A stretch of DNA of 64,000 bases, taken from Balanoglossus misakiensis (taxonomy: Eukaryota > Animalia > Hemichordata). The stretch is taken from contig CM082585.2 of NCBI GenBank assembly GCA_040954595.2, forward strand, positions 6,845,808 to 6,909,807, in the 5' to 3' direction. The position numbers were made by a program, and so were the translations under genes. Within the stretch, counting starts at the first letter, position 1. Each line of letters begins with the position of its first letter. Below are positions 1 through 64,000 of the stretch, piece after piece. The notes beneath the pieces were generated by a model. That model had not been told where the DNA came from. It saw nothing but the letters and a program-made list of their open reading frames with translations, and made no database searches.

Positions 1-3000
1 GCCAAGAAGCTCGATGTAAGTTAATCGAGTCCTTGAATATATCTTGTTGCGTGGTTGAGCTTACTCGAAATTGCAAAGAGGTTGTGATATCCTAGAGCAC
101 TCTAGCATTGCAAACAGGTTGTGTGTCTAATTGGATTTGGACAAATGACATCAATTAATGTTGTCTTAAAGTCATGCCACAAGGCAGAAACGTGTGCTGT
201 AGTTTTACGCAATCTCAGCCATCCGTACCCATAATATGTCACGGAACATCCTGCCGGCTCCTATAAAGAAAGTGAAAGTATACTAGCCCCAGGTTGCCAG
301 AGTCATAGCAATGGTGGTCTATGGTTCAATTGATTTTAATTGGAAGGAACCATGAAATGTATGGTGTGGCAGAATGGCAAATGAACTGACCCTTTAGAGG
401 AACATTAATTCAGAGTATTTACTTAACCCTAGGCACTATGAGATGGTACATGTAGGCAGATCTTCTTAAATCTCTAGGATATAATATATTGATATCATTA
501 TACTTTGTCAAAGATAACATTGGCATGATGAAATTTTGGTATATAAATCAGAGGGTTTTCAAGAAGTCAGGAGAATGATTCAGAACATCAGGTCTTGATA
601 AAGTTGATACAGAAGTGGCTTCAATCCATTGAGATAAAATATGATAAAGCCACTTTACAATACATCCTCTAAGCACAATTTGAGAAGAAGGGACCTGTTT
701 TAATTAGCTTTTAGCAACAACTCAAACACTCAGACAAATAAAGACCAAAACTGGAAAAATGACATGGATTCTTTGAATTGTGCTTTTGCTGTAGCATTAG
801 TATACTTAAATTCTCTGTGCAGAGCAGCTTTCGTAAATCAGGTTCATATGTAAAGACGTAAGCGTTTAACATTTTCATCTTGATCAGACGACGTGGGACA
901 CTGTACTTCTGCCCTTTTGAGTGGCTTACCGCTTTCCAGTAAAAAGGTTACAGACCGGGGCAGGTATTTGGAGGGTATTTCTCACCAAAAATCAGGATGC
1001 GCTTGAATATCTGTCAGATCTAAGCTGCTTGCCACAACAGACCCGGAGGCGCCAGGTGAACTAAAGCTCCCTTGACGCACACCTTGTAAGAAAATAACTT
1101 CAGAGCTGAGTGATATATGTTTTGCACTGAAAGGCGGACAATTGGTTATGTCAGTTTGATGTAAGAAGTTCTTTGAACGGGAAGGGGGGTCGGGTTGAAA
1201 ATACTTTTTGATGTGGAAGAAAATATGCACAGCTGCATCAGTGGCACCTGCAGTATTCTATTTGGCATGTTATTTGCGCCGTGCAGTATCGCATTGCAAG
1301 ACTCTTCTGAAATTCAATTTACCGCGTGCCTTGAAGGATTAAAATCAGATGAAACGTCCAGACAGCTACTCACTTCATTTGAATTTTGCTTGGGGAGTAG
1401 ATCTGCATGTAGACGGTAATTACAATGAGGCGTACGAGTTAACCAATATTGTATGCAAGTGGGACGAAGCAGAACAAGTAATAATATGTTGGATACACAT
1501 GTAGACACGATGGAGAGAAAAAGATATGTCACTAACCATAATGACCCTTTCTAAGTTCTTGCTTGGCTACGACTGGGTGAATGATGGTCGATGGATTAGG
1601 ATGGTCAATGTCTTCAGGCTTTTTCACAGAAATTTAAATGCCGGGCTGCTTGACTATAACACTTGTATTCGAAAGTTCCCGTAAATGGACCATCCTAATG
1701 GCGCTCCCAGCACATATTCTTCTATCTCTCTATTCGATCAATTTTATGTGACGGACGCGCCGACTTGGGTCCGCCCCCGTACTTCAGAATTGTCCTTTGC
1801 AAGTCTTCTTATGGATGTAAAGTTTAACACCATTAAAGAATACGCCGGGAGTATGAAAACGATGTACAGACACTAATATCCATACTGCTGACATCAAGTG
1901 GTACAAATGTCAGAATAAAGTACAACTTCTAATAACAAAATCCACACCTAATAACCCCACATGCATTTCGAATCCCTCGGTGTACTGCGTGATATTGTGC
2001 AAACCGGACGATGGATTCGGAAATAGCCGGACAGAAGGTTTCCTGTTTCTGGCAAGCGTTGACGATGATGTGTGCAAAGTGCGATTTTCTATTTTTTTCT
2101 AGCCTTAATTTCTTTAATAGTAAACCATGACTTGATGCGACAAATTTATATGTAGGTAAAGGTTTCATATTTTAATTTTCTCTCAGCCACAACAAAATGT
2201 TTTCATATTTGCGTTTTCTTCGAGCCAAATATCGAATGACGTCAATAGGAAATTACGTTATTCGATGCGTGTGCATAAGAATACGATTAACAGAATGCTA
2301 GAAGTCAGATATGTAATCCATACTGTTGTTACATAAACGTTTTAGTTTTACATCTCTAAAATTAATCAGGCAGAAACTTACTGTCACGCGATTTGATAAA
2401 CGATGTGCATCAGCCAACCAAAACTACGTGATGCAGACAATCGCATGCGATTGACAGGGAAAACAAGGAACAGCTATTCCTCAGAGACGCAGAAATAAAA
2501 ACGTACAGAATTTTTACACATTTAATTTGACAGTCGCCGGATGAAGGCAATATTGTCTAATCTCATTTTTGCGAATTGGAATGCACCTTTGATATTTAGA
2601 TGTCGGCTAATGATTCCCACGGGTAATCTTCTCTTAAAAAAATTACTTCTGGAATATATATGCCACAGTGACCCCTAAGAGTTAAATTCCCAGAACATGT
2701 CCATAATGATTATAATATGTCTCTATGCCAACGGGTTTCCTTGTTCTACATGTGCTTGCGGCGTGAAGCATGAGAACAATCTTGGCAAAGGAACTTCATG
2801 ACCGGATGTGACATCAGAGTGATTGGCGCATTATTTTGTAGTGGCTAGAAATGGATAAGTTAATAAGCCCGTCTTTTACAGTGATATACCGTATCTTTTT
2901 GGATTAAGCTGCAATAGGCTTATTACATATACTCAAACATTACAATTAACAGGGTGAATTTAGAAACAAAGAATCAAACCTAATCTAGTAAATGAATTTA

Positions 3001-3550
3001 ACGAAAACTCAACTTGTATATTAAAACCACCAGTGACCAAAGTTTGCAGTGAAACTGGTCTATTATTAGTGATAACTCATCATCGCTTGTAGATTCGCGA
3101 AGGCCTCGAGCATCAAGGAAAATAATGATTTCTAGTTAATGACCAAGTATCGGGTGTTAGGCAAGATTCAACACCCCAGGTCAACATTTTTGAACATCAA
3201 AGTCGAGGGGCTGTTAGTCCTTAGTCCTGAATGTAATGCCTTGGCCGTAATGAGGCAGATGTTATCACCAAAGGTAAATTACTTTCTGGAAATGACCCCT
3301 GAGTCATGAAATCCAAGATGTATACTGAAGTTCACCAGTAGAGCTAGATGGTTATCCTTCACACAAAAAAGCGGTCAGCTAAGTGGGGCAAGTAATCCTT
3401 ATCTCGTTCGAGTTCTGAATCAGTATTCTGGAAAGGGAGGGCTCATTGTGGCTTTCCATGCACAATGTGTGGCTAGCACTTTTATAAATTTACCCAAGGG
3501 GTGCTATTGGACACTACACCTTTGACATTTCACACCGCCAGTTTTTACAA

Positions 3551-3661
3551 GTGAATAAATGTGCACATAAAACTGAACGTTGTTTAATTTCTAGATTTAA
3601 ACTTGTGAATAAATGTGCACATAAAACTGAACGTTGTTTAATTTCTAGATTTAAACTTGTG
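3551..3661. repeat. Perfect tandem duplication of a 54-bp unit
   Basis: GTGAATAAATGTGCACATAAAACTGAACGTTGTTTAATTTCTAGATTTAAACTT at 3551-3604 and 3605-3658, followed by GTG. Confidence 0.95.
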
Positions 3662-6600
3662 GATTTCGCCCACACAATGCTTAACACATACCCTGGTGGA
3701 ATTATGTTTGCCTTTCCAAAGGCGACACTAACCCATATGCACATGGCCATTCAGAGCCCCTGGTAAATTACTAATGACGTACATTGAGTCGGTCTCACCT
3801 GTTAACCTCAAGAATCTATACATTGTTTCCTCAACTAAGTATACATTGTACTTTTACCACACAAATGCAGGTAGCAGTGTATTAACTCAAATCCTTCCTT
3901 TGTCACAGAGAATGAACCTCTTACAGTCAGCCTAATACAGGAAAGATAAGGATTTAATTCAACTGAGGGGAAATCAGGGTAATAATCCATTCACTTTGCT
4001 AGTTTTCGCAATTTTCTTAGGTGACACGCATCCAAAATACTGACAAATAATGAAGAAAACTTAAAGACTTTGTCGGAGCAGATGTTTGTGGAAACTTCAC
4101 AGCCCTGCTGAAATTGTCCGAACTCAATCATCTGCTGTCTAAAGTCGAGGAACTGTGTACATGTCTTACCATCAGAAGTTCTAATGGGTACATGTACAGT
4201 CTGATTTGTCAGTGCAGTTGTTCAAATGGATGGCCCTGATGAAATGGCATAAAGTACATTATGCTGAAAGGGTAAAGTCGCCGATCTGAAGTATATCTTG
4301 GTATAATGATTCCTGTAATTTAAACTAGTCTCTTTATAGCATTTCACTCCAATAAGTGCATCGTTCTGCAATGTTGAAGACTCAATCCCTACCAATATGG
4401 CATTGTGCTTGTGATGTAGGTCATAAATACGTATTACGTTCGAGCCAACACTGATTGCCAACTCAAGCCCAATTGCACTGTTAAACGTCTCGAATTTACT
4501 TGGTTTAATGTGCATCAGAGGCAATCTGAGTGTACTTTTTCAGAAACAATGCCGCGAGGTCACCATCTTTAACAAACCAATTACTGGCAAAGTCTCAAGA
4601 CTCGTGGCAGGTGTAAAAAGCATCTTTTCTTACAGAGCAATTTCACGGTCTGTTGATGCCAGTTTTCCATTTCCCAATAAACATTTTGGAATGACGTCAT
4701 ACTCCTGTTGCGATGGCATCCAACAGTTGGGAGAAAAAGTCGTTGTCACACTCACAGGATAAATATGTATATGCACGAGAAGAGTCTTTTAATACTAAGT
4801 TATAGGATTAGACCTTCTGAATCCAGTGGTTGGAGCCTAAATTCCACATTGTTGCTCCATGACAAATACACACTATCACGGAAATTACTTTCTTTGGATC
4901 TTCTGCCGAAGACACCAGGTTGTATCTGCTTGGCCTTTCAATATTGTGTCTACACAAAGAACTTCTTGATGCAGCCCTGAATGTGGCCGAGATTTAGGAT
5001 TGAAGCCCCATTTACGTTAAGAGCCCCATTGGCAATTTAATAACTTGAGCTCTATCAGGATATCATTTGAATTCCGGTAAACCACACACAGCCATCCCAC
5101 TTTATCCGCAAGCAGTTTGTACTGAAGGGATTTCGTACAGAGAGGATTACCGGTAACGACAGGCGATGGTGAATTAATAGTATTCTGTGTCACCAAAGTA
5201 TTCCGAAATCTGTCTTTTGAACAAATAAATTGCTTTCTGTGTTTGATTCTTACACATGTGAAATATGCATATCTCTACATGTAGTAATGGACTGGTGTAC
5301 ACAGTGGCCAGAAAATGTTGCAATTCAGAAACAAGGATGCCACGTACTGTTTCCCTCCGATGCGTATCACTTGGTCGAGTTAACAATGTTTTCACACATT
5401 GCATCCAATGTAACGTAACTAGTGTGAATCCTCAGTAAGCAAAATGTGAGTTTACCAGCAGGGAAAAACTAATACATGGATTCAATCTGCTTAGAATCAC
5501 TGAGTGTATATGATATCAATCCACAGGGTGTGTAAATTGCTTCTTTTAGAGACATTAAAATTAAATCTTGAAGATCGGGTGATGGGATTTCACTGAATGA
5601 TGTGAATTATGCATTAGGAAGACCCTGCTAATATTCGTATGTGCAGCGATATAAATGTCACCAGACACCACTCATTTAAGATGTATAGCTCACTCAAAGT
5701 GATCACGACTTGAGATAAAATGATATTATGCACTAGTGCGTGGCCTCGGGTGCTACAGGATATCAATCCTCTTAATTTATGAATGCTGCGTTTTTCTCCT
5801 GAATAAGGGCACATTCCTACAGGGTAATTCTTTAAAAAGGCATGTCTAGTTTGTTGCTAGGACAATCAGAGCTCATCACCATGGTCACTGTCAACCATAC
5901 TACCCGTTGCCGTTGGCAAGTACCGGGTAGTGTTCACAAGATTCATTGATCTTACTATCGCAGGGCAAATTTACACGCTGTTTCTAACCGCATTTCCCTG
6001 TCTTCAAAACTAGTTTTTCTGTCTTAGAAAACGTGTCGCCACAAACGCGTGACCTTGGTAATGTTATTACCTTTGCTAGTTGAGCGATCGTGTCTGCAAA
6101 ACAGTTTATTGTGAAACATACGTAAAATGAAAAGTTATTATACACCGAATGGTTTGAGGTCAAATCGCTACCTTAAGTAGCTGTTATCTCATGCTGGAGT
6201 CCAATCACATTATGATAATTGCATTGTGGGTAAAAAGTCGACAACTCACTGTAATAAGAGTTCGAAGAAATGGCATTTGAAAAATAATTCCATGACTTCC
6301 GTTGGTCAAAAATTCTGTCACATTTAGCAACTTTTTTTCCTGCAATGTCCCAGTATTACCCAAAATAAATTAGCTTATGAACTTCCATTTGTCAGACATT
6401 CCAAAAGTCCGCCATCTTGAAATTGTGTCGACCGTATGAGATATTAATCACTCTCTTAGGTACACTATTAAAATCAATTAAGGTACGTAGTGGGAATTGG
6501 TTGTGTAATGTTGTGCGTGCGTGTTTAAAATATCCACAGTACGTCCCTAATGAAGGTACGCGTCTTTGAAAAGTTGGCTATCTGTGTAGCGTCCATATAT

Positions 6601-9600
6601 ACATTTGTAGGATGTGTATTGATCCCTGGGGGTTAATTACCGTTCGATGCCAAGGGGCGTTGTTCCCAGTACCGCCAATCTCTTGGTTACATGAAATGCA
6701 TGCCCATGATACAGTCCTTGGAGACTATGAACTGTCAGAAAACCTTCAGAAAACAAATTCTAAAAGTAAAAGACTGGCAGATGTGTTTTGGGATTACTTT
6801 ATACGATACCCCTGAATTCCTTTCGACTGATCAATGCAACTGTGGGATCACTGAGCAAGTTCTAGATCTCTTAATACCACCTTTCAATCAGTGCGCCTTG
6901 ATAACACCATTAATATTCAAATTTGATAAAGACTTCAAAGAAAGATAAGTTGCCAAATTAATTTCTTCTCCGATAGGCTTTATCACACCATGATTGACAC
7001 TAATTGCACGATACGCAACCACATACGGTGAATCACCTGAAAATAGAACGTGTCCCCATTCAGGACCATAGATTTCATCACAGTTTCATGAACCATGGAA
7101 AATGGCGATCTGGCCAGATTTTCGTTGGATGGCAGCGCGGCCGAAAAAATAGTTGCCGCAAGAACATTAGAAGTTTAGACACATACGGTGATACATGTGT
7201 GTTATTTTGACGTGATTGTATTCCTCTAAATGTAGGAACTGTTCAAATCGTTTTCTTGGTAAACAAGACCTCACGGATGACGACGCTGTCCCCCTTTGAG
7301 AATTGAAAAGATTGGATGCAAAATGTCAAGGTATCAGGTTCATTGTCTTTTCAAGAAAGATAATTGAAATCGTTTCAGGCACGGCCAGGAAGGGATGGTA
7401 GTTACACACCTAATGAAACCTGTTAGCATGCTGTCTTCTCTTCGAGTGTGTGGGATTAAATTAGGGGATGGTGTTCTGTCCTTGAACCAAAGGCAAATGA
7501 CGAACATACCACGATTTCAGACGTAGTGTCCATGTAAGTTGAACCACCAGGATCAAGATACATGTACAAATAACCATAAACGATGCCAAAAATACACAAA
7601 AGACAGCAGAGCTAAACACTATAGAAAACAAACCTTGACACAAAGTTTGCATGAAACCCAGTCTTAGACTTGTCCATTTACAGGTTCATGATTTCCATTA
7701 AGGTGCATGTTAACCACAGATATGTTCCACATTGCAATCTCGATTTTCAAGTTCGCAACAGAGAAACTTAAAGGGAAGGGTTGTCAAAACACGTGATCAA
7801 TCCAAAATGCTTTTAAAGTGCACAGTACTGACAGATAAGTATTAAAATGAGCCATTTTCTCTGAGCAGGTGGCGTAAAGAAGTACTACACGCGTATCTGA
7901 TTGCCATCAAAGACTCAGCGAAAGGCCGCTCTAAGTACTATGAAACATGAGAAAAAAAAGATACTGGATCGCTCTGCATTTATGAAAGGGAATTCGAAAC
8001 AACTACCTACTATAGGCTGTGTTTGAAAAGTGTTAGAAGTATTTGCATGATAGTGCCACTATCACTGTGCACACATTATTTTAGCGGGACTAACTTTTCT
8101 TTTAATACAGACACGAGACCGTTGACAATGATATGACCGTACAACTTACCTTTGTTATTAGGAATTCATACGGTTGTTGCTCAGATTTGCACCAAGTACA
8201 CGTCAATGTAGTTACTTCACTTTGTCAAGTTGTTGCGCCAAGAGTAGGTCCTCTATTAGATCGTATTTCCTAAAGCAGGTTAACGAAGTCAATTTTTAGT
8301 TTTAATAAAGTGTAGGATTTCCGTATGTTCTTGAAAGAGAATGATGACTTTCAGTAATTCAGATCGCAGTAGCTTTATTCTTTAAGCTATCGGGTCCAAT
8401 TTGTTCCTATTATCCCTGATCGTTCTCTGAAACCGTATGATATTTGATATCTGGTGGAAATGGAACACATCAGGAGAAACGTGAACTTCACCCATTCATA
8501 TCTTCGCCTGCCAAAGTTTTGCGCTCCAAAAAATTGCTTGCTGGGGAAACTGTGCACGTGGTCGAGCCAACAACCTGTGCGAGCGGACGATGCCCATTCA
8601 TCATTCATGCACGCACTTTTCCCTATCATTTCATGTCGACAGTCCTTCCTTCTGTATCATGCCTGTAATTGTTGGTTGATTGTAAATGAAAGGCGCTTAG
8701 AAACACTCCTGACATGAATCATGAATGCAATTTTATTTTAGCCGATGATCACATATTACAAATAACTCTAAGGACACGGCCACACTGTTTAGGATTAAAG
8801 ACATGAATTTTATTTAATTAAACTGTAAATGGGACATACACAGACTTGTCATATTTGCAAATGTAGGCAAATGAATAAAAACAAGAACTGATTTGAGGTT
8901 TCACCCGTAAACATTGAACGAGATCCAGACTAATTAAAACAGTTCAGACCAAGTTTTAGACATTACCTTTTCCTCTTTTGTCTTTTTCAAACGCTCGTTC
9001 TTTATTTTTCATATTACTTTACTCAGTCTCGAAGAACTGTCAGACAGTAAAGGAAATCCGATGACATAATAAAATATCTTGAAACTTAGTTCGTCTATTT
9101 ATCAAAAAGTAGACTTTGCAAATGCGTAGGTGTTTTGACTGTGATACGACAAACAATCAATCTAATTAAATATAGGCGTCCAGATATTAAAAAAACAACA
9201 GAACGCGATAATGCGTATTTCGATTTATGGTTCACTGTGCAAAGTATTAACGAGATAATAGAAAACAACTCTGTTTTCTTCCACCAATTCGCACAATGCC
9301 ACCCTTGGTATTTCCAAGTGCTGAAGTTGAAGTGATACACTAATGCAAATTTTAATGGAGATGAACATGTGACGACGTTGTGCCCACTACCTACGCATTA
9401 TTCCAAATGATTATCTATCAAAACTTCATTAGCACACCATTAGGTGCTAATATTGTGGTGACCTTGTATCTAGATGAATCCCAGTGACACGTTTTCACAA
9501 CACTGAATGCTTCAGATCTTCTCCGTTCCATGTATAGAAATCTTTTTGTAATGCAAGTGGTGAGATAACCTTGGCCGTATCAATTCCTATTGAAGCAAAT

Positions 9601-11034
9601 CAGTCATCTAAATCGAGTTAAAACGTTGTTTTCCACATTGTAAACAGGGATAAAATGGAATCCAAAAATTTGATGATTCATCTTTTGCGTAGAGATGTTT
9701 GACCTAAATGTACGTGGTATGAACTGTTGCTATAAATCTCAAAGTTTCTGCAATCAGGGTTTTCCTGATTACTTCAGAACCCCCACGTGAGATGTCATCA
9801 TTCTGTTATTAAGTACCTCTGCTGTGATTTCTTAAAATACATAAATGAGTAGTTACCACTTTTCATCAATAGCTACACAACTCACTGGCATATATGAACA
9901 ATTGGCCAGTTTGGCTGGGCTGTTTTCTGTGTAATATTTGCTATAAAGACTATGCAGTCAATATTACATTTCTGTTTTGCTGTAATTGATGAGAAAACAT
10001 GGATACATATTGTAAAGGAAAAGCTTTCGCCTTTTCTAATTGTACCTGGTACATAACACAACCATACATATGTGGAAAGTTGAGATTGATGGAATAAACA
10101 TCCTTTTATATTGTCATTAAATAGTTAACTCACCATTGTGGGAGACATAAGTCACATAACATCAATCAGTGGAAAATGTGCGTTTATCGATAATCATGAT
10201 AATTACGATGTATCATAAAAGAAGCTTGGTAGTGGAAGATGCGAAAAACTACTCAGGATGGTGCATTAAATTTCTGCAATCAGTATAACGCCAATTACGT
10301 GTATGGATAAAATGCAACCTTTCTGTTGCCCCCACATCATAGGCGTCATGTCTTTATACAAAAACGCAATGTGTGGAAGTGCGTTTCCGTACAAATTGAT
10401 CCTCAGTGGAACCGAACTCGCTGATGGATGCCACGTTTCGCCCAATTAAAGACGCGTAACCCGTATACATCCTTTGCCATCAGCGTTCAGGAAATCGAAT
10501 GAGGTGGAGGGATTCCCGGGTTGTGAAATGAATTCGAGCATCTGTATACACCTGAGAAAATCTGTCACTTTTTCGAATAACCGCAGTTCCACTGGGTGAC
10601 AGTCAGACCAGGCGTTTCCCCTGGAGATGCGACTGCTGTCAATGCCACTGAAAGCAGGCCAGTTAAGGTCGTAATCGCAGACCGTCAATCAGGAAAAGAA
10701 AAACATGTTTGGTGTGACTTTTTATGACCCGTAACATACTTCGCCAAATATAAAAGGAAGGTTTAGATGTTTCTTGAAAAGTGGTGTGCAAGATTGCTAA
10801 TTCCTCTGAGATATAAAAGCGAGGATAGCTGGCACCAAAACCACATGCAGTCTGCATGTTGCACACAGATAAAATTGACATAAAATGCTAACTAATGTAC
10901 TATTACCGTATTTCTTTCGGTAACTGGTCTGTGTAGATAAAATCACTTCATTATGTCAGCCATTTGAATCTAAATATACATTCATAAATGGTGTGTACCA
11001 GTTATTATAATAATGAGCGTGCCATTTAACCCTA

Positions 11035-11292
11035 TCATGCCAAAAGTTCGGGCACTAAATGGTCCATTTTGCCGTTCCCGTGTTTCGTCGATCTGGGTTG
11101 TACGTCGAGTGCCAGTTTCGAGGAATTCTTGGAGGAACGCTGTGACTTGCGTAGGAACGACATGGAGGAGATGGAAAATGTCCTTGTCCGCATGCTGGAC
11201 TGACTGCTCAGACTTCGAGAACGTTTCGACTTGGCCTGTCCCTGTCGTAACCACGAGCGTGAAGAGCGGTTTATCATTGATTTCAAGTCGTT
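11035..11292 (-). CDS. GPCR terminal exon 4 (helix 8 and Ser/Arg-rich C-tail)
   Basis: Acceptor TTGTTTTCCACACAG|AAC in phase 0; NDLKSMINRSSRSW...VPELLA-stop continues helix 8. Confidence 0.8.
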   Translation of the reverse strand, partial: NDLKSMINRSSRSWLRQGQAKSKRSRSLSSQSSMRTRTFSISSMSFLRKSQRSSKNSSKLALDVQPRSTKHGNGKMDHLVPELLA

Positions 11293-14200
11293 CTGTGTGG
11301 AAAACAATCAAAGTACATACAATCACTGTAGCCATATAGATACATGTAATTATAATGTGATTTTTGTACTACGAAACATTCAGTTGGTGAACATTTCTGA
11401 TTCACTAAACTCTACATCACCATATGCCACTTTTATCATTCAGCAGAGGCATAGAACATTGTATGCTCAAGCATGAGGATGCATACATTACAAGATATTT
11501 ATTACCCCAATATATACAAGGGTATATAAGAGGTATGCTTTCTTATGTGACATTATAAGGTGCATTCATTCGTAAACGATTTCATGAGTTAGCATAAACA
11601 TATCTGCTTTACTTGTTAGTATGGCCGTTTGTTGAGAAGCTAATTACACTGACAATTTCATAAAACTATCCAAAGCAGAACAAAAAGCCGGAGCTAATAC
11701 ATGTGGAAACATACTGTTCAGAATAGCCAGCATTTGGTTTACTGGGGTTTTAACTTTACTCATACACTGGAAACTGCTGAGGGTCGCCGCAGACCATGGG
11801 GGGGGGGGGGGGGGGGGAACGTACCCTGAAACCCTCGTTGAAGAAACCATAGATGAACGGATTGACGAAGCTGTGAGCCATGGCAATCCACAGAATGATG
11901 CAGTTCGCCACTCGCATCTTATCCTGGTATTCGATCTCGGTGTACAGCCATGGATAGGCGATGGTGACGAACTTGAAGACGTGCACCGGTAGCCAACAGA
12001 TGGCAAACATGGCGACAATTATAACCAGCATCTTGATCACCTAATGTAGACCGTAAACAAATTGTGAGTCGTTTAATACAAGTGTTAATTATTGAAAGAT
12101 TTAGGAAACCAAAATAGACAATTCTTAAATGATCCAAAGCAAATCATATGTATACTTTTCAAACACTGAATTTTCTGAAATGCGGTCATTTAGCTGTCGG
12201 CAGGCAGAATGTTCCTATAAACTCATTGCATTGATTTCGTGCCAATCATACGCACAACGTTAGCATGTGGTCCAGCTTCCCTTCGATGAAATGTATTTGT
12301 TTCCTATATACCAGCTGGGAGTTTTAGTGGGTACATCCCGAGGAAAAAAAAAGGAAAGGTGGCATATTATGTAGAATGGGCGTATTTAACTTGCCTGTGC
12401 CAGTTTCCTTGGAAACGTACATTTTATTTGACCTAATGTGGCCTTTTCGTGCTCAGGTCGTGTTTGCTGAAGGGATTCATGCCTGTTACCTGGACTGGTT
12501 TTTTTCAAAGCCACATTTCTCATCAGGCCAACATGGGAATGCCCATAAGCATATATTCCTATTGAGGTTACGTACTTTATCAACAAGCAAATTATACGGT
12601 AGATGGTTTTGATGTTTGTTTCACCAAATTATTTTTGAAGTACGAGATAAACAAACACGTCTAAAATTGAGAAATTGTGTCAGCCTTGGCACATTTTTTC
12701 AAAATGAGCACACACGTGTTTACACAATGTTCAAGTTCACTGGATTCTTTGTGGTACGAAAGATGATATTTGAACATGTGATATGTCCTGTGGTGATACC
12801 TTTACGTGAGTCACGGGTGGCTAGTACATCCAACCGTGTGCACTCCACGATCACAGAGAGCCTTTATTTTCACAAATGTCCCATTTATTGGACAGAAATA
12901 TCAGCTATTGTCGAGGAATAACGTTTAGTCGATGTGTTTAGATTTGCGCTCTGCTGCCACCATTTGCCAAGAACGCAAAAATACCATAAAAGAACCGTTG
13001 TATTTCTAGTTCATGTTTTATGCAGAGATCATTTGGGTTCCTGCTCAGATCTGGTGTTGGGCTAGGGTCATTCCTAATAGACTGGACTGAAATTAATAAC
13101 CATACAGCAAGCGCTATACTACATAATAGTATCACTGATAAGAAGTATTTCAAGCATGTATGCCTTTAATCAGGAATTACTTTGAATGTAATCAGGATAA
13201 TGATTTTGCACACTACATAAAATGTTCGCCAAGTTTTTGAGTAGATTTTAAATAGCAATTCCACCGTAAAAAAAATACTGACTTTTACACACACCAGAGA
13301 ATAAGCAGTAACGAAGCCAATCTGTGAGATTCTTTGAAATATATATGTCTTTTAAAAATATGATCAGGAAAGCCAGTGAAATTTATTCTGCTTGCCGGCT
13401 CATTATAATAATGACCGCCTCTGAGTGATATGTGACCCAAACTTATAACGATCCCCTGAAATTGATTGTTCAAATTAAGTCACCCATACCTTTTTCTTTG
13501 CCCTGGTTTGACTCTGATCTCTGTTCGTGTCGGCGTTACCGGGTATGGTTCTCCCCCAAAGGCGAACACCGATGCGCAGATAGGTGAAGCACAGTATAAA
13601 GAGAGGTGTGGTGTATGTGACCATGATGAAGAAGATCTCGTAGGCTTTGGCGAACTGGAAGTTTGGAAAGCCCTCGCTGCAGAAGTATATGTACCTGCCG
13701 TCGTAGTACACCTCGTCCACCCGGGTGAAGATGGTCTGGATGGTCGCCAGGGAGATGGCAATCACCCAGATGCAGACGAAGACGACTTTGCCCCGGTTTT
13801 TGGTGACCCGGACTGTGAGTGGGTATATCACGGCGAAGTAGCGATCAATCCCGACCGCTGTCAGTGTGCAGATACTAACGATGACAGACACCTGCAAGGG
13901 AAAGAATCGTGAATTACACTTCAAAAAAAAAAACCCTGAGTATTTTTAACTTATGACGCAGATGCTCACAGAAAAATAGACAGAACTGTCTATCAGATCA
14001 GATGTGACGTAGGGCCGCTTACGTTAATGGAAGTAAACGCATGTCAAATATAAGTCAGGTTTTTGAAAATTCCAAGATTATTACGAAAGATGAAGGCCCG
14101 CCGCCGCGGTAAAAAAGCGGAAAGATCAGAAGGAATTTATTTTTTCTGACATGTGACTCTTAGTAGTACTTTAAACCCCTTGTTAGTCTTGTGTCTTGAG

Positions 14201-17200
14201 ATTAAACTACCGCGCTCTTATTACGTTTCTGCCTTTTGGGCTATTAGCGAAGTTTTCTAAAGTCCGGGTGTATCTCCAATCGTTGGATTAGTTTTTTTTT
14301 TAGTTGCACATCCTGGCTTATGTTTGTCCTCTATTGTGCCCACATCCACACACGTCAAAAAAATAGCACGCCCTCATACCAGCATAATGGTTCATTCCTG
14401 GTAACAAAGCTGTTTTCAGTCTATTGTCAAGATTTTATTATCAGAAAGTAGTTTCAACCATATTTATTCTGGAATGTTGAATGATAGTATTAATCGACAA
14501 GGTCACTGAATATAACAATATACCGATACAGTTTTATGAATGTTGATAAGAAATCTAATTATTTAATCTGTGTACGTCTGTAGGATACCTTTTAAGTTCA
14601 CTGTGTACCAGACAAGACATATGCCGTGGGTCGACAAATAACTTGTTGTCGCGTGATACCGGAAATTGCATTCGCCGGATTGCTGTATCACGAGTTTGAT
14701 CTGTCGGCACCCATATGAAGTCTGGCGTTCAAACCAACAATTTGCTGGGCAGTTACGTAAATCGCTTAAAAAGTGACAGCTAAATTGAAACCCATTATGG
14801 TGTTCAGCGAGGTAATGCTACGAGTGCACCAGTCCTGCTCAAATTAAAACACGGTGACTAATATCCAGCGAGGTATACGAGTCATTTTTAAAGGTCAGAT
14901 TCGCTTGAACAAACGACAAATATTGACTTTTAGCAAAGCAAACTCTTGCTAGAGAGCCGCCGGTTTGGAAGTCGCTTCAAGCACACACACGTATATATGT
15001 ACACACCACATCATGGTTCAAATTGAAAGGACAGCTATGATCAACGTCACATGGGTCACCAGCTTAAATGGCATCTGTTGCAAGTCAACATGACTTTGAT
15101 TTGCTACTAAAAGTCATCCTCCCCAGGCGACTTTATTTTCCAGCTTATTAAACCAAGTGTATATTGTACCAGGATTTCTTTCGACAGTCATTGCCGTTGA
15201 TGTTGCATTGATTTACTTTGGCAATCAAAACTGTTTGTTTTGTTGACTGTCGTGTTTTCATGTTCCTTCGAGTGGAATGTGGACCACATCGCGGTTGAAT
15301 ACGCAAATGACATAAAAGGTGTTTAGAACTTCAAGTGCAGGTCGCTTGAATAGCAGCAGACAAAGTTTAGTGCGAAGACGTCATGTATAATCTTGTATCT
15401 GAAAAACCAGAATGTAACAAACCTGTTTGGAGTCAAACACCCAGGTTGAAATAACAGACTTAAACCTTCGTCATCGGTCTTTCAAGCATATAATCACTGC
15501 CTGTAGAACTACATTAAATATGTTCAAACGTAGACAGAGTCGGGGAAGGACGATATTGTCTGCCCAGACAGCGAAACTATCAACCGAAGCGGAAAAAAGG
15601 CGGAACAGATCGGCTGCTTTGAAGTGGATTGAATTCGAGGTTTCTGGTTACTGTTTCATAAGTTTGTTTTTCCTACATATAGAAATAATGCATGTGCCGC
15701 GCATCCGAACTACTCATGCATACACCACTCAAATTTACACGATACATTAAAGGTATACAGTCACCTCCAATTTACATACGCCCATATATGGCTGAAATGG
15801 CATATTTGAGTGTTCTAAAGAACTTATGGTGGCACTCTTTTTTTCACGTGTGCCATCCACTGAAAATCTGTGATTGGCTAGATCTCAATTTGCCATGGTA
15901 ACTCTAGCTAATTTTCCGCAGGTGACCCTATACCTTTAAGTATCAGCTGTTATGATCTATTTTCTGCCTTTAGTGAAGGCATGCATGGGTGACGTTTCAA
16001 CTTCAGAAAGATGAATTGATTTCCGTGATGAATATCTTAATGGAAATATAACACATGCCTCGAGTAAATAGTCTATGTCAACAGAGACTTTCTCGGAAAA
16101 AGCATGTCGAGACTATCCCTATTAGAAAGGTTCCCCCTAAGCACCATAATGAAACTTTTTTAGCTTGAAAGCCTATTCGAAAGGTCAACGCTTACTTGAC
16201 ATTTTCTTATGTAAACAGACTTACCGGAATATTTCATACGATTAGAACCCGAGACAGATCTGTAGCTAGTTCACGTAGCCAGTCACTTAGGATTTGTGAC
16301 ATAGTGAGTATAAAGCAAATTGAACTACATGTATGTTATTATAATTATGAGCGGGCGTCATCACATGTACGTTCCCAGTTTTAATAAACAGACACATGTA
16401 CTAGATGCTGCCATACCAAACATCCAAAGGGTTTTACAATGAACGTCCGGAACTCCGGATATAAAAAAAGCTTGAAATTATGAGAGTAGCAACTTCATAT
16501 GTTTAATACATGTATTTCTCACAGACTGGGCATGGGCATTTATGGGGTAATTGTAAAGTTGTACTGAACTGTGATTTATCAGGTTTGATATATAGTTAGG
16601 ACAAGTTTACGACTTGTCATGCCATGATTTCGCTTAAAGTTATATTTTTTATGATTCTTGCGTGTTGAAGGATGTCAGTGATTTGACGAATGTCTGTTCG
16701 CGTCGTGACCGACATCCCGCTGCTAAATTCGTGCTCATCGCAGTTAGAGCGAGTTCAAATGAAGGACTTTGTCACAAATTAGACATTTGCTCTCTGAAAT
16801 TTTTTAGTTAATCTCAAGGGAGTTGAAATCACTCTGGCATTTTGCTGTCAGGTTTACAATTCAGGGTACAGCAACATTTGGGGTGACCCACTTTAACTCT
16901 TTGAATGCAACGTTTATAACTTGGACATGTCCTCAGTCACAATTTGAGAAAAAATTATTGGGATTTATTTTGGACAGATGACGACAAGTTGACTAAGGCG
17001 TTGAAAGGCTTAATAACAAATAATTAAATTGACGTTTAAATAAATGTTTGTAATCTGTGAAACCTTTGCAATTCATAAATTTATTGACAGAGTTCGTGGG
17101 GGATTTTATCGTGCACATGTATCTGCCACGCACACGCCTACCTCAATTAACGTTTAGTATCGAACCGATGTAAGAAAGAGGATTTAGTGCCAAGAGCAAT

Positions 17201-20200
17201 GACGCGGTATAAGGAACATGTTGGTTGATCAGTACCGACGGGGACACTATACCACCTTAACCTTCCTTCTGCCCTTGTTAAGAAAAACAAATCTGACACA
17301 GTCACTGATGGGAGATGTGTTGTTTTCTGGAAATGAAACATCAGGTTGTCAACTTAATTCACAGTGAAAGGGATTTCTAATGACCCATTAAGCTTCTGCT
17401 GCGTGTGAAATCTGTTGACTGTTTCGACGGGAAGTGAGCACCTTCCGACTGCTATGACTTTTATCGCATAATGTTGACAGGTGAACGGAAACGCTTCATC
17501 TGAGATTTGAGAAGTCGTTGTGTGTACAAAAGCAGGTGCCCTAATTGATTACTTATCTGCCGAGAAATCTGAAGTAGACAATGTAAGATAATCGTATGGA
17601 ATTTAATGCGAGCAGTGTTAGAGAGCTTATTTCTTGTACACACGTGGTTGTATTTGACGGTTGTGATTGCTATTCCAGCTGTCCTCTCCTGACTATATTC
17701 TGCATCCGTACATCGGGTAAAGGAATTTGGAAGAAAAAGTGGGGCGTGAAACTAGTCACTTGTAAAAAATGATTCGTTATTGATGATATATCGCTTTCCG
17801 TTTTCAAATGGTAGCTCAGCGCTTGCTATAAAAAGAGATATTGACAAAGAATCACTACGACTGGTCGATAAGTGTCAGTTGCAGTTCCCGATGAAAGAAA
17901 CTGGGTTTCCATCTTTCCCACACGGAAAGGAACGTACATGTCAGTTGGCATATACATGTAACTTAAGTCAGCAAGTTCACCTCGAGGTTAATTTGTAAAA
18001 ATGGCCAGCACGTTAATAATGCGCACTGCAAAATAGTACCGCGTTTCATTTGTAGTTCTTCGAGCGCATAAATTTTGTAAGAAATCCAGATGTGCGAAGT
18101 ACAGCTTTCCTCATTTAAATTACCGTCAAATTCTCTGCGGTCGCCTGATGGGTTATTTTTAGTGGGAAAGTGAATCGCTTAAACGAGTAAGGAGATAAAT
18201 CAAAGAGAACGCAGGTGTTGCACCCAAAGAAAAACTAACCATCCATGGAGCTAGGGTCTGTGTGATCGCAAATAATAATTTCCACGTGGAAATGATGCCT
18301 GTAACCCATAAAGCAAAAGTCACAATGGTGCAGGAATGAGTTGAGTGTTCTGTGAATAACTGTCATTCAAAATTTGTTTTGTGTTAATGGGACTTACCAC
18401 ACACTGTCTCATTGGGATTGCGTTCAGAAATCTAACATAACAACTTCAGGTGCCCGTGACCAACAGTTTATATTAGCACATCTATTATGTTGTACCTTTC
18501 ATGTTAACTTAATGAAGTTAGTTTTAAATATTTAACGTCTCTTTTGTTACACAACCAGTTGGCTTGTTACTTTTGGAATGATCAGACGATAGATAAACTT
18601 GAGTCCATCATTCTAGACAAATGTACAGTTGCAGTGACTTAATCATCTTAGGATGCTAGCAACCTTTAATAGCCTTTCAAAACCTCATGCAGCACCACTT
18701 AGCAAGAGTTTAATGCCAAGTTTATGCTACTTTACATCTGTGGTTTGACTCTGCGCCGAAGTATTAGGAGGGCCGAAGAGCCCTTTAGGCTACATTGCTG
18801 TAAAATGATAACGTTCTTACTCGGCGCAAATGAGGCGTTAGTGTACGTTGCCATGGTCACATCGATGGCTGTTGAGAGCACTTAGACAAGCGAGGGCGCC
18901 GGCCCGGAGCCGTGGCGATCAGTGGACCATCCCAAACACAACAATTATGCCACTTAATTGAGCCTAATCCACATTTGAACATGGCAGCCAGCTCATGATG
19001 AACGTGAAGTACCATCTCAATATGCTGTGTGTGGTCGGCTCAGAGCTATAATAGCAAACTATAAGACAGTACACCAACTATTGAAACTTCTTTCGTTTTC
19101 TGTTAAAAAGTTGTACATGTAATTGGAAAAAGGGCACCTGTAGATCTCAGTTCCCAATTATCAAAAAGAAATTATCCACTACACACCTAAGGGCAGATGC
19201 ATTCATACCATGATAGGGTTGCACAGTAATAACCCGAGCGAGACCAAGGTTATCTCTTACTTTACAATTAATGAGGGCTCTGGTAACCAAACCTGGATGA
19301 CTGTGCTGAAAGGCATCTGTTGATAATTAGTCTGACGAGCATATTTCTGTTCCTGATCATGACAATGACACAGTTACATATTGATAACATACAGCAGCCT
19401 AATGTGGTACCTAATGGTGAGTCTGTCTGTCTTTGGCATATAGGTATATGTCAGTTAGAGCAAAGAAGAGATTTGAAATGTAATCTCAGGACTAGGGAGG
19501 GATTATCACAAATCATCGAGAATTCAGAGATGCCTCCAAATATCTCTTTAGGAGCAGCAAAAAGTCATTGTTTGCAGCAACACTTACTGTGTGCTTTCGT
19601 TTTTACCCACTAGTATCTAATGAACTCCAAAACGTAACACTCGATCTTGAGAGGCACGTGTTGTGCTATGCCATTTGGCAAAAAACTTCCATACTAAGGT
19701 GTCCAGGCTATCGACGAAATTCTTGTAGACTCGGGAATGACATTTCGTAACTTCACCTAAAATAACTTTTACGTTTTAGGCCGTAACGTGAAGTGTTCAA
19801 ACATTAGAAGAGAATACTGCAGTTGTCAAACTCATATAGGGGTAAAAAAAAAGTTGTTTGTCTGACAACCTTGGAAGCATTAGAGCTTTAAAATTGTCAG
19901 GTGTGAAATGGTCGACCAAGCTGTTTAGGGTACGAAACACGCGAGAAGACTTAACAGTGGATTTCATTTATACAATAAGCACCGGATTTGTTAAGTCGTG
20001 TGACAAACTTACCCTGCTAAAGTAGCATAAAGCCTGCTTTTCGACAGCAGCCAAAAATACCTTATGACGTCTTTGCAAAAGAAAAGAAAATACCAAAGGC
20101 AACTTCGGGAGGTTCTAATATCTTGATATTGATTCAAAAGTCATGGCTCTATGCACCTGGTTGCCATACATAGTCGTCATGGCAACGGTATCGTGATCTT

Positions 20201-23200
20201 CAGACAAGGGATTACACCGTTGCAGAGATTCCGGGAGCTCTGGGAATTCTAACTAATCCATTCTCCTGTTCCCCCATCTTGCATTCCCCCGGAAAGCTAT
20301 CTATAAAGAATCAAGCTGCGGGCTGATTGGAAGGTCTACAATGAACTACTTACAGGAAGTGAAAAACATTGTAGTTGTCAAGGCCGGTGTGTCATGTAGA
20401 TGCAGGATACAAGCACAGAAAGAGCCACACCCACGGGCTCAGGGCAGGAATTTCCAGTACAATGAGAACCATTGTCATCCTCGAAATAAAAGCATGAGGC
20501 GTAAGTGTACTTTTAACTATGAGGTAGTATGCGCCAGTGGGCACAGATTTTCAGAGAAACGCTAGTCCTCCAAACATATTCCTTGCTATATTAAAGCGTG
20601 TGAGGAGTCTTTTTGAAAACGAAGAAGAAAACCGGGTGTTCACCGTCGTTTTTTCATGACGTCGTTTTTTCAATCGCTTTTTTAAATTTTGAATTTCAGT
20701 TTTGAGGCGATTTGAGATGCTTTTGCACTAATCATTCTAAATTTTGCGCAGTGACCCCTATGAATTCTAAGAATTTAAAGGGAATTATCCTCATTTGCCT
20801 TGAGCGAAATATGAGAACAATGTTAAAGTACTTTTTGAGACATACATGTATGCTACCTTAAAAGGATTATTTACATACTAGTAAAATGCAATTAGTCGCT
20901 TCCTCTTCCGACGTGGGAGAGATCTAAAGGCGGGGTTTAATACCTACATAATCCATGACGTATATTAACATTTAAACCAAAAAAGCATGAAAGAAGTCCT
21001 TGCCTGGGAGCAATATGTACCTAATTTGTCACTTGATTGTATTTCTGTGTAAAGTCCTCATACACAGAGATCAGTGCGTTTCGTAGAATTGGCACTCTTC
21101 CTTCTGTTTCCACAAAGCGAAACATTGTGGTATATCACCAACAAATAGATGGAGCTTATAGTCCATATTTTGCAGCAGTTGTTTCAAATGGTTTAGTTTG
21201 ACCAGTTGACAGAAAGATACAATATCTTCCTGCTAATTATTTTTATAACACGTACATGAACAATATTAGGATATTAGTTTGTTTGTGATTGGTTTGCGAA
21301 GCTTTGGCAGTTTCCTGCCATGAGGCAGCATATTTGAATGTGCCATGCAATTTGATTAGCCTCGGTGTAAATGAATTGTGTTCATGTAAGTCTAGATTCG
21401 GGTTAACGCCCAATCAATCCTTTCGCAGGTGAATGCCTCGGAATCATTTCTTTTTATTTTAAAACATTTATGTTTTGTCAGGTGCAATTTGCATTATTTA
21501 TACAAAGAAAATGCAGCCCAATTTATCCACACTTCCGTTAATATAAAATATATCTTCCAAGGTTGTTCTTTCAGCCGCAAGTATGCATCCTTGCACTTTG
21601 CGTTGAAAAACTGCACCCCAGTGAACTGCCACCAATTGTGACTAGCACGGATGGCAGACAAGGGTACTTTGCTTGTTTTCAACAAACATGAAAACACTTC
21701 AGGGGAAACTGTTTAAATGGCACACACTTTCAACTCATTGACATTTACAGGACCCAATAGCTTCGTGCAGATGCTTGCAGGTGAATTTGAGAAACCGGAG
21801 ATAGAAACATGTTTTTTTAAAATGTCATTTCCTTTTTGTATACCTGTAACTAAAAATGTAATACGAGTACTAATACTGTTAAATTGAGCCTTCTCAAGGC
21901 TTGATTTTTCACGTTTACTGTGAAATTATTCTTTATATTTCAAATCACCAGTCTCTTGTCATCCATTTGTATTTTGCTTGTAGAAAATACCCTGTTAGAT
22001 AAATCTTATAAGTAATGATTGATTGAAGCCATGTATTTCAAGAATATGCTAGTTAAAGGCACGTAAGCTGCAACTGGATAAAAAATCAATGTTTTAAATA
22101 ATCTCATATATGCTTTTAATTATATCTATTAAAGGCTATTTCATGATAATATATCAAGCTCAACACTTATTTATGACAAAATGGCCAAAAATTAAAGAAA
22201 AACGAAAATTCCTGAAATTTTTAAAAAAGTGCTATATTGCAATGAAAAATGAAAATCTGATGTCTCAGTGGTGTACATTTACTTCCATGAGCTCAAGTGG
22301 ATGAGATCATGTTTTGTTTATGAAGTTTCACAACCGGAAATGCGACATTTTCATTGTTTCTTTCATTTTCCCACGGTGGCGGCCATAATCGCTTGCGGCA
22401 AAGCTTTATTATTTATCTGGTTAAAACTTGCATATTCACTCATATTTAGGGTTTATAATGCTTGTGTATAGTTCACTGCCTTCATCTGCATGGACTAATG
22501 GTAGTGCAGTGTGAAACAAAAATTATGAAAATTATCCCAAAAGTTACAGCTTACGTGCCTTTAACAAACTTGCAATTTCCAAATTGTTTGATTCCGTTGC
22601 AGTTTTGACTACCGAAAATAACCAGAAAGTGTGTTTTAATTTTAAAAAGGTGGAAAGTCCCATGCGTGCGGAGTACGTGATGTGTCCTTCTGAACCTTTG
22701 TGTGAGAGGTTGGCCTCTAAAATCGATGTACTCCATGCAGAAAGCAAGTTTTGTCCGTGGCGAATTAATTGATTTTCGATTGAACAGGGTCGATGATAAG
22801 CTGAAGCGAATAGATCTTAGGATTTTAAACATTTTAAACATAGTATTCTGTTCATATGTGGAAAGCATTGTGACAAGTGAACGACTTCACATGTAACTGA
22901 TAGTCTGCCAACCAAAGTACTGTACAGTATCAAGATTTTTGTGCGTTTTCAGATGGAGTAGGTATTACCGATTCGATTCACGTAGTATTACCTTTCCTGT
23001 TTGCGTTAATCCCAAGATAATACGGAGCATTTAAATTACTGCGGCCAAGGCCTAGCGTTAATACTCTGTAATACACAATACTTTTACTTTTTAAGGCAAA
23101 AGTAACTCTTATCTTTAGTTTCTGTAATTGACACCCAAGAGCTAATCTGTACGAGCATGTTTTTTTCTCTCTTCGCAATAAAATATGTGGCGAAACGGTA

Positions 23201-26200
23201 GTTGTTAAAATGTGAAACGCCTACAATTTCACAGAGGTGACAGAAGAAATGCAACCCGGTCATCTTTTCCTCAGAAACGCCAATTATTTGTCTGGAAGAT
23301 ATCTCGTTATGATCAAATGTCATGTTTTTAACCATATCCAGGATTTAATAAGGCTGTGCAATGCACATGCGTCTGCACATGTTTCAATCAATTGCCGACG
23401 TAATGGGCACACAGTGCCGACCACACCTGAAAAATCACACCTCTGTATCTCGCCACTTTCCAAGAGATAAAATAGTACCTTCAGATATACCGGTATGTAC
23501 CGTACAGCTCCCCATACATGCTTTTAGTAAATGCCGTTTCGTGACAATTACTGATTTTGTGGCATTTTTCTGTATAGCGCAAAGCATTGAGGCAAGAATT
23601 TTGTGAGCATTTTGTCGAGCGAATACGGGTAGATGTGGTGTCGAAGTAGCGAGCAGTCATTTAAATATTTCATGACTGAAGAAGCTTTCAGTGATTAGTG
23701 GATTAAGCCGCAGGAATCGGGAGTCGTATCTCTCAAATCCACCTGTCCTCGGGCAAGGTACCGCATTAGCAACTGCGACATTTGAAACAAAAATCACCTG
23801 TAATGTCGTCAGTACCCCCATTGTACATAATTGGTCTCTGCTTTCAAGTTACGCCTTATCATAGAGTCAGTCGAATAGTGTTCCAGTGATGTTTTATTCA
23901 TGTTGGGTATTAAGAACTTCTCAAGGCCAAAAGTGACACGTCCCCTACTTTGAACTGTTAAGGGTAACATGTTGCAGTTTGGATATATAAACCATTACTG
24001 CGGGAGAGTTACTAAGGTTCACTTGCATGTAGAGAGGACTATGTAACCAACATGAATATTCAATATAAATTAGTGATTTATAAGGGAGCATGTATTGTAC
24101 ATGTACACTCTTAATAGCTCAAATTTTGGTGCATAAACAATTGAAGTCTTTCTATCTGATATGTGTTCATTTGCATATATAATGAAATGGAATTATGAAC
24201 CATTTCTTGGGATAAGATAATATGGATTAAGATATTTCGTTACTGCTTCCCAGCTTTCCCCTAATGGTCTCTCTGTTATTATCGGATGGCTGATATTAAT
24301 ACCAGGATAAAGCAGAGTATGAATGTACATGTACAATCATACAGTGAAAGGAATATTCTATCCTGTATGCTTAATCTGTCTGCATGCATGGTTAAAAGCA
24401 TTAAGGGATTAAACTGATAGAAGTCCCCAGGTTGCATGCGACATAAGAGTCCTCATAGTAGCTGTTACAATGGAAACTTGAAGTCTGTGACCGTTTGAAC
24501 AGGATGTCTGAGTCGCAAAACAGGGTCATTGATTGACTGGTTGTGGCATCGCACAAAATCAAAAAAGGGCAGTGATGAGGAATGGAATATCAGACGTCTG
24601 CGACTGGTGCTGAGACAGTTGATCTGAAACGGAGAAAAGAGTTAATGGTGTCCAGCCTTTGCACCATCTGAACCGTCACCAACCTCCGTTGAATACCTCG
24701 CCCAAGTAGATAACTGATACTTCAAAAGTGCTCGCATCCTAAATTGTGTCTCCATGCTAAAATGCAGTACGCTAGGGGTACGTTACACTCAGGTCTGGAT
24801 AAAGGAACACTTTCGAAATCCTATAGAAAGTCCTTCTGTGTACAAGTATTAGTTTCCTACTATAAATGCAACACTTATACCTATAGTTATACTGTAGAAG
24901 GGACACTTTTAAAGTCACACTAATTGGTTGCAGTTAACACGGCAAGTTGGAAATATTGAAGGAGGGCCGGTTATAATATCCGGATTATAAAGGGACGCTT
25001 TGGAGACAAGAAGACACTTTTGAAGCCATACTAATTGGTTCTTTATGACACTGCAAGTTGGAAATATTAATGTCAAACACATAATACCAAGACTACAAAG
25101 GAACCATTTTTGAAGTGTTATTAATTAGGGGCGCACGCGCACTGGACTTGGGCCCCTATTGGTCGGTTTTATTTCTTTCTGCGTGTGTCATACATGTAGG
25201 AGATAGTGGATCAGGAGAATAATTTCAGGACTTCGTTTGCTTTCACAAGAAACATTCAAATCAGCAAGATATGGATAATGCGGCCAAAATGGTGATACTA
25301 CTGTGCAGGGCAGTTATGATATAGATGTATGTTCATATATACCTACATATATACAAAAAATGTATTTTTATCAGTATTAGGTAAAAAGACAAGTTATAAC
25401 AAAGCAAAGTCGCATAAAATAATTGCGATAAGAAGGCCAAAACATGGCTACCATCTTGCCTACATTCTGATTACTTGTAAAATGGTACTGAATCAACATA
25501 CATGTAGAAAGTTGGGGCACAATTTTCAGTTCAGAGCTATTGCTTAGAACAGTGGGGGCTCCTGTACATTTAAATTTGGGGAGAGGAGCGACCTTTTATC
25601 GCGGAGAAATGTCACACACGTCTTGCCTCGTTTGTTTCACGTATCAGCGGATAAAACTCGATTACTTTTTTCTCTCGCCGACCGTTTCCAATGTACTTAC
25701 AAAAGCATCTGATAAGAACTGTGACGCGCCTTAGTCTGAAGGGAATTGTTAGCCGTCTCTCTGCTCTTAATGAATTTCCCGTTTCAATTAGGTCTCCGCA
25801 TTACATTGATGAAAATTCACGCACATTTATGACAAATTAAATTTATTCGAAGCACGTTTTCTTCACAAACATAGAAGCCGTTGATGACGGTAACTTGCTT
25901 TCCGGAGTATCAGTGAAAAATCAGGAAAATCCCAAAGGCTCACACATCCTGCAGGAACCCACAGTATAGAGGTTATACAGTCTAGCATAATATAATTAAG
26001 TATGCAGCTCCATTCTCAGCTCTGCAGTATCTGGCATATTATGACTTCTTTCCTGGAAAGTCGGGACAGTTGTGATGTGAAAATGGTGAATATGACCCTG
26101 GAATTCTTGTGAGGCTTTATAAATACATGATGAAACGTAAGAGAGTGTTAATTGCTTGCACGAAACGGAATGCGACATGTGATGTACAAGAGATACAAAA

Positions 26201-27644
26201 CTAGATTTTGCCATGATGAAGTGAATGTGCCTTGGCCTGGAGCTTTAAAGGTACATGTACATTGTATACGGTCACCTCTATTTTACATATGCCTATATAT
26301 GGTCAAAAGGGCATGGCTAAGTGCTCAAATGACTATGTGGTGGCACACTTTTTTTTCATGTGTCCACCCACTGTAAAGCTGTGATTGGTGATATTTTGCA
26401 TAGCGGAATGTATACCTTTAAGTGAGATGCTGATCGTTGATGTGACATATATAAGGTGAAAAGTTAACACACTGGCCAGAAACAATATTGCGTGGACAAG
26501 GTGCCTTCTCAACAGTAGACATCTAAAAGCAATTTGCTGAACTGACGTTTCGCTGATTGAAAATGTTATCACATTTCCAGTCAAACGTAACTTATTTAGT
26601 ATCGCATTGCTTTACATCACCAAAGAACGTAAAGGAATACAGACATCTCTGATTGATATATATACATGTTTGGCTGAAGGGTATGTCTAACTCTCAGTTT
26701 TCTAATGACTATGTGTTGGTGTTATTTTTCGCATGGATGCCCAGTGAAAATCAGTGGCTGGCTAGATTCAACTTTCCATGGTAACTATGGCTAAATTTGA
26801 CTGAACCGGTATACCTTTTAATCAAGATCTTGGTTGAAAGGGGTGTCAGGAAGGTTCCAAGCCGAAAGCAATTACATTAATGGTCCACAGCGTTTCAGAG
26901 TGCGTAATTATATACTCTATTTTCCTGTGGTTCTGTATCGGGTAGCCAGACACATCCACACATCTTTTTCTGAAAATGATGTATAGTCAGCACCCAGCAA
27001 AACATATGTTCGTGAGCAATACATTTATCAGTTGAAATACATCAGCCATTAAAAATCATGGAAAATTAAATAATGCAGGTTTTGTATAACAAATGACAAA
27101 ATGTAAAATCATTTTCTGGCATTGAAAAATTAATTTTTTTTTGTATACCCCGGTAGATGAGTTTTAAAGTATAAATTCTATGACTCCAATAATACCGCCT
27201 TTAGCACTTTTCTTTGGACAGCTGCTGAAAAAAGAAGACTGCTTTCATTTCGACTTGTTCTTTCGACACGGACATCTCCAGTTTGGCCAATTGTGTACGG
27301 CTTACCTGCTGGAGGAAAATGACCGTGGGACACATCACCCTGCCGAATATCCAGTGACCCAGCATGATTGTCGGGAAGGTGAAGGGCATGCAGAAAACGG
27401 CGATCAACAAATCGGCCACGGCCAGGTTCACCAGGAAGGCCCTCAACTCGCACCGCGTCGCTTTCCCATTGATGAGCACGCAGAGCACGATGATGTTGCC
27501 GCTGATGGACAGCACCATGTTGAACGTGAAAGTGCAGATGAGCGTTACTTGGCTCTCGTAGGAGAACGCCAGGTCGTAGTAATCCCCGGAGAAGTTTGTT
27601 CCGTTGGGCGGCGAGTCGAAGAGAGAATATTCGTGCCCTTCCAT
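11035..27644 (-). CDS. Same neuropeptide GPCR, isoform B using proximal exon 1B, 404 aa
   Basis: Join of 27644-27306, 13891-13490, 12040-11825 and 11292-11035. The junction ...CPTVIFLQQ|VSVIVSICTLTAVGIDRY restores the canonical C3.25-R3.50 spacing of TM3. Confidence 0.9.
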
Positions 27645-30600
27645 AGCGAGCCCTCGTATGCGTGTGGTTCAGGTGTGTCGGTTACGTACGTCCCTCTGAC
27701 GTTACGTGTTCACTGTTTATGCACTGGCAAGAAACTATACTAGAAGTGAATAAGCCGTCATTTCCTTTATATTGCTCACTTAAGTCACGTGATACTTTAA
27801 ACAGGAAAACCAACATGTTTGACAGACAGGCATCAGTGCAAACCTTTCTCTGCTTTTAAGCTACTATAATACCGTTTTCTTGTCTGTTGAGAACCCAGCT
27901 GTCGGAAATCTGCCCCTGATTGCCATTTGTTCCATATTGTATACATGTATTTAGTGCCTGGCAGTCTCCTTACGTCACATGACTCGAAAATGGGTTTTAG
28001 TCCACAAAATGTTTCGACGGTGGAAAGGTCCTTATAGTAGTGACGAAAATAAAATTGACACAAAACATTCTTGTTGAATGGTTAATTGTGACAATTACAC
28101 ACACGTCTCCACATTGAGAAACGCCTACTTAATTAAGAAATGAATATTTCATCCCCAATTAGGGGCGCGTGATCTGAGACAAGTCAATCAGTGACCTGTC
28201 GGCATGCGTTTGCCATACTTGGCTAAGTGTTTAATGGGGCAAAGTCATTCTCCTTTTTGCAGTGTTTTGTGCATGACTATAGATTATTCTGCTCCATTGA
28301 TCTGAAAATGTCTGCTCATGTCCTGTGTATTTTATCTTTTTAATATTTCAAGAATATAATTTTGGAATTTACCAGAATTTATTCACTTGACATATATGTA
28401 TATTTAAACAGCAGGAATGCAATGCCAGTCAAGTCACTAGGATTCAATCAGCGAAACCACATAATTAACTTCAAGGCATGATAAAAATAATTAATTTAAG
28501 GTTACTCATAAAATAAGGCAATGTATGGATGAGGGATGGGTTTTCCCAAGTGCTATGTTATTATTTGCTAAACCGTAACGTTTTATTTTTTCATTCTGTA
28601 TGAGGTGGGTACTTCATTAGTGTGTGCTTAATTATTAGCAGTTGCGAGGATGAACCAGTCATTGTTCCACGTTTAAATGTTGTTTTGCCGATTTTATACC
28701 TGGTGAAATTTCCTCGAGGTACATGTATGCTTATTACAGTCAATATCCATGTGACGCGTGCGTGAGGAGCCCTTTTAAAACTCTATGGTGATACAGATAC
28801 AAAATTGCCTTCTGTTTCAATCCCTTTCGATCTAACTGGAATTTCGATTTTTGTGAAATCGTTCAAAGTGAATTTGAACCGAAAATCACGCCTGCAGTGT
28901 TTTTTGATGGATTTGCATCCGACGCATCGATATCGGAATGTTTCATTACCGGGGAATGGCAGGGCTATTAATGGGAATTTTCTGGCTTTGGCTTGAATGA
29001 GACAAATCTGATAATAACCCCCTGGAGTCACCCTGTTTGCAAGTGACACCTGATAAGCGCTTTGCGTGTCACAGTTTCTTACGTCATTCTGCCTATTTGT
29101 GAATCATGCTCACATATAGGAAATCCAAGACTTAAGATTTTGCCGCTGATTTCCCGGAAATATATTGATCATAGACATTTCTTGTTTTTCTCAAAAGACA
29201 GGAATATCAAACCGGCGGATGAAGTAATGGCACTTGTGTAGGTTAAATGCTTAAGCTTATGGCGGCAAAGAAGGCTTTAATTTGTACACAGATTCCGTAG
29301 TTGTGTTCTTCAGTTTCTGTGTGGCTGGAGCTGTATAATTGACGATGTAATTACTGCTTTTAACGATCTTGCCAATAAATCTTGATCTCATCTTCAAAGG
29401 TTAAACACAACATCCGTTTCAACCATGACATAAATCTGACATAGCTCGAATTAGCTCTTCAAATGCAGGTTAGGTTAGGGACGTATGAAATTCCATTATC
29501 CTCTCAAATCCGAAATACCATCCTCTTAAATCGCATCTTTACTTGACATCAGAGGACATCACATGGCATGAGACCTACGTATTTTGGGTGTTTTTTTTCA
29601 TGTCTTCATGCATACAGTGTATCACAACTTATACCTACGCTACAGGTAGTTGGCCTTGTGAAGGCAAACCTGAACAAAAGTGTTGGTTTTAAGCTGTTTC
29701 CCACTGAAGATACATTATAGCTTTCGTATGTTCGGTATGTTAATTTGTTTCACGATGTGATTCAATGGATGTGGGTGTACGCTAGTTGCTCAGTTATTCC
29801 TTGCATGGAAAAGTCTACCACGCTGTATACGTGCAGGACTGTTTTAAGTTTCACCACACGACACGATCATCATGCCCGCAAGAAGCTATTATAACTCTAC
29901 TCCCAACGTTGCCACTGAAACTTGTTTTCGCACATAACTGTCAGTATTAACATAAGCGCTATGAGCTTAGACCCTGTTCTGTTGACAACAGTCAGCCACC
30001 AGCAGGGACTGTCGAGTTGTCTATTGTCACTTTATCCTACAGAAGAACTGAGAAGTTCTTGCGGCATGGTGAAATGTTCAACATTTCATGAAAATATTTC
30101 CTGTTATATGATGCAACAGCTACTTTTGCTTTCGCTATGTGTTCTTCAGGGACAAGCTTAATGTGTTTTCCTTTCCTTTTATGCGTAAAAAGGTATGCAT
30201 GACTTCGAGTATTCTGAAAACATTAAAGGAAATATTCGATTTTTTCTCTCCAATAGAAGCTAAATGTTGAAATTGAAAACAGGATGTCAGGTCATGTTTT
30301 CTGTTCTATTCTTTAACCTGAACACCTGCACACATGGACTCCAAGTTCTATAATTATTGTTTGCACGGTATCGCTTCCCCCTTGGAATTTTTTCCTTTAT
30401 ATCCTGAAGAGACCCAAAGCGACGTATTCTATACGTTACTTAATATAATGGAGGACTATTTAGACGACTGCAAAGTTCACTCAGTAACAGTTATCTTCTT
30501 TTGGCAAATGTAGTAATGTCATGTATGCATAGTATCTTTCTGTACTCAATAAGAATTTGTTCCAGTTTGAACTTTCAAAAAGGTTTGGAATCAGAGTGTG

Positions 30601-33600
30601 AATTTGACTGCTGTGAAATGAAGTACCACCTGGCCATTTATGCGATACGTGATAGTTTTTACTGTGATAACGTGTAAATTGCATGTTGCGCAGCGATGGC
30701 CAGATAACGACCGGGGTAAATTGTTTTGCATCTTCATGCAATCAGCGTGAATTTATACATGTAACATCTCGCATGATTGCATCTGCACACTTAGGGAGCG
30801 TTACTATCTGTGTTCTTTGAAGCAGTTGCCAATAAACCAGATTCTTTGTGAAAACAGTTTTACTTATAAGTGATTCAAGGGTACAGTTTTCTGATGTTAG
30901 TATGAACTTTCAAAAGTTATGAGACTTTGGTTCAAATGATAATAAAGAAAACACAAATATGATTTTCAAAACACGTCCCGAACAAACATGTCAAATGTCA
31001 CAACCACTGTCGCAGAGATATATGTTATTCCGAGGTACTTTTGCTAGCTGATTCAGGCATTTATTTCATTAGGTGTAACAGATGATTTTTCTGCTCACTG
31101 CGAGATCTTGGGAGACGTGGTCAATTACCATAGCAACGGGTTGGTAACCAAGTAATACAATCAAGCTTTGTATGAAACTAGAATAGGTTAACAAATGTTG
31201 TAACTTTCACCACTGGCCATGTGTTGTTTGTCCTGGTGTCACATGAGAATATCCTATATAAACTATCTACTGGTACAGTCGAGCGAGATCTCACAGAGTC
31301 TCGTGGAGTTTGGAAAATAGTCTACTTATCTGGTCATCCGTGTGAAAAAACATAATAAAACAGTACATTTAAGTACGGTAGGAATTTGGACCACCATGAG
31401 TAAGTGTCGCTCTGCTCAAAGGGCACTGGTCGACTTACCTACTTACACCTTTATAATATACAAACACGCACGATTTAAGCACGTTTATTCGATCACTATC
31501 CTCGTAAGGAGATTGGCATCGAACTTAAATTTTCATCCTTAAGAGTGTATACTACTCTATGGATTATTTCAGGCCAAAGGTCTTGTCTATCAGGAACTAA
31601 TAGGATGTCAGTAGGCTTTATGTTGGGGCTAACATGGAATAGTTTACCATGAAGTATGACTCTCTTGCGCACTTTTAGAAAGGTCATGGCGAAAAGTAAG
31701 GAAGGTCTCAGTTCATATATTAGAATTACATATTTACCATTCATGCAAGCCATCTACATCAAGCAGATGAACCTTTAAAATCATCCAAAAAAACTTTGAC
31801 ATTGTGTATAAGGTTGGCACATGCTTAACTGGCTGTCAACAATGCTTATTGGGTGATATGGTTTATCACTTCGAGCGTAGGAGCATTTGCAGACAAAACG
31901 TCGGCCGTGTGTAAAAGGCTGCGCTTTATGTTTTGCAGGCAACAGTACTCGTTGGTTGACATGGCAACCTTTTAGCAATTTTGTTTACAACAGAACTTTT
32001 CTTGGCCCATGGCGGTGTGCATATCACGTCAAGCATAACAAAATTTGAAAACAAGACTCTAAAGACTATGCCTTCGTAAGAAGAAGTTGTTCTTGTCAGC
32101 TTTTCGTCTTTTATGTTTAGTGCAATGAAATGTTTGCCATACAACTTTTTTCCTATCATATGGAATATTTCCTACTTGTAACTAAATGCTTCTGTTTTTC
32201 ACGTGTTATTAAGGGATCATGTCATATTTTGTCGTTTGATTGCAATTTACATTCGGAACTGGAAGAAAGGCAGCATACCATTGGCATTGCTTGCAAATCT
32301 GTGTCCATTCGATCAAAAGCTAGATTAGTTTTGTTTCTGCAATACAGGGAAGATAGAAATCTCCCATCAGACTTGAAATCCTCGACAGACATCAGGGGAT
32401 ACTGCGTAGGTCTATCACTCTACAAGCACTTCTAATTTCTTGAGCATGAATTACAGTTGGCGTAGTTTACAGATGGTATCTCAAGAGGCTTTGTTCAACA
32501 ATTTAAAGCCCAAAGACTAATGCCCGAGCATCCTCGAAGTATGTAGTGTATGGTGGCGCTGTCATTTCGATTGCTGATAATAGAGATGATCGTGAGATTA
32601 CCGGGATCATTTGGAACAACGATGCAGGCCTGTTGCCTTTCAATGAAATGTTTTTGCAATGTGTGTCTATACTCTGTACAACCTTTTAAAACTTACAAAA
32701 ATATATGCATCGGGGTCTTGTTTCAAATATGTCCACTTGGTCTAGAATTAAGGGAAATATAGGGGAAAATGTGTGAAAATGATGAAAATGTTGCTCTATA
32801 TTTAGACAGAGAAAAATGTGTCAATCAAAGGGTTAAATCGATACGACAATGTTCGAATGCAATCGTGCAGTGACAGTCCACGATACTGGGCAACCAATCA
32901 ATATTCCAATTTGAACAGTTGTATTGAACATAGCAATTGGGCTAATTTTTGTTTTTAAAACAACATTGTAACATTGAACAGGTTGAATGTGTCTGTTTAA
33001 GTTGGGATATTGATTTGCTATAATGTACCACAGATTTAATCGATGGCGTACCTCTGAAATAAGTGCATTTTGAACAAAATTTGATTTATTGTATAAATAC
33101 CATGTCTTATGGATGGTCAAAGATCATTTGTGATGAAAGGTATATTGTAAAGACAACATATAGCAATTTAAGTAGAATTGAACTGGGGAGAGTTCGCAGT
33201 AAACAAAGGCAAAATCCATGAAGACGATTGGTAAAATCTGAGTGTTTTGCGAACAATAAGTGATTATGTTCGTCATGTCACATCATTTGATGGAGAAGAC
33301 TGACAATGTCATCAAAGAAGTGTTAAAAAAAGTTTAAGTTTCAGAGTGCAATGAAGATATTCCATATGATCAAATGAAAAAGGATGATGTGAGTGATATA
33401 GCCATAGCATTTTATTTAAACTTTCTGCAGCCTACCGTCGTCCTTGACAACACGATTCTGTTGCCCATTGTGGCGTCTTCTTTGATGAATCAGGACCGTC
33501 GAGGCATAACTCCTTAAAGTCTTTAATTGGCGGGGAAACTTGCAATAAGGGCAACTAGGATTGTGCATCGTGAACGCCTAGCGACTTTATTTTGCATTGC

Positions 33601-36600
33601 ACTACTGAAGCAAGTAAGCAAAAGCTCCACTCGCTTCTCTTTTCAATGTGCCTTATGATTTACTTTCTGCTGTCATGGGCAAAATCGGTGCAATGAAGCT
33701 AAGCGATCCATGAACCGATGTCTTTGCCTTTATTTATAAAGCATGAAAGATCCTCTTTGCTCATTGAATTTCTTTTTTTTAAAGAAATAACCGAGTCAGA
33801 AATGCGAGTTAAGTAGCATGATTAGTAAGCCAAAGGCGGAATACAAACTGACAGAATGATCCTTTCCAAGAAAGGCGTTTGCCTTTAGCCTCTCACAAAT
33901 TTCTGGCGTGATCCAGTGAATGTTACACTTCTAAAATCATAGATGGTGAAAACTTGAGGTACGTGTCAGCTGCTCACGATCGGAAAGGGCAGCTTAAAAT
34001 GTCATCATCTTGACATTTTGTCATTAACAGTCGGGTTGTACTTTTCCTCTATGACTTTTTTAACTTATAACTTTTGCTTAAGATTGACCTTTCTTTCATT
34101 TTCATTTCCAGTTAATACAGAGTGTATTTTGTAGGCAATATTTATGAAGTCATTCTGGGGTTACAGTAGTACTTTATTTTAACTGAAGTTAACAGCGAGA
34201 GAGAGGGGGGGGCTAGTACTGAGCCAGTCGCAGGAATTACCCTTCAACCTAAGGTCATCCTGGATACATTGCGAGTTCTGACTTTGAACAAGTCAAAATT
34301 TGGTCACAAGAGGGCGCTCTCAGTCTATGCAATATCTCCCCCCCCCCCCTTCACTATTTATCAAAATGCTGTTGATGACATTTTCTCACTTGTGACATAT
34401 AGTTGTGTAGGGAATTATTTGACTTAAATTGTCAGTATTTCAGGCCGTGGGTTAAGAGTTGGTCACGTGTAGCCAGAATAAAGAAATTCCACTTTTGACA
34501 ATCCAGATCATAATATCACTGGAAGCCATTTTGCAGTCATACAGTAGTTAAAACAGCACACATGCGTCAGAGTCTCTTGTGATGTTCAAGTTCTTGCGAA
34601 CAATCCCGCGTGATGTCGTTAGCGAAAAAGGGGTCATCAGTTAACAACAGGCGCCAGTCAGTCTAACAACGTAAAACGACGTTTAAATGTTACTTTTTTT
34701 GCAAATGAACGTCCATACGCTTTTTGTTTCATGTTCCTGTGTTTTTGCCACATGATATGCTACCAAAAATCAAAATTGTAATGGAGGTCCCTGTAAAAAC
34801 AATGGTGACTTCCTCCGGTATGTGGGGATGTTTGAGTTAGATGTGTTTAACTGGTGGATTGTAACTCAAGAAAGAAGTGAAATTTAATGATCACACTGGG
34901 ACATGTTATCAACCCTTATTAGCAAAGATCTGCATTCAGAGGCTTGTAAATGTATCGCGGCTATATCTGCAATGAAGACTTATGCTACAATAGTACAATA
35001 CAAAGGCAATTTCTGCAATGAAGACATAGACGCAGTGTCATTACTAGAAAATTGACGTAATGCCTAAACGCTTGCCTCTGGAGGATAAAGCAAGACTTGT
35101 TAAAAATAAAATCTGGTTGAGTTCGATCCCCCCTGGGCGCAAAATCATGTTAGACGAAGACTCTTTCCCAAGAGCTTAGAAAGTAAATTTGTTAATGCAG
35201 TGCCAGCAGATTGGGGAATTTAAACTGCATATACACGCGTTTGAGTTCAAACGAAACTGTTCATGATTGCACCATCTGAATGTAAATTATTCGTCAACGT
35301 ACACGCCGCCGTGGGTTGTTCCATTTGTGCAATCCTGAGCCATGAAGACCCGTACAATTTTTTTTGCTTTCAGTTTCACTCACGATCGCTTCTTTGATCT
35401 TCTGCATCCATAAAGATCTGCCGTCCCCGGGACAATCTTTCAGACAGCGAATATTCTGTCCATTGATCTGTTGTTGCAGGGCGCCATTAGTTATAAATTT
35501 GGTATTCATATTGCTTTTTAGCTGAAGTTTGGTCGACTGTAAAGTTCTAATCTGACATTTGTATCGATGGTTAAAATCTTTCAGCATTCTTAAGTAATTG
35601 GCTCAATGTCCGAATATACATTTGCAATTGCATTTCATTATTCATAAATATATCAAATAGGCTAGACGGGTCAGTTAAGAAGGCCTTTCCAAAGTGGAAA
35701 CATGTCGGTTTGGTTGTCTCATCTTGCTTCGCTGTTTATTCTTTTCATCAATTAATATGTGATAGTTTTGTTTCTAACTCGTAACTATTCGCGTTTGACA
35801 TGATATATCATGTTATTAACTCTGTTAATATTGATTCTATGAACTTGCATTCCAACGTCAACAGTAGTTGGGTTGTTCTTGGTTCGTTACTAATTTGCCG
35901 ATAACATGAATCTACATCTTGTTATTAACTTGTGTATTGATTCTTTAACCTTGTAATCAGACATCAACTTTAGTTGATCTTGCATTAGGCTATTGGGGCT
36001 CAATCCTTCTAAATGCAAGTCTTAACTCTTTATTGAAAAGTAATGTTTTACATTCCCATATAAACTAGGTACTTATACTTTCAGTGAAAGCTTATATTAT
36101 AACACGAGGAATCTTAGTGTTATCATTGACATGGGATTAAAATTTTGTAAACATGTGAGTAGCAGAATTGATGGTGCGAGAAATTTAAAGCCGGATTTAT
36201 CAATGAGGAATAGCCAAGGTATTAAGTGTAGAAAGAAAAATACTAAATGTAAAACGAAGTTGACAGCACAAAACGAAACATCCAGGGATAATTTCTTATA
36301 TAAAAGCTTGTTTTTTAATGAGATATTAGGTTCTACAAAGTAATATCAGCTCAAGGACTTAAATTCTTTTTAATGATATATTAGGGGTTAAGTTTTAAAG
36401 CGATATCCAATTTTCACTTATCATTATCCAAACGTAAGTATCAGATACCCATGTTGAAAATTTGTGGTTTGTGGGCATTGACTGGAAATATGGCTTTGAA
36501 ATAAAAGCATGCTGTTGCCACACAGTGCCGTGGTGCGTACGTCCTGAGCATGATTTGAAAATTGGAAATTGATTGAAATTTTGTTGAAATGAACATGGTG

Positions 36601-39600
36601 TTTAGAAGGGTTATTTTAGATTTCAATATTCAACATATGGTGTGGATGAGGGACGCACGCAGTCCCCATCTCCAGGTTTTTGTTCAACAGCAAGAATCAA
36701 GTATGTGTCTTCCGCGCGTGCAGTCAGCTAAGATTGAAAAAACTTGTGATGAAAATACACAACTGTCAGTTCACATATCAGAAATAATGTTGAGTATGTC
36801 TTTTATATTGCTTGCTTCCTTTGCTAAGCGACTGGTGCCATTGGGTTATGGGTTGGAATCCTAGATATCAATGTATAACTCACAATCAAAGAGAGATTAT
36901 TATTAGTTGCACATCGAAATTTCAATTAATTTCAGTGTCATTTATGATCAACATTAAGGCATTTTAGAAAGGTTGATTAAATACAAGCTCTTGGGAATAT
37001 ATGCGCGAAATATATAACGACGTATGAGCCACCACAGTACAAGCACTGGCCTACTTCATACTCTACCTAAGAAAGTGCAGTACGCACCAAGCTATATATT
37101 CCCCTGAGCTTTGTTCCATTGACATTTACCTTCCATTGTTCCTTAAAGGATAAAACTGACATCAGGGAATAAGGTTATTTGATTGCCTTTTCATCTGCTG
37201 CGGTGTCATACCAAAGATTTAGCTTGACTTGAATGTTCCATTTTGCTATATCAAAATACATAATGCACACTACATGTATCTCAGGATATTTCAAACATTG
37301 ACCATGTACCTTAGTGAATATGAATCTCAACCACTGGTATTTATATTTAGATATATACTATCTCAGTAAGCATTTTCATATCCAAATAACGCATGTACTA
37401 AGTAAATTTAGCCAATATCTCCAGTTCGATGTCAAAGCATTTCAATACATGTTGAATTCTACGTTATTTTGTAAGAACTAAAAGACAAAGTTAAAAATGA
37501 ACAGAAGACAGTCAGCTGCTTGTCTGCTGGACTTAAACCATACCAATATACTAACTCATAGAGACTCTGTCCAACCAGTAAGAGTAACTTAACAGCCTTT
37601 GCATCGTTCAAGAAATTGGATTACTACTGTAGCATGAAATTGATCCAAACATCGCCTTGTATTTTTGTAATGCAATTCATCAATTAATGGAATACAAACT
37701 TTGTGTTTGTAATGACAGTATAATCAGAGGGACCCATCTCTTGATACACATAGCCTACCCATTTAGCGACAGTGTTTTGTTTGAGCCTGGCGTCTCGCTG
37801 TGTCCTCGTTATCTTAAGAAATATGCTGAATTGCAAAGGTGAATATGGCTCAGTGAACATTGTTATTTGTTTCCATCACAAGGAGAATGTACTGTGTGTT
37901 CGTAATTTCCCAACAGAACCTAAACACTGATTGCAAGGTGCTTTCCTTTTCCGTAATTACAGGAGAATTTAAATGGTATTTAAGAAATAGCTCTTTCGTT
38001 ATTTGCAAGAGGTTGTAGTTTGTGATCTTTGAAGCTTTTGTTTGACTTAGTCTCCTATGGGAAGAGGCAGAGAATTGTATGTCACCAATCTACATGCTGG
38101 CGGCGCTCAACGTGTCACCATGGAAACAACGCGCTCAACCAGGAGTCTGCAGGGAACAATTTGATGTTTTTTTGTATGTGAAAGCCTACGAATCAACAAC
38201 TTCTACTGAGAACTACCGTTGTTCTCTTACAAGCTGTAATCCAGGCTTCTTGAAGGAAACAAAAAGAATTAATGATTGTTGAGAGCTGTATAACAAAACC
38301 TCTGGCCTGTGGATTACTGTGTCAGTGATGATTTTCATAAATGCGAGAAAACGAAAACCCACGGCAACAGCAATGCCAAGAGTAGGCGGAATTATTTTAT
38401 AAGGACACTACGACCTTAATATCCCATGAAATTAGTGCTGATGAATATTTTCAACACGTACAAACCACGGGATTAGTATCACTTTTATGTGATTTGAGAT
38501 TTATTGCTGGCGTGTGATTAATCCTTTTTCATTCACAAATCTTGGGAAAGAAAACGGTATGTTATTTTGCAGAGATGCCAAATCTCATGTCAATGCTTTT
38601 CTTTACTCAATTATTTCAGATGTCTTATCCTGAAAATTGCATATCAAGGGGAATTACTGCGGCTTATAAGTTAACTGGAAAGTAATTTCTCTTTTGAAAA
38701 TAGTTTGAAAAGATAAAAATCATGAAATAATCCTTCACACATCAAATTCCTACAAGTGTGTGCAACACTGTGTATCTGCCGTAGTGTGACGCATCATTAT
38801 AGATTTAGCACAAACATACATGTATACATTGTGGAAAGTGTTAATATGAATTGTTTCGCTTATTTTCAGCGTCACAAGAAAGTATGTGGGTTTGCGCAAA
38901 ACATGAGTATAGTGCTCAATTACAAATTGCACTCATTGGCTCACTTTTGCGATGTGACGCCCAAATGATTTCTTTGTACTCGTATTTCAAATACATGTGA
39001 CTTTCCCCTGACGACTAATGCACCAAAAGAAATGTTATCCGCGCTTGACGCCACCAACGGTTGCATAATTGTGCCTCCGAAGAGCTGACATTTCAGTAGA
39101 ATGCCATTGAGAAGTTGAAAAGAGTTTCATTTCATCGAAGGCACTGAGGCGAACTCCTAAGGTCAAAATCATTCTGAAATTAAGGCGCTATATGCCCACA
39201 CCTATTGATAACCGATTGTCGTCTCATTTTGTTAGCCGTGGGCAAAAATGGAAATAATCTTCGTGATGCACGATTTCTATTATTTATTACGCAAAACTTG
39301 TTTTTTTCAAAGCAATTTCCGTTGTTGTTTTTGCAAGAAAAGTTCTACCCTCCAAAGCTTCATTAGCTGCTTCGACAACCATTTTCTACAAGTCTTTCTT
39401 ACTCGTGCGATGTTTCTTGACCGAGAAGATACATCAAAAATCCCACAGCCCAGAGCAACTATCCTCCACCCACAGCCGCGGTGTACTTCAAACAGAATTA
39501 CTCAAACTGTTGGCGGCACTTCATAAAAGCCAAAATCTGAAGAATTTTTATCGTGATATTTTCCTTCCACGTTTTAACACTGCTGCGAGTGTCGCTACAA

Positions 39601-42600
39601 TTTGTTTTGAAACGAGAGCGTTCGTCGGGGCTTTTACAAACAGATGATGCAGACACACCGTATGTCTGAATACACGGCACATTCAGATTAGGCATACCTC
39701 TGAAAATGGCCACGTCTCTCAGTTGTAAAACGCTCGTGGGCTACTGTTTCTTTTTCACTAGCAAGAAAGGTATAGTTAAAGTTTACAAACAGGTTGACTG
39801 TCACTGTATCTGGGACTTTTCCCGCTGTTCATCGCGACATTCTGTAACATTCGTAAATGTACAAAAAATGCTTCAGGATGTAGCATGTGTATGCTTGGAA
39901 CAAGATATGTCTGGAGGTCGGTCTGTGAAGATAAGTGTACTTCAAACATCTTCATTCAGTAAATTGAAGTATGTAGCTCTACGGTACTCACAGAGATACG
40001 GACAATGGTTAAAGGGGCAGGTGTAAAGTTTGATAATTGATGATGCTTGCCCAACCCTATTCTAATATTCTTCAGACGAGATACTGACGTTAACATATGA
40101 CATGATTTACTTGAAGGTTCAATTGTTCTTTCTGCTCACTTTTGGGGGTTTGAAACACTTCCTGGTGACTGGAGACATCAATAATAATTATGTGACAATG
40201 GCAAAAACTTCTCATTTCAGGAGCGTACTTGATGGTTGAGAAACAAAAATCGAGTTAAGTATGGCCCCTTTGATTTTTGGACACTAGATAGCGTTTTGCA
40301 TCAATAAAACAGCCGATTTAAATTGACGAACAGAAATGCGAGACAGAACACTGCTAACAATCACGTCAGCTTTAAATCAGTATCTGTAAAAGAATCCTCA
40401 TATCTGGAGTAGTAATTATTGACATATACTCATTTCTATAAGAGGTTATAAAATGCTAACCAATTTGGCTGATGAATATTAAGTTTCACGAATATGGCAC
40501 GCAGTGATATAGTTTAGCTCTGAACAGTTTAACCAAGATGTTTTATCTGCACCTGCCCACACTGTTGAAAGAATGTATCGCCTCCATAACCTGTCAACGC
40601 TATTCAAAAGACATTTCATAGGAAGAGAGAAGACAACTGGATTAGTCATGACGTAGCTAATACGGTACCTTATGGTTATGATGGAAACATCGTAGATGGA
40701 TATAAGTATAATCTCTGAAGCTCAAGTTGTTCAGAGTGACTTTGCTCTTTGAGACTCTTTGTTTGGAGAAGATGTAGTCATGGACACAGGCATTATAATC
40801 GGCCTCAGCTAAATGGGTCTGGCTCCAGTTCATCATGACGTGACACATCTAACCCTTTCAATGCCATCGTCAAATTGTCGTCATTTTCACAAAATAAACC
40901 TAGCTTAACTTTTCCCATATTTTTTTTCTAAAATTTTGATCAAGACCTGCAGAGAATAGAAAATAATGTCCATTTGGTCCAAAATTAAAGGGAAAATGGG
41001 GGGAAAATGTTTGAAAATTATAAAAATGTTGCAACACATTTTGGCGTTCAATCAAAAGGTTATCACTTATACATATACATGAAGGGTGTTCAGTCTGGTG
41101 AAAACTACTATACAAGGAAACGACGAAGAAAATGTTAAAGGTTTAACAAATTAAATGAGGAGAACTCTATTCTTCCATCCCGGGCATCACCTGTTGTTAA
41201 GACGTCACTAGCCCGGCATAGTGACACCAACATGCATTATAAGTGCAAATTTAGTTTTAAAATGATTGAGTTGACACTGCCTCCGTCTTAATGCACGCAT
41301 TATCGAAGCAGTGATGTGAAACTTACTGTCTCGTTACCTTGTGAAAGAACAACGCCACAAGATAGTGTTGTTATCATGCAAGACACGTGCAAATACATTG
41401 TAAACACCCACTTTGTTTCAGAAATGGACTAATGTACTCATACAGTTACGCCGTATGAAGTTAGTGTTTCCTGAAATTCACTGTGTCGTAAACCAGAGTT
41501 GTAAATTCCCTAAAGCAACTTAAGCACGTCTAGCAAATAAGCCATGATAATGCATTATAAAGAAGAATATGAAAATTTAAGTGTTGCAAAGCCCCTGCAA
41601 GGGTGTGCCAATAATCACAATAAATCGATATCGACATCTGGGAATATCTTGAAAATTGAGCCATTACAGTGTTTTTACAACTGGAGTTGATTGGCATCGT
41701 ATAAATCGGTTCGTAGTGTTCTCAAATCCTCGGGTATCCCATGAGAACACTGTCGCTATTTTCATTAGTAAACTGCCTGATCTCCTTAGCTTTTCTCGTT
41801 GTGTAGAGCGAAAGCCCCTCTTAATTGGGGTCGTGGTTCCTGTTGTGACTTGCCGACAAGAGCCCCGGACAGAGATAACGATCACTGATCAGGGTTTTGC
41901 TATAGTAGAATTAAACTCTGCAATGATTTTCGGTTTATTAATTTATTCGGAAACCATGACGTTGTGGGCAGCGAGGGAGGTCGTAATGACCCTATAAACC
42001 TGCCAGTTAAGAGTTTCATCTTGGGACTTGGGCGGAATTTGTGGGGCAGAAACAGTGTACTGACACTTGCATTATTCACGTTTTGTCGGAAAACTGTATC
42101 ATGGCACTGGGAGAATTTTTCTTTAGATGTTTCAATCATCTCGCAGACTGCTTGTGCTGCATGTCACCTGGTAACATCCCATCAGAACTTATCCCTTCAG
42201 TAAGCCAGTCAGAGAATATCCTTTGCAAACACGCAAAAATATCAAAAGAAAGTTAGCATGATTGTCACATTACACGCGGATCTTTGGAACGGTTTAACAC
42301 CGTATTTTAATACTTCTAAATCGCCTCCGCTTGAGTATACAAATCATCAGCCAAGTCTTTCCACACATTTAAAAAGAGGGTTTACTGAGTTTAATTCCCT
42401 GCAATCATGAGCGAGCGTACGTGTTTCGCTTTAAGACGTGATGAAATGGTGGCTTCCCATCCTATGATGTTTATAGAAGTGATTGTACTTATCAGTGCAC
42501 TGCAAACGCTATTGGCAGAGAATGCGATGATTTAGCGTGGAATCGATATTATACTTTTCAATTGCAGGGCGCGTCATATCGACCCTTTTAATTGAAATGC

Positions 42601-44939
42601 CAAAGCACTATCCCCAGTCCCGTGGGTATTACCACTTAAGTTTATTCACTAAACCTGTTTTCAAAGTAGTTCAGTCACCCACGATGTTGTCGCTTGGGCG
42701 ACTTTCAGTGTACCAGCATTTTGAGATCAGAAGTTACACACATTGGTATCCATTCCATGTTTCAAATTAATCGGACATGATCCTTGAATAATGTTTATTG
42801 TTTGCCATCATCATCAAGAAGGTCTGTTTTGGGATGAATGGGGAAACACAAATGTTAATGCTATAACGAATAAGATCGTAGCCTTTGCGTAAAAGTTTTG
42901 ATCATAAACATGAACGCTGATAATGATCAAATACTTTTTTTGATTTTATAAAGCAAGCATATTAGTGCAGTCCGGTTCGGTTGACAACATTGGTGCCATT
43001 CTTCTTTGTGGAGATGTTCACGTAGCAAGTCACCCAATCACCCTTGAGGAAATTTACAGCAGGCAAAACAGCAACATCATCTCGAGAAGTCCGGCGTGTT
43101 ACACTATAGTGCTTCTAATCTAGTCGGAATAACGATGAACCACGTACACATTGCGCATTAAAACACACACAATCAATTTTTCACGTAGATAGATTTCATC
43201 GGTTTTGTCAGACAATTTTGAATATTGATACAGCTTCCACAGTGCATACGAGACTAATCAGGGCCAGTAGAAGTCTGCATCAATTTACGACCACTTTGCC
43301 CTCAAGGATTGAAAAACAGTATTATACTGTGGGCGTATGCGAACACATACATTTTCTGTAATCTGCGTAGATCTGTGTACCTGCAGATGTCATCGCTGAC
43401 AAATAAACCTGTCTCCTTTCATCATGAGTCGTTATGTGCTTCAGGTTGGAATGTTCATCCCCCCCAAAATTCCTTTGTAGAATTCACTTACCGTTACATC
43501 CGTAATAAAATCCGTGATAATAATTATCCCCATCAAAACAAAGACCGACAATGAAACCCTACAGTGTATATATATTCTTGGAAAGATCCAAGTTTGGTAA
43601 ACTCAATAATGAAGTTTCATTTCACGTAACTACGGTAGAAGTCATAAAAGTTTTATTCAACACTCCCTGGGGAAATACTGAAATATTTCTGATTGGTATT
43701 TGCTACCGATCTTATAAGCACTCTATAACTGTCAGCAATTTTTCTGTCTTAATTTGGTTTTTGAAATATATATTATCCGAGTCAATATAATCATCCAATA
43801 TTAGTCTGAGAGAATTAGTCATTTAAAGCGAGCTATACTTATAAAAGAACCGCATATCTTTTCGTGGTTTGTAACACATTGATTTAAAACAATTTGATGG
43901 TTGTATAGTAATTTAGCTTTAGGCACTGCCTTAATCCCATCCAACGCAAGTGAGATTAGCATCAATGTCTGATTACTAGTATCAAAATTTCATGGTGATG
44001 ACTCATTATCCGTTGTGAATGAATATTCATGCATCTTGGATCGTGCCTTGCATACTTTGGTTTGTGGATTTATCACTGGGCGCACATACACTAGCTTGTT
44101 AGCTGTCAAGTAACGATTATTCATTTCAATTGAGCGTGTCTAGTTTAATACACTACAAATTGCACTGCAATCTGAAGTTGCTATTATCGTAATGCAATTT
44201 ACAAGACAACACAGCGTATTCTTATAGCCACAATTCATTTTACTGTTCCGGAATTGCTGCTATCATCTTTATGCGTATAATAATATCCATTCTGTTTACG
44301 TTTGAAAATGGGCAAACGTTTGAGATCAATTTGTTGCTGACTACGGGGTAGTCCTTTGTCATGTGGTGTAGCTTCTTATGTACTTTCTCGGCTAGTCTGG
44401 GTTTGTGCGTTTACATTGCGTGTATTATTTTCGTCGTCAAAAGTACAGTAGACAAAGTAAAGCCCTTGCAAGCTGTTTCTTAACCTTTGTAAATGACTTT
44501 TGATTGAAATCAAACAATGACAACCAGACTGTGTGTTACACGCATCACTTTAAAATTCAAAAAGTATATGTCCTGCTATGTGCATTCAGAGCCTTACGTG
44601 CCAAACTCTTCTCACCTGTTGCAGAAAGATGACCGTCGGGCACATCTTTGCGCCGAATATCCAGTGTCCCAGCAGTATGGTAGGAAATGTGAACGGCATG
44701 CAGAAGACGGCCATCAGCAAGTCGGCACACGCCAGGTTGATGAGGAAAGCGTTGAGGTAAGTCGCCGAGGAGTAATGAGAGATCAGCACGCACAGAACGA
44801 TCACATTCCCCGTGACTGACATGAGCATGTTGAGGCAGAAGGCGGTGACCAGCACCATCCTGCTGTCGTACGGCAGAGCAAGGTCGTAGTATTCGTAGTC
44901 TACTTCGGAGGAGTTGGTGCCGTTCGCAGACAAATTCAT
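11035..44939 (-). CDS. Class A neuropeptide GPCR (leucokinin / luqin-RYamide / tachykinin / GPR83-like group), isoform A using distal exon 1A, 399 aa
   Basis: Join of 44939-44616, 13891-13490, 12040-11825 and 11292-11035; all introns are GT-AG and phase 0. Seven TM segments with GN (TM1), NLAxAD (TM2), WIFG..MC, DRY, CWLP and NPFIY, plus helix 8 (FRNDLKSMI). ICL3 LWGRTIPGNADTNRD..KKKVIKML resembles leucokinin/RYamide-type receptors. The family assignment is from motif recall, not a search. Confidence 0.75.
11798..11817 (+). repeat. G20 homopolymer
   Basis: Twenty consecutive G, read as C20 in the GPCR pre-mRNA starting at intron position +8. Confidence 0.9.
11825..12040 (-). CDS. GPCR shared exon 3 (TM6, TM7)
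   Basis: Acceptor TCTACATTAG|GTG; donor AGG|GTACGT; 216 nt; CWLP and NPFIY motifs. Confidence 0.95.
13490..13891 (-). CDS. GPCR shared exon 2 (TM3 second half, TM4, ECL2, TM5, ICL3)
   Basis: Acceptor TTCTTTCCCTTGCAG|GTG; donor AAG|GTATGG; 402 nt; contains DRY and the ECL2 Cys (YFCSE). Confidence 0.95.
15747..15939. mobile_element. 185-bp MITE with TTAA TSD (family A, most intact copy)
   Basis: TTAA-AGGTATACAGTCACCT ... AGGTGACCCTATACCT-TTAA; TIRs match at 14/16; related copies at about 26245 and 26655. Confidence 0.85.
20523..20861. mobile_element. Degenerate TTAA-type MITE, about 335 bp
   Basis: Left end GGTAGTATGCGCC; right end ...ATGCTACC-TTAA. Internal blocks CAGTGACCCCTA and ATGAGAACAAT recur at about 2665 and 2770. 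The left TSD is decayed. Confidence 0.5.
22053..22564. mobile_element. Non-autonomous DNA transposon (MITE), 504 bp, TTAA TSD, Kolobok/T2-like
   Basis: TTAA (22053-22056), AGGCACGTAAGCTGCAACT ... AGTTACAGCTTACGTGCCT, TTAA (22561-22564); TIRs match at 18/19; no coding capacity. Confidence 0.9.
23690..23780 (+). mobile_element. Possible degenerate tRNA-derived SINE
   Basis: A-box-like GTGATTAGTGG and B-box-like CTCAAATCC, then TGTCCTCGGGCAAGGTAC, which resembles the TGTCCTTGGGCAAG core of many SINEs. Confidence 0.35.
24800..25125. repeat. Degenerate tandem repeat, period about 90-115 bp
   Basis: GACACTTTT.AAG.CA.ACTAATTGGTT...ACAC.GCAAGTTGGAAATATT at about 24902 and 25014; partial units at about 24801 and 25098. 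Confidence 0.65.
26245..26421. mobile_element. MITE family A, copy 2 (internally deleted, insertion in left TIR)
   Basis: TTAA-AGGTA...GGTCACCT...TGGTGGCAC...CTGTGATTGG...TATACCT-TTAA aligns with 15751-15935. Confidence 0.8.
26655..26821. mobile_element. MITE family A, copy 3 (degenerate, left end lost)
   Basis: TGAAAATC..TGGCTAGAT..CCATGGTAACT..GCTAA..TATACCTTT is colinear with the right part of copy 1. Confidence 0.65.
27306..27644 (-). CDS. GPCR alternative first coding exon 1B (N-terminus to mid-TM3, 113 codons)
   Basis: MEGHEYSLF...MCPTVIFLQQ; donor CAG|GTAAG at 27305; two N-glycosylation sequons. Confidence 0.92.
27740..27792 (-). promoter_or_regulatory. Putative core promoter of GPCR exon 1B
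   Basis: Minus-strand TATAAAGG at 27771-27764; TCACGTGA E-box at 27785-27792; 17-nt block shared with the exon 1A upstream region. Confidence 0.5.
35660..36300 (+). mobile_element. Decayed non-LTR retrotransposon (CR1/L2/Jockey-like) reverse transcriptase remnant
   Basis: Motifs in the expected order, with stops and frameshifts: KKAF (about 35680), FADNMNL (about 35895, from FADD), LNPSKCK (about 36000), RNLSVIIDMGLKFCKHV (36107-36157, from KDLGVxxDxxLxFxxHI). Confidence 0.7.
44616..44939 (-). CDS. GPCR alternative first coding exon 1A (N-terminus to mid-TM3, 108 codons)
   Basis: ACC-ATG start at 44939; MNLSANGTNSS...MCPTVIFLQQ; donor CAG|GTGAG at 44615; three N-glycosylation sequons. Confidence 0.9.
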
Positions 44940-45029
44940 GGTGTCGATGTGGATCGAGAAAACTGTGAAGCTGTGTCTTTCACTTCAGGTGCCGTCGTCA
45001 ACTCGGCAGAAAAAATTTGTCACTCTGAG

Positions 45030-45089
45030 TATAATGCTCACTAAAGCGCTTGTCAGACACCTCACTTTCTTCTGTCAGATCACGTGATC
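45030..45089 (-). promoter_or_regulatory. Putative promoter of GPCR exon 1A
   Basis: Plus-strand TATAATGCTCACTAAAG (45030-45046) matches 27768-27784 at 15/17; palindrome GATCACGTGATC at 45078-45089. Confidence 0.45.
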
Positions 45090-47745
45090 GCGTTTGACGA
45101 AAAAGTATGGAAGAAGTTCTGCTGCGTTAACCAAATAAAAAGGGCACATATGCAACGTGAATTATCTATCGCGATTGGCCATCAAGGTTGGCACTGTCAA
45201 TCGCGCGACACGCTTGAAATAAGGGTCCCCTTTTCGTCGCAGTTTTCCTTGCGGTGCGCGATGCCTTCCCGTCGGTGGACCCGTCCCTCGGGAACAGAGC
45301 CTACTCTCCCCCTCGCTGTGGTGGAATCTGCCCAAAGTGTGATGCTGCTCCATGCAGCTCAACCACTGAACACGCAGCGATAATTCATGTTATTTCAACG
45401 AAAAACTGAAATGCAACTTATAATGGCATCGCTAAAAATAATATCCGGAAAAATGTCAAGGCCTTGTAATTGTATCAGGTACCTGGTCCAAAACACTGAA
45501 AGTACACTAACCTAAACCTGATTTAATTTCTCCATATATACATTTCACCTCAGCAGACGTAACAATATCAACAATTCAGAAGCTTCCAATACAGCCATTA
45601 TCACAGTTTGTGGTCAAATGGTACTTTGACAGTCGTGCCCAGTAATTCGGACAGTGGCCCATTTCCCGACAAATGAATCGAAACCGACCTCTTTTGGAAG
45701 TTTATGTTTGCGGAAAACGTAGGACTGTTATTCCAGGCGGAAGCAGATTACAGGTAAATTACACGCATTGGTGTCTACGTATTGAGTAGTTATTGACATA
45801 TTTTGGCCGTTTTTTTTCCGCAGGACTTACTTCGCTTGTACTCTAATAGCAAAATAATCATCCACTTTGTGTGAAAGCTGCAGTTTCTAATCCAGGACTT
45901 AGAGCCGTTCTCACTGTCCATCATGGAAAACTTTAAATATCTATCGATGTGCTGAGAATCGGAATGACCTGCAAAGCTCTAGAGGGCGACGTGCCCAGAA
46001 TATCTGATGGTGTTGCGGAAACGTAGGTTTCAGATCGATCAAGGGCATCTGGATGTGGATGGAATTGTATAGTTTTAGAGACTTGACCTCTTTCCATAAT
46101 TGTCCCTTTTTATTTTCTATTAATTCTATAATTTCAATTTATTATAATTGTTCCATGACACATGCACACACATGCACACACACACACCGGTACATACAAT
46201 GCAAAAACGTGTGACAAACTCTGAAAGAGCAACACAACAATGTACACAGTAGATGACTTGTATCCACAATATAAACTAATTTTATTGCATGAGAATTTAA
46301 AATTCTAACAACATCTGCCATTACTGTAAAGTTTCTAGTAGGTGTGTAGTACATCAATGCATTCTCCATTTTGTTTGAATTCGAACAACTGGCCTGACAC
46401 AACCATTCCAAAAAGTTCATGACATGACACAATCCTCTTGTCATTTGGTATTTCATCAATAATTTAATGTCTCCACAGGAAGGTACTTATACTTCACTTG
46501 TATGCATACTCTTTTATTGATTCATGCAAAAAAATCCAGTTATATTTGGTAGTTGTAAGTAACAAGAAATCCAACAATTTGTAAATGAACTACTGTTAGC
46601 AAAACTGTATCCTGATCTTTAAATGATAATATTCCTTATAATTATTACGAACAAAGTGAGATGTAGACGCTTTTATTTACTTCATATTAAATTAAAATTT
46701 CTACAACGACAATGTATTACTACTGCTACATCATGTATCAAAGTAAATCCATATGCAAAAAAATTGTCTATCGTGACGATAATTCGAACAACACGTTTAG
46801 TCTAGTTGGTGCGAAAACTAAAATAGCAATGAAAACAATGGGGTGTTTGTTCAGCTCTATAAATGGCGTTTTTGACTTTCACGTGATTAGTACGTGATTA
46901 GGCGTGGCGTCAAACGGGAAATAAGGGCAGGGATATGTCCCCTGGCAAAGTTGCTGGCTGTCGCAGATCTTACAGATAATGTCCAATGGTTTAATTCATC
47001 ATTTTGAATGGTGAAAAGGGCCCTATATACATGAAAAGTGGTATGGGAAATTATTGAAGACTTGAGTATATCTGAGAAATCTACAGTACACTGACCAGAG
47101 CAACAGAAAAGCTAGGTGGTGTAATGACTTTAAAAATCATAACATCCGTCAAGTTTGCTTTGCAACCCTTGATTTTTTTCTGTAGCTGTTACTGAAACTT
47201 TTTAAGGATTTTTACCAAAATATAAGGAAAGCTGAAGACTGATTTTTCAAGTAAGCATCTTTTACACCACTGCAAAGTCGAAGTCCTTTGGAGGTTGAGT
47301 ACAGGTACAGTGCATAATTTTTTAAACAAAATTGTCTGTTTGTGATACTACTTAACAAGACACTACTTAACTGTTTCCGGTTGGAAAGTTTGATTCAATT
47401 CCTTAAAGCGATAAACCATAAGAAAATCAAACACATAAGTAGTATTTCCACTAGATAAAAATAATTTTCTCATAATTTTTTTACCTCATGCATATTCACA
47501 TATACATTATATGTTCATCACAGACTATCATTAAAATGTTCATTAACCTAGATTATTTTTCATTTGTAGATTACTGTAAACCATCCTTGAAACACTGCCT
47601 CTTGTGGCCACTGTTCTGTATCTGTTACTATGGCAATGAAGAGACTGTAGATCAGTGGCAGCCATGTTTGCTGCGGCATCATGGGAAAAGTGTGATCTTC
47701 ACTAGAGTACATGCATAGAATGTGGTAAAATCTGCCTATGTATCT

Positions 47746-50700
47746 TTACATAGTAAAATGTCTTGTGTAATCATATTCTATGGTTGGTATGACCGCTTGC
47801 ACAAACTTCAGAAAAATGAGAAGGTACCTGAAGAGTTGTGGTTAAGGAATGATAAGTTACTGTATTTCTGTAGGTAACATAGGATGGACACATACAGACA
47901 GACAGACACAGGAGTCGGAGAGGACACCTGTGTGAATTTAGAAATAAACTACCAAGTGACCATGGGTCAAACTTGACATAGAACAGTTTACGGTAAATCT
48001 GTGAGAAAGGATACATATGTACGCCGACTTCACCACCGCCGTCTGCTACTGTGTGAATGATCTTCTTCATGACATCAGCGTGCCTACAGGAATATAATAT
48101 CAGATTATTCTTTAACCTTTTGGACCCTGACCCTCAGTGACCTATGACATCAGAAGCCCGGAAAATCGGGTAAAAACACCCTGAACGTGAACAGCCCAAA
48201 ACAAATCGGGGCGTGGCTGTAACATGGTGACCTTTGACGTAACTGGCCTGACTACCACAAATGCCCTTCTTGGTTTACTCCGACTTTAGACTAACCTGCA
48301 TGGATGCACGGATGCCATTGTCATGGGTAAATGTGGGTGGCTTTCTATCGTGACTGTTTTCTTGGCATGGTCTTGACTGATGTCTTCATACACTTGTTGC
48401 ACTGTCAGGGGCTTCCGATTCTGAAATGCATAAATATTTTTTATGTTTCAACACACTGCTCAAGAGAGTAAAATACACATTATATAGTTGTAAGCACACA
48501 GCAACCAATTCTATGCAGAGACATACTATCCAAGGATTTCATAAACTTCAAGTAGGGCCATTCATGCCATTCTGTTAAAGTAGCACCCCCCCCCCCTCAA
48601 GTCACTTACCTCATCGTAGCCAAACAACCATAACCTTGGAGTCTGGTAGTACTTATCATACGATATATGTAAATCATAGGTTCTTGTCTGCAGTATCCCG
48701 CTCTCTGCTCCTCCTGCGCCGGCTGATGCGCTAGCGCCCTCTGTGGTGGCATCTGAAGGTTTGACTTTGGTGGGGTCGATAGTGGCCTGGAAGGATAATA
48801 ATCCCGGGTTGATGATCATATAAGATTAATTATAATCAATCAGGTAGTTATGATACAAACATACTGACAGCATTCTCACAAATCACAGATACTGTGCTGG
48901 ATGTTAGGCAACTTGATTATTACTAACAGTGTTACATGTACAACCTTACTATATTTCATTACATTTTCTGACAATAGTGTCTCTCATTGTGAATGAATGC
49001 CGATTACTCACATTGTCTGTAGCCTCCAACATTCCACTTTCCTCGAATGCTGAAACGGAAAATGGAAATCAATTCATGAATTTTGCACAATATGAAGTAC
49101 ATTGTTAATTGAAATCCCTATCACTTGCCCTTTAACACCATTGATCAATTTAACCTTGACCTTCACTGCTGTTGTAATACATGTATTCTGATTGTTATAC
49201 TAGTAACAGATATGACACCACTGTTTAATAGTCAGATACTCTTTTTCATGTACATACAGTGAAGATGTTATCAGAGAGTACCTTCCATGTCTTCAGCTTC
49301 TTCATCGTCATCATCATCGTCGTCGTCATCCTGTGTTGCCAGAGGATTTGCGGCGGCGCCTTGTTTTGATGCCAGGGCCATTTCGCCGACTGCCTCGGCT
49401 AAATTACTGGCACCCAACTCACTGGGATCTGTCGGTCAGGGCAAGGATGGTCAGTAAACTTGTGTTTTTGAATATTCATACTGGTATGAACATGTACACT
49501 AAATCTGCTATCATTAGAGTGCTTTCAGACAAAACATGGTTGATCACTATTACACGACGACGTACATAGTATATGTAAATTCCTGTGTGATGTGTAATGA
49601 TAGTAATACAATGTCATGATAAACTTGGCATGAACTTGTACAGTGGTAGATATATCAACTGAAGTACCAACCGATGTTATGGTGAGTGTCCACCCAGCCT
49701 CCATCACCGTCATCTTCATCCAGAATTGCTTCATTCTCATCGGAATATTCCATCTGTTTACACCGCTTGTAACATGGAACTATTGCAAAGAAACATATGA
49801 AAGTGACACTTGTTATCACAATATTGTGGACACTGTCAGCTATGATGATATATAAAGTGACTGTGATCAATACCAGATTAGCGCTAGAGTATACAAAACA
49901 GTTGTTTGGGAATAAACTGAAGGGACATTACCATTTCTTGTGATAAGAAATTGCTTTTCTTTTGGAAGATATTGTTTTGTTTTGCCTTCTTCTCCCATGG
50001 ACCATTGCCATGTGGGACAGTGGTGAACCATGTGGTCGCCCGCGGCAACAAACTGAAAGAATACAAATATTTGGGGTGAAAGGTCCCAACACAGACAAGC
50101 ATCACAATCAAACTTGTGTTCACATTTGATGAGGCAACAATGACACTTACAGCTTGCTTGAATATTAACGCACTGCAAAAACTTACCTCTTCTGGTGTAA
50201 TCACTCCAGTTTCTTTAAACTTAGATTCCTGGGGATGAAGAAATGATTTACGGTAAGGACTACGCTTTGTAACTGTTTGTCGACCTCACAACCGACCTCT
50301 ATGATTGAGATCACTTCCAAGGCCACGTATTTGCACATAAAGTGAATGTGTACACATACAAATTGTGCTCATTGGAGGATAGCATCGTTGAATCCTACAG
50401 TGGAGTGTGTTTACGACTTCAAGGCCAGGTTGGTGTAATCGACAGTGAAAGTTTTCCTTACATATTTTACGTAACCAAAATTACCATGGCTGGGCGTTTA
50501 CTGCAGTTCAGTACCTCGATGAGTCAGGCTTTGCCGTCAAACACACAAACCAAGGCAGAACCTCGAGCTACTGAACTGTGGCTAGGCTGGGTGTGAGAAT
50601 GCAGAGTTGTTCAACGACAACGTTCACTGCAATATTTAAGGGCTGTATAAATGTGCCAATTCGTTTTTGACGTTAACATGGTGTGACGATGCCGACTCCA

Positions 50701-50920
50701 AACGAAACCGAAACTAAACTGCAAGTGATGTTTCACACCCTCATTTATGTCACAGAATTATGTATGGTGTGATTGTGACACTGACAGCGATGCTGTGGGT
50801 TAACCATCGCATCGGACAAAATGTACCGTGGGTTTTCTGACAACTGACCTTCAGGACCGGCGTCAGGAACTCTGCAACACCGAGGGCTGTGCCCTTCAAG
50901 TTATTTATCATACTCTGCAT
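47746..50920 (-). CDS. ATG3: Ubiquitin-like-conjugating enzyme ATG3 (autophagy E2), 10 exons, 326 aa
   Basis: Exons 50920-50849, 50228-50187, 50052-49932, 49779-49672, 49428-49282, 49049-49012, 48786-48610, 48420-48296, 48083-48015, 47827-47746 (981 nt, all GT-AG). Motifs: [65 protein letters not shown], catalytic SVHPCRH, and C-terminus [22 protein letters not shown]. Confidence 0.98.
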
Positions 50921-52473
50921 CTTGAATGTCCCCCACTTCGCGGTTTAAGACGCAAACGGAGTCATTTACAGTGCGAACCTGTCACTTGCTGACAAACCAG
51001 GAAGTAAATCAAGTGTGTGCATTTAGCTCCGATTTGGATTCTGCTTCAAATCAAGTTCGGATGGCAGAATCTTTTTAAAAAAACACCAAAAAGATGAAAT
51101 GAAATAATAATAGGCGAGTACAAAATGATAGTGAATGTTGCAGTTCAGAATTTTAAATGGTCTAAGATAAGTATTTCGCGGTGAGTTGGACAGAACAGTA
51201 TTTCTATGTTCCTCCCCTTCTCGCCTGATTTGAATTGAATCTGAATCTGAAAAAAGTATCGATTTCGTAGGGAAACCCCCGTTTGTTTTCCCATACTTGT
51301 TTCCTCCAGTCATGGCGGGGAAACCCGATTCGCACGTTTAAAAGTATGGTGCGCTTCTGATATAATGGCAAAAGTGTATTTTTAACCAAATATGCTGCGT
51401 GTTTTAGTTTCTTCAAATCATTATATACGATGTCGATGTTATTGTACATGTTATAAGGGGCCGTGGATTATTAAAGCACACACGACAAAACAAAAAAGCG
51501 CGTTTGATATCCGCTCCCCAAACGACGAGTTTGAGTTAGGAATTCATGATTTTAACTTTCAGTTTCACCATAGACAGTAAAAACAACAAAATCGCAAAGC
51601 TTCAAGCCTATAGATCCGTGAAGTAGGTTATCCTCGGTGTTTGTGTGTTTTTAATTATGAACAAGTAAACTATCATCAAGTCCACATGCAAAATGTGTCA
51701 ATTTGAATACAAGCCGTGAATTGCATCGTTCAGAGTTTTTGACGCGCCCTCCCCGTAGTTAATTTTCAGCATATAGCCTTGCCTAAAAGTAAAAAAAAAG
51801 TTCTTTCCCTCATTCACCATTTACGTGCGCCCGGGTTACAACCACAGGTTTAAGGCCTGTCATAACTTTTTCCCCCGCACTTCAACTTCAAGTTCAGCTT
51901 TTATATTGCATGTAGTTAGTCCACACCCCGGGTCCACACTGAACAATATTTCTCTACCCTTGGAGATTTTTGTCGTATTAAAAATAGATTTTGCAGCTCG
52001 CTGGGGCTTGAAACATTCGCCCAATTATGTTTTGTGGTGTGTGAACTGTGACGAAACTCGGTTCCCTTAAAATCACATTATAGACAGGTCCTGGTCCGCA
52101 CAAGTATGGTCAGTTTAGTTTTATCAGTATAACGCATTTGATAAAGCGCCCCTTGTTTCGGGGGAAAAGCGTATAGTATTCAATTTATAAGCTTAATCTA
52201 GACAAATTGTCTGCATGATGTATGTTCATGTAAGTTTGAAAGTACATGTACATTTCTCAGTAATGTACATGTATCATCTGCAGATGTCAGCAGTGTTTCC
52301 CACAATGCACCGCAGGTGACGTGTCAACGATTACGCATACTCATCCGCCATTTTTCAGCAAGTGTGTGTCTGTTGGATCTGCCACGCACGACCTAGGCGT
52401 TTTGGACCGGTGTAGGGAGCAGTGAACTCCTTCGTAATTCTGTTTTATACCCACTAGAAAGCACAAATACGCG
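50921..52473. promoter_or_regulatory. Divergent promoter region between ATG3 and TM9SF2
   Basis: 1553 nt separate the two start codons. ETS-type CCAGGAAGT at 50997-51005; ZNF143/Staf-type TTCCCACAATGCACCGC at 52297-52313; TGACGTG at 52317-52323; YY1-type CCGCCATTTT at 52345-52354. Confidence 0.65.
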
Positions 52474-55400
52474 ATGGCAGCGCCTTTAAAATCTCTCGCG
52501 CTATTTTTCGTGGCGTTTATCGTAGCCGAGGTGCAATTTTGTTATGGTTTCTATTTGCCTGGGCTCGCCCCGGTTAGTTACTGCGAAAAAGATGTTGATA
52601 CGTGTAAGGTGAGTGTACGAAACACAATGTCTATTGTCTTTGTGGTGTTTTTCCCCCAGTTTACTAAGACAGATAACTATATACTGATCAGTGTCGGATT
52701 AAGTTTGTCGTTTCCGAAAATCAAAGTTGTACGTGGAAAGAGAAGACGGCAAAACATGACCTCAACCACGTCGCTTCGCCGGTTGGCGTTGCATGCAACG
52801 TTGTCGTTGACGAGACATGGGATGAGAGCGAGCAACTTCCACTTACAAATTTGATCGCCTGGTAGTAATGCTACTACTGTCAGTCATATTTTGTCATGCT
52901 GATAGTAGTATGTATTTCCACTGTCACAAGAACATGATACGGTGCGAAAATAAGCCGTCTTTGGTTCAAGCACAGAGAACTTTACGAGATCCCCAATGCG
53001 CAGATGCAAACTGACATGCCAACCAACTTCACTTGTCTTCCTGTTTGTAAGAAGTAGTCGTTCACGTTCAACTGGGATTGTTTTGGTTGGCTTGTACCGG
53101 TATCAGTGCAAATGTTACTTGGACAGCACCCAGCATATACAGCAAGATTATGATTTTTTGCAAAAATCCTTATAGTTGCCTGTTGGGTGTAATACTTAGG
53201 ATAGAGTATGTTGGAAATATGATAGCATTAGAGTTGATTTCATTAATATTTTATCATCCTGGATGTGTGTAAAATTTATGGCATTGCTTAAAAGTTAATC
53301 TTGGTAATATATATCTAGGTCTTTTGTATGATACTTTTAACAACTAATTATGAGTTCTTTCACAAGGCTTGACTTTTTATGTGCACCTCCATGATGTATC
53401 TTGAACTGAATAGTACTCATTCAACCAAACTGGTTGGACATGTGTTGTTAGGATAAGCGAAGTAGGCCCGGCAACAGCTGTTGTAACCAAATAGATATAT
53501 AAATTTTCTGTCACTTTAATCCTGGCAACATGTGGTGTGATTTGATGGACCTTTGGTTACATTTCCCAGCATCCACTGTGGGTCTGTGCTTTGATTTGTA
53601 TGGTCCAGTCCTTCATGTCACAGGTCACTGGGGTCAGAGGTTAAATTGCGTGTCTCGTGTGCATAAAGATTCTACTCTCACCAGCATTACCAGTAGACCA
53701 TTAATGCTTTATGACAGAAACATGAACCAGAGTTTTGCAATCCGAGGATTTGTATAATCAACAGATTGAAAACCAAAAATATACATAGCATGTGCTACAG
53801 TTCTATGGGTGAACCCCTCTTACATTACGGTGTGCAGTGTATTAATGTAAATGTTTCAAATCATATATTTTTCAAAGCTGACACATGTCTAATCTGCTTG
53901 CAACATTGTTCATAATCCATAAGCTGTTATAAGAATAATACAGATGAAAAAAAGGATATGCTTCAATAATACCCCTTCTTTTGCTAAAATTATTCTGACA
54001 GTACATGTATCGAGATTACTTGGTACATTAAGTCTAAATATATTGTCATGACAATGCTCATTGTATTGCATACATTATTACTTGTATAAGCATGCCTAGT
54101 CAAACAAAGACAAGATTGAATTAAAAGGAGAAGTGTTAATTAGCTGAAACTGCATGCAGTTCAGCTTCTATGGCGTGTTTGTACGTGCATACGTACAGGA
54201 CTGCTGACTTGGTTTTCAAAAAAACAAAACAGTACAGCATGTAGGAGACATTCAAATAAAAAAAATATTTGAGTTTGTAATAGTAAATGAATCTAATCTC
54301 TTTTTCTCACTTGTATTTCAGTCAAACATAGATGTATTTGTGAACAGGCTAGACTCTGTGGAATCGGTCATCCCATATGAATATGAAAAGTAAGTTAAAA
54401 AAAAAATAGAATTGAAATATACCTTTTGGGAAAGTGATCTGACAGAGCCCTTATCCGCACATACATATTCACACCCATAATTTGTGAATGACGCTATAAG
54501 TTAGTATTTCAATTTTCTGTCTTAACCAGATTTGATTTCTGCACAACTACTAAGAAAACCAGCCCGACAGAGAACCTTGGACAGGTTGTCTTTGGTGAAA
54601 GGATCAGGTTGTCGCCATACAATGTAAGTATTGCAGTACTGGTGATTCTGCTATGCGCATCTGATGTGAGAGAAAGCGATATCGTTCCCACAATCTGGGC
54701 AAGCTGTTTTTACCTGCCTGAATGGAATTACTCAACCATTCTAGCACAGGCTGTTACTACAGGCCAAACTGGCAACACAGTACAGTGTTATCAGTTGTGG
54801 GTGTTTGGGGTGACACGTGTACATGTACAACACCAGCATGGCAATACGTAGGTAATAAAAGGATGTACAGAAATTTAACGCATGACTTAAATTATCTGTG
54901 AAATATGAATATTTGTTATTTTTCCTTGTTAAAAATAATTAGACCCGTTATTCATGATAATACGCAAGTGTCCGCGATTTGGTAGTTTGGATCCGGAACT
55001 CCATTTGTGACTGAAATGGAACTCCAATTGTGACTACCAGAGATTATCAGAAATTCTGAATTTTCTCTCTCCATAATTTCAGGTATCATTTAACAAGCCA
55101 GAGCAATGTAAATCGCTGTGTAGAAAGGATTATGACACCAAAAACAAGGACAACCTGAAACAGCTCCGATTTCTGATGGATGGCTTGAAACAGAACTATC
55201 AACATCACTGGTAAGCTGGTGGTTTCATATACAGTACAGAGTCATTTTTGAGTGAGAGAGAGACACACAAGAGGGTTTATCAACCTTAATGTCTTGCGAG
55301 TGATGCAGAAAATTGTATCATCATCATCTACAGACTATTGCTTATATCTTGAACTGGGTACATGTATTGCCAAAAAGATATTTGAAACTCGACAACCATC

Positions 55401-58400
55401 TACAGCAGTGTCGATGTCTTCATCCAGTGATCGGGTCAACAGACTAGCCCAGTTCTACCCTTTCACCTTCATGGTTTAGTCCAAACCCATTGTTTCCTAT
55501 GGTAAGGTTGGACCTCTGAAGAAGGAACTGGGGGTGAAAAGGTTAAAAGTCTAACTTATGTGCCTTACTTTCACATGAAACTCTGGCCCAAAAGTGGAAG
55601 CTTCGTCTCTTTGACACCTGTCGTTTCCTTCTGTCAACTAGGATCATTGATAACATGCCAGTTACGTGGTGTTACGACGTTGAAGGCGGTGCAAGCAGTA
55701 GTAATAAGTACTGCTCGCCGGGCTTTCCAATCGGCTGCTATGTTACTCTCAAGAAGATGCCCAAAGATGCCTGTGTCATTAATGTAAGTGCTGTACAAAT
55801 GGTGTCTTTGAGGTATTGGTATATGACTTTGGACAGATTTTCAGAAGAAAAAAGTCCTCCATTAATTTCAGTGTGACTAAAATCTTGCCATAAGGTGTTG
55901 GTTATTGGTGAAAAGAAGTAAAGATATTGGTAAAGAATTTATTTAGAATCATTCCAAAAGATGTCCACAGTATATGTGCTGATGCTTATGTTTACCAACT
56001 TTGTTCGTCTACAGCCAGCGTACAGTGAGAAGGACACCTACTATGTGTTCAACCACGTGGATTTGACCATTGCGTTCCACTCCATTCCCGAAGAGGGCCC
56101 ACAGACTGCTGCTAGGTTGTTGTCGGCTAAGATGGAACCCAGAAGGTAATTGTTGTCTTGAAATGTGTTGGTTTGCACAGTCCTGGTAAGTCATGGAATG
56201 TCAATCATCCCTGGAAAATTATGGAAAAATGGCAAGGGGGACACTACATGTATGTATCTGATGGTCCCCTACATTTGCTTTAAAACTGTAGTCTGCATAA
56301 AAGACACTTCACTGATAAAAAAACATTTTTTTTCATGGCATTTCAGCATAAAACATGAGAAAGAAGGTGACTGCAACAGCGAACTGCCTCCAATGGCCAT
56401 TCCTGGTGATCTGTCTTCGCTTAGCACAGTGTCTATATTGTACACATACTCTGTCAATTTCAAGGTGAGTGAAAATTTCAGAAAATTGACAATTTGGATG
56501 TGTTATCCACCTGCTGATTGGCTGTGACGGTGGAATTTGTTCGATATACACCAATGAGAATCAGTCTATCATTTATGCATCAATAACATTGGAATCACAT
56601 ATATTTGTTTTTATGAACAAAATCAGAAATTTTTGTCATTGTTAAAAGTCTGGAATATGGAACAACTAAAGGTTTTGATGTGACTTCTTACAACTCAGAT
56701 ACACGCAAAGTAAAAAGTCTCACTTTTCTAAAAAAAATTGGTGAAGTCTTATTTCTCTGCTTTGCCTTTCCAGGAAAGAGAAGACATCAAGTGGGCCTCA
56801 AGATGGGATTACATTTTGGATTCGATGCCGCACACAAACATTCAGTGGTTCAGGTAAGACAGTCTGTGGTACAGGTATAAGCTGGCAGTGACCAAAAACA
56901 GTTACTACGCAAATCTTGATCGATATCATCTTTTGTACGAGAGACGTGGTCACATTTTGAGCATACAAGCGGACCTAGACAAACGCACACATCAATGTGG
57001 TTTTGAATAGGATGTGCAAAGTTATATATATACATATATACCTTCACATATATTTATTAGTATGTAAGTGTTAACATTTATACATTTTTGTTTCTGCTAC
57101 TGACAGTATCATGAACTCATTGGTGATAGTGCTGTTTCTGTCTGGTATGGTAGCCATGATCATGCTGAGAACGCTACACAAGGACATTGCAAGATACAAC
57201 CAGATTGATTCAGCGGTAAGTTCTGTATGTGTGTGCTACTGAGCCATCCCATCCCATCCTATCAACCCAGTTTGTGCTAATAGGCTGACTCTAAAATGAA
57301 ATGTCGCTCACAGACTACTGCTGTGTTCTATGGAAAAGAGATGTGGGGTACATCATGTGATACTGGTATAAATACATGTGGAAATGTGTGTACATGTTGT
57401 ATTTCTATGGCCGTTTCCAGCAATCTGGGTTTTACCTATCAGAAACAGAGTTTTGATCAGTATTGCTTGCGATGTTTCATTTTGCAAAAGTCTTACTCAC
57501 ACTCTCTGCTCTCATAGGAGGATGCCCAGGAGGAATTTGGATGGAAGTTGGTTCACGGCGACGTCTTCCGTTCGCCAAGACGTGGGATGTTGCTCTCCGT
57601 GCTTCTGGGAACCGGCACTCAGATTTTCTTCCTTGTGTTCATCACCCTGGGTAAGTGGACAGTTTTTACGTCATCTGCCAGAAAGCCTGCAGGAAATGAA
57701 TCGTTTAAAGATGGTCGTTGTTTTGGAAGGAAGCGAAATAGCTTGACATATTGTCAGTGACTCTTATCTAAAGAGGCAAGCAGTTGATCTGTTATTTTCA
57801 GACATGGAACCAGACCAATTGCTGGTCAATATTTTTTCCAATGGTTTTCATCCTTGAAATGGTTTATCTTGAAACCAACACATCCGACCATACATCTGTT
57901 GAAGTTAGTTTATGTTAAAAATCTTTGAAGGTGACAAGTAATAAGGAGTTTAACTACCGGTACAATCACTCTTTTTTTTCTTGTGACAGTGTTTGCATGT
58001 CTGGGATTCTTGTCGCCTGCCAACCGTGGTTCTCTGATGACTTGCGTACTTATGCTGTTTGTGTGCCTGGGTACTCCAGCTGGCTATGTGGCTGCTAGGA
58101 TATACAAAAGTAAGTATGGTCAGACCTGACAAGTCATGTTGTCAACAAGAGATTTTATTTGTCTTGGACCCGTGCATTGCTGTTATTATCGTGTACATGA
58201 AATTCAAATGTGTTTCTTTGTCTTGATTTACAGCGTTTGGAGGTGAGCGTTGGAAGACCAACGTTCTGATGACCTGCTTCTTCATTCCCGGCATCGTCTT
58301 CATCATCTTCTTCGTGCTTAACCTGGTGCTGTGGGGCGAGGGAAGTTCGGCCGCCATTCCGTTCACCACTCTGCTGGCTCTGCTCGGGTTGTGGTTCGGT

Positions 58401-59990
58401 GTCTCCACACCGCTCATCTTCCTGGGTGCCTACCTGGGCTTCAAGAAAAGGGTAAGTTGACAGTCTTGCTCCAAGAGTGAATAATGATACCAAAACGCGC
58501 TTGTATTCTTATCAAATATGACGCGACGCGATTCTCCAAATCCCGTCAAGTGGAATTATTAGATTTCGGGAAGTTGCAGAGAACTTTTCAAACGTTCCAA
58601 GCCTGTCAATCAAAAGATTGAAAAAAAAAATTAACCCATCGGATTTCAAACAATAACAGACCTGCTTAATATACAAACTAACATACCATCGCACTTTTTC
58701 ATTCGTTCACAGCCCATTGAGTTCCCAGTGAGGACCAATCAGATTCCCCGACAGATACCCGAGCAGTCTTTCTACACCAAACCTCTCCCTGGCATTGTGA
58801 TGGGTGGTGTGTTACCTTTCGGATGCATCTTTATTCAGCTGTTTTTCATCTTAAACAGCATCTGGTAAGAAAACAGAATTCTTTTCTCTTCACTGCATAT
58901 TGTCTTAATCCTCTCACCCCCACTTGCCTCTTTAGAGGTCCAACCTTAACCTAAGAAAGAATGCATGTGGACCAAACCATATGAAGAATAGGGGGAATCA
59001 ACCACCTGCTTTCAAGTCCAGTGCATAAGACTTGATGCAATTTTTCGATGACTTCAAAATACACTGGTACATGTAACCATATGCAAGTACAGAATGGACA
59101 CTGTTTCGAGGCATCGGCTACTATCAAATTTACTGATATTCTCCATATTTGCCATCTTGCTTTATATTTCAGGTCTCATCAGATGTATTACATGTTTGGT
59201 TTCCTATTCCTGGTCTGCATGATCTTGATCATCACATGTTCAGAGGCTACAGTCCTGTTGTGTTATTTCCATCTTTGTGCTGAGGTGAGTCCAGTAGTTG
59301 CTTCCATCAAATCAAATGGCTGATTACTGATTAGGGCTGGTCACGTCTTTTTATTATGCGTGCAGTGTGGCGTATATGCGAGTGAGTTAACAATGCATTT
59401 CACTAACAAAATATTATCCCCCCCACTTCATTTTCAGGACTACCATTGGTGGTGGCGGTCGTTCCTCACCAGTGGCTTCACCGCAATTTATCTATTTATC
59501 TACTGCATTCACTATTTTGTATCAAAACTGACCATAGAGGGCATGGCAAGTACAGTGCTGTATTTCGGCTACACCACCATCATGGTGTTGCTCTTCTTCC
59601 TCTTCTGTGGTGAGTATCGCAGTTCTCAACCTTTCCAAAGTTTTTTTAATGTCACTTTTCAACGGCAATAGAGTGGAACACTGTGCTTGTTTGCTACATG
59701 TTATAACACCCCATTAGAATCAAAGTAAGCAGTACAGAACGTATAGTTGGTCAAGTTCTTGTAACTGCTGATTTGTCAAAATCTTCAGTAAGACATAGGA
59801 ATCGCTGTGTACCTGCCAGTTAATGAAATATAAGGCTATATATTTTTACTATGAAGTTTGGCTCAAAATAAGGTACCATGATAATAGATTGTCTAAAACC
59901 GTTGTGATTTTTTTTTACGCAGGAACTGTTGGCTTCTTTGCCTGCTTCTGGTTTGTCATCAAGATCTACAGTGTTGTCAAGGTGGATTAA
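52474..59990 (+). CDS. TM9SF2: Transmembrane 9 superfamily member 2 (nonaspanin/EMP70), 16 exons, 659 aa
   Basis: Exons 52474-52608, 54322-54389, 54530-54623, 55083-55210, 55642-55783, 56015-56145, 56347-56464, 56774-56853, 57107-57215, 57518-57650, 57990-58109, 58234-58451, 58713-58864, 59173-59284, 59438-59609, 59923-59990 (1980 nt, all GT-AG). Signal peptide followed by FYLPGLAP; [12 protein letters not shown]; [14 protein letters not shown]; [11 protein letters not shown]; [10 protein letters not shown]; C-terminus IYSVVKVD (KxD Golgi motif, SF2 type). Confidence 0.97.
55458..55546 (+). mobile_element. Short (about 90 bp) piggyBac-like MITE, family B
   Basis: CCCTTTCACC ... GGTGAAAAGG-TTAA, with core AACCCATTGTTT..TATGGTA.GGTTGGACCTCT. 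Confidence 0.7.
58905..58995 (-). mobile_element. MITE family B copy, inverted, in a TM9SF2 intron
   Basis: TTAATCCTCTCACCCC...AGAGGTCCAACCTTA...GGACCAAACCAT is the reverse complement of the family core. Confidence 0.55.
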
Positions 59991-60764
59991 CCGAGCTTCA
60001 GACCTTTTTGCGCGAAGGATGCAACAATGTTTTGAGGATCAATACAATCCAGAAAGACTACTACAAGCACCATTTTTGTCACAAATCATCACGTTTCTAC
60101 TAAGGAATTAAACTTTGAAGAATTCAGCTGCACAGTTTCCAAAGGTTCTAGCGGAAATCTCAGTATGTGTGTACGTCTACTGAACTCAAAGCAAGAGTAC
60201 ACTGCATCCTGAAATTGAATACTCTTGGCATCCAATTATATTTCTGAATGCATGATCAAAGTATTGTTGAGGGGAGGGAAGGGGGAGCAATGGGGCAAGT
60301 TTATTACAAAAAGGAAACAAAATCCAATGGAGAATTCACTAAAAGTACTTCATGGGTCCTGAGTGAGGTGTATTGGAATTCTTCTGTTTAATGGATTGGA
60401 TGAATTTGAGTTTTGATATTAGGCATCTGGTTCCGAATCTCATAAAGTTACGGTTACAAATGTTTTTTATTTTATTTTTCATTCTCATAGAAATTCATAA
60501 CTTCTAGACTTTAAATACATTCTTGTGGTATTTATGATGTTCAAAATACATTTGACAGGACTGGAAGTTTTATCATTTTTAGTTAATTTCTTTGAAACAT
60601 GGATGAGCAAGACATGTTTATTTTTAGGGGTGGGGTGGGGGGAATGTAAAGCATGCATTTCTGTCTTGGTCTTCACTTAATTCTGTTTCTTTTCAACAAA
60701 ATTTAAGTTTGTCTCACGTAGTGTATATTGCCCTTTGCCAATTATCTGTGCTGTAGATAGGGCC

Positions 60765-60770
60765 AATAAA
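60765..60770 (+). terminator. Candidate polyadenylation signal of TM9SF2
   Basis: AATAAA about 775 nt after the stop, followed by a T-rich tract. Further UTR-like T-rich sequence extends to about 62300. Confidence 0.45.
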
Positions 60771-61274
60771 ATGCTTATCAAATTTTGACAGCGTTTCTCT
60801 TTCTATTGTTTTCAATATGTCTTGCTGGCTATTCTCATGTGATTTAAATTAAGGTATATAATTAAAATGCATGTCATTTGATTATTATTCCTATTGGAAG
60901 GTGCAGTTTAATTATTTGACAAGTGGATATAATTATTTTTGGAGGAGGGCAAGCCACAGTCATTTCGCAGGGGATTGCTCAGTAAAAAAAAAAAAACTGG
61001 CAAGTGTGATTGGCCAATGCTTGGGTGTCAATGAGAAGCCCACCTAGATCAGTGTAAATTTTGAAGTTGCATAACTAGATTTCCATGACTACATTGAAAA
61101 TTGTGTACCAAGTCGCCATTTTGTAACTCTGTCAATCACACTCTCAATTGCTGAAACTGTCTCATACAAAAAGCAACACAAACTATAAAATGTCTGTAGT
61201 TTTGTACCAGGACAGATTTTACCTACTTTTACGATGAGAAAACTTCAATAATATCACATTCCCAATTTGCACAT

Positions 61275-61362
61275 TTAATCACCACCATGGTTCAGTGTGA
61301 ACCCATTGTTTTATATGGTAGGGTTGGACCTCTATAGAGGGAACCAGGAGTGAAAAGGTTAA
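61275..61362 (+). mobile_element. MITE family B copy
   Basis: Same core and the same GTGAAAAGGTTAA end as 55458-55546; TTAA on both sides. Confidence 0.7.
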
Positions 61363-63781
61363 AAACAAAGCAAGTTTTACAAACAGGTTCTGTATTTTTC
61401 AGTTTTCAATGACAGCTTTTATAATTACTCATCCTCTCCCATTGATTGCTAGAGTTATGACTACTGTTTCTAAGTTACCTGGGGAGTCAGTGACTGTTCA
61501 ATTTCTAATGGTTATGTACTATTCAGAGAAACATAAAGGGTCTTGCCACTAACCATATTTGAACATATGTTTTTCTTCAAAGAGTTGAATGTCAATATAT
61601 GGTGTATTTTGAAATTATTTTCAACTTTGGATGGTTAATTTCTTTGTTCCTGAAAACGATGTGAGAAACTGTAATATTTGTTTGATAATTGTTGATTTAT
61701 TTTAGTTTTTAACTTGTAAAAAAGTTACAGTGGTTTTGTGTACACAGGTAAATATTTATTTTCACAATGTGGACAATAGTAGGTGAATTGGCATGTTAGG
61801 GTCAAGGTTCAAGTTCATTTTGCTGAAAATGTCTGCTGCATTGATGGATAATTAGCAATACTTGAAAAAATTGTCAGTCTTTGCAGTACAACTTGAATAC
61901 ATTCGCTATTTCTGAGGGAATTTTCTGTATCATTTCCATCAAGCAAACAAACAACTGTAAGAAAAAAGAATGCCAGGTGTGAAATATTGTTAAAAATCTG
62001 TTAAAGTTGCAAAATACCTGCTCACTATATTTTTTGCTGCCTGTACAATTGTCTACACCGTTGAACAAATTCATTCAAAGTAATTGTGATACAACCCTGG
62101 CTTCATTTCAAGCACAGAACTTTTCAAATCCATGATACACATATTTCACCATTGTATTCAGAGTTATTTTTCTCTTCCCACAGATTTGAAATAGTTCAAT
62201 TTTGCAAATAGGTGTTCATCATTTTTTGGGGTGTACATGGTTACCAGTTATTAAAAATATACAGTGGACAGTATAAAGTGGTCTGTGGTGTTTGTTTGGC
62301 TCTATTCATGGTCAGTGACTCGGTGCTTTAATCAAATGCAGTTGATTTTGGCTTTGTGTGACAATTATCACTGCATGATTTACACATGGTACTATGTTCT
62401 GGGATACCTTGGGAGAATACACAATGTAATATAGGTACCTAATCATTAAACTGCTGATTGCCGAAACAGTTGATGATAATGAGTATCAGGTTTGTGTGCA
62501 TGGCAACGTATTATACTGCCCTCTGGCGTTGACATCGTGAGATATGCCGAAACATCTGTCCTGTGAAGAAGAAGAAAAGTAGTTTTCATGAATATTGAAC
62601 GAAATACCCATGCAAACCTCACAAATTATTGGAAATGTATACATTGACTGGTATCTGGTGCATCGTGCAGATTCTCCTAAGACTGTCACATGTTAGCTGC
62701 TGTACATGCAGGGCTACAACAGGAGAATACAAACACCAGAGACCAAGCAAAGGCAAACTAGTACGCCACCCCAAACCTCCACCCAAAATCTAATTGTTCT
62801 ACCAGGGTTCTTCCTCAAACTTGCACAAGATTTTGCTAGAAAATGCGTGTAGCGGGTGTGGCTTAACTTCAGTATCCAACCAACCCCTCCCCATGTGGAG
62901 CAGCACATTTTTCTTGCAGACGATAGATGACTCGAAAGAAGGTCGATGAAATACACGAAAAATACGCGAAAGTTGACCGTCGCGCAAGGAATTACATCCT
63001 ATTTTCTAACCCTCTGATATGACGGGATGCCTGCCACGCGCCCATGTTCATTTCACAACAATAATGTGATTCATTTCACAAGCAAAATGTTACAATGTTT
63101 CAAATTATATATGAACCAGCGCACGTCACACGCACGTAACTTTTTTTTCGCAATTGTTTCTAGCGGAGACCATCCCCGTACCTAAACGCCTACAGTTAGT
63201 CCTCCTAATAGATCATACAGGAAATTGCTGGCGGTTCTGTGATTTTTTGTGTTAATTTGTAAATGAAAATATTTTTGTGTGTCACTAGGATAACAAAAAA
63301 CACCCGCAAAAGACACAGGGTCGCCATAAAATGCCAGTAGGGCAGACCTACACTGACCGTACGATTGTACTGTGTACTCTCGTACACGGTGGAATCCCAC
63401 AGGGGGTGTACGCGAGGACTGGAACAGCAAACCTATCGTTCACAAGTGTAGTGGAACGACGTGGTCGCACACATGCACATCCCACCCACCCCGTCAAGGA
63501 AGCGTTTATTGCTGCGGTAAAAACGTTGTGCCGGTAACACTTGAGTGAATTAATCTGGAGAAAAGCACAATTGCGATTAGCTGCCTGGATGACTACGTCA
63601 AGAAATGACCAATGTTGAGGAGGGTATCCCGAACGCGCGTCTACTACGACGGCCAGAAATGTGTGTAAGCTAAAACAAGCGCTGGTCGTATATATTTTGG
63701 AGTGTGCGTAAACTTTGTTGTGCCGAAGCTGAACTGAAGAAAAACTTTGCTGCATCCTCGGTTTTTACTCCGTCTGGAATT

Positions 63782-63923
63782 ATGGCAGCGTCGAGAATTG
63801 CGAGGGGGAAGTCTGCCAAACGGAATCAAAATAAACTCAAGGAATTGCCTCCCCCAGAACCTCCAGTTGAGGATGGGGAACGGGAATACAAACTGGACGA
63901 TTTGGATATACACTGCACGATAG
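63782..63923 (+). CDS. PRKX: Probable first coding exon of a PRKX / Pka-C3-type cAMP-dependent protein kinase (gene continues beyond the window)
   Basis: MAASRIARGKSAKRNQNKLKELPPPEPPVEDGEREYKLDDLDIHCTI-G, ending at a perfect AG|GTAAGT donor in phase 1. It resembles the segment before the Gly-loop in PRKX (PEPPVYSLQDFDTLATVG-TGTFG). In-frame upstream stop at 63671; CpG-rich upstream region. Absent from the ORF track because the frame runs off the window. Confidence 0.65.
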
Positions 63924-64000
63924 GTAAGTGCCGTGTGTTGGTTTTGTGGCCAGTGGGGTCAATTGCGGTCAGGTCACTTTGGTTGAAATTTTCCCCCGTA

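Follow-up and report, generated by a model that had tools for sequence, protein, structure and literature searches.

Two homologous first exons precede a single TM3-TM7 exon set at a peptide GPCR locus of the acorn worm Balanoglossus misakiensis

Results

Two receptor fronts and one receptor body

The window analysed here, a stretch of 64,000 nt from contig CM082585.2 of the Balanoglossus misakiensis assembly GCA_040954595.2, carries on its minus strand two homologous first coding exons of a GPCR gene. Exon A (44616..44939, minus strand; 324 nt, 108 codons) encodes the N-terminus, TM1, an ICL1 without Lys or Arg, TM2, ECL1 and TM3 as far as position 3.33, and exon B (27306..27644, minus strand; 339 nt, 113 codons) encodes the same segment with an ICL1 that is basic, as is typical of the family. 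Both begin with ATG, are free of stops, have lengths divisible by three and terminate at the identical TM3 codon with a CAG/GT donor, which bears out an earlier note, made from the sequence alone, that described two complete ATG exons with one TM3 end and phase-0 donors. The gapless alignment from YYDLA onward reported in the same note was reproduced, with 61/92 residues and 186/276 nt identical; identity by codon position is 63/92, 79/92 and 44/92 (first, second and third). Estimated dN is 0.28 and dS approximately 1.4, i.e. third codon positions are near saturation.

Downstream lie three shared exons on the same minus strand, all in phase 0 with AG/GT ends. Exon 2 (13490..13891, 402 nt) encodes the remainder of TM3 with the DRY motif, TM4, ECL2, TM5 and ICL3; exon 3 (11825..12040, 216 nt) encodes TM6 (CWLP), ECL3, TM7 (NPxxY) and the start of helix 8; and exon 4 (11035..11292, 258 nt including the stop) encodes a Ser/Arg-rich C-terminal tail that matches the tail of the Ptychodera flava receptor. 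The first introns were computed at 30,724 nt after exon A and 13,414 nt after exon B, in agreement with the 30.7 and 13.4 kb given previously. The predicted spliced receptors are 399 aa (exon A front) and 404 aa (exon B front) long and carry N1.50, D2.50, C3.25, DRY, CWLP and NPxxY. Each first exon matches Pfam 7tm_1 above cut-off over profile positions 1-65, and exon 2 does so over positions 67-197, while the exon 3 match, for which the query was a partial exon 3, is below cut-off. An AlphaFold model of exon A alone contains three helices at pLDDT 61 and is uninformative.

By sequence the product is a class A peptide GPCR, in which a 7tm_1 domain of seven helices carries the motifs of the class, and activation by a peptide and signalling through G proteins are predicted. 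The best solved relatives are orexin receptor 1 (E 6e-49), NPFF2 (3e-48), NPY2 and NK1, and residues 27-324 of P. flava isoform X1 align to orexin receptor 1. Orthology to the QRFP, RYamide/luqin, tachykinin or leucokinin receptors was considered, but matches in PDB and the Atlas are spread evenly across several peptide-receptor families and no single orthologue stands out. Compared with the orexin, NPFF, NPY and tachykinin receptors, the window receptor belongs to an invertebrate orphan lineage that is much expanded in acorn worms and has further relatives in amphioxus, molluscs, a brachiopod and a spider, under database names that are automatic and inconsistent. Its ICL3 motif may resemble that of leucokinin receptors. 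Several orphan receptor groups have been noted in bilaterians, as described in PMC5818035.

One exon 2-4 set in the window

The presence of two fronts ahead of one exon 2-4 set is confirmed. Searches with exons 2-4 by tblastn and blastn within the window returned self-matches only. Profile HMMs for each exon, built from as many as 28 related sequences together with the exons of the window itself, scored at most 5.3 bits over both long introns among the ten best matches per profile, less than the best scores (7.4-11.8 bits) from 25 Markov-simulated windows. The window contains no N. A second exon 2-4 set or a third first exon in the long introns is thus rejected by all three methods, and the earlier statement that only one copy of exons 2-4 exists, with nothing between the fronts, holds within the window. 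Nested genes and transposon ORFs were also sought in the long introns; two of 94 ORFs of at least 62 aa gave weak Pfam matches below cut-off, neither of them relevant.

An ATG3-like gene lies upstream of exon A on the same strand (4/81 ORFs match PF03987), with coding matches extending down to 47749, less than 3 kb from exon A. An EMP70/TM9SF gene lies beyond it.

The same two fronts in Ptychodera flava

Of 210 candidates in a protein search with exon 2, 12 were returned as matches; every one of these came from an acorn worm, and the top match was from P. flava at 87%. This match is a cluster of two members with consecutive accessions, XP_070538840.1 (isoform X1) and XP_070538841.1 (isoform X2), from one gene. 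Isoform X1 has a B-type front (86/111 residues identical to exon B) and X2 an A-type front (62/71 identical to exon A; 61/70 by local alignment), and the two are letter-identical downstream of the mid-TM3 junction. Comparison with a related species, a check that the earlier note had proposed, finds B-type and A-type fronts annotated on one identical back half, so that an independent assembly and annotation back the one-locus reading. Both isoforms are predicted models with automatic names (QRFP-like and RYamide-like); RefSeq variants of the X1/X2 type are usually backed by RNA-seq introns. The X2 model starts only within TM1, at a Met halfway along the helix, and lacks the N-terminus and half of TM1; this could reflect incomplete annotation or a damaged exon in that species. 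Two further P. flava models of the same receptor family have plainly faulty fronts. The annotation of two fronts on one body in P. flava is strong but indirect support for the layout, and a literature search turned up no paper on this isoform pair; developmental RNA-seq of P. flava is described in PMC11618098.

In Glandiceps a single, B-like member of the orthologous cluster is listed, and no A-type protein from that species was found. A partial Saccoglossus protein stops at exactly the residue that ends exons A and B. When exon A was used in a short-protein search for transcript fragments there were four matches from five candidates, none A-type and none from B. misakiensis. Isoforms X1 and X2 of an amphioxus relative differ at the C-terminus only, their fronts not being swapped, and the other multi-member clusters examined for the same layout had no isoform labels. 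Paralogues are numerous in the receptor family, and in P. flava and Glandiceps a single chromosome-scale contig can hold several of them.

Age and selection

Over the last 71 front residues, A and its P. flava counterpart share 62, B and its counterpart 63, and A and B 51; ten alignment columns separate A-type from B-type fronts, while no column separates the two species. In the trees, A pairs with P. flava A (98/96) and B with P. flava B (97/88 in one tree, 88/18 in another). A recent species-specific duplication, in which window A and window B form a clade, was rejected (p-AU 0.004) on a tree that omitted ten rows with long branches or near-duplicates. Ptychoderidae and Spengelidae are described as sister groups in PMC11175523. 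As to the age of the duplication relative to the split of these two families, the Glandiceps sequence joins B in the best tree (96/87), yet a single A+B clade is not rejected (p-AU 0.083) and the second tree leaves this node open.

Cross-species conservation of exon A (62/71) is similar to that of exons 2-3 (177/206), and dN/dS between A and B is approximately 0.19 (bootstrap 0.05-0.36). In simulations without selection, exon A kept its ATG, frame and GT in 68/5000 runs at 0.35 substitutions per site and in 2/5000 at 0.7. The grouping of the fronts by exon type and not by species, taken with this dN/dS, indicates that the duplication of the front exon is old and that both exons are maintained by purifying selection.

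The fronts diverge at ICL1

The difference between A and B is unevenly distributed: ECL1 is fully identical (7/7), TM3 matches at 10/12 residues, the first and second halves of TM2 at 8/11 and 14/16, TM1 at 15/31 and the ICL1 region at 1/7. Seven of the ten diagnostic columns sit at the cytoplasmic TM1-ICL1-TM2 turn. The segment from the end of TM1 through ICL1 to the start of TM2 (44751..44777 in exon A and 27441..27467 in exon B, both minus strand) is the main site of divergence, the ICL1 having three Lys/Arg in B and none in A. All seven residues of the A region are the same in P. flava A. Loops without Lys or Arg occur in three of the 182 relatives that could be parsed (37 of 219 sequences could not), and two of the three are the A forms. 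In the alignment to orexin receptor 1, an Arg of the B loop sits on a conserved Arg before TM2 that is replaced in A.

Meanwhile, 13 of 14 presumed pocket positions are identical between A and B; these positions, numbered from the anchors N1.50, D2.50 and C3.25, come from a generic class A list that we take to apply here rather than from measurements on this receptor. The N-termini of A and B also differ, and both keep N-glycosylation sequons. Receptor N-termini are able to contact peptides.

Upstream regions

Candidate promoter elements, all weak, were found upstream of both exons. The palindrome TCACGTGA lies at -148 of both ATGs, accounting for two of its three copies in the window. At exon A (45030..45087, minus strand) it is accompanied by a 17-nt stretch that matches 15/17 of its equivalent upstream of B, and at exon B (27768..27792, minus strand) it is followed by this common stretch, which contains TATAAA. 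Plain local alignment found no significant likeness between the A and B upstream regions (147 and 223 of 500 control windows scored as high), and the number of 7-mers they share is borderline (254/5000). The 500 nt upstream of A have a GC content of 0.48 and a CpG o/e of 1.11, compared to 0.38 and 0.77 in the intron. Within 500 nt upstream of the B ATG there is no stop-free in-frame AG.

Discussion

The data presented make it probable that this locus yields two full receptors from separate first exons, each spliced to the common TM3-TM7 body and likely under its own promoter. The earlier note had proposed one locus for two 7TM receptors of 399 and 404 aa, and the P. flava annotation and the purifying selection on both exons support it. 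An ancestral first exon, together with upstream DNA, would have been duplicated in tandem. Because the partial Saccoglossus protein ends at the same residue, the phase-0 intron after TM3 3.33 appears to be ancestral in the receptor family, and its age would allow either copy of the front to join exon 2 in frame, with each donor spliced to the exon 2 acceptor at 13891. As exon B offers no stop-free in-frame acceptor, a transcript from exon A would drop exon B inside the 30.7-kb intron, and a fused A+B protein of ten helices is ruled out. Separate promoters would let the two products differ in where they are made.

The locus has the layout of a variable-first-exon system, i.e. two homologous 5' coding exons, each with a start codon and a donor of the same phase, ahead of one constant set, both of them under purifying selection and conserved across species. 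The earlier note regarded a change of TM helices as unusual for alternative first exons of GPCRs; the novelty of the locus is smaller than the note suggests, given that a swap of several helices is already described at the 3' end of a neuropeptide GPCR gene, as are TM-bearing first exons in Gr39a. In insects, ETHR-A and ETHR-B derive from one gene whose alternative 3' exons span the receptor from the last part of TM4 to its C-terminus, and the two forms are reported to differ in sensitivity and to be expressed in mutually exclusive neurons (PMC8175484, PMC8291126). As with ETHR, a single class A neuropeptide GPCR gene has two alternative exons with several TM helices and is predicted to give two full receptors. 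The arrangement here is the mirror image, however: ETHR has a common front and swapped 3' exons, whereas the window has a doubled TM1-TM3 front and single 3' exons, so alternative 3' TM exons of the ETHR type are absent. Unlike the ETHR arrangement, a swapped front would permit control by promoters and would leave the presumed pocket unchanged.

In Drosophila Gr39a, and also Gr23a, Gr28b, Or46a and Or69a, PMC2204066 describes tandem-duplicated large first exons that have donors only and are joined to common small 3' exons, with purifying selection on each variable exon of the Gr39a type. The Gr39a variable exons carry six of the seven helices, whereas the fronts in the window reach TM3. Insect Gr/Or chemoreceptors form ion channels and are not related to the rhodopsin-class GPCRs. 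Among human genes, N-terminal substitutions of tandem exons make up 39 of 236 catalogued events and, according to PMC8373072, include the protocadherin and UGT clusters, CLDN10, CLDN18 and ASIC1/2. The likeness to the cases described there is a duplicated 5' coding exon with an alternative promoter, putative here, that gives homologous N-termini. The alternative exons of claudins and ASICs include TM helices. By gene symbol, none of the 236 tandem-exon rows in supplementary sheet 1 of PMC8373072 is a rhodopsin-class GPCR; the catalogue does contain TMEM87A/B, which are 7TM proteins of another family with internal events. A literature search in which subscription journals were poorly covered, leaving absence unproven, uncovered no published class A GPCR whose first exons for TM1-TM3 are duplicated, and nothing on the present locus. 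What is new here is that A and B keep nearly all presumed pocket positions but differ in ICL1.

Other readings of the locus were weighed against that of two promoters and two receptors. The choice between A and B could lie in splicing, were the two internal exons that exclude each other and follow a common non-coding leader exon, or were A fed by read-through from the ATG3-like gene, which is on the same strand with coding matches to 47749. Acceptor-like AGs at -182 of A and -90/-79 of B, with a pyrimidine content similar to that of real acceptors, would suit a shared leader, as would the weakness of the promoter motifs. We consider this unlikely, given the same palindrome at -148 of both ATGs, the CpG-rich sequence near A, the distance of less than 3 kb between the last ATG3 match and exon A, and the origin of human N-terminal tandem-exon swaps in alternative promoters, as described in PMC8373072.

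Even less probable is that exon A is never joined to exon 2 and either encodes a short three-helix modulator, with read-through into the intron ending at a stop after ten codons, or is an orphan exon in slow decay. Truncated GPCR variants are described as a known class in PMC3477067, an AATAAA lies at 43657, approximately 960 nt downstream of A within its intron, the first 1 kb downstream of B has no such signal, and P. flava X2 is truncated at its 5' end. Against this stand the exact phase-0 end kept in both species and the P. flava annotation, which joins A to exon 2, while the conservation of A and the dN/dS rule out that it has been decaying since the two species parted. Least likely of all, and very improbable, are two complete tandem paralogues of which the second exon 2-4 set was lost or collapsed in assembly, or an exon A that belongs to a paralogue with its body elsewhere. 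Paralogues are indeed abundant in this family, with several on single chromosome-scale contigs in P. flava and Glandiceps, but the window has neither an N gap nor a remnant, and the P. flava assembly repeats the arrangement, with both fronts on a single identical back half. Furthermore, a collapse would need near-identical bodies beside first exons whose synonymous sites are saturated.

Under the preferred reading of two first exons on one body, B would have retained the ancestral basic loop and A would have fixed a neutral/aromatic loop that was then conserved. This divergence followed by conservation suggests, at the level of sequence, that A and B differ by a changed intracellular contact and not by a changed ligand. 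One orphan peptide would then be the ligand of both receptors, and the strength or kind of signal would differ between A-cells and B-cells, with G protein, kinase/arrestin or lipid contacts and surface delivery as candidate routes. A more tentative possibility, which we hold with limited confidence, is that the duplicated first exon acts as a signalling switch, in which promoter choice swaps ICL1, the pocket and the G-protein-binding TM5-TM6 core stay constant, and A has shed basic residues that nearly all relatives keep.

The two-front layout can already be found, unremarked, in RefSeq, and the animal is outside the main model species. Should both forms be produced, selection would have preserved a domain-swap experiment of nature in at least two acorn-worm species, with a pair of receptors that are identical downstream of mid-TM3 and at almost every presumed pocket residue and that differ mostly in ICL1, TM1 and the N-terminus. 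ICL1 is less studied than ICL2 and ICL3, and such a pair would isolate its contribution to coupling and trafficking. The receptor family otherwise expands via whole-gene duplication in the same genomes, and the production of both forms would add a third source of GPCR diversity to those of gene duplication and tail splicing.

Shared exons and gene surroundings

Within intron 2 of the receptor gene, on the minus strand, a segment at 12443-12640 gave a weak match (13.3 bits) to the TM5-ICL3 half of the profile of exon 2 (13891-13490); the top score in a control of 25 simulated windows searched with 4 profiles was 11.8 bits. The segment is interrupted by a stop codon, and at the DNA level its similarity to exon 2 is not significant, with 18 of 300 random segments scoring as high. 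It may be an ancient, incomplete duplicate of that exon, or the resemblance may be due to chance.

The nearest AATAAA sites past the receptor stop lie at 8379-9006, 2.0-2.7 kb downstream, and the position of the first of these suggests a 3' UTR of at least 2 kb. Upstream, coding matches to PF03987 mark an ATG3-like gene (47749-50285, minus strand) on the same strand as the receptor gene; these matches end less than 3 kb upstream of exon A (44939-44616). An EMP70/TM9SF gene lies from about 52.4 kb onward, head-to-head with the ATG3-like gene, and its region holds three copies of an 86-nt repeat (55463-55548, 58905-58980 and 61279-61364; two direct, one inverted), perhaps a small mobile element. 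A 54-nt tandem repeat (2.1 perfect copies) lies at 3551-3661.

The receptor lineage in acorn worms

Saccoglossus kowalevskii XP_006817252.1 (retrieved protein P0068), annotated as partial and carried on a 13.5 kb contig, is a lone first exon of this orphan peptide-receptor family. Over the last 71 residues of the first exon it shares 53/71 with the A-type and 57/71 with the B-type, and it belongs clearly to neither. No paper on an acorn-worm expansion of the lineage was found in a literature search of listings and the opening parts of abstracts. In these animals the lineage has nonetheless grown strongly: more than 20 paralogues were retrieved from Ptychodera flava and Glandiceps (retrieved proteins P0001-P0030 and P0072-P0123), many of them on common contigs.

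What the first reader, a model, noticed from the sequence alone, without database searches (positions are those of the whole stretch)
27306..44939. Both first exons appear to be under purifying selection, so neither looks like a dead copy or a haplotype artefact
Seen: over 17 codons (CMPFTFPTI[L/M]LGHWIFG) the exons differ at 7 synonymous sites (CCG/CCC, ACA/ACC, TTT/TTC, CCT/CCG, ACC/ACA, ATA/ATC, GGA/GGT) and 1 replacement site. Neither exon has a stop or frameshift, both retain consensus donors, and I see no similarity in the adjacent intron sequence. Inference: the duplication is old and both exons are translated. For exon 1A, a full receptor requires the shared downstream exons.
Basis: partly seen in the sequence, partly recalled or inferred. 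Interest (0 to 1): 0.7.

Follow-up and report, generated by a model that had tools for sequence, protein, structure and literature searches.

The report
Acorn-worm receptor with two conserved fronts
A neuropeptide-type receptor gene, likely from an acorn worm, has two old, intact versions of its first coding exon in front of one shared receptor body, each as well conserved in the acorn worm Ptychodera flava as the shared membrane exons, so it likely makes two receptors from separate promoters that differ most in one inner loop.

Summary
In detail: 7 synonymous and 1 replacement change in 17 codons, open frames, GT donors, unrelated introns. That window is the best-conserved one. Over 92 codons omega is 0.23 (bootstrap 0.08-0.41), and a paralogue comparison cannot show that both copies are alive today. 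Orthologues can. Ptychodera flava RefSeq isoforms X1 and X2 join a 1B-type and a 1A-type front to one identical body. 1A matches its orthologue at 62/71 residues, 1B at 63/71, shared exons 2 and 3 at 117/134 and 60/72. Trees group by exon, not species. No TM3-TM7 remnant lies between the exons. It is one rhodopsin-class peptide-receptor gene with two alternative first exons (N-terminus to mid-TM3). The ligand-facing stretch is nearly identical. Intracellular loop 1 is not: only the two 1A sequences, of 72 examined, lack Lys/Arg there. No RNA data were available, and the P. flava X2 model lacks the N-terminus and half of TM1. The design is known (variable first exons; insect ETHR, Gr39a) and already auto-modelled in RefSeq.

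The parts
44616..44939 (-). Alternative first coding exon 1A: N-terminus with 3 N-glycosylation sequons, TM1, ICL1 without Lys/Arg (HYSSATYL), TM2, ECL1, first third of TM3; phase-0 donor CAG|GTGAGA
   Evidence: (PF00001 positions 1-65); 62/71 identical to P. flava X2
27306..27644 (-). Alternative first coding exon 1B: same span, family-typical basic ICL1 (GKATRCEL); phase-0 donor CAG|GTAAGC
   Evidence: 63/71 identical to P. flava X1 over the last 71 residues
13490..13891 (-). Shared exon 2: rest of TM3 with DRY, TM4, ECL2, TM5, ICL3
   Evidence: (AG acceptor, GT donor); 117/134 to P. flava
11825..12040 (-). Shared exon 3: TM6 (CWLP), TM7 (NPFIY), start of helix 8
   Evidence: 60/72 to P. flava
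11035..11292 (-). Shared exon 4: Ser/Arg-rich C-terminal tail and stop
   Evidence: (56/83 to P. flava)
45030..45088 (-). Candidate proximal promoter of 1A: ATCACGTGA at -149 and AGTGAGCATTATA at -103 from the ATG (tentative)
   Evidence: post hoc, modest significance
27768..27793 (-). Candidate proximal promoter of 1B: ATCACGTGA at -149 and AGTGAGCAATATA (runs into TATAAA) at -136 from the ATG (tentative)
   Evidence: one allele changes the second base of the 9-mer, keeping CACGTG (place 27792)

Best explanation
This is one rhodopsin-class peptide-receptor gene with two intact, anciently duplicated first coding exons (N-terminus to mid-TM3) and a single set of exons 2-4; each first exon is likely transcribed from its own promoter and spliced to exon 2, which would give two full receptors of 399 and 404 residues that are predicted to bind the same or a similar amidated peptide but to differ in intracellular loop 1 and in where they are expressed. 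Shown: anatomy, frames, splice phases, absence of other body exons, conservation of both exons in P. flava, and the 1A-specific loop. Inferred: splicing in this species (transcripts from 1A would pass over 1B because 1B has no acceptor), separate promoters, a shared ligand (TM2-end/ECL1/TM3 stretch nearly identical; Gln at 3.32 kept in both, numbering by recalled convention), and altered coupling or trafficking of 1A (from general knowledge that ICL1 packs against helix 8 and G-beta).
For: The family HMM and nhmmer find two fronts and one body. Between 1A and 1B the best HMM score is 3.0 bits, against 103-217 for the real TM exons. Both donors are phase 0 and give open 399/404-aa products. P. 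flava XP_070538840.1 (X1, 1B type) and XP_070538841.1 (X2, 1A type) have identical sequence after the same junction. Orthologue identity: 1A 62/71, 1B 63/71, exon 2 117/134, exon 3 60/72, tail 56/83; cross-type 49-51/71. 62/71 exceeds the tail's 67.5% at p = 1e-4. Trees: 1A pair 99/97, 1B pair 96/88; a species-wise clade is rejected (AU p = 0.002). In run X2 one contig spans all of 1A with 4 differences, all synonymous, and no gaps (p = 0.004). An AlphaFold model of the P. flava X1 orthologue puts ICL1 at residues 59-66. 5 of 10 fixed 1A/1B differences fall there and a sixth at the first TM2 residue. 2 of 72 examined sequences have no Lys/Arg in that 10-mer, and both are 1A. No pyrimidine-tract AG was found in the 300 nt before either ATG.
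Against: No transcript evidence for this species. The evidence behind the P. flava RefSeq models could not be seen. P. flava X2 begins at the Met matching window M38, so that model lacks the N-terminus and half of TM1. Either the model is truncated or P. flava 1A is damaged at its 5' end. In run X1 a contig matching 44794-44957 runs off into 85 unrelated letters inside exon 1A; X2, from the same sample, has an unbroken contig there, and the case is unexplained. With the 11 ICL1 columns removed the species-wise clade is no longer rejected (AU p = 0.083), though the 1A/1B split keeps 89/89. The only Glandiceps orthologue found is 1B-like. The promoter match was chosen after seeing it, and 3 of 634 unrelated tiles score as high against the 1A upstream region. 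Variants come from one sample.
Confidence: 0.8

Rival explanations
1. Both isoforms are made, but the protein difference is incidental. The duplication is kept only because it supplies a second promoter (subfunctionalised expression), and the two receptors signal alike. This is compatible with the anatomy above and competes only with the loop-switch step.
For: The TM2-end to TM3 stretch differs at 5 replacement against 14 synonymous sites in 29 codons. Exons 2-4, with ICL2, ICL3 and the tail, are shared. Each exon has its own candidate upstream elements.
Against: The 1A loop is unique among 72 examined sequences yet 8 of 8 identical (HYSSATYL) between the two species, which suggests selection on the new loop itself.
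Confidence: 0.35
2. 1A is transcribed but yields mainly a truncated or non-canonical product: read-through past its donor gives a 116-residue 2.5-TM peptide, or a start at the internal Met gives a 6.5-TM form as in the P. flava X2 model. It might act as a modulator rather than a full receptor.
For: The RefSeq X2 model starts at the internal Met. The frame past the 1A donor stops after 8 codons. The intron to exon 2 is 30.7 kb.
Against: Window 1A has a full N-terminus with three sequons and a complete TM1. Its donor sits at the same codon and phase as in 1B. The extracellular ligand-facing residues are kept.
Confidence: 0.08
3. 1A is a recently dead or dying exon whose low dN/dS reflects past constraint.
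For: Pairwise paralogue omega cannot exclude this. The X1 contig that breaks off inside 1A could be a disrupted allele. The window's 1A end branch is somewhat longer than P. flava's (0.16 against 0.08).
Against: 62/71 identity to P. flava, equal to the constitutive TM exons. 4 of 4 differences on the full-length X2 contig are synonymous; 7 of 8 listed differences over both runs are. Intact frame and donor.
Confidence: 0.07
4. 1A belongs to a separate tandem gene whose own exons 2-4 lie elsewhere or were lost from the assembly, or it is a haplotype artefact.
For: The family is expanded in hemichordates. No listed contig spans the whole 17 kb between the exons. The tree does not resolve 1A as sister to 1B.
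Against: No body exons lie between 1A and 1B or elsewhere in the window. P. flava independently joins both fronts to one body. Synonymous divergence is saturated, whereas contigs of the same sample differ from each exon by about 1%.
Confidence: 0.04

Closest known systems
Ptychodera flava gene with RefSeq isoforms XP_070538840.1 (X1, 'QRFP-like peptide receptor') and XP_070538841.1 (X2, 'RYamide receptor-like')
   Same: Orthologous gene: same two fronts, same junction, one identical shared body.
   Different: Automatic models with conflicting names. X2 lacks the N-terminus and half of TM1, which the window supplies. XP_070538840 was among six accessions with no hit in the paper library; XP_070538841 was not searched.
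Multiple-variable-first-exon genes (clustered protocadherins, UGT1, GCNT2); PMC1885805, abstract and Background read
   Same: Tandem homologous first coding exons, each spliced to common constant exons.
   Different: Only two variable exons here, and the junction falls inside a transmembrane helix of a GPCR bundle, not between domains.
Insect ecdysis-triggering hormone receptor ETHR-A/B; PMC8175484, passages read
   Same: One neuropeptide GPCR gene, duplicated exons that swap part of the 7TM bundle, conserved across species, with clades by isoform.
   Different: Mirror image. ETHR shares the front and swaps from the end of TM4 to the C-terminus through alternative last exons, which changes ligand sensitivity. 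Here the front is swapped, likely through promoters, and the ligand-facing part is nearly unchanged.
Drosophila Gr39a (also Gr23a, Gr28b); PMC2204066, abstract and Introduction read
   Same: Alternative large 5' exons with donors only, spliced to shared 3' exons of a 7TM receptor, under purifying selection.
   Different: In Gr39a the variable exons encode six of seven helices. Insect Grs are not rhodopsin-class GPCRs (recalled).
Vertebrate orexin, NPFF, NPY, tachykinin and PrRP receptors
   Same: Best PDB sequence matches of the P. flava orthologue, E 6e-49 to 1e-40; the same neighbourhood in the ESM Atlas.
   Different: Scores are level across families, so it is an orthologue of none by this test. 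The nearest relatives are an expanded hemichordate group, then echinoderm, amphioxus and mollusc receptors.

Membership tests
Rhodopsin-class (7tm_1) peptide GPCR | PF00001 over TM1-TM7 | tested here: met
   Each first exon covers profile 1-65, exon 2 68-195, exon 3 202-260, all above cut-off.
Rhodopsin-class (7tm_1) peptide GPCR | Seven helices plus helix 8 | tested here: met
   AlphaFold model of the P. flava X1 orthologue, mean pLDDT 81; the window's own spliced proteins were not folded.
Rhodopsin-class (7tm_1) peptide GPCR | GN in TM1, LAxxD in TM2, TM3 Cys, DRY, CWLP, NPxxY (motif list recalled) | tested here: met
   All present in both spliced products.
Rhodopsin-class (7tm_1) peptide GPCR | Activation by a peptide ligand | not testable with these tools
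   Needs deorphanisation.
Variable-first-exon genes (Pcdh/UGT1/Gr39a type) | Tandem homologous first coding exons with same-phase donors | tested here: met
Variable-first-exon genes (Pcdh/UGT1/Gr39a type) | One set of constant exons, none private to a variable exon | tested here: met
   Family HMM and nhmmer over the window; P. flava X1 and X2 bodies identical.
Variable-first-exon genes (Pcdh/UGT1/Gr39a type) | Each variable exon is spliced to the constant exons in mRNA | tested here: inconclusive
   No RNA holder listed. Support is the P. flava RefSeq pair, whose evidence was not visible.
Variable-first-exon genes (Pcdh/UGT1/Gr39a type) | Each variable exon has its own promoter | tested here: inconclusive
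   Two shared colinear upstream motifs: 1 of 1000 shuffles as high, but 3 of 634 unrelated tiles as high; post hoc.
ETHR-type mutually exclusive 3' exons | Shared front, alternative exons from TM4 to C-terminus | tested here: not met
   The variable part is the front; one copy each of exons 2-4.
Luqin/RYamide receptors (RefSeq label of X2) | Orthology to characterised luqin/RYamide receptors; absent from cephalochordates (PMC7041311, passages) | tested here: inconclusive
   No characterised reference sequences were in my trees. Amphioxus proteins are among the near relatives, which argues against, but their orthology was not shown.
QRFP receptors (RefSeq label of X1) | Best similarity and orthology to QRFPR | tested here: not met
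   QRFPR scores 134 bits against 170 for OX1R and 168 for NPFFR2 in the PDB sequence search; similarity only, no tree.

The most novel reading that the evidence does not exclude
A promoter-selected ICL1 switch: one orphan deuterostome neuropeptide receptor keeps its ligand pocket but exchanges intracellular loop 1, a basic loop for an uncharged one, so the same peptide drives different transducer coupling, basal activity or trafficking in different cells. The arrangement may predate the Ptychoderidae-Spengelidae split (more than 370 million years by PMC11175523). With the unchecked arthropod cases in this scan, it may be one instance of a recurrent, undescribed way in which invertebrate class A receptors diversify.
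Probability: 0.3. Interest if true: 0.68.

Novelty: new member of a known kind. Interest (0 to 1): 0.45.

Why it matters
It is a natural chimera pair: two receptors identical from mid-TM3 onward and nearly identical at the ligand face, differing in a conserved way at ICL1. That makes the role of ICL1 in peptide-GPCR coupling directly testable in a setting evolution has already filtered. It also matters for annotation: one-isoform models lose one front, and RefSeq gives the two P. flava isoforms different family names and truncates one. It does not overturn a principle, since variable first exons and split-bundle receptor isoforms are known.

Tried and rejected
No whole genome is held for this window, so there was no genome-wide search for further copies. 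Sequencing-run search: no RNA holder listed; this is no evidence on expression. Three DNA runs from one sample and one study, possibly the window's source. Contig depth was not used as copy number. Gene conversion as the cause of the near-identical 3' part was rejected: pS there is 0.74. Orthologous dN/dS could not be computed because only proteins were available for P. flava, Glandiceps and Saccoglossus. The 30-letter loose end of the X1 contig has no match in the window. The sigma-70 promoter scan is irrelevant to a eukaryote and was ignored. The search of protein representatives never ran, so further 1A-type sequences from other acorn worms were not sought there. The near-length search with 1A gave 4 hits among 5 candidates and none has the 1A loop. 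Naming the receptor family failed: PDB and Atlas scores are level across peptide-receptor families, and the passages read in PMC6188537 and PMC5818035 do not identify it. Leucokinin-like or 'bilaterian uncharacterised' placement is a recalled lead, untested. Literature searches for this arrangement (listings only unless stated) returned no description of it; the library lacks most subscription papers, and no supplements were read. Passages of PMC3510462 mention ETHR splice variants but no alternative fronts. Trees used 33, 16 and 30 of the 80 stored proteins (named hemichordate, echinoderm, amphioxus and mollusc records); unnamed metagenome fragments were left out. The ICL1 count used the 72 of 80 in which the anchoring motif was found. 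No earlier scan notes exist for this genome or sequence.
Full report
Observation. The 17-codon count is exact: 7 synonymous changes and 1 replacement (Fisher p = 2e-5). The donors are CAG|GTGAGA and CAG|GTAAGC, both phase 0. The first kilobase of the two introns scores 21 against a shuffle mean of 23.9. The window is the best-conserved one: its pN of 0.025 equals the lowest of 19 sliding windows (range 0.025-0.51). Over the 92 alignable core codons dN is 0.28, dS 1.24 and omega 0.23 (bootstrap 0.08-0.41). Without the 17 codons omega is 0.30, still significant (p = 2.5e-5). A codon ML model rejects omega = 1 (LRT 78.8) and finds dS saturated. Saturation rules out two haplotypes and recent gene conversion. 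It does not show that each copy is alive now.

Anatomy. Downstream lie exon 2 (13891-13490), exon 3 (12040-11825) and exon 4 (11292-11035), all with AG/GT ends. Joined by coordinates they give open products of 399 residues (1A) and 404 residues (1B). Pfam 7tm_1 covers positions 1-65 in each first exon, 68-195 in exon 2 and 202-260 in exon 3. A family HMM over 858 six-frame tiles, with stops read as X, and nhmmer with each exon found two fronts and one body. The best score between 1A and 1B was 3.0 bits. The next genes upstream are an Atg3-like and a TM9SF-like gene, so 1A has no body of its own in the window. A simple scan found no pyrimidine-tract AG in the 300 nt before either ATG, as expected for first exons.

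Orthologues. The nearest proteins are from acorn worms, so the window is most likely an enteropneust close to, but distinct from, Ptychodera flava (inference). P. flava has two RefSeq isoforms of one gene, XP_070538840.1 (X1) and XP_070538841.1 (X2). They are identical after the junction and carry a 1B-type and a 1A-type front. Over the last 71 residues 1A matches X2 at 62 and 1B matches X1 at 63; cross comparisons give 49-51. Exon 2 matches at 117/134, exon 3 at 60/72 and the tail at 56/83. An exon freed from selection should not do better than the tail; 62/71 exceeds 67.5% at p = 1e-4. In a 16-row tree the 1A pair has support 99/97 and the 1B pair 96/88, and forcing the window's two exons together is rejected (AU p = 0.002). 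With the loop columns removed the split keeps 89/89 but the AU test is no longer significant (p = 0.083). The Glandiceps (Spengelidae) orthologue of the shared body groups with 1B (96/85 in the 33-row tree; 92/85). That hints at a duplication older than the Ptychoderidae-Spengelidae split, given as more than 370 million years for P. flava and Schizocardium (PMC11175523, passage). A ptychoderid-only origin is not rejected (p = 0.069 and 0.23). Whether 1A arose by exon duplication or as the surviving front of a tandem gene duplicate is unresolved.

Variation. Three DNA runs from one sample were listed and no RNA run. In run X2 a single contig spans 44576-45120 with 4 differences and no gap; all four are synonymous (p = 0.004 at a 24.5% synonymous share). 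In run X1 a contig over 44794-44957 has 6 differences, of which 4 are listed: three synonymous and one Glu-to-Asp in the N-terminus. That contig continues into 85 unrelated letters inside the exon, so its variants may not belong to an intact allele. X2 shows no break there, and I could not explain it. In 1B the two X1 contigs show one exonic change (Leu8Phe); the list was truncated (658 rows not shown).

What differs. An AlphaFold model of P. flava X1 (mean pLDDT 81) puts TM1 at 28-58, ICL1 at 59-66, TM2 at 67-94 and TM3 at 103-134, with the exon junction at 112/113. Ten positions are fixed differences between the 1A pair and the 1B pair: five in ICL1, one at the first TM2 residue, two in TM1, one in TM2 and one before TM3. 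The nine loop codons carry 15.5 replacement differences; the last 29 codons carry 5. The loop HYSSATYL is identical in both species' 1A. Of 72 stored sequences in which the loop could be anchored (of 80; not all independent), only these two have no Lys or Arg in the 10-residue window; one other has a single one and 69 have 2-5 (His not counted). Upstream, both ATGs have ATCACGTGA at -149 and AGTGAGCA.TATA at -103 or -136. The 200-nt regions align better than 999 of 1000 shuffles, but 3 of 634 unrelated tiles do as well and the test was post hoc, so a duplicated promoter is only suggested.

Mechanism. Shown: two fronts, one body, both constrained since the split from P. flava. Inferred: each front has a promoter and splices to exon 2 (introns of 30.7 and 13.4 kb), and 1B is passed over in 1A transcripts for lack of an acceptor. 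The ligand-facing stretch, including the TM3 Gln that contacts peptide amides in related vertebrate receptors (recalled), is kept, so a shared ligand is likely. The fixed, uncharged 1A loop likely changes coupling, basal activity or trafficking; that step rests on general knowledge of ICL1 contacts and is the least certain (about even odds against the promoter-only rival). The main evidence against is the lack of RNA data, the internal start of the P. flava X2 model and the X1 contig break.

Comparison. The layout is that of variable-first-exon genes (PMC1885805, abstract and Background) and of Drosophila Gr39a (PMC2204066, abstract and Introduction). It mirrors insect ETHR-A/B, which swap the back half (PMC8175484, passages). 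The receptor could not be assigned to a named family: PDB and Atlas matches are level across orexin, NPFF, NPY, tachykinin and PrRP receptors, and the RefSeq names conflict. Six paper searches returned no description of this gene's arrangement. Unchecked notes from this scan report two-front neuropeptide receptors in other genomes, two of them arthropod. I did not test them; they lower the claim to uniqueness and raise the possibility of a recurrent design.

Verdict. It is a new member of a known kind, already modelled automatically in P. flava. The added points are a complete 1A N-terminus and the conserved loop swap. Interest 0.45.

Noticed in passing
window 12634-12449, - strand (intron 2 of the receptor): Weak family-HMM hit to TM5-ICL3, including a PGN motif (11.6 bits; best scores in 12 locally shuffled windows 2.0-9.4). 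It could be a decayed copy of the 3' part of exon 2 or chance; nhmmer with exon 2 DNA does not see it.
   Followed up: partly
window 44794 (run X1, record 5): A contig matching the 5' half of exon 1A continues into 85 unrelated letters with no match in the window. Insertion allele, partial copy elsewhere or artefact; not seen in run X2 of the same sample.
   Followed up: partly
P0076 (Saccoglossus XP_006817252.1): A 120-aa partial model on a 13.5-kb contig that ends exactly at the same junction. It may be a second front of the Saccoglossus gene or a fragment of another paralogue; its loop is basic and its tree position unresolved.
   Followed up: partly
P0011-P0013, P0015, P0017, P0019, P0035-P0037; P0007, P0008, P0010, P0041: The receptor family is expanded in acorn worms: nine P. 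flava paralogues are listed on a contig of one length (35.9 Mb) and four Glandiceps paralogues on one of 18.5 Mb, suggesting clusters.
   Followed up: no
window about 48500-50300, - strand: Exons of an Atg3-like autophagy gene (PF03987 hit on one ORF).
   Followed up: no
window about 52400-59700, + strand: Multi-exon TM9SF/EMP70 family gene (PF02990), divergent from the Atg3-like gene.
   Followed up: no
window 15748-15915 / 26264-26388 / 26630-26798; 32725-32794 / 40961-41032; 55463-55548 / 58905-58980 / 61279-61364: Short dispersed repeat families at 70-83% identity. Bins near 26.5-27.1, 30.5-31.8, 32.5-33.1 and 40.4-41.1 kb attract many contigs, so they likely hold high-copy repeats.
   Followed up: no
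window 26500-46400: Many substitutions and indels between the window and contigs of runs X1 and X2 in non-coding DNA, with two haplotypes visible at 44484-44605: a highly heterozygous genome.
   Followed up: no
P0034 (Tegillarca, 691 aa): A database model with two receptor units of this family in tandem in one protein, probably a fused annotation of neighbouring paralogues.
   Followed up: no
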